From positions 620,001-684,000 of the forward strand of contig NC_087252.1 in the NCBI RefSeq assembly GCF_037042905.1: a DNA stretch of 64,000 nt. The letters run 5' to 3'. The position numbers and the translations under genes are program-made. This document shows, piece by piece, positions 1 through 64,000 of this stretch; the first letter of the stretch is position 1, and each line of letters begins with the position of its first letter. The notes under the pieces were generated by a model, which was given only the letters and a program-made list of their open reading frames with translations, did not search any database and had not been told where the DNA came from. Source of the stretch: Lytechinus pictus (lineage: Eukaryota).

Positions 1-1429
1 AATATATTTTTTGCATATTCAATGAGCAAGTTGACGGTGTGATATCCCCGCCTGTTCTTTTATATTTTATTACATAAGATAATGTGTATTTAATTGTATT
101 CCTCTAAGAATAAAAAACAGAATAGACAACTAATTTAATACATTAGTTATTTAGTGCTGCCACTTATATTTCATCATAAGGGAGACATATGACACACATA
201 TGTATGCAAATGATATCAAACGATTATGATTTTATGTAATACCATAAGAAAAAGGAAAATGGGACATAAAATTGCTAAACATTAAATTTCAATAATTTTG
301 TTTTTGGTATCAGAATTTAATGAAACTTTCACCATTTTGCTCAATTAATCTTACTGTATTTAGTACAGATATCTTTATTATTAGTCCCGAGCACCCATCT
401 GAGAATATAAATGAATTTTAATAATTCATAAGTATTTGTAAATTTAAAGTTCTTAAACAATATAAATAACTGAAGGATATTCTTTTAAATTTCATCAACT
501 ATGGGTAATAAATAACAATTCAATTCCAATTCAATTCTTTATTTCATTTCCATTCAAAGCTAGTTTACAGTAATATTCATAAATCAAGCAAGCATTGTAC
601 TATGAGATAAAATTCAGATGACGCGAAAGATTCCATATACATATATTCATTGTATTTCAGTTATTGACCGCGTGCCTCTAAACCCATCCCAATTGACCTG
701 TGATATTTTTCATCGTAGAAAAGTGTTCCCCCATTCGTCTTTTAAGATCACCGCACACCCTGGTCCAAGATCCGAGTTTGGAACATTTGGAACAAATCGC
801 ATTTTGTGCATTTTCTGAAAATGTGAATGAAAAGTACATTTTATTTAAGTTTAATTAGCTGTAATAACCCCAATATAACAATTTTGAAAGATTGAAAGCC
901 TTTACATTTAGAAAAGGCAAAATCGTTTCAAATTGTAGCCAATCGTACGATTGCTATGAGGTCATTACGCTTTTATTTCAACAAGGATTATATAATAGTT
1001 ACATAATATTTGAACATAAGTATTTGTATGATGACTTAGAACATTACACAGTAAAATATCCCATCTTTCAATATCAGTATCAATTTTTACTACGTTATAT
1101 TTTACATTCGTGTCGCAAACCAATCTTAAGGTGTCCCTTATTTCGTGATACAAGCCCATTAACGTGAGGATAATTACTTGTTATCTTGATTAATTAGTTA
1201 AACTACGTTTAACTAAGCCGAGTGACGTAATGAAATGCAATGTTTAAGTAACCAAAGTGATGAGCAAAGTCATGACATGAATGAGCTGTTCACATAGAAA
1301 TAATTACACGCCAACTAACTTCTTCTTCTTATTCTTCCTCCACTTTTTTCGGAGATCAGCACCAAGATGCAGTAAGGCGTAATCCATTCGTCCATCCAGT
1401 ACATTGCATTTGAAGGTTAATTTACATAA

Positions 1430-4400
1430 TCAATTCATTGAGGACAGGAAAGAGATACGTTTCATATGAATTTTATATAAAAATAGCAGAGTATCTGTTA
1501 CAAGCTGACAGCAAACTGAAGGAGGAAGATTAAGAGAGCTTGGTAAAAGTACCACTCTACTATAATGGTTGTTCTTGAAGGGGTCATATAGACATAATAT
1601 TTCATCTTGCATATGCCTTCTTTTTAGTTTTGCAAGAAAGTCTTCCCTGTGAGATAGTAAATAGTCACAGGATCCAACAAAATGATCTGCATCTTCATCT
1701 TCCTTGTTACAAAGCTGGCACGTGGCTGTATTAGACTTTTTAATAGTTAGAAGTCTTGCCTGCACAGGGTAAGTTTGGCACAGCAGTTGGGATCTGATCA
1801 TTACAGCTTGACGCAGGAAGTTGGAACTGCTATTGCGTGGATATAGATGATTTGGAGGGGGGATGCTGATGCTCCTCCAGAAAGAGAGTGTGGATTTTAA
1901 TTGAACTGCCTCTGATGTTTTGCAGACTACCATACTATTAACAGCAGACTTCACAAGCTTTTTCCATTGACTGTATGGTACAGGATGCAGGATGAGAGAG
2001 TGGAGGTCTGGAAGCTTGTATCTACTAAGAGTATCTTGCCAGGCTTTGATAGAGGAGGTTTGACTGGAGAGAGCATGCAGGAACGTCCGGTATTCAAATC
2101 GTTCATGGGGTAGATTAAGCAGCTGCCCTATTAGAAGGAGCTTCTCTTGATCCACTTGAGTGCTCAGTTGAATGAGGCCGGTCAGTAGATATACAGATTC
2201 ATCAGCAGCAGTTTTGGGGATGCCCAGGATTTGCTTGAATAACTGTTGCTGTGCTTGATCAAGCCTTCTCTTCATTCCTTTGGTGAGGGTCATGATCGCT
2301 GCTCCATACAGCATTCTTGGAATGCAGTAGACCTTCCAGAGAATGGCACTGTGGTTTGGAAGCAGACCCCCAGTATAAGCTCCAGATCCAGTTAGTGCAT
2401 AGAATGTCTTTAGCCCTTTTGCGATGATGTCTTCAGTTGGGTCTCGCCTGATGCTGGACTTTATGATACCGAGGTGAGGATGCAAAGAGGCTGTCTGCAC
2501 CACAATATCTCCGAGATGCCAGGCAGGATGCTGAGGAGCAGTTTTCCCTTCATTGAATATGACAATACAGCTCTTGGAAGGATTAATTCTATACCGCCAT
2601 TCCTCTGCATATTTACTAGTCTGATCTAGCATGCACTGGAGTTCACTCGGAGATGAGCTAAGAAGGGCCACATCATCTGCCAGAACAAGGAGTCCAGAGT
2701 ATCGCCCCAGAAGGCTACATCCAATGTTCTTGTCACGAAGAAGTTTGATGAGACCATCGATGAAAGTAATGTAAAGGAGAGGTGAAAGGACACCCCCTTG
2801 TCTAACTCCTTGAAGAATAGGAAAGGGCGCACTGACTTTACCATCCCATAGCACTTGACTGCGCAGGTCATTGTACAATGAGATAATCATGTTGCGATGG
2901 AGGGGATGGATGCTTGTGTCCTCTAACTTCTGGAAGAGTCCTTTATGCCACACCCTATCGAATGCCTTCTCTGCATCAAGGAGGGCAACTTAAGTAGGCT
3001 TCCTGCTAAGAGTGTTGAGTTCGAGGACCAGATCAAGGCAGCATGAGGTAAGGAGACAGGAATGTCCTTTCTGAAACCCAAACTGGAGCTCATCAGGAAT
3101 ATCGCATTGTAACAGAGAACTCTCAATACGAGGTTTAAGGACAAGTTCTAGAAGTTTACAGAGTGTTGAAGTGAGGGTGATACCCCTATAGTTCTTTGGA
3201 TCACGGGGATTCTTCCCTTTTCCCTTGTGAAGGGGCAGAACAAGGCCATCCTTTAGACTCTGCGGGGTGTATGAAGCAGCCAGGAATGAGTTGTATATCA
3301 AGACAATCAGCCGCCTGGCTGTTTCTCCGAGGTAGAGAAGGTGTTCAGGGCTGATATCATCTGGGCCACTTGCTTTTCCCCTCTTAAGGCTAAAGATGGC
3401 ATTGTCAAGTTCCTTAGAAGTGATCAGTGCTGTTTCCAGAATAGAGCTGGTGTTGGTCTTGAGTTCAGCAGATGGCTTTGATGGTTCTTCACAGTCATAA
3501 CTGGGCGCCAGTGGTATTGCCAGGTCTGTGAAGTATTGCTTCCATCCATCTGATATGAGAGATCCCTGATATGTTCTATCTTTGTATTCCAGAGTGTCCG
3601 TTTGGGGTTTAGAGCCATTCCCAGATCTCTGTTTCTTTATCAGATAATGAAACAGTTTGGAGTTTGACAGAGAAGCATCTTCTATATTTGTCAAGTGCTT
3701 CCTGTGTTCTTGTGCCCTTGACTGTCGAAGATTCCTCCTGAACTCTTTCTTATGATGAAGATACCCATTGTGCAGGCGTACTCCCTTAGGTTTTCCAGCT
3801 TTTTTCCATGACATCCAGACATGCTTTGCTTCTTGGTAGGAGCTAGAAACATTTGCGTTCCATTCCGGTTTCCCACGACTCTTGCGATTCGGTTTACTGT
3901 ATGGAAATTCTTTTGATTGAGCAAGCATTTTCTGTGAGAGAAGTAGGAGAGCCCACTCTGCCTCTGAAGGAGGGAGTTCACTCACATTTATTTTTGTGAA
4001 TATATCCACCGCTACAAGTTCAATGGGCACTGTGTAACACTCACGAATAGTACTTCTGGAAACCTCATCCCATTTGATTTTTATCCTTGCTGTTGGTTTT
4101 GCTTTATTGGCTGTATGAAGTGAGGATCTTACCTGAACCTGGTGTGCTAAGGGCATCACTGGACTCCAAATCATTGTGACCAGGTAATGATCAGATGTAT
4201 TCAAAGGTATGTCCTCACTTATGGACAAGTCACTATACTGTGATAGATCAACTGATTGTACCAGAAAACCATCAATACTTGACCTTTTCTTTCCATCATC
4301 AGTCTGGAAGGTGAACTGACCTGGAGTACAATGTTGCTCTGTCATGCTTGACAGGTGAGAAGATAACATGAAGCTCCTCATGTATTCAAGTGTTTTCTTG

Positions 4401-4894
4401 GAGTTCTTATGCACTAGGTCCACATTAAAGTCTCCTGCGATAACTATTGGAAGTCCATTTTCCTGGTGGTTATCCATTAGGTGTGTTATCTCTGCAAGGC
4501 AGGTTTGATACTCTTCTTGGTCAGAAGAGGCAGTGCCACAAGGGAGGTAACAATTTATAAGCAGCAGTCTTGCTCTGGGGTTATCACTTAATATGATCTT
4601 GGTAGCCAATATCCGTGATGACTGACATGGCACTTCAGTGTACTCCTTAATGTTCTTTTTACGAAGGTAAGTTGCTACACCTCCTTTTCCTCTGCCGCCA
4701 CTGATGATATTCAAGTTTGTCAAACTTTCTGAAGACTTACTGACAGTATGATGTTCAGAGCTTGCCTTCTGAAGGATGTCAAGGTTGTGGTCCTGGAGCC
4801 AGTGCTCCTGTATGCATAATAAGTCAATTTTTGGTAAGATGTAAGATAGTATGTCCTCAGAGCTTTTGAAACCTCTAACATTGAAGGTTCCCAT
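1430..4894 (-). pseudogene. LINE ORF2 (AP endonuclease + reverse transcriptase + C-terminal CCHC), one premature stop
   Basis: APE motifs (GTFNVRG, LCIQEHW, AGDFN, SDHY) and RT motifs (LDAEKAFDRV, QGVRQGGVLSP, LADD), with CQLC..H..C at the C-terminus. Two track ORFs are in one frame, separated by TAA at 2990-2992 (KPT*VALLDA). Confidence 0.92.
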
Positions 4895-4896
4895 TA

Positions 4897-7235
4897 CTAT
4901 TGAGGGTGTGACTGTAGAGGTAGTAGTAGATTGAGACTTGACTGAGTAAGATTCATGACTTGTTGGTGTTGACTGATTAGTATTTGCAGAGATGGAGGAT
5001 GGCTTGTCACATTTGGAAGGGACAGGAGTTGTGCTGTACTCAAAAGAAAGTGATGAGCTGCTTCCAGCAGTGCTAAGTGAGTGCCTGTCGAGGCCCGACC
5101 CGCATGGAAAACCTGCTTGGAAGTAGGAGTAATTCTTGGAGCAGCTGAAGAAGAGGCATTCGTTATTGGATCCCTTGGCTGCACTGGCTTTGATGGGTAT
5201 TGGGACGTTTGGAACTGGTGTTGCACTGCAGCAGGATGCTCAATGCGCACTGTTTGCTGAGGTTGGTTGCTAAGTATTTTCTCAGGCCCAACTTGGGTGT
5301 TTGCTGACGAGGGTACTGGTCTCGGGGGGTACCCATACGTGCAGGTACCTCTGACAGACTTATCTTCCACCAGCTGGATGGTTGGAGCATTCTTGGCAGT
5401 TCCAAGGGAGGGGAACTCTTTCAGTGATTGCAAGTTAATCTCGGGATCCATTTGTCTATTTCTTGTTTTGTGGTTTACATGGGGTGCGCCTTGGAATTGA
5501 GGAACACTGCGGGCAAACTCGGGACTACTGCTATGTCTACTTGAGGACTGATTTCCATGACTTGGGACGAAGGTTCGGCTCAGGACAAACAGAGGGTCAT
5601 GCGCTCTCAGTATACGTGAAGGTTGTGGCACCTGAGGAGAAGCAAGTCTGGGGGAGCCTCTATGAAATCTTCTCTTAGGTGTAGCATATCCTTTATCTAC
5701 TTGTTGCTTAGGGGGATTGCCGACGCTGCTTCTTGACAGGTTGGCGGTATCTGGACCATTCTTCCTGGCATTTTGCTGTGAAGAGTACTGTGGAGGCTTG
5801 ATATTGGTAGCTTCCCAGTCACGGGCTATTCTGTGTTGCGATTCAGATTTGTATTCCTCTACAGTTGGGCAATTACTTTGCATTCTATTACTGTCAAGTG
5901 GAGCAAATCTGTTGCTTGTTGGCAGTGAATAGGAAGATGGTGAGCACGCATCCGGTTTTGGGTCCTCATTGACTCTCTTGTGTTCCATATTCTGCATGTG
6001 TCTCTTATCGGATACACTTGTATAAGACGTTGGCATGCAGATATTGAACCCATTTTCCAAACAGAGGGCATGAAGGTAATCACAATCAAGAGTGCGATTC
6101 CTGATTTCACCTTCTAATTTCAAATTGACAGATTGTGAATGGCGAAGTTCTACTTCTTTGCTTTCTAGTATTCTGAGCTGATTGTTATGAAGTTCCTGAG
6201 TGGTTTTGGTTGTCATTTGAGAACTACTCAACTCTCTGCAAAGCTTTTCATTTTCTGCTAGCAAGACTACATTGGAGCTTGATAGAGTTTTGAGATCAGC
6301 CTTCAGCTTGTTTATTTCAGATGTCTTCTTTTTGCAAGAAACACACTCCTCACTTTTTGCATGAAATTCAGTCTGTGTCAGAGGAAGGGTGAGTCATCTT
6401 CTACATCTTTGTCTGTGTTATCCAGATTCTTCACATAACACTTTTTGTGATACCAACATTCGCATAGATGGCATTGTATAGAACTTTGTGATGCATTTTC
6501 ATGGCATAGAGGACAGGCCATAGATATCTCTGAGCCAGAGTCTGAAACACTTGTATCTAAAACAAGATGACTTTGTTCTTGGTTGAGTTGACATGACGAA
6601 CAGCAGTAAGGTTGTTGATCATCGGCAATCATGTCTTCGAGTTCTTTGCCTTTGAGGTGGGTACATGAGAAGTGATACCACTTCATACATACACAACATT
6701 CGATGGTGTCTTGGCATGCATGATCGAGACACGCAGGGCAGACAGATCCTTTGTCCAATGGTTTACAGAGACATTCGCCTACATACACTTGGGGCGGGCA
6801 GCGATCACTGATTTCAAAAGCTTCTGGAATTTCTCTTGAGAACAGTCTGTTTAGAGCATTGGCAAGGGGTCCATCAGGCATGTCATGTACTTTCATTAGC
6901 ATCTGTGGAAGCATGATTTCTTCAAACAGCCTGACCCGCAGTCCCACTATTAAGATTTGATTGGAACTTTCATCTAGCTCAATCGTGAATTCTTTCATCA
7001 TATTCCTCTTTTTACCCTTAGCTTTCTTTTGGGCACAAATCTTTTCCTTGTTCGAGCCTTTGTCTTTCTTTGGCTTTGAGAGAGTTATAAATGAAGAGCC
7101 TTTTACAAGAGGATCTTCAAGGCGTAATAGCAAAGCATCTCTGACAGAATGAAAAGCTTCATGATTGAGAGTAAGAGTAACCTCTTTCTCCCCATTACTG
7201 TGAGTTTGACCTGACTCAACTCTGCTGTAATCCAT
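4897..7235 (-). pseudogene. LINE ORF1 with tandem PHD fingers, coiled coil and long low-complexity tail; frameshifted
   Basis: PHD1 is CPAC..CCVC..WYHFSC..CSSC. PHD2 is CPLC..CHLC..WYHKKC but lacks its last CxxC at about 6378, where the frame shifts into TEFHAKSEECVSCKKKTSEINKLK and joins ORF 4897-6264. Confidence 0.8.
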
Positions 7236-9323
7236 TTTTTTTTTCTTTTTTTTTAGGTTCAAGGACACAGGTTGAGATGAGACTCAAGTACCGGTATGTC
7301 TAACTTTAGATGATCATCAATATTTGAATATGGATAAGTGAGGCAGGTAGATGATTATAGCCTGTAGGAAGCCAACAGATGCATGTACATGTATGAAAAA
7401 TGACCACATGTGTGAAGCAGAAGTGTGTTATAAGATGATGTAGCACTTTTCGATGAAAGGGAGACACATAACATACCATAAGCAGGCAGAAATATTGACT
7501 GATTCATGCAGTAGATGTGAAAAAAAGTTTGTAGAGAGTTGAATGGTGCACAAACACAGGCAGAATAGATGCATGCAGGGCAGTAAACAGGACAGCAACA
7601 GGACAGTACATGCGCTAAACTACACAGACACAGTACAACTACAGTACCAGTTGAGACAGCAACAAATAAGTACCGACAGGTTTTACCTTGGCTTAGACTT
7701 AGTTAGTTCATCATTAAACTTGCAGAATGTAGACTTGACACTTTGTTGTAGTCTCGATTGTAAGAATGCAAGTAGATCAATGTGCAGGTAAGACCCTATA
7801 ACTATGTAGACAGAGGAGTGTTGTTATCCAAGCAGGGCCTGGGGATGGGCTTTCCCGCTAAAACTAGTAGTAGTAGTTGACTTGCATGTTACTGCGGCAG
7901 CCCGAACACGTACTGTGTCGAGGTCCCCGGGGCAAACTTGCATGCAGAAGCAGGGTCAGTAGAACCATACACCAAAATCAGTGTGCGGGACTAGTGTATC
8001 TGCAGGGCTGAATCAAGCCTTTCTGTTGAGCTCCAGTTCACAATATTCACCTAAAATCTACTCTGACCCTCTGTAAAATGCATCAAAATCAGTTCCACAA
8101 ATTCCCAATAAATCAAAGTGGTAAAAATTCAGGCTGGAATAATTCCAGCTAGCTACAAAAAGAGACCTAAAAGGTCAGAAAGAGAGCTACAGGAAAGTAC
8201 GTCCTAACCGCGCCAGACTGATCACTCAGTAAGCCTCAGTAAGAGCAATGTTTTATACATAGCAATGTTTTCCCGGCTTACAGCCAGGACGTAACGAACG
8301 TAGAGGGCAGCCACACACGGCAGTGTTGCTGCCCTTTACGTTCGTTGACGCCAACGTTACGCAATGAAAGTGCACAGCGCTGATCTAAGTAGTCGTACGT
8401 CATGAATGTTAATTACATGAGATAAGAATAAACAAAATACCGTTGTTGTTGAAAACGCATGATTATCAGAAATATTTAGTTTATTTTGACAAGATGTTGC
8501 TCGATGGTTTGACAAAAATATTGATGTAATTATATGTAATGTAATATAATATAAAGTAAAGTAAAATCATCTAAATTAAATTGAAATCCATCATTGTCAT
8601 AATTTGTACTACAGGAATTTTTCACAATGTGCCTAGTAAACAAAAAGGGGCAGCACAATCATCTTCAAGACAACTAGAGTAAGAATAAATGAGAATGCTT
8701 TATATCTGTATAACATTTTGAACTCACATGCATTTTTACATGTTAACGTTGCAGCGAATTTTCATTCTTATGGTTGATCGGATCAATCGAAAATCTTTGC
8801 CAGAGGGGTGCGATATTTCCCCGTCAGTAATTAATGAGTACCCGACGCGAAGGAGCAGCGTACCATTGTCGTAACTTTATCATGAAAAAGTCTACGGAAA
8901 TGACGATTTAATAGGGTTTATTTAGTCAGATTACGTACGCCTCTTGAATATATTCATGGCGACACGAATAGTTATAATACAGTGACCTTTCCGAGCCATC
9001 GATCAGCTCGATGGATGTGGCTTAATCAGTAAGCCACACCCATCGATCAGCTCGATGTGTGTGGCTTAATCAATAAGCCAATCCTGCAGTCGAGTTAATG
9101 GACGAAGGATCAAGTCTCGCCTTTTCAAGGAATTTTCTTTAAATAAAAAATTGAGGCAAGACTCAAGTTCATTATCTATAGTCTGATTCAGAGCTTCCAA
9201 AACATCCCCCTCTCGTGTCGGTTGCACAACTACTGACAGGAGAATATAGCAGATTGGACCCAGGATTAGCATGACTGGTCTTCCATATATATATGAATGA
9301 AATCACTTTGTCATGTACTTCTA

Positions 9324-12300
9324 CTATGTCTCCTTTATGATGACTTGGCATACCAAGGTATATGTACTACGGCATGGAACATCATGCATATTACCCTCTA
9401 TCATTTCCAAAGCCACGCAATCTCTGGTATTATCAGGTTGGCCAAAGCCCCAGTCTATAAAGGTATAAGAAAGGACAAAGATATAAGGAAATTCGCAGTT
9501 AGCTCATGCCCATGATCAACTTCGCTCGAATCGCTTTCACATTTTTCATTAGGATGAGCACATAGTTAACACTTTCAAATAAAGATGTTTTCCGGATATA
9601 GCACGTTGTAAATTTGTTATAGATTTGGTTCACCATACGTTTGTGGAGAAGCTGCTCACATATGACATCACAAATCAAACATATGACAATTAATCGCTAG
9701 AGGGTATTCATTTGCCTTGCAATCTACTATGGTCAACAAGGAAATTCGTGATCACTCTCGCAAAAAGTGTTCACTAGCTTACAAGTTCGCGAGCTTTCGA
9801 GTGCCGCTGCAACTCTTTATCAAGTGACGAAAATTATATACGCACGAACGCGGGAACAATAGGTGGGCACTGATCCGTTGTGTGATTGGTCGGGCGTTTC
9901 ACCAATCAGTGCGTCGATGTACGGTGCGGCCGGTGATCCGTATATGCAAATAAGCCTGAGGTATATACAAATACGCCGCGAGTCGGCAATATACACTTTT
10001 TGCGAGAGTGATCACGAATTTCCTTGTTGACCATAGTAGATTGCGAGACAAATGAATACCCTCTAGCGATTATTTCAGTCCGCAATAATGAACCTATTTA
10101 GCATATGTACATTCTTATAACTTTTTAAAACTGTAATTGACTTTCCTCAAACCTTCACCAATATTTTGGATTATTTATTTATTTTATTACAATAATTCTT
10201 TTTTGTCAGGGCGAACTTTCCTATTTTAAGCTTAGTTTATTTTAACATATCAATATCATTTATTTAGCTACAAAATTCACTTTTCGGAAAACGACAAAGG
10301 GAATGTTTTCATGGAGCCAGAAAACAATTTGCATGTATATTGGCATGGTCAATCAATGCGTATGAAGCCTGAAGTTGGATTTAGGGTTTAGCCTTAAAAC
10401 AGCCAAGAGGGGTTGAATCCTCATTATTATCACCTTCATCATTAAAAATATGTACAAATATTTCCATTCTGCTTTATAAATGAATTGATTAATTTAATGA
10501 ATTTTATTTTTGGGTTGTCATTTCTTTTAAGCGATCTGCTTTTAATGACATTACTTCTCCTGCAAACTGTAAATGTTAAAATCATTTGGTTGTAGATCAT
10601 ATTTGTTTAGAATAACTTGTTATTTAGTCCATTTTTTCTTTTATGATTCATGCCAAAAACAATAATCAATAAATCATGTTATGTAATGAAAAAATATATC
10701 ATATACGAATGTTATAAATGCAGAAAAAAACGATAAACCAATCAAATCCACAAGTCGAAATTCATTGGACGCACCAATCAATCTGACCTTTTACTTTGAA
10801 ATCTTTTGATACCAAAATGCGACTCCTGGGTACGCGATTGCAAAATTACGCAACATTGTGTAAGTGAATTTCAGACCCAAAATTGCCCCAAAACATGTTT
10901 TGAGTACAAAGTCAATCCAAAGTGAGTTTTCTAATCTTATTCATGAAGATGTAAATATTTTCAATTTCACCAGCTGAAATAAATTGGTTCAAGATTAATC
11001 ATGCTTCAAACAGGTTATGCAATAAATTTGTCGCAAAAAAAAAAAAAAAAAAAAAAGATCGACAAACAATTGTAATTTCGTTCGTAATATTCCTTATTAG
11101 GTGTATTTTACTTTGTCTTGCGAAAAATTTGTCGATTCATTCGTCAAGCTGGGATTAGGTCTTGAATAAATCTTCAAATAAAAGAATTAATTGCTGTAAT
11201 TGCTTGCCTCAATGCTTTAGGGCAAGAGGGAGCGGAGTCTTTTTTTCGAAACACAAGGAACATCATGAATTGACACATAGATTAAAGTCATCCTAATGGC
11301 CCTGGGAAGCAGAGGTGCTGGGGTGAGTCTTCCACATTTTCTTTTCCGCGGGGGTTGCTTGTATGGTACTACACCAACGCAGCACTTCCTGGAAATAAGG
11401 CCGACATTCTTAATTGTAAAGACTTGACCCAAATTTTCCTTATTTGTGCATTTGAGAACATCCCCCCTTTCGGCTCAGTCAATTCCTCATTGTAAATGAA
11501 AATAATACCTTATACCATTTGACTAAGTTGTAGTTAATAACAATCAATTATGAGGGGGAAAATGAGAAAATTTGTCTTGTTGACCCCCAGCCTCGTGGAC
11601 CCTCTAGGTCTCGTGCACCCTGAGCCTCATGGGATAACCCCAGGGTTCTTAGAGGGCAGCATTCCCTCTACGCTCGTTGGATTTTTACTTACTTCGGTAG
11701 TAAGTTTGTGTGTCGTGTCTGTCAGTGTAGCAGAGGTATGAACCGCTTATTCTTTTACAGTTCAACCAGATCCATCCATCGGTAATGAGAGTCTTTAAAA
11801 TGACGTACTCTTCATCACTCTCTACGGAGACTAGGGTAGGGTCCTCCATGATCCCGTTACCCATGGCAACAGCATCCAAACTATTACAGTGGTCTTTAGC
11901 TGCTTGGTAAGACGCGGATGAGGATGTTACCAGGAAACATTTGGTGCCCGCATACTCCCAATCGGCTGGACACACTTGATGAAAGGATAAAACGTGGATC
12001 ACACGATTCATGTAACAGACTATAACAGACCGATTCAGTTTGTTTGCTGTTTTATCAAACAAATTCTATATGAAGGTTCAAGTTCAAATGCAGTATGTAT
12101 AATGACAGTTAACTTATGCACTGGTATAGCAAATTATATGGCTTATCATAACATACTGAAAGTGCTCTTGTTCTACTTTGGGAGCCTCCACCCCACCCCC
12201 ATTGCCATTAGCATATTAAGGAACCAGGCAAATAATACATTGAATCTAATGAGGCTAATCAAAATATGTATTCATGAGGTCATATCTGAGGCCCGATTCC

Positions 12301-13993
12301 CACCAAAGTTGGGGAGTGGGGGTTTTTCATGAAGCTCTACCAAAATATGATATAAAAAACGCTGAAATGCGAAAAAAAGTTTTTTTTGTGACGTCATCAC
12401 TTCGGTACTCTATTACATGATATTCGTTCCATGAATATTCATGAGTCGTAGTCTGACTAAATAAACCCAATCGGGTCATGACCATGGGAAGCAAGGTGCA
12501 AAAGTGTAACTTTTGTAGTGAAATCCTTTATTGTTTGCTTTTCAGATTTCTCGATACCAATGTGACATCGACTTTGTAAAAAAACCTTTTTTTGCTTTTC
12601 AAATTTACATGTTTAACAATTGTAGTTCCACATTGTAGTTCTGAGAGAAATAAAACTTTGTTTCACAGGACAATGGGTAGCAAATTAGAATATATCTTAT
12701 TTCATATAATAAGATACAAAAGAAACAGTGAGTGATATCATCAGTCCCCTCATTTGCATATCGACCGGGATGTGCAAATTATTGTTTTGTGAAATTAAGC
12801 GAAACTTTAAAATATCATAACTTTTTTATTTTACATCCGATTTTGATAAAATTTTCAGTGTAAGGCTTGTTGCATTGTTTTCTTTTTATTCAAATCAACT
12901 TTTTGTTTGGGTGGACTTGTCTTTTAAGGAACAATAGATGAACAGTAGAAGAAGAACTGAAGAAGTAAAGATTGTGAAACTTAATAATCAATTGAAAGGC
13001 ATACGATTGCATGAACACTACACATACTGAAAATAATTATCAAACTGAATGACGGTAAAATGTAACTGAAAATAACAACATACCACTCCTTGATGTATTT
13101 CAAACATGATTAAACTCATGACCAGTAGTTAATTTTCTTAAAGTGGTAAATAACCCGGGTACTAGAGACGACAATATTTACTACTTTAAGAAGATCTCGA
13201 CGATACAGTTTTGAAGTTAATTCGATACAAGGCTTATATACGCTTACTTGGAATCTGACAATTCTTTCCAAGATACGCCTCAAGACAGGAGCAGCTATAG
13301 CCATCCAATTCTTCCATGCACGATCCACCATTCTGACACGGATTGGAGTAACATGCTGTAAAAGGGATATTCAAAAAATGGTGACTCCACTGTACAATTT
13401 AGCTGCCAGGTGGGCGTTTCATAAAGTTGTTTGTAAGTTAAGAGCGGCTTTACGAACGACTGGTGAAACTTTCTTACCCGCTATTAATAACTCCGAATTA
13501 ACATTTAATGTTGAATATCATTCACCACAAGGAATGATCACTAGTCGTTCTTAAACTCACTCTTAACTTACGGAGAGCTTCATAAAACGGCCCCAGATCT
13601 ATTTCAAATACATTCTAGGTTTATTTTGTCATCATAACTGCATACCAGTGGTAATTTTGAAATATTCTTTCTGAATCCATTTGGAAAAAAATAAAGATAT
13701 ACTACTACTACTACTACTACTACTACTGCTGCTGCTGCTACTACTACTGCTACTGCTACCATTGGCGGCGGAGCAGAGGATTATATTTTGGGTTTGGGGG
13801 GGACGCAACAATAGGCGTCCCCCCAAACACAAAAGATAATCCTCTGCTCCGCCGCCAATGACTGCTACTACTACTACTACTATATTATAATTATTATTGT
13901 TGTTATTAAAGGGTTAAAGTAAATAGCTTACTAATTCTAACACTAATACTTCTTCTACTCCTCCTCCTTCTACTATTACTTCTATTGCTTCTT

Positions 13994-14054
<61 letters not shown>

Positions 14055-14057
14055 CTG

Positions 14058-14121
<64 letters not shown>

Positions 14122-15858
14122 TTCTACTACTTTTACTGCAAACTGGAATCTTTGCTAAACATTATGTTTGATGAAAATAGTACCTTGAAATGCACAATTC
14201 ATGTTAGTTTTGTTCCGTGCTCTCTGTAGCACTCTGATGTGCTGAGGTGTTGACCGGCACTTTCCATCACCAAGCACTGATAATACATCATGATAAGTTA
14301 AGAAAAAAAAACGAAACATAGAATTAAACATAGTTGCAATAGAAGAAGAGGATGAAGGTAGAAGAAGAAGAAGAAGAAGAAATTGAAGAAAAAAAGCAGA
14401 AGAAGAAAAGAAGAAAAAGAAGAAGAAAAAAAAGAAGAAGAAGAAGAAAAAGAAGAAGGCGAAGAGGGGAGACTAAAAAAGAGCAAGAGCAAAAACAAAC
14501 AAAGAAGAAAAGAAGAGGGAGGAGGAAAAGGAGAAAAATACAATTAATTGAATCATAAGACATTTTGGAAACAGGGCGATGGCACTATTTTGAAATTAAG
14601 TTTAGAATTTCTCGTCATATTCATCTTCAGTTAACTCAGTTTTTAAAATTCGTTGTTTGATGACTCGCACATCAAATAAAAACATCTGATCTATTCAAGA
14701 AGGTAAACACATCAACACAATCATTGAGACCCCATGTATACACCCCCTAAAAAACAACAACAACATAATTTAACTACCAGTAGCAACTAAGATATCAAAA
14801 AGAGCCGAAAGAGTTGATGATAAATACCAGTTGTTGTCACGATTTCAAAATGAGTTCGTACAGAATCCAATGAAATGACCATTAAGTGTGTGTATGTATT
14901 ATGTATTATGTGCCTAAGGACTCTGGAAAAAATGGTATTTGCTTAGAAATTGACAAAATAGGCATGGCATTCCATTAAAATATCAGGGGGGGGGGTCACA
15001 AAGATTAAGTATGACGTATATAGCGTTGCAAGAAATCTTAAATCTTTGTAAAACACCCCTGGTTTTTTTCTAGTCAATAATAATACGCTGTCCCACGTGT
15101 ATAGTGATCCGATAGGGTTAAAGTAAATAGCTTACCGTCGAATGGTTGATTGAGAATAGAGAATACCACGATTAGGAGCTTTGAAGAGTTCTTAAATAAA
15201 TCGAAATAATATAATGATGAATTATTATGATAAAATAATATACAGCACATGCATGATTACAATGAATGATAATAAACTCTATAAATAGTAATTAATACTA
15301 CGCTACTACTACTACTACTACTACAACAACTACTACTACTACTAATACTACTATTACTACTACTTCTACTACTACTACTACTAATACTTCTGCTACTACT
15401 GCTGCTACTGCTGCTACTACTACTACTACTACTACTACTGCTACTACTACTAAACTACTACTACTGCTATCATTACTAATACAACTTTACAATCCTATGA
15501 CTATTATCGGAATTATGAAGGCGCTACAATGATGCTTCTTGAGGCATTTTTATTTCAGGCCACTATCTTACACAATTACTGGCTTATTGAATGGGAGGGG
15601 GGGGGGGGTTGGGGCCATTGACCCCCAAATTTATACCACTAAGAAAAATGAGAAAAAGATGGAAAAGGAAAAAAAGACAAAATGTGACAGTGTCATGTCA
15701 AGATCTGCAATCTAAGGTTCAAGTTTTTTTCTAAAGATAAAATAAAAATATGTCACTCGCTTCGCTCGCTCCCAGATTTTAAAAAATCTTACCCCATAGC
15801 ACCATGTCTGCCAACTCAAATTTGTTTTACTTCATCACGCTTATGCATTACTTACCAT
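9324..15858 (-). CDS. Secreted EGF + C-type lectin protein, copy A (223 aa); coding exons 15858-15856, 15190-15136, 14276-14184, 13355-13248, 11974-11693, 9454-9324
   Basis: All introns GT-AG with consistent phases (0,1,1,1,1). Protein MNSSKLLIVVFSILNQPFDVLG (signal-like), EGF CYSNPCQNGGSCMEELDGYSCSCLEAYLGKNC, CTLD CPADWEYAGTKCF...NWGFGQPDNTRDCVALEMIEGNMHDVPC...LVCQVIIKET*. Confidence 0.88.
9691..10072. mobile_element. MITE-like element with about 80-bp terminal inverted repeats (unit A intron 5)
   Basis: TAATCGCTAGAGGGTATTCATTTG...CAAATGAATACCCTCTAGCGATTA; absent from B and C. Confidence 0.75.
13410..13593. mobile_element. Degenerate palindromic MITE; truncated copies near 38455 and 59775
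   Basis: GGGCGTTTCATAAAG...CTTCATAAAACGGCCC, internal inverted symmetry, CAG flanks. Confidence 0.55.
13760..13860. mobile_element. 101-bp hairpin MITE, hAT-like
   Basis: CATTGGCGGCGGAGCAGAGGATTAT...ATAATCCTCTGCTCCGCCGCCAATG flanked by the 8-bp direct repeat ACTGCTAC. Confidence 0.75.
13990..14130. repeat. (CTA)n microsatellite, intron 3 of copy A
   Basis: Direct reading. Confidence 0.95.
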
Positions 15859-16887
15859 GTTGATGAAGGCCCATGTACTTGCCGTGTTCTGTTTGAAGAA
15901 TCTGAAGTTTTATTACATTATGGTAAGCTTGGAATGTCAGGTAAAGCGTAGCAAACTATCACCTTTTTAATAAAAAAAATGCAATCTAATTAAAGCACAC
16001 CTAACATTATTTTAATCGTACCTCTCGGGGTCACCGTAGACTGTCCTTGCCATACCTCATACATTAATGAAGAATCGCTAAGAGTGTCTAATTGAGAAAG
16101 TGCGCTCTACAGTGAACTCAATATTTGATTAGTTTATCGTTTTTTAATTCACTGTTTCTTTATGCCATTCTACATGGATGGATGGATGGATGGATGCAGA
16201 AAGGAAATGAAAATTCCTTCGTTATAATATAATTTGAGATCAAAATGTTAATCAATCCTTTATGATGCCCAACACAATCAATTGTAAAGAAAAACCATGT
16301 ATCATAAACACAATGCCACTGCATGCATTAAAGTAATTTAATAGTGAAGAGCAGTCGAGGATTCCTCAGAGGTGAGACGAGTTTGCTGCTGCGACAGTTG
16401 CATCGGGCTTTCTTTTAGCTAGCAGGGTTAGGGTTGCAATAGGTTCCATGAGCCTACTTACAAAAGGAAGGCTTAAGATATCCGTTCGACCCAACCCATT
16501 CGATTTTTTTCAATATGATATTGCTGATTGACAGAAGTGTATGAATATAATTGAAAATCTAACACTGATTCTAGAAATGATAACTACTGAACTTCGTTTG
16601 CCCGAAATGGGAAGATATATCAATAACTTTGGAACTATTTTTTGACTGGCGGAAGAATTAGGGCTATTTTACTGTTTCAGTTGATAAATTTGATAGTTAT
16701 CTTCATAAATGCCGATTTATTTTTAAAATGAGCTGGCTACGATACCCTTCTCTGGTCAGATATGGAATGACAGATATATATCCTATTCAATGGTAGTAAA
16801 CATTCGACCCTCTAATTTCACGTTTATTTTTTAGAAATTTTTCAAAAGTGCCATTTTAACACACAAGTCTATGGGGAATGTTTTATA

Positions 16888-17254
16888 CGGGTAACTTGCT
16901 AATTCGTCCACTGCCAACTCGTCCTCTCACCACATGGCCTAACTTCATTTAGTCTAATGCCATTCCCTCCATTTGGTGAACCATCATTTCGTCTAATCAC
17001 CTGTTCATCTATGACCATTTCGTCACATAATCAGTTGGTCTGGTATCCATTTTATTTTCATTCGTTTCACTCAATTAACACTTAGTCCAATTAGACCAAA
17101 TGGTATATGGATTAAATGGCTATTGGAGCAACTGGTAATTAGATGAAATTGTAACTAGACTACGTCGATAGTGGACGAACTGATAGTAGGCCAAATAATA
17201 GTAGAAAAGTTGGTAATTGGACGAATTGGCATTAGACCAAATGAAAATAAACCG
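16888..17254. mobile_element. Foldback-type MITE with short subterminal repeats; copies at about 44160-44550 and 62910-63277
   Basis: Left AATTCGTC/CATTTCGTC repeats are mirrored by GACGAA/GACCAAATG repeats on the right. Confidence 0.55.
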
Positions 17255-20200
17255 AAGGGTATAGTGTTAAATGCAGGGTTGAAGTTAGCTGAGCAACTGT
17301 TGCCGGGGCAAGTATAATGGAATCAGTTCGTCCGGAACCCAGAACTATCCAATGTATTTGTAGCAAGAAAGGATCGTTACTTGTATCGACTTAATAGATA
17401 TTGTTATTAACTTCTTTCTAGTTGTGTTAACTCCAACACGTCACCTCCCCCTTTTCTCTTTCTCTCTCTCTTTCTCTAAGTTTCATGATGAAGTCTTCTT
17501 AAAATCAAACACTGAACAAGGTTCGAGATTTGCAACAGCCTGGTTACTAAATGAATCGTGATTAGTGTTTTTATTGAATCAATTTCCAAAATGCGTAAAG
17601 TAAGTCGAAATAGAATAACAAATTTCTTCTTTAGTTAACATAGATTACAGAAACATGACAGAGTATTTATATTGTTTAACATAATAAATGCAAGATAAAT
17701 ATATTAATAAGAATTAGTAGCCAGAAAAGACCAAATAGTAATCTCTGCTTTATCATTTTAGCGAAACAATGGTAAGATACAAGTTTTTCATACATGCACA
17801 TCCTTCATTTTTAGTTTGAAATATAAAGATTGAATATATAAATTATGATAAGGTTGAAATAAAACTTGTATTCATTAAGAGGGTGCGTAACTGACAATTA
17901 TATGATTTGAACTTATGAAGAAAGATCAGACAAACAAAACACTGAAAATTTTATCAACATCGGACAATGAATAACATATAATAACACAATAACATTACCA
18001 GTCATTTTGAATATTTGCATTATTACAGTGAAACAGTTCTATGCAATATATTTTTTGCATATTCAATGAGCAAATTGACGGTGTCATATCCCCGCCTGTT
18101 CTTTTATATTTTATTACATAAAATAATGTGTATTTAATTGTATTCCTCTAAGAATAAAAAACCTGAATAGACAACTAATTTAATACATTAGTTATTTAGT
18201 GCTGCCACTTATACTTTATCATAAGGGAGACATATGATGCACATATGTATGCAAATGATATCAAACAATTATGATTTTATGTAATACCATAAGAAAAAGG
18301 AAAATGGGACATGAAATTGCTAAACATTAAATCAAATAATTTTGTCTTTGGCATCAGATTTTCATGAAACTTTCACCATTTTGCTCAATAAATCTAACTG
18401 TATTTAGTACAGATATCTTTATTATTAGTCCCCAGCACCCATCTTAAAATATAAATGAATTTTAGTAATTCATAAGTATTTGTAAATCTAAAGTTCTTAA
18501 ACAATAAAAATTACTGAAGGATATTCTTTTAAATTTCATCAACTATGGGTAATAAATAACGATTCAATTCCAATTCACTTCTTTATTTCATTTCCATTCA
18601 AAGATAGTTTACAGTAATATTCATAAATCAAACCAACATTGTACTATGAGATAAAATTCAGCCCCATGTAGCCATTTCTGAAAGATGACGCGAAAGATTC
18701 CATATTCATATATTCATTGTATTTCAGTTATTGACCGCGTGCCTCAAAACCCATCCCAATTGACCTGTGATATTTTTCATCGTAGAAAAGTGTTCCCCCA
18801 ATTCGTCTTTTAAGGTCATCTTACGTCTGGTCCAAGTTTCGATTTTGGAACATTTGAAACAAATTGCAATTTGTGCATTTTCTGAAAATGTGAATAAAAA
18901 GTACATTTTATTTAAGTTTAATTAGCTGTAATAACCCCAATATAACAATTTTGAAAGATTGAAAGCCTTTACATTTAGAAAAGGCCAAATTCGTTTCAAA
19001 ACGTAGCCGATCGTACGATTGCTATGACGTCATTACGATAACATATTAAATGTGCTTTTATTTCAATAAGGATTATTGCATAGTTACATATTTGAACATA
19101 GGTATTTGTATAATGATTTAGAACATTACACAGTAAAATATCCAATCTTTCAATACGCATAATTATCAGATAAAATTATGGGCCCGTATTCTGATAGCAG
19201 GTTTAATTTAACCCTAGTCTAAAGTTAACCCTGGTTTAACTAAACCTCCTCTAAACCTCACCTCTGGTCTAAGTGTAGTTTAATTATTTTGGTATTCTGA
19301 TAGCCGGGTTTAACTAAACCTGGGTTAAACCCGGGTTTAAAATTCTTTTTGAAAATAATAACCCTCTTTTAACCAAGACTAACACCTTTTTGGTAAATTA
19401 CTGCTACAGGGATGATTGCAACAAAGTTGAAAAAATGGCACTAAAGTTGTTTTTTCTTAAAAATTTGGATATCATGGAAACTAATAACAACTATTGTAGT
19501 GAAAGAAAAGCATTCATCACCCATATGTGGTAAGACATTTTCATTTCAATTATCTTTATTTTTGTTAATTACTAAAACATTTCAACCCCAAACCGAGTGA
19601 CCTGCACAGTTTTTTGAGTATCAGTCCCATTTATTGCTTTTCATGTTTGTCAAAATCTAAATTGAATAGATTCCCCTCAACCACTCTTGACTAGAGTCTA
19701 GACTCTAGTCCTAGATCTAAAACAATAAGCTAAGAGGTCGACGTCTTTATTTTAACTTTAAGTAGGGCCTAAGGGATTTTTTTTTTTACTTTTGAGAGTA
19801 GTCTTGGGTCTAAATAGGCTTATAGTTAGATCTGGCCTAGGCCCGTTTGGAGGAGAATTGAACATAGTTTTGACTATTTGACTTTTTATACTTTCCTGAA
19901 GCAAAACATTGTCTAGTGAGTTAGTGGAGCATCAAAGACTGAAGATACATATTTTATTATTGGTCTAGGCCTATAACAGCATTCAGGACTTAGGCTGGCT
20001 TAGCTTAGGGACAGGGATAGATATAGGTTATTATTCTAACCTTAGGCTTAGGCTAGATCTAGTGGAATGGATCTGATTTGTCTTAGACAAAGAGCTTTGA
20101 ACAGTCTCTGTCTTGGTTGTTCCGCTGAATTATGACACTCTACGTTGGCCTCTCTCACCAAGGCAATGTTATATGACAGTAAAATGTCAGAATTTTTAAA

Positions 20201-20396
20201 ATAAATCCCAGAAACAACGGTTATTCCTGTCTACAGACAGTACAGTGTTAGATCTGATTATCGCTGCATTGCTTGCCAAGTAACTGGGCCTGGCTAAATT
20301 TAGAATTAGTCCTAGACATCTCTCTACTCCTGTTTTAGGTCCATATCTGTTTCTTTGAAGAGTTTTTTATTCAAACATTTTTGGGGACTCGTTTAG

Positions 20397-20635
20397 TGTT
20401 ATATATGAAGGTTTGAAAGAAAGAATAACATAAATGTGTAATAAGGTCTGCATGTACAGACTAGCAACATGTATGAATCTGTATTATGTATACACATGTA
20501 GAAGTGGACATTGGACAACACACACAGGGAGACTGTAAATGAAGGAGCAATAAAGAGTCAACAGACATTTTGAGTTAAGCAAAACTTGAGACTTTAATGT
20601 GTCATTATTCGGCTGGATGAACCCAAAACATAACA
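20397..20635 (+). repeat. 5' LTR
   Basis: Direct repeat of 26243-26481 with one mismatch seen; contains AATAAA. Confidence 0.95.
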
Positions 20636-22333
20636 AAATTTGGCGACGAGATGCGGGATATGCTAGGGATCAACTGTATTTAATAATTTTGCCTGAGCCC
20701 CAGGAAAATAGTGGATGTGGATGGATTACAATTTTGGATTGTGAAACAATTTTGTGTGATACAGTCAGTGCCATATCTATCTACAGTCCCAGGTATGAAA
20801 ATCTGTGTATGGACGCGCTATGCAGTTATAAGTCACATTGATTTATTGTAGTGGTGTATTATGGACGCTATGCAGCTGTCAGCCACAGTCAGAATAGGTG
20901 GCTAAACCATAATTTACACTTGTCAGCCATTTTGAATAAGACCAGGACTAGCAAATAGTCTAGACTGAAGTGAAGCCCAGTTCCTGTGTAGAATTTAGCC
21001 TATTGAGATTGGAACCAGCATTCAGCAAAGCCAAAGAACTCTAGTCTCTACACGACAGCCCAAGCCCTAGCATCTGTTTATGAACTTTTGATCCAGCCTG
21101 ATCAGTACAGGACCAGTCGCAGCCTAGCCCAGCCAATTGTTGGTCCAGTCTCAGCCTAAACCAGCCCAGCCTTGGTCCAGTCTCAGCCTAATCCAGACCA
21201 GCCTTGCTCCAGGCTCAGCCCAGCCCAGTGCAGATGTGACCTAGCCCAGCCGCCAGGTCGAAGACTCGAAGTTAAGTCTTGCACTTACTAAGAGTGACCC
21301 TGCCCGGTCCAGCCCAGCCGCCAGGACCTGCCAAGCCTCGCACAGCCCATGACCCTGCCCGGTCCAGCCCAGGTCCAGGCAAGCCACTCTGAAGGATGAA
21401 TCAAGCTCAGCCTCAGAACAGTGTTTACACAATGAATGGATAAAACATTGAAACTGAAACTTTGCAAGCAAGACTCTAGACTTGAATGATAACTGAATGG
21501 ACTCAGTGTAAAGACTTTGAACTCAGTTTATGCTTGATATTTGATGCATAAAATTGATGAAATGTATTTGAGTGACCATTGAAGATAATTCTATTGTGCT
21601 AAAACGAGCATTAATTGCAGGTGAGCCAACACAAGCATTTAGATACAGTTCCAGTGCCTAGCTTAAGGTAACAAATGGTAAGCTTTTGGTACAAAAATTA
21701 ATGTTGCCGATTATCAAAGAGGTCTAAGTCCATTGCCATGTCATGATAGATGTATAGTTGGTCTATTGAGCTAGTCTAACTTACATAGCCTGACTATTAA
21801 GGTCCAGGACCTACATCTAAGTTTGAACCTTGAGACCTGAAGAGTTAGTCTAGATCTATATACACTACTAGTATTTGTTCAGTTGCTAGGACCAGGAACG
21901 AATTGAAGTTGGTCTAACTTGCTAGGACCAAGAACTAAAAGAATTTAGTCCAATATTATCAGGACCAGGACCTGTTTGATAAATTGAGTGATCAATAGAG
22001 TCTAGGTACAATAAATGTGCATTGATCACACTAGTGTGAAAAGCATAGGACCAAATAGTGTACTGTCACATTGGTCTAGCCCTATAAATACAGCAGCCCT
22101 GTAATTTTGTATGAAACTAGAGTGCATGTTGCACGTACAGGAATTCATAATCTAGCTGCACACGGTTATTAAGTTATTGAGTGTGAATAATAGCCACATT
22201 GCGAGAGTGTAGTCTTAAGACCAGGCCTAGTTGATATAGACTAAGCCTATGCAGGTCTAGTAGAAGTATTTTACAGTGTATACCTACAGCCTATGTTGTT
22301 ATTCTGTTAAGTGTAAGTACTAGTCAAGTACCC

Positions 22334-23587
22334 ATGATGGCTAATGATAATCTAGTCATTGGGAATGCCCCCCATTTAGATTCTGGTTACACATTTGAAG
22401 AATGGACCGAAGTCTTAGAGGCATGGTTCACTTCTAATGACATAAAATCAGATGAAAAGCAAAAAGCATTGTTCTTAACAGGATTAGGTAGCAAAGGTTA
22501 TCATACCCTTCGTGCACTGTTACAGCCAGATAAGACATTAGCTAAAACATACAAAGAATGTAAAGATGCACTGACTACACACTACTCGCCAAAGCCTACA
22601 GAAATTGTGCAAAGATATAGATTTTACACATGCACACAGCGAACAAATGAAACAATCCCTCAGTTCTTAGCAAAGCTCAGACAGCTTAGCGATGGTTGCA
22701 ACTTCAAAGAACTTGAGAACATGTTGAGAGACAGACTAGTAGTAGGATGTTCAGATGTCAACATACAACGAAAGCTATTGGGAATGCCCCAGTTGACTTT
22801 TGAAAAAGCAGTCAACATTGCGACAGCAATGGAAGTAGCGAAGCAAGATGTGGAACAGATCAAGAAGATACAAAAGCCACATGATGAGCCTACATCGGTT
22901 CATAAACTTCAGAGGAAGGTGACCGCTGAACCACAGAATAGGACTCCAGCAAAGACGGTTAAGTCCAAGGACAAGCGTTCTACTCCAAGCCCAAAGAGAT
23001 GTTGGAGATGTGGTGGTAGCAGCCATGAGCCAGCGACTTGTAAATTTCGCGACGAACAGTGCTACAAATGTTCAAAAACTGGTCACACGAAAAGCCAGTG
23101 TGAACTAGTGAAAGCCTACCAGCAGAAATTCTATCAAAAGAAAACACAATCTTCAAAGAAAGCACATCACTTAGATGATGAGGACTCTGCATCAAACTCC
23201 GAAGAAGGAAAAATGGATCATCTGGAAGACGAATCGATTTACAGATTATCAAATTCTGATCCATATATGACTACTGTGATAGTGAATGGCGCAGAAGTAC
23301 AGCTCGAAATTGATACTGGAAGTCCATGGTCTATTGTTTCAAAGGCAGTGTACAGTAGAATCAGCAAAGATTCCAAGCTAACTTCCAGTAACATTAGACT
23401 CAAGTCCTATACAGAAGGGAAATTAGACATTTCTGGTGAAGCCACAGTTGATGTTCAGCTTGAAACACAGATGAAGCCAGACAAGCTGAAGCTAGTTGTT
23501 GTCCAACAAGGTGCCAGCCTGATTGGAAGGGACTGGTTACAGAAGTATCCACAACTGTTAGCACAGTTAGCCAACCATATTGCATAA
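22334..23587 (+). CDS. gag: Gypsy Gag + aspartic protease
   Basis: Two zinc knuckles (CWRCGGSSHEPATC, CYKCSKTGHTKSQC), protease IDTGS and LIGRDW. Ends in an in-frame TAA. Confidence 0.9.
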   Translation: MMANDNLVIGNAPHLDSGYTFEEWTEVLEAWFTSNDIKSDEKQKALFLTGLGSKGYHTLRALLQPDKTLAKTYKECKDALTTHYSPKPTEIVQRYRFYTCTQRTNETIPQFLAKLRQLSDGCNFKELENMLRDRLVVGCSDVNIQRKLLGMPQLTFEKAVNIATAMEVAKQDVEQIKKIQKPHDEPTSVHKLQRKVTAEPQNRTPAKTVKSKDKRSTPSPKRCWRCGGSSHEPATCKFRDEQCYKCSKTGHTKSQCELVKAYQQKFYQKKTQSSKKAHHLDDEDSASNSEEGKMDHLEDESIYRLSNSDPYMTTVIVNGAEVQLEIDTGSPWSIVSKAVYSRISKDSKLTSSNIRLKSYTEGKLDISGEATVDVQLETQMKPDKLKLVVVQQGASLIGRDWLQKYPQLLAQLANHIA

Positions 23588-23602
23588 GCAAGCCCCAGAA
23601 GT

Positions 23603-25291
23603 ATGCATAATTTGCAAGATGTTATGCAAGATGTATTCAAAAAGCATGCGGAGTTGTTTGATGATAGTTCAGTGGGACAACTGATAGGATACCAGGCCAA
23701 AGTGTATCCTGAAGAAGAGAACAATCAACCAAAGTTCTACAAAGCAGCCCCTGTTTCCTATGCTGCCAGGAAGCAGATAGACAAAGCATTAGATAGCTTG
23801 TTGGAGGACGGCATCATCAAGCCAGTCAAGACCGCAGATTTTGCATGCCCAATCATTGCAGTCCCTAAGCCAGATGGACGGATGAGAATCTGTGGTAATT
23901 ACAAGCTAACTGCAAACAAAGTCCTGAAGGTAGAACAGTATCCCTTACCAACTCTGGAAGACCTCCTACAAGAACTTGAAGGTGGAGAAAGATTCACCAA
24001 GCTGGATTTAAGTCACGCCTATCATCAGATAGAATTAGATCCAGAAGCCCGCAAGTACACTACAATCAACACACATAGAGGTCTCTTTGAGTATACAAGA
24101 CTACCTTTTGGGATAGCAAGCGCTCCAGCTATGTTTCAGAGGACTATGGAGAGCCTCTTGGCAGACATCCCTATGTGCAAGCCATATCTTGATGACATAC
24201 TTATCAGTGGCAAGACTGATGAAGATCATCTGATAAACCGGGAAGCGGTTCTTTCAAGACTAGAAAGCAATGGTTTACGCTTGAAGAAGGAGAAGTGCGA
24301 ACTGATGAAAGACTCGGTTGACTACCTTGGTCATCGCCTTGACAAGAAAGGTCTCCGGCCTCTTCAAGACAAACTTGATGCCATACGCCAGGCAGAACGC
24401 CCAGTGAATCAAAGCCAACTCCAGGCTTATCTTGGTTTACTTGGATATTATCGCAAATTTATACCCAACCTATCCCAGAAGATTGTGCACTTGACTGAAA
24501 TGCTGAAAGCAGAATTCAGATCAACCTCCAGTGGGAAGAGAAGCAGCCAGCCTGACCCTAAGTTCAAGTGGGGAAAGAATCAGGAAAAAGCATTCCAGAA
24601 ATCAAAGCGTCTCCTACAGACTGACACCATTCTGACGCATTATGATCCAGCCAAATCCATTGTGTTACAGACAGATGCCAGCCCATATGGATTAGGTGCG
24701 GTGATAAGCCATGTGGAATCAGACGGACAAGAACACCCCATAGCTTTTGCTTCACGTACCCTCAAGCCAAGTGAAGTCAACTATGCGCAGTATGAAAAGG
24801 AGAGTCTGTCGATAATCTTCGGACTGAAGAAATTCCACAAGCAACTTCATGGAAGGTCATTTACGATTGTGACAGACCACAAGCCGTTGATGGGACTCTT
24901 TGGAGACCACAAACCAGCGAGCCCGATGGCCTCGGCTCGTGTTGCAAGATGGCACATGATCTTGTCGGCATACAGCTACAAGATAGTACACCGTGAAGGA
25001 AAGAAGCACCAAAACGCAGATGCGTTCTCTCGCCTACGACTCCGGGGAGAAGAAACTTCATGGAATCATCCAGAGCTCGCAGAGCTAGATGAAGCACCAA
25101 TGCCCCGAATCAACATGCTTAATGACCTTGAAACACGCCCTGTTGATGCACAGGAGGTGAAACGTGCCACCAAGAAGGACAGAGTACTGTCCAAAGTAAA
25201 GCATCATATCCTGAATGGATGGCCAGCAACAAGAAATCTGCCAGATGAACTGAAGCCCTTCGCAAGTAAAAAAAATACGAGTTGTCCATAG
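23603..25291 (+). CDS. pol: Gypsy reverse transcriptase + RNase H (fragment of a disrupted polyprotein)
   Basis: FTKLDLSHAYHQ, RLPFG, YLDD, TDASPYGLGAV, TDHKPL, NADAFSR. Confidence 0.92.
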   Translation: MHNLQDVMQDVFKKHAELFDDSSVGQLIGYQAKVYPEEENNQPKFYKAAPVSYAARKQIDKALDSLLEDGIIKPVKTADFACPIIAVPKPDGRMRICGNYKLTANKVLKVEQYPLPTLEDLLQELEGGERFTKLDLSHAYHQIELDPEARKYTTINTHRGLFEYTRLPFGIASAPAMFQRTMESLLADIPMCKPYLDDILISGKTDEDHLINREAVLSRLESNGLRLKKEKCELMKDSVDYLGHRLDKKGLRPLQDKLDAIRQAERPVNQSQLQAYLGLLGYYRKFIPNLSQKIVHLTEMLKAEFRSTSSGKRSSQPDPKFKWGKNQEKAFQKSKRLLQTDTILTHYDPAKSIVLQTDASPYGLGAVISHVESDGQEHPIAFASRTLKPSEVNYAQYEKESLSIIFGLKKFHKQLHGRSFTIVTDHKPLMGLFGDHKPASPMASARVARWHMILSAYSYKIVHREGKKHQNADAFSRLRLRGEETSWNHPELAELDEAPMPRINMLNDLETRPVDAQEVKRATKKDRVLSKVKHHILNGWPATRNLPDELKPFASKKNTSCP

Positions 25292-26067
25292 AAGATGATA
25301 TAATCCTTTGGGGATCTAGAGTGATTATCCCTGACAACCTAGAAATGAAGGAGAGAATCCTGAACGAGTTACATAGTACACACCCAGGGATTGTGAAAAT
25401 GAAGTCACTAGCCAGGTCGTACGTATGGTGGCCCAAGATAGACAACCAGTTGGAACAGCACGTGAGATGTTGTGAAAGCTGTCAACAGAATCAGCACAGC
25501 CCAGCAGCAGTACCCATACATCCGTGGGAGTTTCCTGAGAAGCCATGGAGTAGGATCCACTGTGACTATGCCTCCATTGGTGACGAGAATATCTTGATCG
25601 TCGTTGATGCCCACAGCAAATGGCTCGAAGCTATTCGAGTGAAGCGAGCCACAGCCAATGCCACAGTGATCACCCTTAGACGATTGTTTGCAACACACGG
25701 ATTACCAGAGACCGTGGTGACAGACAATGGCACACAATTTGTTTCAGAAGAGTTTGCCACTTTGATGAATAACAACAACATTTGCCATATCCAGACAGCA
25801 CCCAAGCACCCAGCCAGCAATGGTCTTGCAGAGAGAGGTGTACAAACTGTCAAAACAGCAATGAAGAAGGGACAAGGAAGTGACTTTGAAAAGAAACTTC
25901 AAAGGTTCTTGTTGACCTACAGAGCCACACCACAGGAAACAACAGGAAAGACGCCCAGTGAACTGATGTTCAAGAGGAAAGTCCGCACAAGACTCGACAA
26001 TTTGCGTCCAGATCTGAGCAAGTCAGTTAGACGGAAACAGTCTACCATGAAGAAATCAGAATACTGA
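25282..26067 (+). CDS. Gypsy integrase (frameshifted from RT-RH at an A8 run, about 25268-25275)
   Basis: HHCC motif (HSTHPG...CESC) and DDE motif (HCDY, TDNG, NGLAER). Confidence 0.9.
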   Translation: MSIEDDIILWGSRVIIPDNLEMKERILNELHSTHPGIVKMKSLARSYVWWPKIDNQLEQHVRCCESCQQNQHSPAAVPIHPWEFPEKPWSRIHCDYASIGDENILIVVDAHSKWLEAIRVKRATANATVITLRRLFATHGLPETVVTDNGTQFVSEEFATLMNNNNICHIQTAPKHPASNGLAERGVQTVKTAMKKGQGSDFEKKLQRFLLTYRATPQETTGKTPSELMFKRKVRTRLDNLRPDLSKSVRRKQSTMKKSEY

Positions 26068-26242
26068 GGATTGAGGAATTTGAAGCCAAATAACTAAAAC
26101 TTCATACAGTGAAATATTGCAAGTTGAAGTATGGGAGTGAAATAGTGGTTGAAATTATAATGCCTTAATTGCATGGAACACAGAAAGTGGAAATTGTTGT
26201 ATTTCAAAATTTACCCATGTACATTTATGTAAGGGGGAGGAA

Positions 26243-26481
26243 TGTTATATATGAAGGTTTGAAAGAAAGAATAACATAAATGTGTAATAAGGTCTGCATG
26301 TACAGACTAGCAACATGTATGAATCTGTATTATGTATACACATGTAGAAGTGGACATTGGACAACACACACAAGGAGACTGTAAATGAAGGAGCAATAAA
26401 GAGTCAACAGACATTTTGAGTTAAGCAAAACTTGAGACTTTAATGTGTCATTATTCGGCTGGATGAACCCAAAACATAACA
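26243..26481 (+). repeat. 3' LTR
   Basis: Preceded by the PPT and followed by the TSD TTTAG. Confidence 0.95.
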
Positions 26482-27289
26482 TTTAGGTTTCCAGATCCAG
26501 GACTAGAAAAACAGGCCTAAACCTAGACCAACAGCTCAGTCTTGACTAGAGTCTAGACTAGGCCTGGCCTAGATTTATGTAAGAATTTAGATCTAGGCCT
26601 AGGCCTAACGTTAGTCTGTGCTATATATTCATTCTAGATTTCTAGCCTAGCCCTAACTGGCTGATCTAGTCTACTGTATGATCTATAATCTCTAACGCTG
26701 GCCTAGATCTAACTTTGTTAGACTAAATAACTTAGACTAAAAGTTAGACCCTATCTAGACCTAGAACTAGATCTATATCAATCTTGGTATACATGTAATA
26801 GGTCTAGATCTAGAGATTTGTAGACTCTCAACATGCTCAATGTAGATTCTAAATAAATAAAAAAGTAAGTAGTGGCTAGTCTCGGGCTAGTCTACAGTAG
26901 ATCTAATCATCTAACGTTAGGCCTTTAAATGAAGTAGGCTGGAGATTTAACATTGGATTATTTCTATTACTAGATCTAGACCTAGATCTAAAGCTAGGGA
27001 CTGTATTAGGACTGTAGTTCGAGATCTAGAGGTCTAGCATCCCCCTTAAAACTACTGCTAACTAAGCCTAGTACAGCTTCATGTTGTTCTCTGTGTAGCC
27101 AAACAACAGTTAGCATTGTCTTAATCTTATTTTGGTGTGTGTAGTTACCGTACAAACACATATTTTGATGAATGAGAAAATGTGCCTTGCAGATTATTTA
27201 ACCTCAAGTCAGAACCTAGTGTTCTAAATTTCATGAGCATAGGCCTATTTTGTCATAAAATGAAGAAGTATTTCAATCCATTAGATGTG

Positions 27290-28530
27290 TTTACACATTT
27301 ATTGATTTAATATGCTGTCACCATGGCAACACATTTTCGAACACACACAAATATATGTCTTGCAGATCTATACTTCAAAACCAATGTGTGAGCCAACTTT
27401 TATAATAATTAGTTGAAAACTAATAAAGGAGTTCAGATTTTCACCTAATTTCATTATGCAATATGTTGTTACCATGGCAACATGATTTCTCATACATACA
27501 AAAATATGTCTTGCACATCTTCAACTCAAGACTAATGTTTGTGCCAAATTTTATGAGCATTGGCTGAAAAAAGATGGAGTTCGAACTACCAAATTTTCAC
27601 CTTATTTTCGTTATTTAATATGTTGTTACCATGGCAACACGATTTCTGATACAGACAAAAATATATCTTGGACATCTTCACCTCAACATTAATGTATGTG
27701 CCAAATTTTTAAGAGAATTGACCAGTTGGAAACTGATAAAGTAATTCAAATCACTTGATTTTCATCTAACTTTGATATTTGATTTTTTACCATGGCAACA
27801 TGATTTTTTTTATAAAGTCATAAAATATATTTTGCACATCTTCACATCAAGACTAATGTTTGTGCCACATTTCATGAGAATTGGTTAAACTGAGGAAATA
27901 GTTGGAATTGCAAGATTTATACATAGTTTTTGCCATAATATACCGTTACCATGGCAACACAATTTCTGACGCATGCAAAAATGTGTCTTGCAAATTTTCA
28001 TCTAAAGACTTATGTCTGTGCCAAATATCATGAGAAATGGTTTATAAATTATAAAGTAATTAAAACCACAAGTTTTTCACCTAATTTTCGATATTTAATA
28101 TTTTTTTACCATGGCAACGCAATTATATTCTTTAGGCATAGAATATGTTTTGCACATCTTCACAATAAGACTAATGTATGTGCCAAATTTCATGAGCATT
28201 GGTTAAAAACTGAGGAAGTAGTTGGAACAGCAAGATTTATACATAGTTTTTGCAATAATATACCGTTACCATGGCAACACAATTTCCGACACATGAAAAT
28301 ATGTGTCTTGCACATCTTAACCTCAAAACCAATGTGCAAGTCAACTTTCTTGAGAATTGGTAGAAAACTGATGAAAGTATTTTAAACGGTAACATTTTGG
28401 CCATAATATACTGTTTCCATGGCAACGCAATTTCCAAAAAAGAAAAAAAAAACTTCTTACACCTCCTTACCTTGAGAACAATGTGTGTTCCAAATTTCAT
28501 GAAAATCGGTTAAAAACTGAGGAAGTAGCT
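27290..28530. repeat. About 150-160-bp tandem satellite, 8 copies
   Basis: CCATGGCAAC core at 27321, 27472, 27629, 27790, 27949, 28109, 28269 and 28417, with homologous spacers. Confidence 0.9.
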
Positions 28531-29524
28531 TGTAATGCAATATAGGCATACATTCTAAAAAAAATGTTGGCCATTATTTGTTGGATTTAAACCAGGCTTA
28601 AACTACCCCCTGCGCGAGTTTAACTTTTTGAGGATTTATTACCACACTTAGACCAGGGTTAACTTAAACCTTGCTATCGAAATACGAAACTTAAACCTAG
28701 GTTTAAATATGGCAGTTTATTACCACACTTAGACCAGGGTTAAGTTAAACCACGCTATCAGAATACGGCCCATTGAGTTTATTTTGACAAGGTGGTCGAT
28801 GGTTTGACAAAAAGATTAATGTAAATTATATGTAATAAAATAACACGTAAAGTAAACTCATCTAAATTATATAGAAATCCAGCGTTGTCTTAATTCGTTC
28901 TACAGGAAATTTGCACTATGTCCTTAGTACCCCAAATTATCTTCAAGACAACTTTGAATAAATGAGAATGCATCATATCTAGAAATAATTTGGAACAAAC
29001 AAACTGCGTGGCTTTTCATTCTAGTGGTCGATCGGATCGATCAAAACTGTTTTGCAAGATAGGACGCGATTTTTTCCCCCGTCAGTACTTATGCAGCAGA
29101 CGCGAGAGGGCACATTATACAACAGCCATGACGTCATCGCCTCATTAATATTCATGGCGACACGAATAGTTATAATATAGTGATCTTTCAACCCATCGAT
29201 CAGCTTGATTGTTGTGTCTTAATCAGATCAGTAAGCCACACCCATCAATCAACTTGATTGGTATGTCTTAATCAATAAGCCGATCCTGCAGTCGAGTTAA
29301 TTGACGCGGGATCCAGTCTCGCCTTTTCAAGGAATTTTCTTTAAACTAAAAATTGAGGCAAGACTCAAGTCCATTATTTATAGCCTGATTTAGAACCTCC
29401 AAAACAGCCCCCTCTCGTGTCGGTTGCACAAGTACTGACAGAAGAATATCGCAGACAGGACCTAGCATGACCATGATGACAAGTCTTCTATATATATTTG
29501 AATAAAATCACTTTTTTACTGCTA

Positions 29525-32500
29525 CTATGTCTCCCTTATGATGACTTGGCATACCAATGTATATGTATTACTGCATCGATTATCATGCATCGTACCGTCT
29601 GTCATTCTTAAAACCACGCAATCTCTGGTATTGTCAGGTTGGCCAAAGCCCCAGTCTATAAAGGTATAATAAAAGACAAAGATATTTATCAGCAAATTAT
29701 GTCATGCTGATGATCAACTTCGCTCGAATCACTTTCACATTTTTCATTAGGATGAGCACATAGTTAACGCTTTAAAGTGAGGATGTTTTCCAGATATAGT
29801 ACGTTGTAAACTTGTTCAATAGATTTGGTTCACTTTTGATTTTTTTTACCATACAATATGTGGAGAAGCTGCTCACATATGATGTCACTAATTGAAAAAT
29901 AAAAATTATTTTAACTTTTTAAAACTGTAATTGACTTTCCTCAGAACTTCACCAATATCTTTGATTATTTATTTGTATTACAATATTTTTTTTGTCAGGG
30001 TGAACTTTCCTATTTAAAGCTTAGTTTATCTTAACATATCATTATCATTTAATTAGCTCTAAAATTAACTTTTCGGAACTTAACAAAGGAGATGTTTCCT
30101 TTGAGCCAGAAAATAATTAACAATATAAAAAAAAATATGGTCAATGAATGCGTATGAAGCCTGAAGTTGGATTTAGGGTTTAACTCTAAAACGGCCAAGA
30201 GGCGGTTGAATCCTCATTATTATTATCATCATCCTCGTTAAAAGTATGAACCTATATTTCTATTCTGCTTTACAAAGGGTTAATTAATTTAATGAATTTT
30301 AATCCAGAGTTGTCATTTTTTCAAGCAATCTGCTTCTAATGGCAATATTCTCCTGCGAACAGTAAATGTTAAAATTATTTGGTTGTAGATCATATTTGTT
30401 TAGAATTACTTTATTCAATCCTTTTTTTTCGTCATGATTCAAGCCAAAAAAACCCGTAATATATCATGTTATGTAATGAAAGATATATGTATACGAATAT
30501 TATGAATGCAGAAGAAAGCAATAAACCAAATCAAATCAAATCCCGAAACTCGAAATTCATTGGACGCGCCACCCAGTCTGACCCCTTATACCAAAATGCG
30601 ACTCCAGGGTACGCGGTTGCGAAATTACGCAACATTATGTGAGTAACTGTCAGATCCAAAATTGCCCCAAACGTATTTTTTTTAATAAAAAGTCAATTGG
30701 GCAGTTCTTGCATCCAGATTTGCACACTATGCATATCTACAATTTTGCATTATAGGGTTTTGGGCCATACATTGCATCCATTGTTGAATTACATATAGGC
30801 AGGTCTAAATCCATAGGGCACTAGCCATATAGGAGTAACATTAAAATTGGTCATTACATAACACATACGTTCATGCGTTTCTTTGTGATAAAGTGAGTGT
30901 ACAGATGTTAAAGAAAAGCCAGGAAGGTAATTTAAAAAGAAACCTTCATGTGCCATATAATAAAGGTCACACGGGCCTAACTACAACTGGCAGGCCAATT
31001 CGAGCCAACCCATGGCTCAATTTTTAAATTTGATATTGCTGATTGACAAAAATGAATGAATATGATTGACAATTTAACACTGATTCTACGGAGGGTACCC
31101 ACTGAACTTCCTTTTTCAAAATTGGAAAGATATATCACCACTTTGGAACTATTTTTTTTACTAGCGGAATTATTAGGGCCATTTTACTCTCTCAAGTGAT
31201 AAATTTGTGTGTGTGTGTGTGTGTGTGTATTTGAGTATGTATTTGATCCTGTCAGGTGTAGTCTTCATAAATGCCGATTTATTTTTAAAATGAGCCGGTC
31301 GAGGTACCCTTTTCAGGTCAGATATGGAAAGTCAGACAGATATTCTGTCCACTGGTAGTAAACATTCAACCCTCGAATTTCCTCGTTATTTGTTATGATT
31401 TTTTTTTAAGTGCCACTTTAACACACGAGTCTATGGGAAATAAATTAGGCCTGTGATACCCCCGGGTTCTTAGAAACGAACATAGAGGGCAGCATCACGT
31501 TGCTTCCTTCTACGCTCGTTGGATTTTTACTTACTTCGGTAGTAAGTTTGTGTGTCTTGTTTGTCGGTGTAGCAGAGGTATGATCCGCTTATTCTTATAC
31601 AGTTCAACCAGACCCATCCATTGGTAACGTGAGTCTTTAAGATGACGTACTCTTCATCACTCTCAACGGAGACTAGGGAAGGGTCCTCCATCATCCCGTT
31701 ACCCATGGCAACAGCATCCAAACTATTACAGTGGTCTTTAGCTGCTTGGTAAGACGCGGATGAGGATGTTACCAGGAAACATTTGGTGCCCGCATACTCC
31801 CAATCGGCTGGACACACTTGATAAAAGGATAAAACGTGGATCACACAATTCATGTAACAGACTATATCTATTTATTTATTTTATTTACCTATTCCACTTT
31901 TAAAACAAATAACATAATATACATAACAAATGATATCAAGTTACCAGAAAATAATGGAGTAGAAAAAGAATAAAAATAAAAATAGTAAGATAAAATGAAA
32001 ATAAAATACGACAAAAAAAGACGGATGGGGGTTCAATGGATAACTAATAGAGAGTATAAGGAAGAAAGAATAGAAAAACATAATTAGAATTATAATTTTT
32101 TGCAGTCATCAGTACGATCCAGCCTTGTACCTCTCTAAAAGGTACAACTTAAAAGGATTGTCTAGGCTGGAGATATTTATATTTTAATAAAATTAATAGA
32201 GTAAAATTTACAAAGCAAATGGTGAAAATTTGATCAAAATCGCGTAACAAATGACAAAGTTATTGAATTTTAAAGATTTGCATTATTCCGGTGAAACAGT
32301 TTTAGGCATGTCTTAATAAATATATTCATTAGGTGGGCTGATGTGTCATATCTCCACTTGTTCTTTTGTATTTTATTATATGAAATTAGGTTTATTTAAA
32401 ACAATTATACCAAGAACTAAAACAATTGGATTGAAAACTGATTGAGTGCATTAGTTTTTTATTGCCGCAACTTATTTCATCATAATGGAGACACATCATT

Positions 32501-35500
32501 TACACATGTATGAAAAAATGAAGCATTTATGATTTCATTTAATAACATAAGAAAAGGGAAAGTGGCGATGTGACATCATCAGCTCACTTAATGAATATTT
32601 ATGAGGATGTGCATACAACTGTTTTCACAAAATATTGATAACCTTTAAAATTTAATAACTTTGTTATTTTTTTTTCGATTTTGATGAAATTTTCAGCAGT
32701 TTGCTCTATGAATTTTACTCTATTTTTTTAGATATAAATATATAAATATTTTCAGAACGGACCATCCCTTTAAGCTTAGGTTTGAAAGAATTGAGAGCGG
32801 GGCTATCAACCAGTTCGTTATTTAGGATGTTCCATAATTTGGATCCTGTAGTAGTAAAAGTTCGGGTTCGGGTTTGTGTGAGGTAGTAATGGTTAGCTTG
32901 TCTAGTTGAATGGGAATGCAAAATGAAATTGCGTTGAAATAATGGCGCAAAAGCATATGGTAAATTATCATTCTTAAATTTGAACATAAATATACCAAGG
33001 TTGTACAAATATATATTTTCAAGATTTTGCAATTATAAAAAAAAAGTCATTTGTATGAGCACGAAATCCAGCGTTATTGGTTATTCTTATAACACGCTTT
33101 TGGAAATGCTAATTTTGTCCAAGAGGGTTTTGGAGCTATTACCCCCAGTTAGAATGCAGTAATTAAAGTAGAGCAAAATAAGAGCAGGATAAAGTACATG
33201 TATACGCAACACATGAAAGGGTACAAGCGTTTCAGTTTGTTTATCACACCAGTGTTACGAGATAATATTTTTTATAAGGAATCAATCTATACCCGCCATG
33301 TTAGCTTACTGTCGATATATATACCTAAAAATTTGGTAGAATCAACTTCGGAGATGTTTTTATTGGGATCAGGACAACTACCCCCCGGACAATTACCCCC
33401 CGGACAATTACCCCCCGGACAACTACCCCGGAAATTACCCCCGAGGACAATTATTCCCCGGACAATTACCCCCCCCCCGAGGACAATTACTCCCCGGACA
33501 ATTACCCCCTGAGGTCAATTACCCCCCCCCCGAGGACAATTACCCACCGGACAATTACCCCCCTGACAACTACCCCCCCGGACAATTACCCCCCGGACAA
33601 CTACCCCCGGACAATTACCCCCCGAGGACAATTACCCCCGGACAATTATCCCCTGGACAATTACCCACGAAGACAATTACCCCCGAGGACAATTACCCCC
33701 GGGAACAATTACCCCCCCCCCTGAGGACAATAACCCCCTAGACAAAGGGAGTGCACAGAGTCATACGTCGGCCGTACGTTTGACGTAAGAAGTACTCAAG
33801 GCATTCTCGAGTATCTTGGAATCAAACGAACGCCGTAAGAAAGCTGTAAAAGTGAGCTCCATCCATAGGCGGATCCAGGTGGGGCCCGAGGGGCCCGCCC
33901 CCCCCCCCCTATTGGCGGAGCAAAAAAATAAAAAAAAAGAAAGGGGAAAGAAAGAAAAAAAGAAAAAGGAGGGGAAAGAAAGATGGAAAAAGAAGAGGTA
34001 AAATAAAAGGAGGGAGACGAGTGAAACAAAAAGTCATGGGAAGACTTGGAAAATGATAAAAAAATATATTTCATGTCACTATGTTAAATAATTCGCTCGC
34101 GCTTCGCGCTCGCATAGCCTGTTCGATGAGATACATATCTTGCTAAATAGGCTAAATAGCCTGATATGAAGCTTAAAATATCAAGTTTTGAAGTCGATAT
34201 ACAAAGCATATTTCAGCTCGGACATTATTCATTAGTTTGTTTGATTTACAAACTGATTTTTTAAGTGCTCTATAAAATTTCCGTTTGTGGTCTAATTATT
34301 AATATTTTCAGCTCATGCTGCTCGGTCGCATTATTTGATTTGCATAGGCCTACTTCTTTATAAATTCTTACAAACCGTCCTTAAAATGCACCTTAAACGA
34401 ATTGTATACTATCATGATTGCCAATTTGTATAGAAAATACACTGTGTTTGATTATGTCATATTGTTTAAATTTAGTAATTTTGGTACTTAATTTCCTTCT
34501 TTAAAGGGGAATCCAGCCTTGGCCATAAAATGTTATGTTGGGAAGGAGAAAAATGAATTAAACAAAATGGTGAAAGTCTGAAAGAAATCGGACAAGCAAT
34601 AAGAAAGTTATAGCTGCTTTAAAATTGAGATCACTAATACTATGTAAATTTCAAATTGGCAACTGGGTAAGTAAACTATGACAAGGGGCAATGACAACTT
34701 TCCCATAGTCCATGTACTTTATTATCAGGGATTTGTGTTTTTTTCCATTCCCCTGGGGCAGTAATCTAAATATAACCCAGGTAGTACATTGTTTTATGTC
34801 CTCATGAAAGAAAAATATAATTTGAAATAAAACTTTTAGGAAAAATGACATTTTAGCCATAATATGTATTGGAGTACATGGAAGAGTAGTCATTGCTTTA
34901 CATCACTATGACATCCCATATGCGGCCAATTTGAAGTCTCCATGGGTATAGTGATTAACAATATTTACAATTTTTAAAATTCATAACTTTCTTGTTGTTT
35001 GTCCAATATTGTTCAAACTTTCACCTATCAACTTGTCTGATTTTTCTTTTCCTTATAAAAACAAATTTTTATTTGGGTTGGATTCCCCTTTAATGTTTAA
35101 TTGCTTTCACCCAAGAATAATACACACAAAATGTAATTTTACCATTTAGGTCCTAAATGGTAAAATCACAAATTATTCTTGTGTGTATTATCTTTGCAAA
35201 AAGTTTTTTAGCTTACTGTACTAAGTTATAAAGCCACATCTGAATCTGGAATGTGCACCAATTGTTTCAAAATTCTTAGCTTCTTGTTAGTTGAATTGTT
35301 TTAAAATAACAGGTTTATAGGTCCTACTTGACAGTGTTAGTGTTAATTGCGTTATCGACTTTCAATATTTCTAACTATGAAGGTGTCTTTTTTACGTTTT
35401 ATCTATTTGCCTGATTTCTTTCCTGAAATTAAACCCAAAATAAATATTTAAAAAAAATCAGATCAGTTGGAATCAGAGATATTCAGCATTTGTGATTATT

Positions 35501-38500
35501 ATGACTAATCGTGTTCAGTTGTTCTATGAAAACTTAGTATGAGGGCCAGTTTACACTTTTTCTGATGCATATATGCATAGCCAAACGGGAGGTTTCGGGT
35601 GCAAGCCCCCCCCCCCCCATTTTTCATGATGCAGAAGGCGCCGCTAAACAAAAAAAAAGGAAAAAGGCGAAAGTGAGAGAGCAGTAGAAAGAGCAATATA
35701 AAAGAGAAAGAAAAAGTTATTAACGTAAGATAAAGTAGAAAATATTATGAAAACCTGTGCCACCGACCAAAACTTACAATGGGTCCCGCTTAATTCTAAC
35801 ATTGATGCTGGAGAGAAGGGGGGATTTTCTGGGGGTAATTGTCCGGGGGGTAGTTGCCTGGGGGGTAGTTGTCCGGGGGGTAATTGTCCGGGGGGTAATT
35901 GTCCGGGGGGTAATTGTCTGGGGGGTAATTGTCCTCAGGGGGTAATTGTCCTGGGGGTAGTTGTCCGGGGGGTAATTGTCCTCGGGGGTGATTGTCCGGG
36001 GGTAGTTGTCCCGGGGGTAATTGTCCGTGGGGTAGTTGTCCTGATCCCCAGTATTAATGATATCTAAAAGGGTATTGGGGTTTTGATGGGAGCAAAAAAT
36101 ATTGGAGTCATCAGCAAAAATAATAAAAGACAATACAGAAGAAGTATTCTGTAAATCTTTGATTATAAAATAAAGAGGAGCGGGCCTAATAATGAACCTT
36201 GTGGGACTCCACATCTAATGGGTTGAGGGGTTGATTCAACACCATTAATATAAACATATTCTTTTTTATCATAAAGGTAGTCCCTGAACCACTCCCAGGC
36301 CTTTCCTCGAATTCCGTAGTGAGACAAATTGTATAGCAAATTAATATGGTTAATGGTGTCGAAGGCCTTGGAGAGGACCAGAAAAATACCTGCAGCATGT
36401 AACTTGCTGTCAATAGCTCTGGCAATTTTATTGCTACTTAATAAGAGGGCATGTGTTGTTGAATGTTGTCTGCGGAAACCAAATTGAGACCCAAATAGCA
36501 CATTGTTGTTATTTGAAAAAAATCAATGGGGCGAGAGTAAATAATTTTATCTAGTATCTTGGAAAAACTGGTTGAAAGAGATATAGGGCGATAATTTCCT
36601 ATGTCATGTTTATTGCCTTTCGTATAGATAGATATGACCCTGGAATTTTTTTTTTTTGGTTAAAGATAAATTAAATATATGTGTTAACGGACAGACAATT
36701 TTTAATAAGGCATTTGTTACACCATCATATGAGGCTTTTATTTTGCTTCATGTTACTTTTATTTGATTGAAAAATATTTATTTATGAAAAACACAAGATC
36801 AGTGAAAAAAAACAAGGTCCGAAAAAGGTTGAAAAGTTACATCAAAATTAAAAAATCATATCATTAGTGGGGAAAAATACGCTTGCCGCCATAATAATAA
36901 TAATAATAACTCTTATTTACCCAGGGTAGCCACTCTCAGCTGTAAGCTGTTCTTCCAGCGGGCCCTGCATAACATAATATGTTAGTATTACCCTTCTCCA
37001 TTCTCATACGTCGAGCGCCTGACAAGAAGGCAGAAGGTCCCATTTTTGTAAGTCTTTGGTATGACTCCTTGGTATGACACGACCTCCCGTTCATGAGGCG
37101 GGTGCTCTACCACTGAGCCACCATGTCCGGTTACAGAGCTCTGTAGTTATATTTATCTGATGTATGCATAGTATTCGAATCGCTCATGCACTGTAAATCA
37201 TATCGAATACAATTTTCAAAACATAAGCATCATTAAAGACCAAGTCTACCCCAGAAATATATAATCAATAAAGAAAAAAACAGACAACCATAATGCTTAA
37301 AATTTCATCAAAATCGGATGTAAAATAAGAAAGTTAGGACATTTCAAAGTTTCGCTTATTTTTCACAAAATAGTTATATGCACAATTTAGTCGCATGTAA
37401 ATGACAGAGTCGATGATGTCCCTCACTCACTATTTTCTTTTGTTTTTTTATTGTTTGCTTTATTCAATATTTCAATTTTGTCAGATTTTACAGAAAGGAC
37501 AAACTTAACTGAACCATAAAATGTTTAACAATGATACGTCCACATGTTTAGAGAGAAATAAAACTTTGTTTCACAGGACAATGAGTAGAAAATTAGAATA
37601 TTTCATATTTCACATAATAAAATACAAAGGAAACAGCGAGTGAGTGAAGGCATCAATCCCCTCATTTGCATACCGACAAGGATGTGCATATAACTTTTTT
37701 TTATTTTACACCCGTTTTTATAAAATTTTCAGTGTTTCGCTTGTTGGATTTTTCTCTTTTCATTCAAATCAACTTCTAATTGGGGTTGGACTTTTCCTTT
37801 ATTGCAATAGATTTAAAATAAGAACAATTATATTCATTATATGCTATATTTGGAGATTAAAACTAAGGTATAATATTCAGAGGAGAGTTATGATCATGAA
37901 TATGAATTTTCTGATGTCATCTCTAATTTTAGATAATATTCAGGCAGCGATTTTAATAGGACGACTATTCAACTTTAAGGAACAATAGATGAACAGTAAA
38001 AGAAGAACGGAAGAAGTGAAGATGATGAAACTTAATAATCAATTGAAAGGCATACAATTACATGAACACTAAACATACTGAAAATAATTATCGAACTGAA
38101 TGACGGTAAAATGTAACTGAAAATAACAACATACCACTCCTTGATGTATTTCAAACAAGATTAAACTCATGACCAGTAGTTAATTTTCTTAAATTTCTTC
38201 CGGGTACTAGAGAGGACAATATCTACTACTTTAAGAAGATCGACGACACAGTTTTGGAGTTAATTCGATACAAGGCTTATATACGCTTACTTGGAATCTG
38301 ACAATTCTTTCCAAGATATGCCTCAAGACAGGAGCAGCTATAGCCATCCAATTCTTCCGTGCACGATCCACCATTTTGACACGGATTTGAGTAACATTCT
38401 GTAAAAGGGAGAGGGAAATTACATGGTGACTCCGTTGTGCTCTTTAGCTGCCGGGTAGGTGTTTCATAAAGTTGTTTGTAAGTCAAGAGCGGCTTTTAAG

Positions 38501-38614
38501 AATGACTGGTGAAACTTTCTTACCCGCTAAATAACCCCGAATTAACATTTAATGTTGAATATCATTTACTACAAGGAAGAATCACTAGTCATTCTTAAAT
38601 TCACTCTTGACTAT

Positions 38615-38649
<35 letters not shown>

Positions 38650-38674
38650 TTACTACTACTACTACTACTACTAT

Positions 38675-38730
<56 letters not shown>

Positions 38731-38808
38731 TTACTACTACTACTACTACTACTACTACTATTACTACTACTACTATATTATTACTACTACTACTATTACT
38801 ACTACTAT

Positions 38809-38870
<62 letters not shown>

Positions 38871-38871
38871 T

Positions 38872-38921
<50 letters not shown>

Positions 38922-38922
38922 T

Positions 38923-38960
<38 letters not shown>

Positions 38961-39073
38961 TTACTACTACTACTATATTATTACTACTACTACTACTACT
39001 ACCACTACTACTACTACTACTACTATTACTACTACTACTACTACTACTATTACTACTACTACTACTATATTAT

Positions 39074-39109
<36 letters not shown>

Positions 39110-39378
39110 GTTAAACATAATGAATGATTAAATAGTACCTGGAAATGCACAATACATGTTAGTTTTGTCCCGTGCTTCCTGTGGCACTCTGACGTCATAT
39201 TCTGGATGATCACGTGTTAAATACTTGGCGACAAACTGAACAAATTCACCTGTTTGCTCGGAGATTTGATAGGGACATGCATTTAGAGGCATTGAGCTGC
39301 ATGTTCCATCACCAAGCACTGCTGTTACATCATAAAAGTTAAGAAAAAAGAAACATAGGAGGATGAAGGTGGAAAATA

Positions 39379-39410
<32 letters not shown>

Positions 39411-42400
39411 AGAAAGAAAGCGATGCAGTAGACGATGAAGAAGAAGAACAGATGAATGGAGCAAGAGCAAAAAAAAAGAAAGAGAAGAAGAGGGAGAAGA
39501 AAAAGGAGAAAAAATACAATTAATTGAATTATAAGACATCATGGAATCAGGGCAGTGGCACTATTCTGAAATCAAGTTTAAAATTTCTGGTCATATTCAT
39601 GTTCAGTTAAATCACTTTTTAAAATTCATTGTTTGATGACTCGCATATAAAATAATAACATCTGATTTAGACACGACGGTAAACACATCAACATAATCAT
39701 GTAGACCCCATGTATACACCCCCCCCCAAAAAAAAAAAAAATCAATACCAGTAGCAACTAAAGCCCCAGTCACATATAGACACGGATTCTCACGGATCAA
39801 CACGGCAATGCCGGCATAATCCGGGGAGGTCCGGGATCGTTTTGCCCCGGATTGAGCGTTGATGACTGTAAACACGGTATCTACACGGCATCTTCACACG
39901 GATCTACACGGACCATGCCGGCAGAGCACGTCGTCAACACGGACCAACACGTCAGCAACACGGACCTACACGTCAGCAACACGGACCAACACGTCAGCTA
40001 CACGGACCAACACGTCAGCAACACGGACCAACACGTCAGCTACAAGGACCAACACGGACCAACACGGACCAACACGTCAGCAACACGGACCTACACGTCA
40101 GCAACACGGACCAACACGTCAGCTACACGGACCAACACGTCAGCTTCACGGACCAACACGTCAGCTCAAGGACCAACACGGCAGCTATATTGACCAGCAC
40201 TTCAAATGAAAATCTACTCATAATAATGAGCTGATATTTATTTTATTTTTTATTTTTTCTCATCCTTGTCGCAACATTATATTATGTTGTTTTAAAAAAA
40301 AGATATCAAAACTCAAAACTTCCTTAATCAGTAAAAACGCTGTTTTTTTTAAATACAACACAGTTTACTGTTTTAACAGTAGTTGTTGAGTACTTTAAAT
40401 CTTGAATGATAAATTTAATTTTGATTTGATTTGATATCACTTTATTGAAATCAGAATAAAGGAAAGAAATTTACAAAGTCAATAGAAAACATAATACGAA
40501 TTAAAATAGGCCCAGGTCATGACGCATAACTGTCGATGCAGGGCAGTAGTATGAAACTTAATGTACAATTTCGATGTAACAGGTACATAACAAATACATA
40601 TAACATAAAAAAACAATGAAATGTGAAATAATAATAACAGACAAAGTTGGGGGTAAATATTAGAGAAAAAAAGAGAAAAAGAATTATTAATACATGCACT
40701 AAGTTTACAAATATTAGGTTGGGGCCAATCTCCACAGCGTAAGAAAGTATCCTGAATTATTCAATTATCCATTTAATCATAAATAAATTAAGCATGTTTG
40801 TGCCAACTGTTTAACAACAACTGAAAAGTTCATAAAGTAAATAGCGTTGTAAAGATTTGATGGGGAAAAAGAACACGGACTGCCAAGGATACTCCAGGCA
40901 GCCACACGGACCTACACGGCAGCTACACGGACCTACACGGCAGCCACACGGACCTACACGGCAGCTACATGGACCATCCCGGATGGCTTTGCCAACCCGG
41001 CAGTCCACGGATGACGCCGGATGTTTTTGACAGTCAAAAACTGCCGTGTTGGGGGTCTATATGTGACTGGGGCTTTAAGCCCCAGTCACATATAGACCCC
41101 GGACCACCCCGGACCATCCCGGATTTGATCCGGGGTGGTCCGGGGAGAGATCCGTATTGGCGCCTTGGGCATCCTTGGAGGTCCGGGGTGGTCCGTGTTG
41201 GTCCTTGAACGTCCGGGAGGCCAACACGGCAGTTTTTGACTGTCAAAAACATCCGGCGTCATCCGTGGACTGCCGGGTCGGCAAAGCCATCCGGGATGGT
41301 CCGTGTAGCTGCCGTGTAGGTCCGTGTGGCTGCCGTGTAGGTCCGTGTAGCTGCCGTGTAGGTCCGTGTGGCTGCCTGGAGTATCCTTGGCAGTCCGTGT
41401 TCTTTCTTCCCATGAAATCTTTACAACGCTATTTACTTTATGAACTTTTCAGGAGTTGATAAACAGTTGGCACAAACATGCTTAATTTATTCATGATTAA
41501 ATGGATGATTAAACGATTCAGGATATTTTCTTACGCTTTGGAGATTGGCCCCAACCTAATATTTGTAAACTTAGTGCATGTATGAATAATTCTTTTTCTC
41601 TTTTTTTTTTAAATATTTACCCCAACTTTGTCTGTTATTATTATTTCACATTTCATTTTTCTTAAAATAAATGTTATGTACCTGTAACATCAAAATTGTA
41701 CATTAAGTTTTATACTACTGCCCTGCATCGACAGTTATGCGTCATGACCTGGGCCTATCTTAATTTTTATTATGTTTTCTATTGACTTTGTAAATTTCTT
41801 TCCTTTATTGTGATTTCAATAAAGTGATATCAAATCAAATCGAAATTAAATTTGTCGTTCAAGATTTAAAGTACTTAACAACTACTGTTAAAACAGTAAA
41901 CTGTGTTGTATAAAAAACAGCGTTTTTACTGGTTAAGGAAGTTTTAAGTTTTGATATCTTTTTTAAAAACAATATAATGTTGCGACAAGGATGAGAAAAA
42001 AAATAAATATCAGCTCATTATTATGAGCAGATTTTCATTTGCCGTGCTGGTCAATATAGCTGCCGTGTTGGTCCTTGAGCTGACGTGTTGGTCCGTGTAG
42101 CTGACGTGTTGGTCCGTGTAGCTGACGTGGTGGTCCGTGTTGGTGACGTGTAGGTCCGTGTTGGTGACGTGTTGGTCCTTGTAGCTGACGTGTTGGTCCG
42201 TGTTGCTGACGTGTTGGTCCGTGTTGCTGACGTGTAGGTCCGTGTTGCTGACGTGTAGGTCCGTGTTGACGACGTGCTTTGCCGGCATGGTCCGTGTAGA
42301 TCCGTGTGAAGATGCCGTGTAGATGCCGTGTTTACAGTCATCAACGCTCAATCCGGGGCAAAACGATCCCGGATCTCCCCGGATCATGCCGGCATTGCCG

Positions 42401-43132
42401 TGTTGATCCGTGAGGATCCGTGTCTATATGTGACTGGGGCTTAAGATATCAAAGAGATCCGAAAGAGTTGATGATAAATACCAGTTGTTGTCACGATTTC
42501 AAAATGAGTTCTTACATAATCCAATGAAATGACCATTAAGTGTGTGTATGTATAAATAAGAATTATGTGCTTCTGGACTCTGGAAAAATTTATATTTACT
42601 TAGAAATTGACAAAAATAGGCATGGCATTCCATTAAAATATCAGGGGGTCACAAAGATTTAAGTACTGTATGACGTATATAGCGTTGCAAGAAATCTTAA
42701 ATCTTTGTAAAACAACTCTGGTTTTTTTTTTCTAGTCAATAATAATACACTGTCCCACGTGTATAGTGATCCGAAAGAGTTAAAGTAAATAGCTTACCGT
42801 CGAATGGTTGATTGAGAATAGAGAATACCACGATTAGGAGCTTTGAAGAGTTCTTCAACAAATCGAAAGAATATAATGATGAATTATCATGATATAATAA
42901 TATACAGCACATGCATGATAACAATGAATGATAATAAACTCTAATAAATAGTAATAAATACTACACTACTGCTACTACTAATAATACTACTATTACTACT
43001 ACTGCGACTACTACTACTTCTACTGATACCACTTATAATACTACTACTTCTTCTTCTACTACTACTACTACTGCTGCTACTACTACTACTACTACTACTA
43101 CTAATACTACTTTTACTACATTTACTACTATT

Positions 43133-43166
<34 letters not shown>

Positions 43167-43564
43167 GCTATCATTACTAATACAACTTTATAATCCTATG
43201 ACTATTATCGGAATTATGAAGGCGCTACAATGATGCTTCTTGGAGCATTTTTATCTCTGGCCACTATCTTATACAATCACTGGCATACTGAATGGGGGGG
43301 GGGGGGCCTTTGGGGCCATTGACCCCTCAAATTTACAAGACTAGAAAAATGAAAAAAAGATGGAAAAGTAAAAAAAAAAGTCAAAATGTTATAGTATCAT
43401 GTCAACATCTGCAATCTAAGGTTCAAGTTTTTTCTAAAGACAAAAGTAAAAATAACTCACTCGCTTCGCTCGCTCCCAGATTTTTAGAAATCTTGCCCAA
43501 TGACGTCATATCTGCCCCCTCATTTTTTTTTTTTACTTCATTACGCTTCTGCATTACTTACCAT
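29525..43564 (-). CDS. Secreted EGF + C-type lectin protein, copy B (252-253 aa); coding exons 43564-43562, 42852-42798, 39318(or 39321)-39139, 38398-38291, 31816-31535, 29655-29525
   Basis: Same splice sites as copy A with an open frame. Exon 3 is 87 nt longer. Last exon reads NWGFGQPDNTRDCVVLRMTDGTMHDNRCSNTYTLVCQVIIRET*. Confidence 0.88.
30964..31460. mobile_element. MITE-like element in intron 5 (B; also about 50783-51262 in C; related piece at 16441-16885)
   Basis: Imperfect TIR GGTCACACGGGCCTA...TAGGCCTGTGATACC. Confidence 0.5.
32153..32769. mobile_element. TTAA-flanked MITE (Kolobok-like); copy at 51953-52562
   Basis: TTAA|A(A/G)GGATTGTC...GACCATCCCT|TTAA. Confidence 0.65.
33365..36048. 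mobile_element. Foldback-like DNA element with GGACAATTACCCCC subterminal arrays (B)
   Basis: TIR GGGATCAGGACAACTACCC. 15-18-bp tandem arrays in inverted orientation at 33370-33745 and 35830-36045. Confidence 0.8.
34505..35089. mobile_element. TTAA-flanked MITE (Kolobok-like) nested in the foldback element; copy at 55888-56471
   Basis: TTAA|AGGGGAATCCA...TGGATTCCCCT|TTAA. Confidence 0.75.
36891..37130 (-). mobile_element. tRNA-derived SINE, B-specific
   Basis: Head GGTGGCTCAGTGGTAGAGCACCCGCCTCATGAACGGGAGGTCG (A box present, B box missing), then GTCATACCAAAGAC and a (TTA)n tail. Empty site in C at about 58438. Confidence 0.75.
37237..37798. mobile_element. Kolobok-like MITE; copy at about 58547-59110, partial at about 12540-12925
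   Basis: TTAAAGACCAAGTCTACCCC...GGGGTTGGACTTTTCCTTTA, degenerate TIR. Confidence 0.55.
38610..39109. repeat. (CTA/TTA)n microsatellite, about 500 bp
   Basis: Direct reading. Confidence 0.97.
39762..41074 (+). mobile_element. PIF/Harbinger-type MITE, arm 1 of an inverted dimer
   Basis: TIR AGCCCCAGTCACATATAGAC at both ends; internal 21-bp minisatellite ACACGGACCAACACGTCAGCA. Confidence 0.85.
41078..42441 (-). mobile_element. PIF/Harbinger-type MITE, arm 2 (inverted)
   Basis: Reverse complement of arm 1, with SNPs and an extra about 120 bp at 41101-41220. Outer TSD TAA; empty site AGCAACTAAGATATC in A and C. Confidence 0.85.
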
Positions 43565-45832
43565 GTTGATGAAGGCCCATGTACTTGCCGTGTTCTGTTT
43601 GAAGAATCTGAAGTTTCATTAAAATATGGTAAGCTTTGAATGTCAAGTAAAGCGTTGCAAACTATCATCCTTTTAATAAAATCTAATTCAAGCGCACCTA
43701 ACATTATTATAATCGTCCATCTCAGGGCCACATAGACCGCCCTAATTGCCATACCTCATACATTTATGTAGAATTGCCAAGAGTATCTGCTTGAGAAAGT
43801 GCGCTCTACAGTTAATTCGATATTTGATTAGTTAATTATTTTTCCATTCATTTTTTCTTTTATGCAATTCTACATGGATGGATGGATGGATGCAGAAAGG
43901 AATGAAAATTCCTTTGTTATGATATAATCGGATATCAACATGTTAATCAATCCTTTATGATGCCCAACACAATCAATTGTAAAGAAAAAACATGTATTAT
44001 AAACACAATGACACTGCATGCATTAAAGTAATTTAATAGTGAAGAGCAGTCGAGGTTTCCTCAGAGGTGAGACGAGTTGGCTGCTGCGACAGTTGCATCG
44101 GGCTTTCTTTTAGCTAGCAGGGTTAGGGTTGCAATAGGGCATTATTATCATCAAGGTTTAAGGATAACTTGTTAATTCGTCTACTGCCAACTCGTCCACT
44201 CACCACATGGCCTACCTTCATTTAGTCTAATGTCATTCCCTCCATTAACATTTCGTCTTTCATTCATTTGGTCCAATCATCATTTCCTCTAATCACCTGT
44301 TCATCTATGACAATTTCGTCACATAATCAGTTGGTCTGGTATCCATTTTTCCCCCACTCATTTCGCTCAATTAACACTTAGTCCAATTAGACCAAATGGT
44401 ATATGGATTAAATGGCTATTGGACCAACTGGTAATTAGATGAAATTGTATCTAGACTACGTGGATAGTGGACGAACTGATATTAGGCCAAATGATAGTAG
44501 AAAAGTTGGTAATTGGACGAATTTGCATTAGACCAAATGAAAATAAACCGAAGGGTATAGTGTTAAATGCAGGGTTGAAGTTAGCTGAGCAACTTTTGCC
44601 GGGGCAAGTATCATATAATCAGTTCGTCTGGAACCCAGTACTATCCAATGTATTTGTAGCAAGAAAGGATCGTTACTTGTATCGACTTAATAGATATTGC
44701 TATTAACTTATTTCTAGTGGTGTTAACTCCAACACGTCACCTCCCCCTTTTGTCTTTCTCTCTCTCTTTCTCTAAATTTTATGATGAAGTCTTCTTAAAA
44801 TCAAACAGTGAACAAGGTTCGAGATTTGGAACAGCCTGGTTACTAAATGAATCGTGATTAGTGTTTTTATTGAATCAATATCCAAAATGCGTAAAGTAAG
44901 TCAAAATAGAATAACAAATATCTTCTTTGGTTAACATAGATTACATTTATATTTTTGAACATAATAAATGCAAGATAAATATATTGATAAGAATTAGTAG
45001 CCAGAAAAGACCAAATAGCAATCTCTGCTCTATCATTTTAGCGAAACAATGGTAAGATACAAGTTTTTCATACATGCACATCCTTCACTTTTCAGTTTGA
45101 AATATAAAGATTGAATAGATAAATTATGATAAGGTTAAAATAAAACTTGTATTCATTAAGAGGGTGCGTAACTGACAATTATATGATTTGCACTTATGAA
45201 GAAAGATCAGACAAACAAAACACTGAAAATTTTTATCAACATCGGACAATGAATAACATATAATAACACAATAACATTACAAGACATTTTGAATATTTGC
45301 ATTATTACAGTGAAACAGTTCTATGCAATATATTTTTTGCATATTCAATGAGCAAATTGACGGTGTCATATCCCCGCCTGTTCTTTTATATTTTATTACA
45401 TAAAATAATGTGTATTTATTTGTATTCCTCTAAGAATAAAAAACCTGAATAGACAACTAATTTAATACATTAGTTATTTAGTGCTGCCACTTATACTTTA
45501 TCATAAGGGAGACATATGATACACATATGTATGCAAATGATACAAACAATTATGATTTTATGTAATACCATAAAGCAAAAGGAAAATGGGACATAAAATT
45601 GCTTAACATTAAAATCCTATAATTTTGTTTTTGGTATCAGATTTTCATGAAACTTTCACCATTTTGCTCAATTAATATTACTGTATTTAGTACAGATATC
45701 TTTATTATTAGTCCTGAGCACCCATCTTAGAATATAAGTGAATTTTAATAATACATAAGTATTTGTAAATGTATAGTTCTTAAACAATATAAATTACTGA
45801 AGGATATTCCTTTAAATTTCATCAACTATGGG

Positions 45833-48015
45833 CATGGGTGTCGATCTCGGGGGGGGGGGGGGGGATGGGGGGATATATCCACCCAATATTTCAAGTGGGG
45901 GGGATGGCCTGTATTATCATCCTCCTCAATAATTTAGGGTAGAAAAATTGTAATAATGATGATGAAAAAATGAAAAGTTTGATGATGATTATAGTGATAA
46001 TTATAGTATGCCATCAATCAGTTTGTTTCCCTCGCAATTTGTGTATATTGTTATTAAATAAAACCATTCTTTTCCAGGACTTTTAAACAGATGGGTGGAG
46101 GTTCGAGATGAAAAAATGAAATGTTTATGTACCGGTATATGATATGTTTTAACACATGACATAAAAGGACCCCGACGAAAAACAACTTTTGTTGATAGGG
46201 TATTCAGTTTTGCATTCTATATGAGCACACTCATCTGCTCATGCGGTATGTTAATTTCATTTTAACACATATATTAGCTGATATTACACACTGATGATTC
46301 AAGAAGATGTTGGAGAAATATCATAACATGACAGCTGAGTTTTGATTGTTTTTATGTTTGTTTTTGTTTCATGCACTTATAAAGCATTTAAAACATGTTA
46401 AAATCCAGGGTTAAAATCGTCTAAGGAATGACGGTAAGCCCGATGGCGCACGAGAAGCCACACAGTTTGTCATTTGTTCTAGTCTTAATTTGTCCGAATC
46501 TGCATTTTATCATCATGCATTAAGAAGAAACAAGATATTACCAGTCGGGTTAGATTTAAGAGAGAAGTTGTATACATCATGCTCAATAAACAGATCACTT
46601 TGTACATGGTCGAGACAATTTTTGTCATTTGTTCTTTCGTATGAGTTTAGAATAGGCTCACTCAGAGGGGTAACTACGGGGGGCATGGGGGGGGGGGGCA
46701 CATGCCCCCCAATCGGCTGACAAAAAAAACGAGGAAAAGGAGAAAAAGAGGGAGAGAGGAAGGGAAATGTAATGGGAACGAAGAAATCATTGTTCATTAT
46801 GATGTTACATTATACTATAATTCTGTTATATTACATAAGACGCATTTTTTCATAACTTTATGAAAAATAATTTGATTAGGGCCCATGTCTTTATTGTTCC
46901 TGGTGCTCACATTGTCTGTTTAACTTAAACGAGATATATAATCCTGTGGTACTAAAACCTCCTGTTTTCAATAAACTTCCTCGCACTTCGAATTATTATT
47001 TTATGTGCAATAGTATGCTTCTTTTCATGACTACTTAAAGTGATTGCCACATTTTAATGTCTTAATATAAAACCTTTCCTGTCCGTGCTTATGTTCGCAT
47101 TAGTGGATTGGTGAGATATGTCTGCTCTCCATGAATTCCTAGAATCAGTCCTTAAAATGTCCCTTTTTCTGATCTCAATATAAAAAAATTTCAGGTCGCG
47201 CTTCGCGCTCACATCATTTGGTTAATGAAATACGTATGGTCTTAGTGAATTCCTACAAACAAGATTTAGAATGCCCCTTTTCAGGTCTGAATTTCCTAAA
47301 TTTTCAACTCGCGCTTCGCGCTCGTAATATTTGATTATTGAGATGCGTATGTTAATAATCATGATTACAATGACTTCAAGTGCTTCATGTGTAATTCTAA
47401 CAAAATCAGCAAGCGCTAAGCACTCGCATTAGATGACTGTGGTGAGATATGTAGTGGATTCCTTAAATATAGTCCTTAAAATCTCCCTGTTTGGGGTCAA
47501 TATATACAAAAATTTCAGCTCGCGCTTCGCGCTCGCATTGTTTAGCGAGACAGGTAGGTATCATGATTACAAAAAGTTGATTATAATGTCCCTTTTTACG
47601 TCCGAATATAACAAAATTAAGCTCGCGCTTCGCGCATGCATTATTTCACCAGTGAGAAACATATCTGTTTAATATACGGCACTGTCCTTAAAGTGTGTCT
47701 ATTAGGTCAGTATACCTGGCAACTGAGCGCGCTTCGCGCGCTCACTAAGTGACTCAAAATTTTTGCTGGTGCCCCCCAATGCCATGACCCACGGTACGCC
47801 ACTGGGTTTACTTCTAACACAAATTGAATTTTAAAAAAATTATATAAATACATTACACTGCAACAATGAAGGAATTTCCTAGAACACCATGCATATCAAC
47901 CACTCCCAAATGTCCTAATTTGTGATTTTAGTGGGTGTAATATTGAAAGATCCCCATCCACAAGAATATTTGTGTCAATCATCCCCCCAACCAAGAATAC
48001 CGATCGACACCCATG
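45833..48015. mobile_element. Non-autonomous hAT-like element, C-specific
   Basis: TIR CATGGGTGTCGATC and perfect 8-bp TSD ACTATGGG. Empty sites at about 498 and about 18542. Confidence 0.9.
46663..47804. mobile_element. Older hAT-like MITE nested in 45833-48015
   Basis: CAGAGGGGTAAC...GGTACGCCACTG, degenerate TSD GGCTCACT/GGTTTACT, repeated CTCGCGCTTCGCGCTCG motifs. Confidence 0.65.
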
Positions 48016-49378
48016 ACTATGGGTAATAAATAACGATTCAATTTCAATTCAATTCTTTATTTCATTTCCATTCAAAGATAGTTTACAGTAATATTCGTAA
48101 ATCAAACCAACATTCTACATCAGATCAAATTCAGCTCCATGTAGCCATTTCTGAAAGATGACGCGAAATATTCCATATACATATATTCATTGTATTTCAG
48201 TTATTGACCGCGTGCCTCTAAACCCATCCCATTGACCTGTGATTTTTTTCATCGTAGAAAATTGTTCCGCCAATTCGTCGTTTAAGGTCACCTTACGACC
48301 TTACGAAGTTCCGATTTTGGAACATTTGGAACAAATTGCAATTTGTGCATTTTCTGAAAATGTGAATAAAAAATACATTTTATTTAAGTTTAATTAGCTG
48401 TAATAACCTCAATATAACAATTTTGAAAGATTGAAAGCCTTTACATTTAGAAAAGGCAAAATTCGTTTCAAATTGTAGCCAATCGTACGATTGCTATGAG
48501 GTCTTTACGCTTTTATTTCAATAAGGATTATATCATAGTTACATATTTGAGCATAGGTATTTGTATGAGGATTTAGAACATTACACAGTAAAATATCCCA
48601 TCCTTCAATACGCATCATTATCAGATAAAATTATTTAGTTTATTTTGACAAGATGGTCGATGGTTTGACAAAAAGATTAATGTAAATTATATGTAATAAA
48701 ATAACACGTAAAGTAAACTCATCTAAATTATATAGAAATCAGCGTTGTCTTAATTCGTTCTACAGGAAATTTGCACTATGTCCTTAGTACCCCCAATCAT
48801 CTTCAAGACAACTATGAATAAATAAGAATGCATCATATCTAGAAATAATTTTGAACAAACAAACTGCGTGGCTTTTCATTCTTGTGGTCGATTGGATCGA
48901 TCAAAACTGTTTTGAAGATGGGATGCGATTTTTCCCCCGTCAATACTTATACAGCAGACGCGAGAGGGCACATTATACAACAGCCATGACGTCATCGCCT
49001 CATTAATATTCATGGCGACACGAATAGTTATAATATAGTGACCTTTCAACCCATCGATCAGCTTGATTGTTGTGTCTTAATCAGATCAGTAAGCCACACC
49101 CATCAATCAACTTGATTGGTGTGTCTTAATCAATAAGCCGATCCTGCAGTTGAGTTGACTCGGGATCATGTCTTGCCTTTTTAAGGAATTTTCTTTAAAC
49201 TAAAAATTGAGGCAAGACTCAAGTCCATTATTTATAGTCTGATTTAGAACTTCCCAAACAGCCCCCTCTCGTGTCGGTTGCACAAGTACTGACAGAAGAA
49301 TATCGCAGACAGGACCTAGCATGACCATGATGACAAGTCTTCTATATATATTTGAATAAAATCACTTTTTTACTGCTA

Positions 49379-52300
49379 CTATGTCTCCCTTATGATGACT
49401 TGGCATACCAATGTATATGTATTACTGCATCGATTATCATGCATCGTACCGTCTGTCATTATTAAAACCACGCAATCTCTGGTATTGTCAGGTTGGCCAA
49501 AGCCCCAGTCTATAAAGGTATAATAAAAGACAAAGATATTTATCAGCAAATTATGTCATGCTGATGATCAACTTCGCTCGAATCGCTTTCACATTTTCCA
49601 TTAGGATGAGCACATAGTTAACTTTCCAGATAAAAGTACGTTGTAAACTTGTTCAAAAGATTTGGTTCACTTTTGATTTTTTTGTTACCATACAATATGT
49701 GGAGAAGCTGCTCACATATGATGTCACTAATTTAAAAATAAAAATTATTTTAACTTTTTAAAACTGTAATTGACTTTCCTCAAACCTTTGATTATTTATT
49801 TGTATTACAATATTTTTTTTGTCAGGGTGAACTTTTCTATTTAAAGCTTAGTTTATCTTAACATATCATTATCGTTTAATTAGCTCTAAAATTAACTTTT
49901 CGGAACTTGACAAAGGAGATATTTCCTTTGAACCAGAAAATAATTAACAATATAAAAAAAAACATGGTCAATGAATGCGTATGAAGCCTGAAGTTGGATT
50001 TAGGGTTTAACTCTAAAACGACCAAGAGGCGGTTGAATCCTCATTATTATCATCATCATCCTCGTTAAAAGTATGAACCTATATTTCTATTCTGCTTTAC
50101 AAAGGGTTAATTAATTTAATGAATTTTATTCCTGAGTTGTCATTTTTTTCAACCAATCTGCTTCTAATGGCAATATTCTCCTGCAAACAGTAAATGTCAA
50201 AATTATTTGGTTGTAGATCATATTTGTTTAGAATTACTTTATTCAGTCCTTTTTTCTTCATGATTCAAGCAAAAAAAACCCGTAATATATCATGTTATGT
50301 AATGAAAGATATATTTATACGAATATTATGAATGCAGAAGAAAGCAATAAACCAAATCAAATCAAATCCCCAAACTCGAAATTCATTGGACGCGCCACTC
50401 AGTCTGACCCCTTATACCAAAATGCGACTCCAGGGTACGCGGTTGCGAAATAACGCAACATTATGTGAGTAACTGTCAGATCCAAAATTGCCCCAAACGT
50501 ATTTTTTAATAAAAAGTCAATTGGGTAGTTCTTGCATCCAGATATGCACACTATGCATATCTACAATTTTGCATTATAGGATTTTGGGCCCTACATTGCA
50601 TCCATTGTTGAACTACATATAGGCAGGTCTAAATCCATAGGGCACTAGACATATAGGAGTAACATTAAAATTGGTCATTACATAACACATATGTTCATGC
50701 GTTTCTTTGTGATAAAGTGAGTGTACAGATGTTAAAGAAAAGCCAGGAAGGTAATTTAAAAAGAAACCTTCATGTGCCATAAAGGTCACACGGGCCTAAC
50801 TACAACTGACAGGCCAAAGATATCCATTCGAGCCAACCCATAGCTCAATTTTTAAATTTGATATTGCTGATTGACAAAAATAACAATCTAACACTGATTC
50901 TACGGAGGGTACCCACTGAACTTCCTTTTTTCCAAATTGGAAAGATATATCACCACTTTGGATCTGTTTTTTTTTACTAGCAGAATAATTAGGGCCATTT
51001 ACTCTCTCAAGTGATGAATTTGTGTGTGTGTATTTGAGTATCTATTTGATCCTGTCAGGTGTAGTCTTCATAAATGCCGATTTATTTTTAAAATGAGCCG
51101 GTCGAGGTACCCTTTTCAGGTCAGATATGGAAAGTCAGACAGATATTCTGTCCACTGGTAGTAAACATTCAACCCTCAATTTCCTCCTTATTTGTTATGA
51201 TTTTTGTTAAAGTGCCACTTTAACACACGAGTCTATGGGAAATAAATTAGGCCTGTGATACCCCCGGGTTCTTAGAAACGAACATAGAGGGCAGCATCAC
51301 GTTGCTTCCTTCTACGCTCGTTGGATTTTACTTACTTCGGTAGTAAGTTTGTGTGTCTTGTTTGTCGGTGTAGCAGTGGTATGATCCGCTTATTCTTATA
51401 CAGTTCAACCAGACCCATCCATTGGTAACGTGAGTCTTTAAGATGACGTACTCTTCATCACTCTCAACGGAGACTAGGGAAGGGTCCTCCGTCATCCCGT
51501 TACCCATGGCAACAGCATCCAAACTATTACAGTGGTTTTTAGCTGCTTGGTAAGACGCGGATGAGGATGTTACCAGGAAACATTTGGTGCCCGCATACTC
51601 CCAATCGGCTGGACACACTTGATGAAAGGATAAAAAACATGGATCACACAATTCATGTAACAGACTATATCTATTTATTTATTTATTTATCTATTCCACT
51701 TTTGAAACAAATAACATAATAAACATAACAAATGATATCAAGTTCCCAGAAAATAATGGAGTAGAAAAAGAATAAAAATAAAAATAGTAAGATAAAATGA
51801 AAATGAAAAAAAGACGGAGGGGGGGGGGTTCAAGGGATAAATAATAGAGAGTATAAGAAAGAAAGAATAGAAAAACATAATTAGAATTATGATTTTTTTT
51901 TGCAGTCATCAGTACGATCCAGCCTTGTACCTCTCTAAAAGGTACAACTTAAAGGGATTGTCTAGGCTGGAGATATTTATATCTTAAAACAATTAATAGA
52001 GTAAAATTTACAGAGCAAAATGGTGAAAATTTGATCAAAATCGGATAACAAATAAAGTTATTGAATTTTAAAGATTTGCATTATTTCGGTGAAACAGTTC
52101 TAGGCATGTCTTCATAAATATATTCATTGGGTGGGCTGATGATGTCATATCTCCACTTGTTCTTTTGTATTTTATTATATGAAATTGGGTTTATTCAAAA
52201 AAAATTCTACCAAGAACTAAAACAATTGGATTGAAAACTGATTAAGTGCTTTAGTTATTTATTGCCGCAACTTATTTCATCATAATGGAGACACATCATT

Positions 52301-55300
52301 AACACATGTATGAAAAAATGAAGCATTGATGATTTCATGTAATAACATAAGAAAAGGGAAAGTGGGGATGTGACATCATCAGCCCACTTAATGAATATTC
52401 ATGAGGATGTGCATATAACTGTTTTCACAAAATATTGATAAACTTTAAAATTCAATATTTTTGTTATTTGTTTTCCCGATTTTGATGAAATTTTCAGCAG
52501 TTTGCTCTGTGAATTTTACTCTATCTACTAAGATATAAATATTTTCAGAACGGTCCATCCCTTTAAGCTTAGGTTTGAAAGAATTGAGAGCGGTTCTATC
52601 AACCAGTTCGTTATTTAGGATGTTCCATAATTTGGATCCTGTAGTAGTAAAAGTTCGGGTTCGGGTTTGTGGGAGGTAGTAATGGTTAGCTTGTCTAGTT
52701 GAATGGGAGTGTAAAATGAAATTGCATTGAAATAATGGCGGAAAAGCATATGGTAAATAATCATTCTTAAGTTTGAACATAAATATACCAAGGTTGTACA
52801 AATAGATATTTTCAAGATTTTGCAATTATAAAAAAAGTCATTTGTATGAGCACGAAATCCAGCGTTATTGATTATTCTTATAACACGCTTTTGGACAATG
52901 CTAATTTTGTCAAATAAAAAGAGGGTTTTGGAGCTAATACCCCAAGTTAGAATGCAGTAATTGAAGTAGAGCAAAATTAGAGCAGGATAAAGTTCATGTA
53001 TACGCAACACATGAAAGAGTACAAGTGTTTCAGTTTGTTTATCACACCAGTGTTACGAGATAATATTTTACATAAGGAATCAATCTGTACCCGCCACGTT
53101 AGCTTACTGTCGATATATATACCTACAAATTTGGTAGAATCAACTTCGAAGATGTTTTTATTGGGATCAGGACAACTACCCCCCGGACAATCACCCCCCG
53201 GACAACTACCCCGGAAATTACCCCCCGAGGACAATTATTCCCCGGACAATTACCCCCTGAGGACAATTACCCCCCGAGGACAATTACTCCCCGGACAACT
53301 ACCCCCCGGACAATTACCCCCTGAGGACAATTACCCCCGAGGACAATTACCCACCGGACAATTACCCACCCGGACAACTACCCCCCGGACAATTACCCCC
53401 CGGACAACTACCCCCGGACAATTACCCCCGAGGACAATTACCCCCCGGACAATTATCCCCTGGACAATTACCCACGAGGACAATTACCCCCGAGGACAAT
53501 TACCCCCGCGAAAAATTACCCCCCCCCTGAGGACAATAACCCCCTAGACAAAGGGAGTGCACAGAGTCATACGTCGGCCGTACGTTTGACGTAAGAAGTA
53601 CTCAAGGCATTCTCGAGTATCTTGGAATCAAACGAACGCCGTAAGAAAGCTGTAAAAGTGAGCTCCATCCATAGGCGGATCCAGGCGGGGCCCGAGGGGC
53701 CCGGCCCCCCCCCCCTATTGGCGGAGCAAAAAAATTAAAAAAAAAAGAAAGGGGAAAGAAAGAAAAAAAAGAAAAAGAAGGGGAAAGAAAGATGGAAAAA
53801 GAAGAGGTAAAATAAAAGGAGGGAGGCGAGTGAAAAAAAAAGGTCATGGGAGGACTTGGAAAATGATTAAAAAATATATTTCATGTCACTATATTAAATA
53901 ATTCGCTCGCGCTTCGCGCTCGCATAGCCTGTTCGATGAGATACATATCTTGCTAAATAGGCTAAATAGGCTGATATGTAGCTTAAAATATCAAGTTTTG
54001 AAGTCGATATACAAAGCATATTTCAGCTCGGACATTATTCATTAGTTTGTTTGATTTACAAACTGATTTTTTTAAGTGCTCTGTAAAATTTCCGTTTTGT
54101 GGTCTAATTATAAATATTTTCAGAACGGTCCATCCCTTTAAGCTTAGGTTTGAAAGAATTGAGAGCGGTTCTATCAACCAGTTCGTTATTTAGGATGTTC
54201 CATAATTTGGATCCTGTAGTAGTAAAAGTTCGGGTTCGGGTTTGTGGGAGGTAGTAATGGTTAGCTTGTCTAGTTGAATGGGAGTGTAAAATGAAATTGC
54301 ATTGAAATAATGGCGGAAAAGCATATGGTTAATAATCATTCTTAAGTTTGAACATAAATATACCAAGGTTGTACAAATAGATATTTTCAAGATTTTGCAA
54401 TTATAAAAAAAGTCATTTGTATGAGCACGAAATCCAGCGTTATTGATTATTCTTATAACACGCTTTTGGACAATGCTAATTTTGTCAAATAAAAAGAGGG
54501 TTTTGGAGCTAATACCCCAAGTTAGAATGCAGTAATTGAAGTAGAGCAAGATTAGAGCAGGATAAAGTTCATGTATACGCAACACATGAAAGAGTACAAG
54601 TGTTTCAGTTTGTTTATCACACCAGTGTTACGAGATAATATTTTACATAAGGAATCAATCTGTACCCGCCACGTTAGCTTACTGTCGATATATATACCTA
54701 CAAATTTGGTAGAATCAACTTCGAAGATGTTTTTATTGGGATCAGGACAACTACCCCCCGGACAATCACCCCCCGGACAACTACCCCGGAAATTACCCCC
54801 CGAGGACAATTATTCCCCGGACAATTACCCCCTGAGGACAATTACCCCCCGAGGACAATTACTCCCCGGACAACTACCCCCCGGACAATTAACCCCTGAG
54901 GACAATTACCCCCCGAGGACAATTACCCACCGGACAATTACCCACCCGGACAACTACTCCCCGGACAATTACCCCCCGGACAACTACCCCCGGACAATTA
55001 CCCCCGAGGACAATTACCCCCCGGACAATTATCCCCTGGACAATTACCCACGAGGACAATTACCCCCGAGGACAATTACCCCCGCGAAAAATTACCCCCC
55101 CCCCTGAGGACAATAACCCCCTAGACAAAGGGAGTGCACATACGTCGGCCGTACGTTTGACGTAAGAAGTACTCAAGGCATTCTCGAGTATCTTGGAATC
55201 AAACGAACGCCGTAAGAAAGCTGTAAAAGTGAGCTCCATCCATAGGCGGATCCAGGCGGGGCCCGAGGGGCCCGGCCCCCCCCCCCCTATTGGCGGAGCA

Positions 55301-58300
55301 AAAAAATAAAAAAAAAAGAAAGGGGAAAGAAAGAAAAAAAAGAAAAAGAAGGGGAAAGAAAGATGGAAAAAGAAGAGGTAAAATAAAAGGAGGGAGACGA
55401 GTGAAAAAAAAAGGTCATGGGAGGACTTGGAAAATGATAAAAAAATATATTTCATGTCACTATATTAAATAATTCGCTCGCGCTTCGCGCTCGCATAGCC
55501 TGTTCGATGAGATACATATCTTGCTAAATAGGCTAAATAGGCTGATATGTAGCTTAAAATATCAAGTTTTGAAGTCGATATACAAAGCATATTTCAGCTC
55601 GGACATTATTCATTAGTTTGTTTGATTTACAAACTGATTTTTTTAAGTGCTCTGTAAAATTTCCGTTTTGTGGTCTAATTATTAATATTTTCAGCTCATG
55701 CTGCTCGGTCGCATTATTTGATTTGCATAGGCCTACTTCTTTATAAATTCTTACAAACCGTCCTTAAAATGCAGATTAAACGAATTGTATACTATCATGA
55801 TTGCCAATTTGTATAGAAAATACACTGTGTTTGATTGTGTCATATTGTTTAAATTTAGTAATTTTGGTACTTAATTTCCTTCTTTAAAGGGGAATCCAGC
55901 CTTGGCCATAAAATTTTATGTTGGGAAGGAGAAAAATGAATTATACAGAATGGTGAAAGTCTGAAAGAAATCGGACAAGCAATAAGAAAGTTATAGCTGC
56001 TTTAAAATTGAGACCACTAATACTATGTAAATTTCAAATTGGCAACTGGGTAAGTAAACTATGACAAGGGGCAAGGACAACTTTCCCACAGGCCATGTAC
56101 TTTATTATCAGGGATTTGTGTTTTTTCCATTCCCCTGGGGCAGTAATCTAAATATAACCCAGGTAGTATATTGTTTTATGTCCTCATGAAAGAAAAATAT
56201 AATTTGAAATAAAACTTTTAGGAAAAATGACATTTTAGCCATAATATGTATTGGAGTACATGGAAGAGTAGTCATTGCTTTACATCACTATGACATCCCA
56301 TATGCGGCCAATTTGAAGTCTCCATGGGTATAGTGATTAACAATATTTACAACTTCTAAAATTCATAACTTTCTTGTTGTTTGTCAAATATTGTTCAAAC
56401 TTTCACCTATCAACTTGTCTGATTTTTCTTTTCCTTATAAAAACAAATTTTTATTTGGGTTGGATTCCCCTTTAATGTTTAATTGCTTTCACCCAAGAAT
56501 AATACACACAAAATGTAATTTTACCATTTAGGTCCTAAATGGTAAAATCACAAGTTGTTCTTGTGTGTATTATCTTTGCAATTTTTTTTTAGCTTACTGT
56601 ACTAAGTTATAAAGCCACATCTAAATCTGGAATGTGCACCAATTGTTTCATAAATCTTAGCTTCTTGTTAGTTGAATTGTTTTAAAATAACAGGTTTACA
56701 GGTCCTACTTGACAGTGTTAGTGTTAATTGCGTTATCGACTTTCAATATTTCTAACTATGAAGGTGTCTTTTTTACGTTTTATCTATTTGCCTGATTTCT
56801 TTCCTGAAATTAAACCCAAAATAAATATTTAGAAAAATCAGATCAGTTGGAATAAGAGATATTCAGCATTTGTGATTATTATGACTAATCGTGTTCAGTT
56901 GTTCTATGAAAACTTAGTATGAGGGCCAGTTTACACTTTTTCTAATGTACATATGCATAGCCAAACGGGAGGTTTCGGGTGCAAGCCCCCCCCCCCCCAT
57001 TTTTGATGATGCAGAAGGCGACGCTAAACAAAAAAAAAAGGAAAAAGGCGAAAGTGAGAGAGCAGTAGAAAGAGCAATATAAAAGAGAAAGAAAAAGTTA
57101 TTAACGTAAGATAAAATAGAAAATATTATGAAAACCTGTGCCACCGACCAAAACTTACAATGGGTCCCGCTTAATTCTAACATTGATGCTGGAGAGAAGG
57201 GGGGATTTTCTGGGGGTAATTGTCAGGGTGGTAGTTGTCCGGGGGTAATTGTCCGGGGTAATTGTCCGGGGGGTAGTTGCCCGGGGGTAATTGTCCAGGG
57301 GGTAGTTGCCCGGGGGTAATTGTCCGGGGGTAGTTGTCCGGGGGTAGTCGTCCGGGGTTAATTGTCCGGGGGGTAATTGTCCGGGGGGTAATTGTCCTCA
57401 GGGGGTAGTTGTCCGGGGTAATTGTCCAGGGGGTTATTGTCCTCAGGGGGTAATTGTCCGGGGGGTTATTGTCCTCAGGGGGTAATTGTCCGGGGGGTAG
57501 TTGTCCGGGGGGTAATTGTCCTCGGGGGGTGAATGTCCGGTGGTAGTTGTCCCGGGGGTAATTGTCCGTGGGGAAGTTGTCCTGATCCCCAGTATTAATG
57601 ATATCTAAAAGGGTATTGGGGTTTTGATGGGAGCAAAAAATATTGGAGTCATCAGCAAAAATAATAAAAGACAATACTGAAGAAGTATTCTGTAAATCTT
57701 TCATTATAACATAAAGAGGAGCGGGCCTAATAATAAACCTTGTGGGACTCCACATCTAATGGGTTGAGGGGTTGATTCAACACCATTAATATAAACATAT
57801 TCTTTTTTATCATAAAGGTAGTCCCTGAACCACTCCCAGGCCTTTCCTCGAATTCCGTAGTGAGACAAATTGTATAGCAAATTATTATGGTTAATGGTGT
57901 CGAAGGCCTTGGAGAGGACCAGAAAAACACCTGCAGCATGTAACTTGCTGTCAATAGCTCTGGCAATTTTATTGGTACTTAATAAGAGGGCATGTGTTGT
58001 TGAATGTTGTCTGCGGAAACCAAATTGAGACCCAGAAAGCACATTGTTGCTATTTGAAAAAAATCAATGAGGCGAGAGTAAATAATTTTATCTAGTATCT
58101 TGGAAAAGCTGGTTAAAAGAGATATTAGGCGATAATTTCCTATGTCATGTTTATTGCCTTTCGTAAAGATAGATATGACCCTGGAAATCTTCATTTTTTT
58201 TTGGTTAAAGATAAATTAAATATATGTGTTAACGGACGGACACTTTTTAATAAGGCATTTGTTGCACCATCATATGAGGCTTTTCTTTTGCTTCATGTTA

Positions 58301-59930
58301 CTTTTATTTGATTGAAAAATATTTATTTATGAAAAACACAAGACCAGTGAAAAAAAAACAAGGTCCGAAAAAGGTTGAAAAGTTACATCAAAATTAAAAA
58401 ATCATATCATTAGTGGGGGAAAATACGCTTGCCGCCATGAATTACAGAGCTCTGTAGTTATATTTATCTGATGTATGCATAGTATTCGAATCGCTCATGC
58501 ACTGTAAATCATATCGAATACAATTTTCAAAACAGAAGCATCATTAAAGACCAAGTCTACCCCAGAAATATATAATCAATAAAGAAAAAAACAGACAACC
58601 ATAATGCTTAAAATTTCATCAAAATCGGATGTAAAATAAGAAAGTTAGGACATTTCAAAGTTTCGCTTATTTTTCACAAAATAGTTATATGCACAATTTA
58701 GTCGCATGTAAATGATAGAGTCGATGATGTCCCTCACTCACTATTTTTTTTTTTGTTTTTTATTGTTTGCTTTATTCATTATTTCAATTTTGTCAGATTT
58801 TACAGAAAGGACAAACTTAACTGAACCATAAAATGTTTAACAATGATACGTCCACATGTTTAGAGAGAAATAAAACTTTGTTTCACAGGACAATGAGTAG
58901 AAAATTAGAATATTTCATATTTCACATAATAAAATACAAAGGAAACAGCGAGTGAGTGAAGGCATCAATCCCCTCATTTGCATACCGACAAGGATGTGCA
59001 TATAACTTTTTTTTTTTTTTACACCCGTTTTTATAAAATTTTCAGTGTTTCGCTTGTTGGATTTTTCTCTTTTCATTCAAATCAACTTCTAATTGGGGTT
59101 GGACTTTTCCTTTATTGCAATAGATTTAAAATAAGAACAATTATATTCATTATAACGATATGCTATATTTGGAGATTAAAACTAAGGTATAATATTCAGA
59201 TGAGAGTTATGATCATGAATATGAATTTTCTGATGTCATCTCTAATTTTAGATACTATTCAGGCAGCGATTTTAATAGGACGACTATTCAACTTTAAGGA
59301 ACAATAGATGAACAGTAAAAGAAGAACGGAAGAAGTGAAGATGATGAAACTTAATAATCAATTGAAAGGCATACAATTACATGAACACTAAACATACTGA
59401 AAATAATTATCGAACTGAATGACGGTAAAATGTAACTGAAAATAACAACATACCACTCCTTGATGTATTTCAAACAAGATTAAACTCATGACCAGTATAG
59501 TTAATTTTCTTAAATTTCTTCCGGGTACTAGAGAGGACAATATCTACTACTTTAAGAAGATCGACGACACAGTTTTGAGGTTAATTCGATACAAGGCTTA
59601 TATACGCTTACTTGAAATCTGACAATTCTTTCCAAGATATGCCTCAAGACAGGAGCAGCTATAGCCATCCAATTCTTCCGTGCACGATCCACCATTTTGA
59701 CACGGATTTGAGTAACATTCTGTAAAAGGGAGAGGGAAATTACATGGTGACTCCGTTGTACTCTTTAGCTGCCGGGTAGGTGTTTCATAAAGTTGTTTGT
59801 AAGTCAAGAGCGGCTTTTAAGAATGACTGGTGAAACTTTCTTACCCGCTAAATAAACCCGAATTAACATTTAATGTTGAATATCATTTACTACAAGGAAG
59901 AATCACTAGTCATTCTTAAATTCACTCTTG

Positions 59931-59979
<49 letters not shown>

Positions 59980-60001
59980 TTACTACTACTACTACTACTA
60001 T

Positions 60002-60051
<50 letters not shown>

Positions 60052-60052
60052 T

Positions 60053-60087
<35 letters not shown>

Positions 60088-60157
60088 TTACTACTACTAT
60101 ATATTACTACTACTACTACTAGTACTACTACTACTATTACTACTACTACTATATTAT

Positions 60158-60208
<51 letters not shown>

Positions 60209-60270
60209 TACTACTACTACTATTACTACTACTACTACTACTACTACTATTACTACTACTACTATATTAT

Positions 60271-60302
<32 letters not shown>

Positions 60303-60326
60303 TTACTACTACTACTACTATATTAT

Positions 60327-60373
<47 letters not shown>

Positions 60374-60421
60374 TTACTACTACTACTACTACTACTATTA
60401 CTACTACTACTATATTATTAT

Positions 60422-60459
<38 letters not shown>

Positions 60460-62300
60460 TTACTACTACTACTATATTATTACTACTACTACTACTACTA
60501 CTACTACTGCTATTACTACTACTACTATATTATTACTACTACTACTACTACTACTACCACTACTACTACTAATACTACGTTAAACATAATGAATGATTAA
60601 ATAGTACCTGGAAATGCACAATACATGTTAGTTTTGTCCCGTGCTTCCTGTGGCACTCTGACGTCATATTCTGGATGATCACGTGTTAAATACTTGGCGA
60701 CAAACTGAACAAATTCACCTGTATGCTCGGAGATTTGATAGGGACATGCATTTAGAGGCATTGAGCTGCATGTTCCATCACCAAGCACTGCTGTTACATC
60801 ATAAAAGTTAAGAAAAAAGAAACATAGGAGGATGAAGGTGGAAAATAAAGAAGAAGAAGAAGAAGAAGAAGAAAGAAAGAAAGAGATGCAGTAGACGATG
60901 AAGAAGAAGGAGAAGAAGAACAGATGAATGGAGCAAGAGCAAAAAAAAAAAAGAAAGAGAAGAAGAGGGAGAAGAAAAAGGAGAGAAAATACAATTAATT
61001 GAATTATAAGACATCATGGAATCAGGGCAGTGGCACTATTCTAAAATCAAGTTTAAAATTTCTGGTCATATTCATGTTCAGTTAAATCACTTTTTAAAAT
61101 TCATTGTTTGATGACTCGCATATAAAATAATAACATCTGATTTAGACACGAAGGTAAACACATCAACACAATCGTGTAGACCCCATGTATACACCCCCCC
61201 AAAAAAAAAAAACCAATACCAGTAGCAACTAAGATATCAAAGAGATCCGAAAGAGTTGATGATAAATACCAGTTGTTGTCACGATTTCAAAATGAGTTCG
61301 TACAAAATCCAATGAAATGACCATTAAGTGTGTGTATGTATAAATAAGAATTATGTGCTTCTGGACTCTGGAAAAATATATATTTACTTAGAAATTGACA
61401 AAAATAGGCATGGCATTCCATTAAAATATCAGGGGGTCACAAAGATTTAAGTATGACGTATATAGCGTGTAAAACAACTCTGGTTTTTTTTTTCTAGTCA
61501 ATAATAATACACTGTCCCACGTGTATAGTGATCCGAAAGAGTTAAAGTAAATAGCTTACCGTCGAATGGTTGATTGAGAATAGAGAATACCACGATTAGG
61601 AGCTTTGAAGAGTTCTTCAACAAATCGAAAGAATATAATGATGAATTATCATGATATAATAATATACAGCACATGCATGATTACAATGAATGATAATAAA
61701 CTCTAATAAATAGTAATAAATACTACACTACTGCTACTACTAATACTACTACTATTACTACTACTACGACTACTACTACTTCTGATACCACTTCTAATAC
61801 TACTACTTCTTCTTCTACTACTACTACTACTGCTACTACTACTACTACTACTAATACTAATTTTACTACATTTACCACTATTTACTACTACTACTACTAC
61901 TACTACTGCTATCATTACTAATACAACATTACAATCCTATGACTATTATCGGAATTATGAAGGCGCTACAATGATGCTTCTTGGAGCATTTTTATCTCTG
62001 GCCACTATCTTATACAATCACTGGCATACTGAATGGGAGGGGGGGGGGCTTTGGGGCCATTGACCCCCCAAATTTACAAGAAAAATGAAAAAAAGATGGA
62101 AAAGTAAAAAAAAAAAGGCGAAATGTTACAGTATCATGTCAACATCTGCAATCTAAGGTTCAAGTTTTTTCTAAAGACAAAAGTAAAATAACTCACTCGC
62201 TTCGCTCGCTCCCAGATTTTTAGAAATGGCCAATGGCGTCATATCTGCCCCCTCATTTTTTTTTTTGTTTACTTCATTACGCTTCTGCATTACTTACCAT
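49379..62300 (-). CDS. Secreted EGF + C-type lectin protein, copy C (252-253 aa); coding exons 62300-62298, 61614-61560, 60787(or 60790)-60608, 59719-59612, 51617-51336, 49509-49379
   Basis: Exon lengths identical to copy B (3/55/180/108/282/131), canonical junctions, no stops, and a few substitutions versus B (for example R>I before MTDG, and D>N, M>T, L>H in exon 5). Confidence 0.88.
52538..55694. repeat. About 1.57-kb tandem duplication in intron 4 of C
   Basis: 52538-54112 is repeated at 54113-55683; AATATTTTCAG lies at all three boundaries; single copy in B. Confidence 0.9.
53163..57589. mobile_element. Same foldback-like element in C, with the left arm duplicated (second left TIR at 54738)
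   Basis: Same TIR and arrays as 33365-36048. Confidence 0.8.
59931..60578. repeat. (CTA/TTA)n microsatellite, about 650 bp
   Basis: Direct reading. Confidence 0.97.
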
Positions 62301-64000
62301 GTTGATGAAGGCCCATGTACTTGCCGTGTTCTGTTTGAAGAATCTGAAGTTTCATTAAAATATGGTAAGCTTGGAATGTCAGGTAAAGCGTCGAAAACTA
62401 TCACCCTTTTAATAAAAAAAAAGAAATCTAATTAAAGCGCACCTAACATTATTTTAATCGTCCATCTCAGGGCCACATAGACCGCCCTAATTGCCATACC
62501 TTATACATTTATGTAGAATTGTCAAGAGTATCTGCTTGAGAAAGTGCGCTTTACCGTAAATTCGATATTTGATTAGTTAATTATTTTTCCATTCACTGTT
62601 TCTTTATGCCATTCTACATGGATGGATGGATGGATGGATGCAGAAAGGAATGAAAATTCCTTCGTTATGATATAATCGGATATCAACATGTTAATCAATC
62701 CTTTATGATGCCCAACACAATCAATTGTAAAGAAAAACCATGTATTATAAACACAATGACACTGCATGCATTAAAGTAATTTAATAGTAAAGAGCAGTCG
62801 AGGTTTCCTCAGAGGTGAGACGAGTTGGCTGCTGCGACAGTTGCATCGGGCCTTCTTTTAGCTAGCAGGGTTAGGGTTGCAATAGGGCATTATTATCATC
62901 AAGGTTTAAGGGTAACTTGTTAATTCGTCTACTGCCAACTCGTCCACTCACCACATGGCCTAACTTCATTTAGTCTAATGCCATTCCCTCCATTTGGTCG
63001 AACCATCATTTCGTATAATCACCAGTTCATCTATGACCATTTCGTCACATAATCAGTTGGTCTAGTATCCATTTTATTTTCATTCGTTTCGCTCAATTAA
63101 CACTTAGTCCAATTAGACCGAATGGTATATGGATTAAATGGCTATTGGACCAACTGGTAATTAGATGAAATTGTAACTAGACTACGTGGATAGTGGACGA
63201 ACTGATAGTAGGCCAAATGATAGTAGACAAGTTGGTAATTGGACGAATTGGCATTAGACCAAATGAAAATAAACCGAAGGGTATAGTGTTAAATGCAGGG
63301 TTGAAGTTAGCTGAGCAACTGTTACTAGTATCGTGGAATCAGTTCGTCTGGAACCCAGTACTATCCAATGTATTTGTAGCAACAAAGGATCGTTACTTGT
63401 ATCGACTCTTTCTCTCTCCCTTTCTATAAGATTCATGATGAAGTCTTCTTAAAATCAAACAGTGAACAAGGTTCGAAATTTGGAACAGCCTGGTTACTAA
63501 ATGAATCGTGATTAGTGTTTTTATTGAATCAATATCAAAAATGCGTAAAGTAAGTCGAAATACGGAATAACAAATATCTTCTTTAGTAAACATAGATTAC
63601 AGAAACACGACAGGGTATTTATATTTTTGAACATAATGAATGCAAGATAAATATATTAATAAGAATTAGTAGCCAGAAAAGACCAAATAGTAATCTCTGC
63701 TCTATAATTTTAGCGAAACAATGGTAAGATACAAGTTTTTCATACATGCACATCCTTCATTTTTAGTTTGAAATATAAAGATTGAATAGATAAATTATGA
63801 TAAGGTTGAAATAAAACGTGTATTCATTAAGAGGGTGCGTAACTGACAATTATATGATTTGAACTTATGAAGAAAGATCAGACAAACAAAACACTGAAAA
63901 TGTTATCAACATCGGACAATGAATAACATATAATAACACAATAACATGACCAGTCATTTTGAATATTTGCATTATTACAGTGAAACAGTTCTATGCAATA

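Follow-up and report, generated by a model that had tools for sequence, protein, structure and literature searches.

In canonical C-type lectins, QPD is the galactose-type motif, and an EGF domain followed by a C-type lectin domain is also part of the lecticans (brevican, neurocan, versican, and aggrecan), which are built of Ig and link modules, a glycosaminoglycan region, and an EGF-lectin-sushi C-terminus. Fast change of the binding surface is a well-known and common pattern in duplicated recognition genes. The ligands of Ca2+ site 2 in MBP-A are given in PMC8235521 as Glu185, Asn187, Glu193, Asn205, and Asp206. In sea urchins, the spicule matrix proteins are described as combining a C-type lectin domain with Pro/Gly-rich acidic repeats (PMC5460417), and gene conversion has been proposed for another urchin cluster, that of Sp185/333 (PMC5103432).

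The whole stretch of DNA analysed here, 64,000 nucleotides long and called the window, contains three head-to-tail copies (A, B, and C) of a six-exon gene on the minus strand, which emerge from its comparison with itself and whose models, built on AG/GT splice sites and open frames, give proteins of 223 aa (A), 252 aa (B), and 252 aa (C). The predicted layout comprises a signal peptide, an N-terminal module of roughly 60 residues, one EGF domain, and a C-type lectin-like domain, and the encoded protein is probably secreted. The closest records are two proteins of Lytechinus pictus, XP_054761011 (P0001, A-like) and XP_054761012 (P0006, B/C-like), followed by two genes of L. variegatus, P0004 and P0002/P0007-P0010 (XP_041470501 / XP_041483542-547); no record identical to A, B, or C was found among the closest proteins of these species, while the exon joins of the modelled copies are confirmed by protein records of both. 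A fourth copy probably lies to the left of the window, since the first kilobase resembles the upstream region of A and B; this kilobase would be its 5' flank, the gene itself being outside the window. The features are as follows:

1..1073, no strand assigned: resembles the DNA upstream of A and B, with a divergence of 5-7% (self-comparison)
9324..9454, minus strand: copy A exon 6, the last coding exon, with the long loop, beta3, beta4, beta5, and the stop (AG acceptor, open frame, TAG)
9366..9413, minus strand: changed segment (codons 14-29), in which 13 of 48 nucleotides differ, giving 9 nonsynonymous codons and 1 synonymous codon
9381..9389, minus strand: MHD, the WND-equivalent (Asn205 to His), the same in all three copies and frequent in the family (alignment)
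9423..9425, minus strand: Arg at the position of the MBP-A Ca2+ ligand Glu193, in A, B, and C (MBP-C alignment, ligand list of PMC8235521)
9432..9440, minus strand: QPD motif, identical in A, B, and C (alignment)
11693..11974, minus strand: copy A exon 5, coding for the initial two thirds of the lectin-like domain (modelled splice sites, A-B comparison)
13248..13355, minus strand: copy A exon 4, one EGF-like domain (Pfam EGF, E 1e-7)
14184..14276, minus strand: copy A exon 3, coding for the N-terminal module (no Pfam family), with an 87-nt in-frame deletion (A-B comparison, Pfam scan)
15136..15190, minus strand: copy A exon 2, probable signal peptide as judged from hydrophobicity (9-mer of mean Kyte-Doolittle 3.4), with no differences among the three copies
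15856..15858, minus strand: start codon of copy A, closing exon 1 (ATG, then a GT donor; N-terminus the same in P0008/P0010 of L. variegatus)
29525..43564, minus strand: copy B, 252 aa (exons 43564-43562, 42852-42798, 39318-39139, 38398-38291, 31816-31535, 29655-29525)
49379..62300, minus strand: copy C, 252 aa (exons 62300-62298, 61614-61560, 60787-60608, 59719-59612, 51617-51336, 49509-49379)

The join of exon 6, which alone gives a weak match to Lectin_C (E 0.088), is backed by P0001 and P0006, and the search with the N-terminal module encoded by exon 3 gave no Pfam family above the cut-off and no usable ESM Atlas match. Of 14 sequencing runs listed for the window, each with at most 9% of its sequence words and none recorded as RNA, four were compared with positions 8950-13450, where repeats dominate; among the matches listed there are no exon-6 variants and no exon-to-exon joints, and the edge of exon 5 coincides with the end of one contig from a run guessed to be RNA, an observation too weak to use. 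A pseudogene is ruled out for copy A, whose frames and splice sites are intact and whose omega outside the changed segment is 0.13. Sequencing or assembly error is likewise excluded as the source of its changes, because seven of the nine in the segment recur in the second A-type record, P0001, which also has the deletion. A and P0001, the latter with a free Cys, differ at 7 of 137 lectin-domain sites, B and P0006 at 3 of 137 residues, and B and C at 4 of 137 sites. Over 252 codons, B and C are separated by 6 nonsynonymous and 0 synonymous differences, and their non-coding divergence of 3.0% is compatible both with genuine copies and with a pair of alleles that the assembly has joined.

The exon 5 query retrieved 38 proteins among cluster representatives at E <= 0.001; ten were looked up, five having sea urchin names and five being without an organism. 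The names "brevican/versican/neurocan core protein-like" found in databases are automatic and derive from EGF and lectin similarity. A lectican identity is ruled out, since the Pfam scans show neither link nor Ig nor sushi domains and only EGF and Lectin_C reach the cut-offs, the proteins being 223-252 aa long. In the open-access literature, no publication on the gene family or locus was found, and this urchin EGF and C-type lectin family is uncharacterised.

The lectin domain is recognised by profile and by predicted structure. The Lectin_C profile scores 27-32.9 bits against a cut-off of 22.6 in all four full proteins (P0001, P0006, P0010, and P0004). The AlphaFold models of P0001 and P0006, based on 28-row alignments and unreliable in the N-terminal 40-50 residues, have a mean pLDDT of 83.7 and 83.5, with values above 85 across the lectin domain, in which the double-loop fold, two helices, and the conserved disulfide cysteines are present. 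All the matches listed by Foldseek are C-type lectin-fold proteins, the best of them including galactose-type lectins such as the human macrophage galactose lectin and CEL-I (E about 1e-9, TM-score 0.78-0.81 over targets); a PDB sequence search matches mostly EGF domains. In the model of P0001, beta3 spans residues 192-196 and beta4 residues 201-205, in agreement with the placement of the changes between A and B in the beta3-beta4 region by the initial annotation, and their position beside the WND-equivalent is borne out by the alignment to MBP-C. The changed sites sit on beta3, the turn, beta4, and just after it, two of them directly following the Asp206 equivalent. Given a regular hairpin register, codons 14, 16, 21, and 25 would lie on the same face as the His of MHD, codons 18 and 19 would be at the turn, further from the pocket, and codons 26, 28, and 29 would follow beta4.

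As regards the ligand site, the alignment to MBP-C, which is weak (E 0.014) and anchored by the motif and the cysteines, indicates that A, B, and C keep Gln, Asp, and Asp at ligand positions and have Arg for Glu193 and His for Asn205. This Arg stands two residues ahead of the beta3 Cys; the Glu193 equivalent is Lys in P0004 and Glu in the distant P0003, P0015, P0049, and P0050. Among the features of a canonical carbohydrate-recognition domain, QPD is present and Asp206 is kept, while Glu193 and WND/Asn205 are replaced; the domain appears to resemble a lectin-fold recognition module and, on these two features, fails to belong to the canonical Ca2+-dependent carbohydrate-recognition class. As A, B, and C each have other residues in place of two of the five canonical ligands, the "Ca2+ site" and the glycan specificity assumed earlier are doubtful. 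Since Arg and His are in place of two Ca2+ ligands, canonical Ca2+-galactose binding is improbable; a ligand is probably bound in some other way, and a protein or anionic ligand, with the Arg at the place of Ca2+, would be as likely as a glycan.

The initial annotation had proposed that amino-acid changes between the paralogues concentrate at the ligand-binding surface under diversifying selection on ligand specificity, and its description of the differences is correct. In the last exon, whose coordinates are also confirmed, A and B differ by 16 nucleotides over 43 codons, with 10 nonsynonymous and 3 synonymous codons, and nine of the ten amino-acid changes fall within codons 14-29 (9366-9413); one codon has three states, E/R/I in A/B/C (GAA/AGA/ATA). 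The EGF exon (36 codons) has 2 nonsynonymous and 3 synonymous changes, the signal exon has 0 differences in 18 codons, and exon 5 has 9 nonsynonymous and 4 synonymous codons. The last exon comprises 101.8 nonsynonymous and 27.2 synonymous sites (NG86 dN 0.134 / dS 0.141 = 0.95), and 16 substitutions placed at random in it yield on average 11.1 nonsynonymous and 3.0 synonymous codons; the 10:3 ratio is the neutral expectation and by itself carries no meaning. Its comparison with the 2:3 of the EGF exon, offered as evidence of selection, opposes a neutral ratio to a less diverged exon and loses its force. The clustering of nine of the ten changes among 43 codons exceeds chance, with a scan-corrected P of 0.0024 for a 16-codon window and 0.0079 for an 18-codon window. 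The concentration at the lectin surface is real within the last exon but not gene-wide, where 9 of the 31 amino-acid differences (222 aligned codons) are in the segment. The 18-codon peptide has an omega of 2.1 (Fisher p=0.24); exon 6 outside it has an omega of 0.13, a single one of its 58 nonsynonymous sites being changed (P=0.002 given the rate of the flanks), and purifying selection persists there.

The divergence between A and B is mosaic along the gene. In non-coding DNA it amounts to 13.4% and 15.7% in the pair of blocks that surround the last exon and to 3.2%, 8.0%, and 5.6% in the blocks holding exons 5, 4, and 2 (heterogeneity between blocks, chi2 p=3e-23); the flanks of the last exon hold 48-nt windows with 15-16 differences, and a run of 130 nt, mostly inside exon 5, is identical in the two copies. 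Because of this mosaic, the quiet EGF and signal exons are ruled out as a fair control, their blocks being less diverged in non-coding DNA, and recent gene conversion or unequal crossing-over is likely to be behind it. In copy A, exon 3 has lost 87 nt in frame relative to B and, excluding the single codon that spans the deletion, shows 10 nonsynonymous versus 0 synonymous-only codons in 30, with an NG86 omega of 1.5 (p=0.31) and a pN of 0.168 versus 0.153 in nearby non-coding DNA. This burst, the deletion, and the mosaic divergence are absent from the initial annotation.

The direction of change was read from L. variegatus. With P0004 as outgroup, all eight polarisable changes in codons 14-29 are A-derived (p=0.008), and the other 121 lectin-domain sites have 2 A-derived versus 6 B-derived changes; with P0010, six of six are A-derived in the same codons (p=0.03), and 7 A-derived versus 2 B-derived changes are found outside the segment (p=0.18). 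The polarisable changes of exon 3 are also A-derived (8/8). Between B and P0004, a difference is seen at 1 of the 16 segment sites and at 24 of 121 elsewhere. When conservation is taken from eight relatives without A, none of the 16 conserved exon-6 sites is changed, the nine consecutive variable sites of the segment are all changed, and a single one of the 18 variable sites outside it is changed; with four other definitions of conserved sites the run is similar, and in one of these a changed site falls into the conserved class. The state of the segment is common to B, C, P0006, and the two L. variegatus genes, and the Ile of C at the three-state codon is a single base change from B. As far as the compared sequences tell, there is one departing copy, A, and not a set of mutually diverse paralogues, so "diversifying" is not an apt description of the family. 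The Glu16 of A also occurs in the distant paralogues P0049 and P0050 and its Val25 in P0050, and these two residues may not be derived in A; a tree of 12 lectin domains, with the truncated P0005 left out, does not resolve A, B/C, and the L. variegatus pair.

Selection was evaluated with site models in an own implementation on three sequences (A, B, and C), a sample of low power. The whole-gene omega under M0 is 1.02. The check for dN/dS above 1 named by the initial annotation, in its standard form, came out negative: the omega of the exon is 0.95 (NG86) or 1.22 (ML), and M1a versus M2a is not significant for the gene (p=0.21), the lectin domain (0.25), exon 6 (0.17), or with double mutations (0.33), nor in 20 flank-calibrated fits (p 0.23-0.78). 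The E/R/I codon is the sole codon with an M2a posterior above 0.8 (0.96). Fixed-site codon models tied to the flank rate give an omega of 2.2-11.6 and a one-sided p from 0.048 to <0.0001 in 24 post hoc variants, the partitions having been chosen after the data were seen. The least tuned partition (all 14 codons between the cysteines) has p 0.026-0.048 and fails a 12-fold correction, which is our own rough estimate of the number of comparable segments; variable sites taken from four distant paralogues, with no branch assumption, give an omega of 4.0-4.5 and p 0.0015-0.0037, that is, near 0.02-0.045 after the same correction.

In 30,000 simulations reusing the real pattern of non-coding differences, with the conserved sites frozen and the rest neutral at the flank rate, at least 7 changes in 13 codons arise in 0.8% of the runs. 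Nine changes in 16 codons are reached in <0.005% of runs with conserved sites protected, in 7% with all sites free, and in 0.08-0.5% with all sites free and only the share of A (50-65%) in the divergence; among local non-coding windows of 43 sites, 4 of 31 reach 11 differences. Three of the nine changed codons are adjacent double changes, which are described as a known source of false positives in selection tests (bioRxiv 10.1101/165969); allowing 16% double mutations, the fixed-site signal is lowered and still present. An excess of amino-acid change on the hairpin, specific to the A lineage, is supported; no hindsight-free test for selection is significant, and selection is statistically unproven.

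The explanation that we favour, with a probability of about 0.5, is that copy A, once tandem duplication had taken place, went through an episode of positive selection. B and C retain the ancestral form, and, at the protein level and given the outgroups, A has diverged one-sidedly after the duplication: half of its N-terminal module is lost in frame, and on the beta3-beta4 hairpin all variable residues are replaced, with the cysteines, the glycine, and MHD left intact. A short episode, with an omega of about 3-6 on roughly nine codons, may have retuned the exposed face beside the canonical binding pocket for a different ligand; gene conversion or unequal crossing-over probably evened out exon 2 and the beginning of exon 5 at a later time, and their conserved look would stem from this. 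Selection on ligand specificity, as originally put forward, is sustained in part, by the A-lineage-specific excess on the hairpin, but not by the counts offered, the standard tests, the term "diversifying", or the link to glycans. A bolder version, in which the N-terminal loss and the retooling of the hairpin would be one coupled adaptive change that made A a recently neofunctionalised copy with Ca2+-free binding via the Arg, is decidedly unlikely.

The one-sided change might also reflect a local loss of constraint: A would no longer have the ancestral binding function, which may have gone with the N-terminal module, and its contact residues would drift neutrally while the fold residues are kept. 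The gene-wide omega of 1.02 and standard tests that never reject omega=1 agree with it, as do the state of exon 3 (pN at the non-coding level, an in-frame deletion, a one-sided burst), the larger difference between the A-type records (7/137) than between B and P0006 (3/137), the free Cys of P0001, and the lead of A outside the segment with outgroup P0010 (7 vs 2, p=0.18). However, drift at the local rate of 15% would change a mean of 11.5 of 43 free codons and not nine of nine, and outside the segment 1 of 18 variable sites is changed; relaxation of A only would halve the expectation, which, assuming a clock, is exceeded both by exon 3 (P 0.005-0.026) and by the segment (P 0.0008-0.005). On balance, loss of constraint is a tentative and somewhat unlikely explanation.

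It is very unlikely that a few multinucleotide events produced the cluster as a mutational clump in an exon belonging to an old, unconverted block. The flanks are indeed 13-16% diverged and contain the 48-nt windows with 15-16 differences, 26% of the differences have another one after them versus a baseline of 15%, and there are the three adjacent double changes; yet simulations with the real non-coding pattern rarely yield the cluster once conserved sites are protected, the third positions of the segment are at background (2/13) with 10/18 changed at the first and second positions of its variable codons (Fisher p=0.027, post hoc), the signal is weakened but retained with 16% double mutations, and P0001 lacks two of the nine changes. 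The literal reading of the initial annotation, ongoing diversifying selection across all paralogues, is equally hard to credit: the 6 nonsynonymous and 0 synonymous differences between B and C, the location within the segment of four of the six recent exon-6 variants among A/P0001 and B/C/P0006, the variation of the segment in distant paralogues, and the posterior of 0.96 at the E/R/I codon fit it, but 6:0 is not significant (p=0.21), M2a is not preferred, and B, P0004, and P0010, about 20% different elsewhere, are near-identical in the segment. Finally, A might have received the segment through gene conversion, the donor being an unsampled and more distant paralogue, as the A-B mosaic, the probable fourth copy just outside the window, the conversion proposed for Sp185/333 (PMC5103432), and the Glu16 and Val25 common to A and P0050 of L. 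pictus would suggest. P0050, however, is just 49% identical over the exon, and a weak search with the A-type exon matched P0001 only, as its one candidate; since the third positions are at background and A and B use the same codon for eight of the nine unchanged residues within codons 12-29, a distant donor is very unlikely.

If positive selection on copy A is true, the locus would add another duplicated recognition protein with its binding face altered under selection, an event of an ordinary kind. The A/B pair, nine surface residues apart, is a clean tool for finding the ligand of an unstudied urchin family in an animal that serves as a laboratory model and, if A were neofunctionalised, the two would be a natural pair in which nine surface residues switch specificity. 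The raw 10:3 codon count agrees with the neutral prediction, and mosaic homogenisation among tandem copies can mimic the conservation of exons.

Among known systems, SpTransformer (formerly Sp185/333), a set of rapidly diversifying urchin immune genes, is likewise described as a cluster of near-identical copies with simple repeats and proposed gene conversion (PMC5103432); the lectin-like copies are, in contrast, an unrelated protein, most of them are conserved and one departs, and an immune role is unproven. The spicule matrix proteins are likewise reported as secreted and provided with one C-type lectin domain (PMC5460417), whereas A, B, and C are without the repeat region and have an EGF domain. 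The canonical galactose-type C-type lectins, such as CEL-I, the human macrophage galactose lectin, and ASGPR, are alike in the fold, QPD, the cysteines, and the Asp206 equivalent; compared to them, the urchin copies are about 20% identical, have Arg for Glu193 and MHD for WND, and belong to a family that adds an insertion after helix 1, an EGF domain, and an unnamed N-terminal module.

Between copies B and C, the coding sequences do not present any synonymous difference in about 172 sites, and all the coding differences (6/6) change the encoded amino acid, whereas the non-coding divergence is on average 3.0%, ranging by block from 0.9 to 4.6%.

Two features were located inside these copies:
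39139-39318: N-terminal module of about 60 residues with three cysteines, copy B exon 3
52534-55694: tandem duplication of 1.58 kb (98.9% identity), copy C intron between exons 4 and 5

The exon 3 module is found again in several members of the gene family, among them the Lytechinus paralogues P0003, P0018, P0026, P0049, and P0050 as well as the proteins P0012 and P0025; searches against Pfam and the ESM Atlas gave a match in neither. The duplication in copy C is either very recent or an assembly artefact.

Outside the copies, the following features were recognized:
1430-7283, minus strand: non-LTR retrotransposon with a PHD-finger ORF, a 498-aa frame, an endonuclease, and a reverse transcriptase
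about 7256-7294, plus strand: exon-like stretch (polypyrimidine tract, AG ... GT)
19180-28770: 9.6-kb insert separating units A and B
20397-26481, plus-strand domains: LTR retrotransposon
27260-28540: degenerate satellite with a period of about 155 nt, within the insert

In the non-LTR retrotransposon, the 498-aa frame has no match in Pfam and an in-frame stop at about 2990 splits the endonuclease and the reverse transcriptase. The exon-like stretch overlaps the retrotransposon frame at its 5' end and may be either a chance resemblance or a host-gene exon.

The LTR retrotransposon, located between copies A and B, is young; its 239-nt LTRs are 99.6% identical, have TG...CA ends, and are accompanied by the 5-nt target-site duplication TTTAG. 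The domains encoded over three consecutive frames, namely gag, RT, RNase H, and integrase, follow the gypsy-type order. With short inverted repeats at both edges, the whole insert resembles a DNA transposon or MITE that carries the LTR element nested inside.

Follow-up and report, generated by a model that had tools for sequence, protein, structure and literature searches.

The window analysed here, a 64,000-nucleotide stretch of Lytechinus pictus DNA (contig NC_087252.1, positions 620,001 to 684,000), carries three related gene copies, A, B and C, all on the minus strand and each consisting of six exons separated by five introns.

Copy A exon 1: 15856 to 15927, minus strand; 5' UTR ending in ATG, 5' border uncertain
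Copy A exon 2: 15136 to 15190, minus strand; signal peptide core
Copy A exon 3: 14184 to 14276, minus strand; N-terminal module with its core removed by an in-frame 87-nt deletion, two cysteines left
Copy A exon 4: 13248 to 13355, minus strand; EGF domain
Copy A exon 5: 11693 to 11974, minus strand
Copy A exon 6, coding part: 9324 to 9454, minus strand; QPD, beta3-beta4 region with clustered derived changes, stop
Copy B exon 1: 43562 to 43633, minus strand; ends in ATG
Copy B exon 2: 42798 to 42852, minus strand; signal peptide core
Copy B exon 3: 39139 to 39318, minus strand; full three-cysteine module
Copy B exon 4: 38291 to 38398, minus strand; EGF domain
Copy B exon 5: 31535 to 31816, minus strand; CTLD part 1
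Copy B exon 6, coding part: 29525 to 29655, minus strand; CTLD part 2 and stop
Copy C exon 1: 62298 to 62369, minus strand; ends in ATG
Copy C exon 2: 61560 to 61614, minus strand; signal peptide core
Copy C exon 3: 60608 to 60787, minus strand; full three-cysteine module
Copy C exon 4: 59612 to 59719, minus strand; EGF domain
Copy C exon 5: 51336 to 51617, minus strand; CTLD part 1
Copy C exon 6, coding part: 49379 to 49509, minus strand; CTLD part 2 and stop

As the initial annotation had proposed, the six exons splice in frame: all 15 introns are canonical GT-AG, and the open frames of 223, 252 and 252 amino acids in A, B and C contain no internal stops. Exon 1 contributes the ATG alone to the coding sequence; its 5' border is a guess in the gene models. 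Exon 2, identical in the three copies (0 differences in 55 nt), completes a putative signal peptide with a short hydrophobic core after a lysine (best hydropathy 1.33), and the same methionine and exon 2 begin the L. variegatus isoforms P0008 and P0010, with similar N-termini in paralogues. Copy B exon 3 is of phase 1-1 and its acceptor is a tandem CAGCAG; the one-residue variant that such an acceptor predicts is present in L. variegatus isoforms. The layout of EGF domain and CTLD with no transmembrane segment was likewise borne out by Pfam matches and by low hydropathy past residue 25, where the best 19-residue value is at most 0.75. The EGF cysteine pattern occurs three times in the six frames of the window and in none of 20 shuffles; copy B exon 4 exceeds the Pfam EGF cut-off, and the near-identical full proteins P0001 and P0006 exceed those for both Lectin_C and EGF, while single exons alone stay below that for Lectin_C.

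The CTLD has eight cysteines in each copy, the stop codon following a few residues past the last of them in all three. A model of the domain from the orthologue P0010 superposes on ASGPR1 (VIA Z 15.8, rmsd 2.3, 119 residues aligned), and the top Foldseek rows include the echinoderm lectin CEL-I. QPD is present in all three copies, MHD stands in place of WND, and WLNC, with an extra cysteine pair, in place of WIGL; several relatives carry no QPD or EPN. WND variants are common in invertebrates (PMC9965136). With MHD for WND and WLNC for WIGL, the CTLD is atypical as judged by its motifs, and sugar binding is not assured.

RNA data from 4 of the 24 runs listed were aligned to copy A alone (8800-19300, at 85% likeness). 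Mapping to the predicted junctions, which the initial annotation had recommended, gave weak support: contig ends meet both exon-5 borders of copy A, but the 15 joints listed of 339 include none of those predicted. In the raw-read run, depth is under 4 in the exon bins. Repeats dominate the depth, and one piece (13334-13477) continues past exon 4 into intron 3, so that it is unspliced RNA or DNA. The transcript-like contig over exon 5 differs from A, B and C at 13, 12 and 15 positions, so that it is not assigned to any copy.

Exon 3, initially labelled a linker, proved instead to encode a conserved, unnamed module of about 58 amino acids with three cysteines. None of nine module sequences matches any Pfam family, SCP included, at E below 0.1; matches to Arc (E 0.15) and DUF903 were rejected as chance. 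The module is found in 24 protein clusters (E<=0.001, among 3718 candidates), of which the 21 named are all from sea urchins, a range that is a lower bound since candidates were sought by exact words. Its K, H, Y, C and P are invariant in 40 of 40 copies; of the remaining two cysteines, one is present in all 32 and the second in all 38 of the copies that cover it. The module has been shuffled: it also precedes canonical CTLDs, EGF with discoidin and MAM domains, and EGF with SRCR domains. Because discoidin/MAM, SRCR and CTLD partners are all extracellular binding domains, this was counted in favour of a recognition-protein explanation. The module profile gives 126 bits for B and C and 11 bits for A, whose score is low because the module core is deleted.

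Two structural models of the module have mean pLDDT values of 70-79 per ten-residue block and share a hairpin-helix-strand pattern. With this small, moderate-confidence model, the best VIA superposition (Z 2.3, rmsd 4.6, 46 aligned) shows neither a new nor a different fold, and Foldseek returned no match at E<=0.001. The module profile reached a best E of 0.054 against PDB sequences, and the ESM Atlas gave no usable module match, with whole-protein matches all under 0.9. A complex prediction for two module copies scored 0.01 with the alignment not used, and is evidence for neither side. No description of the module or of a module-EGF-CTLD family was found in the literature searched, subscription papers and supplements aside.

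By their sequences, A, B and C belong to a large, dispersed sea-urchin family built of a signal peptide, the module, EGF and the atypical CTLD. B and C are complete in every family feature (three-cysteine module, EGF, CTLD with W-x-N-C and an extra cysteine pair), and a tree places A, B, C and the Lytechinus RefSeq models in one clade (100/99). Relatives lie on several Lytechinus chromosomes and occur in Strongylocentrotus and Diadema. The initial annotation could not assign the genes, yet they have near-identical Lytechinus RefSeq predictions (XP_054761011.1, brevican-like; XP_054761012.1, versican-like; XP_054760611.1; XP_041483542-47; XP_041470501.1), which are the same genes or close paralogues under automatic brevican-, versican- or neurocan-like names. 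Unlike A, B and C, the L. pictus RefSeq models have no signal-peptide exon. Diadema models named perlucin-like or macrophage mannose receptor-like (P0171, P0132, P0179, P0180) share the N-terminal module, up to four per model, but in contrast have canonical CTLDs (WTGL) and often no EGF. The whole-database HMMER search used P0001, which has no module core, and EGF repeats dominated its output; no papers citing family accessions were found for the six tried. The family's description as lineage-specific holds in that it is restricted to urchins among the named module clusters and no studied member of it was found, but fails in that it is not confined to this cluster. Dozens of gene models with brevican-, versican-, neurocan-, crumbs- or fibropellin-like labels make up one family that shares an N-terminal domain.

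The organization of the units and the insertions between and within them is as follows.

Upstream flank of unit D (gene would lie left of the window): 1 to 1073; 90% identical to 18045-19155, same junction as A|B and B|C
LINE-type insertion at the D|A junction: 1074 to 8448, minus strand; PHD-finger ORF, coiled-coil-like ORF, reverse transcriptase ORF
TIR element at the A|B junction: 19180 to 28771; nested Gypsy LTR retrotransposon (20397-26481) and ~157-bp tandem array (27305-28371); missing at B|C
B-specific fold-back (palindromic) insertion, intron 2: 39762 to 42441; flanked by TAA
B-specific insertion upstream of the gene: 45833 to 48015; 14-bp inverted ends, 8-bp target duplication
C-specific 1.6-kb tandem duplication, intron 4: 52534 to 55694; 6 differences in 1568 columns

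One and the same junction sequence is found at all three unit borders, D|A, A|B and B|C, and the match of the leftmost segment to the upstream flank of A places a fourth unit, D, partly outside the window, as the initial annotation had suspected. Its copy-specific insertions do occur, but the largest intron expansion, that of intron 4, is common to B and C. We propose, with a probability of roughly 0.6 for the explanation as a whole, an array in which at least four units (D, A, B, C) follow one another head to tail and encode small secreted proteins. Unequal crossing-over and patchy gene conversion would drive the turnover of such an array, in which the non-coding divergence between A and B is patchy (3-16%).

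B and C might instead be alleles of one gene set in tandem by the assembly, the true array being D-A-B, and to this we give appreciable weight, though well short of even odds. B and C differ by about 3%: their non-coding sequences diverge by 1.9-3.4% across five long blocks, and 6 of 252 residues differ, which may be compared with 8 of 204 between A and its RefSeq counterpart P0001. The available part of PMC9557091 gives a heterozygosity of 2.9% for L. variegatus and 4-5% for S. purpuratus, so that this divergence is at the allelic level for urchins. The 90% cluster has a single B/C-type L. pictus model, P0006, among its four members; it differs from B at 3 of 224 residues and mixes B and C states, and the upstream flanks of A and B (3-7%) are similar enough to permit a switch. 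However, the B|C junction has the sequence of A|B and D|A minus the insertions, as unequal crossover would give, the upstream flank of C lies equally close to A and B (3.3-4.0%), showing real exchange between units, and a clear switch from C-like to A-like sequence is not seen in the B flank. The absence of synonymous differences in 158 sites is also low for 3% divergence (P=0.008; P=0.09 at 1.5%). The locus is a case where copy number is not to be trusted without read depth.

The claim of three intact copies fails at A, which is open but has lost the module core: the in-frame 87-nt deletion in exon 3 removed 29 residues, family-invariant positions among them, and near-invariant residues around it are also replaced. 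These losses count in favour of A being a decaying duplicate under relaxed selection, with no new specificity, as do the pN/pS ratios of exon 3 (0.77) and exon 6 (0.89) and the exon-6 divergence (16 of 131 nt), which is near that of the non-coding flanks (15%). We regard decay as possible, with the odds somewhat against it. The reading frame survives the deletion, none of the 14 EGF and CTLD cysteines is lost, QPD is retained, and P0001, a second A-type sequence, has an open frame and shares the deletion and six of the eight exon-6 changes. Moreover, 11 of the 16 exon-6 differences are packed into one 39-nt window (permutation p=0.012; window chosen afterwards). Polarised with an outgroup of two proteins, 18 of 23 amino-acid changes fall on A (p=0.011), as do all eight in exon 6 (p=0.008), the exon-6 tests having been picked after the alignment was seen. 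In the array reading, B and C would keep the ancestral state, and A would be a fast-evolving derivative with the module lost and its ligand-binding face altered.

Selection on the frames, part of the initial annotation, is sustained by a deficit of frameshifts: there are none where the flanking rate predicts 4.9 (P=0.007). Its general description of the copies as diversifying is not: between A and B, pN/pS is 0.63 and dN/dS 0.62, not significantly different from 1 (Fisher p=0.15), and B and C differ by six non-synonymous and no synonymous changes (p=0.35). General positive selection was rejected for want of significance.

What these proteins do is a further question, and we put the chance that they are soluble recognition molecules at about even. 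The long loop of the CTLD, with QPD, would be the site of ligand binding, the ligands probably being galactose-type glycans and the Ca dependence weakened or altered; the EGF domain would serve as a rigid, probably O-glycosylated spacer; and the module, with one spare cysteine, would link chains or dock them to a partner. It is rather unlikely, but consistent with several features, that the family consists of structural extracellular, adhesive or skeletal matrix proteins in which a non-sugar-binding CTLD serves protein assembly. CTLD-containing proteins are known from the urchin skeletal matrix. WND and WIGL are non-canonical, and the EGF repeats of relatives are of Notch/fibropellin type, up to many per protein. 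In the part of PMC10057474 available, the Paracentrotus adhesive candidates include a small protein with signal peptide and CTL domain, which has another accession and lies outside the present comparison. Against this, high copy number, fast turnover, variation concentrated in the ligand loop and the position of the module ahead of SRCR domains seem to us to fit recognition better.

Invertebrates commonly carry C-type lectin genes in tandem arrays, and this array is an ordinary one whose domain is modestly new; what is worth keeping is the module shared by the family, for which a profile entry and a structure would be worthwhile. A bolder proposal, which we consider doubtful, is that the module is an undescribed urchin domain, possibly of new fold, acting as a shared assembly or docking tag, that the family would form mixed multimers through the spare cysteine, and that copy A would be a tag-less variant with a ligand loop remodelled by positive selection. 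If true, a module shuffled before C-type lectin, SRCR and discoidin/MAM domains would yield mixed multimers of secreted recognition proteins. Copies A and B/C offer a natural pair, without and with the module, for testing it in a lab-model genus.

That the genes are lectican orthologues (brevican, versican, neurocan), as the automatic RefSeq names and the EGF directly before the CTLD might suggest, is hardly credible and was rejected: Pfam gives only EGF and Lectin_C, with no Ig, Link or Sushi match, the 58 amino acids between signal peptide and EGF leave no room for Ig or Link, and in all three copies the CTLD is followed by the stop rather than by Sushi/CCP. Lecticans are large vertebrate proteins of over 2000 amino acids (PMC514892, as far as available), and echinoderms have no lectican genes according to the available part of a review (PMC10381214). 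The likeness lies in their G3 region, where EGF is also followed by a CTLD in a secreted protein; A, B and C are about a tenth as long, have no long glycosaminoglycan region and carry atypical CTLD motifs. The initial annotation was right to set the genes apart from lecticans. The SEEC proteins of CTLD group XVI (SCP-EGF-EGF-CTLD), as described in the available part of PMC514892, share an N-terminal domain, EGF(s) and a C-terminal CTLD with QPD. Since the 58-amino-acid module has no SCP match, the likeness, so far as that description goes, is one of layout only. In selectins the CTLD comes first, followed by EGF, Sushi repeats and a membrane anchor, whereas A, B and C have EGF before the CTLD and no membrane segment. 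With the soluble echinoderm lectins CEL-I and CEL-IV and with ASGPR1 and MGL, A, B and C share the CTLD fold and QPD at about 20-25% identity, and are set apart by the extra cysteine pair at WIGL, MHD at WND, and the added module and EGF domain.

Self-comparison of the window resolved three long, collinear units, each carrying one six-exon gene, where the initial annotation had placed a tandem cluster between 9324 (the stop codon of copy A) and 62300 (the ATG of copy C):

about 8449-19179, unit A, gene on minus strand
about 28772-48632, unit B, gene on minus strand
about 48633-64000 (cut by the window end), unit C, gene on minus strand

In copies A, B and C the exons comprise:

exon 1, only the ATG
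exon 2, hydrophobic core, likely signal peptide
exon 3, initially read as a 'linker'
exon 4, EGF domain
exons 5-6, C-type lectin domain (CTLD)

GT-AG borders are present at all 15 introns, the proteins of 223 (A), 252 (B) and 252 (C) residues are free of internal stops, and the EGF cysteine pattern occurs three times in the window versus never in 20 shuffles, confirming the three EGF-CTLD genes; likewise, no membrane segment was found in the A, B and C proteins, as had been claimed. Two L. variegatus isoforms, P0008 and P0010, share the starting methionine and signal exon with our models and differ from each other by a single residue, as predicted by the tandem CAGCAG acceptor of exon 3; the common start and one-residue variant lend independent support to the gene model, although RefSeq models are predictions themselves. 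Four of 24 listed sequencing runs were compared with copy A. One contig, presumed to be RNA, begins to align exactly at 11974, the exon 5 acceptor, after 33 letters that could not be placed; a second, also presumed RNA and from another organism, begins exactly at 11693, the exon 5 donor, and leaves 71 letters unplaced. These ends fit splicing, but neither contig shows a partner exon. A raw-read run placed 13-15 reads over two exon-4 positions of copy A, with exon-bin depth under 4, and the predicted splice joints of copy A were not among the 15 of 339 joints listed.

The cluster is a real, ordinary tandem array of a large unstudied urchin family, already in RefSeq as mislabelled predictions; what is new is a conserved, shuffled N-terminal module and the loss of its core in copy A. 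With exon 5 of B as query, three proteins matched among 65 candidates, all from Lytechinus. The L. pictus proteins P0001 (XP_054761011.1) and P0006 (XP_054761012.1) are identical to A at 196/204 and to B at 221/224 residues, respectively, which makes L. pictus or a very close relative the most likely source of the window. The brevican-, versican-, neurocan-, aggrecan-, crumbs- and fibropellin-like labels on these proteins and their relatives are automatic. A tree was built from 42 of 44 chosen CTLDs, P0192 and P0182 having been dropped because their start pattern could not be located; proteins with several CTLDs, among them P0019, P0132 and P0171, were left out. In it A, B and C fall within one eight-member Lytechinus clade (support 100/99) nested in a larger urchin family, whose members are spread over several different chromosome-scale contigs. 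Literature searches turned up neither a description of the family or its module nor a paper citing six of the family's accessions; supplementary gene lists may mention these models. Residues 1-45 of three L. variegatus isoforms (X1-X3; P0002, P0007 and P0009) match the EGF exon read in the antisense direction (13278-13409, +) at 86%, and this N-terminal extension is probably a model artefact or an upstream inverted exon copy.

Exon 3 proved to be a conserved domain rather than a linker. Searching 3718 candidates with a profile built from nine exon-3-like stretches identified 24 clusters, of which 11 are from L. pictus, 5 from L. variegatus and 5 from Diadema, with 3 lacking an organism name; P0168, an S. 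purpuratus model, also bears the module. Among 40 extracted copies, isoforms and near-duplicates included, the K, H, Y, C and P positions never vary (40/40), and neither do the remaining two cysteines in the copies that cover them. None of nine module sequences matched a Pfam family at E below 0.1; two AlphaFold2 models both gave a small hairpin-helix-strand pattern (pLDDT 70-79). In the window genes the module is a single phase 1-1 exon, a symmetric type suited to shuffling, and it recurs in other architectures: it precedes EGF and an atypical CTLD in the A/B/C-type family, canonical CTLDs directly in Diadema (up to four times per model), EGF, discoidin and MAM in some proteins, and, in diverged form, six EGFs and two SRCR domains. 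The atypical CTLD also exists without it, since P0019, an S. purpuratus model of 1118 residues with seven tandem EGF/CTLD stretches of the atypical W-x-N-C lectin type, gave no module match.

The array reaches beyond the window, as had been suspected: the first 1073 bases are 90% identical to A's upstream flank, marking a fourth unit, D. One junction sequence is common to the D|A, A|B and B|C borders; it is broken at D|A by a LINE and at A|B by an inverted-repeat element in which a Gypsy retrotransposon is nested, and B|C is empty. Non-coding divergence between A and B is uneven: it reaches 14-16% in introns 1 and 5 and the 3' flank, but next to exons 2 and 4 and in the distal part of the upstream flank it is 3-7%, the same range that separates the upstream flanks of all four units (D, A, B and C) from one another. 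This pattern fits repeated exchange of sequence between units. With 33 non-triplet indels counted over 4493 flanking columns, 4.9 coding frameshifts were expected and none was seen (P=0.007). A-B dN/dS is 0.62 (Fisher p=0.15) and the six non-synonymous and zero synonymous B-C changes are not significant (p=0.35). The frames are therefore kept by selection, as proposed, and the proposal that the copies are diversifying finds no support as a general claim.

That B and C are haplotype duplicates is a serious though minority possibility, given their non-coding divergence of 1.9-3.4%, similar to the heterozygosity of L. variegatus (2.9%; PMC9557091), and the single B/C-type L. pictus model, with B and C states mixed, in a four-member cluster. 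Against this stand the native junction at the B|C border, genuine exchange between units, and synonymous differences fewer than alleles usually show, all of which favor two genes.

Several mobile elements and repeats lie in the window. The LINE-type insertion (1074-8448, -) has three stretches, of 301 aa (PHD finger), 498 aa (no Pfam match) and 519 aa (reverse transcriptase). The Gypsy-type element (20397-26481, +) has 239-bp LTRs that are 99.6% identical, together with a target duplication of 5 bp, and its coding region is three open stretches, with an in-frame stop near 23585 and a frame change near 25280; it is thus young but broken. Also within the A|B insertion, 27305-28528 is a tandem array of units of about 157 bp (~7 copies, ~70% identity). 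A 2.7-kb insertion at 39762-42441 consists almost entirely of a palindrome: it matches its reverse complement at 87.5%, contains 21-bp tandem arrays and is flanked by TAA. In intron 4 of both B and C, a segment of ~2 kb is inserted in a reverse-transcriptase fragment and bracketed by arrays of a 15-bp unit in opposite orientations, an arrangement resembling an element that ends in tandem repeats:

33372-33745 and 35818-36048, 15-bp-unit arrays, intron 4 of B
53163-53551, 54738-55128 and 57212-57589, 15-bp-unit arrays, intron 4 of C

In copy A an in-frame 87-nt deletion, also present in P0001, takes out the module core. Polarized against two L. variegatus proteins, the 32 A-B amino-acid differences are derived in A in 18 cases, in B in 5 and unclear in 9 (p=0.011), the tests on copy A having been picked after inspection of the data. 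Exon 3 accounts for eight of the 18 A-derived changes, and its alignment is less certain next to the deletion. Within exon 6, eight changes are derived in A versus none in B (p=0.008, test chosen after the data were seen), and a single 39-nt window in the beta3-beta4 region contains 11 of the 16 nucleotide differences (permutation p=0.012, likewise chosen afterwards). Changed specificity of copy A is possible, as is relaxed selection. At 9369-9412 (A exon 6), some derived ligand-loop residues are shared with two distant paralogues, P0169 and P0170, which may reflect micro-conversion or convergence.

Architecture and conservation are the established part of the functional picture. The proteins would be secreted recognition molecules in which an EGF spacer carries the CTLD and the CTLD loop binds a surface or a glycan; an immune role is given about even odds, a structural one appreciably less, and other roles the rest. 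With six cysteines in the EGF domain, eight in the CTLD and three in the module, one module cysteine is left unpaired, which suggests that it may form links between chains. The EGF domain carries the O-glucose and O-fucose consensus patterns. The CTLDs of A, B and C have W-L-N-C at the position of WIGL, the usual motif of most CTLDs, and carry QPD with MHD where WND is expected. QPD is associated with Gal/GalNAc binding, WND cooperating, and both are highly variable among invertebrates (PMC9965136). In contrast to lecticans, these urchin proteins are without Ig, Link and Sushi domains (Pfam), and a review (PMC10381214) describes lectican genes as missing from echinoderms. The CTLD fold is shared with ASGPR1 (VIA Z 15.8, rmsd 2.3, 119 aligned), and CEL-I and MGL are among the top Foldseek matches to the CTLD of A/B/C-type proteins.
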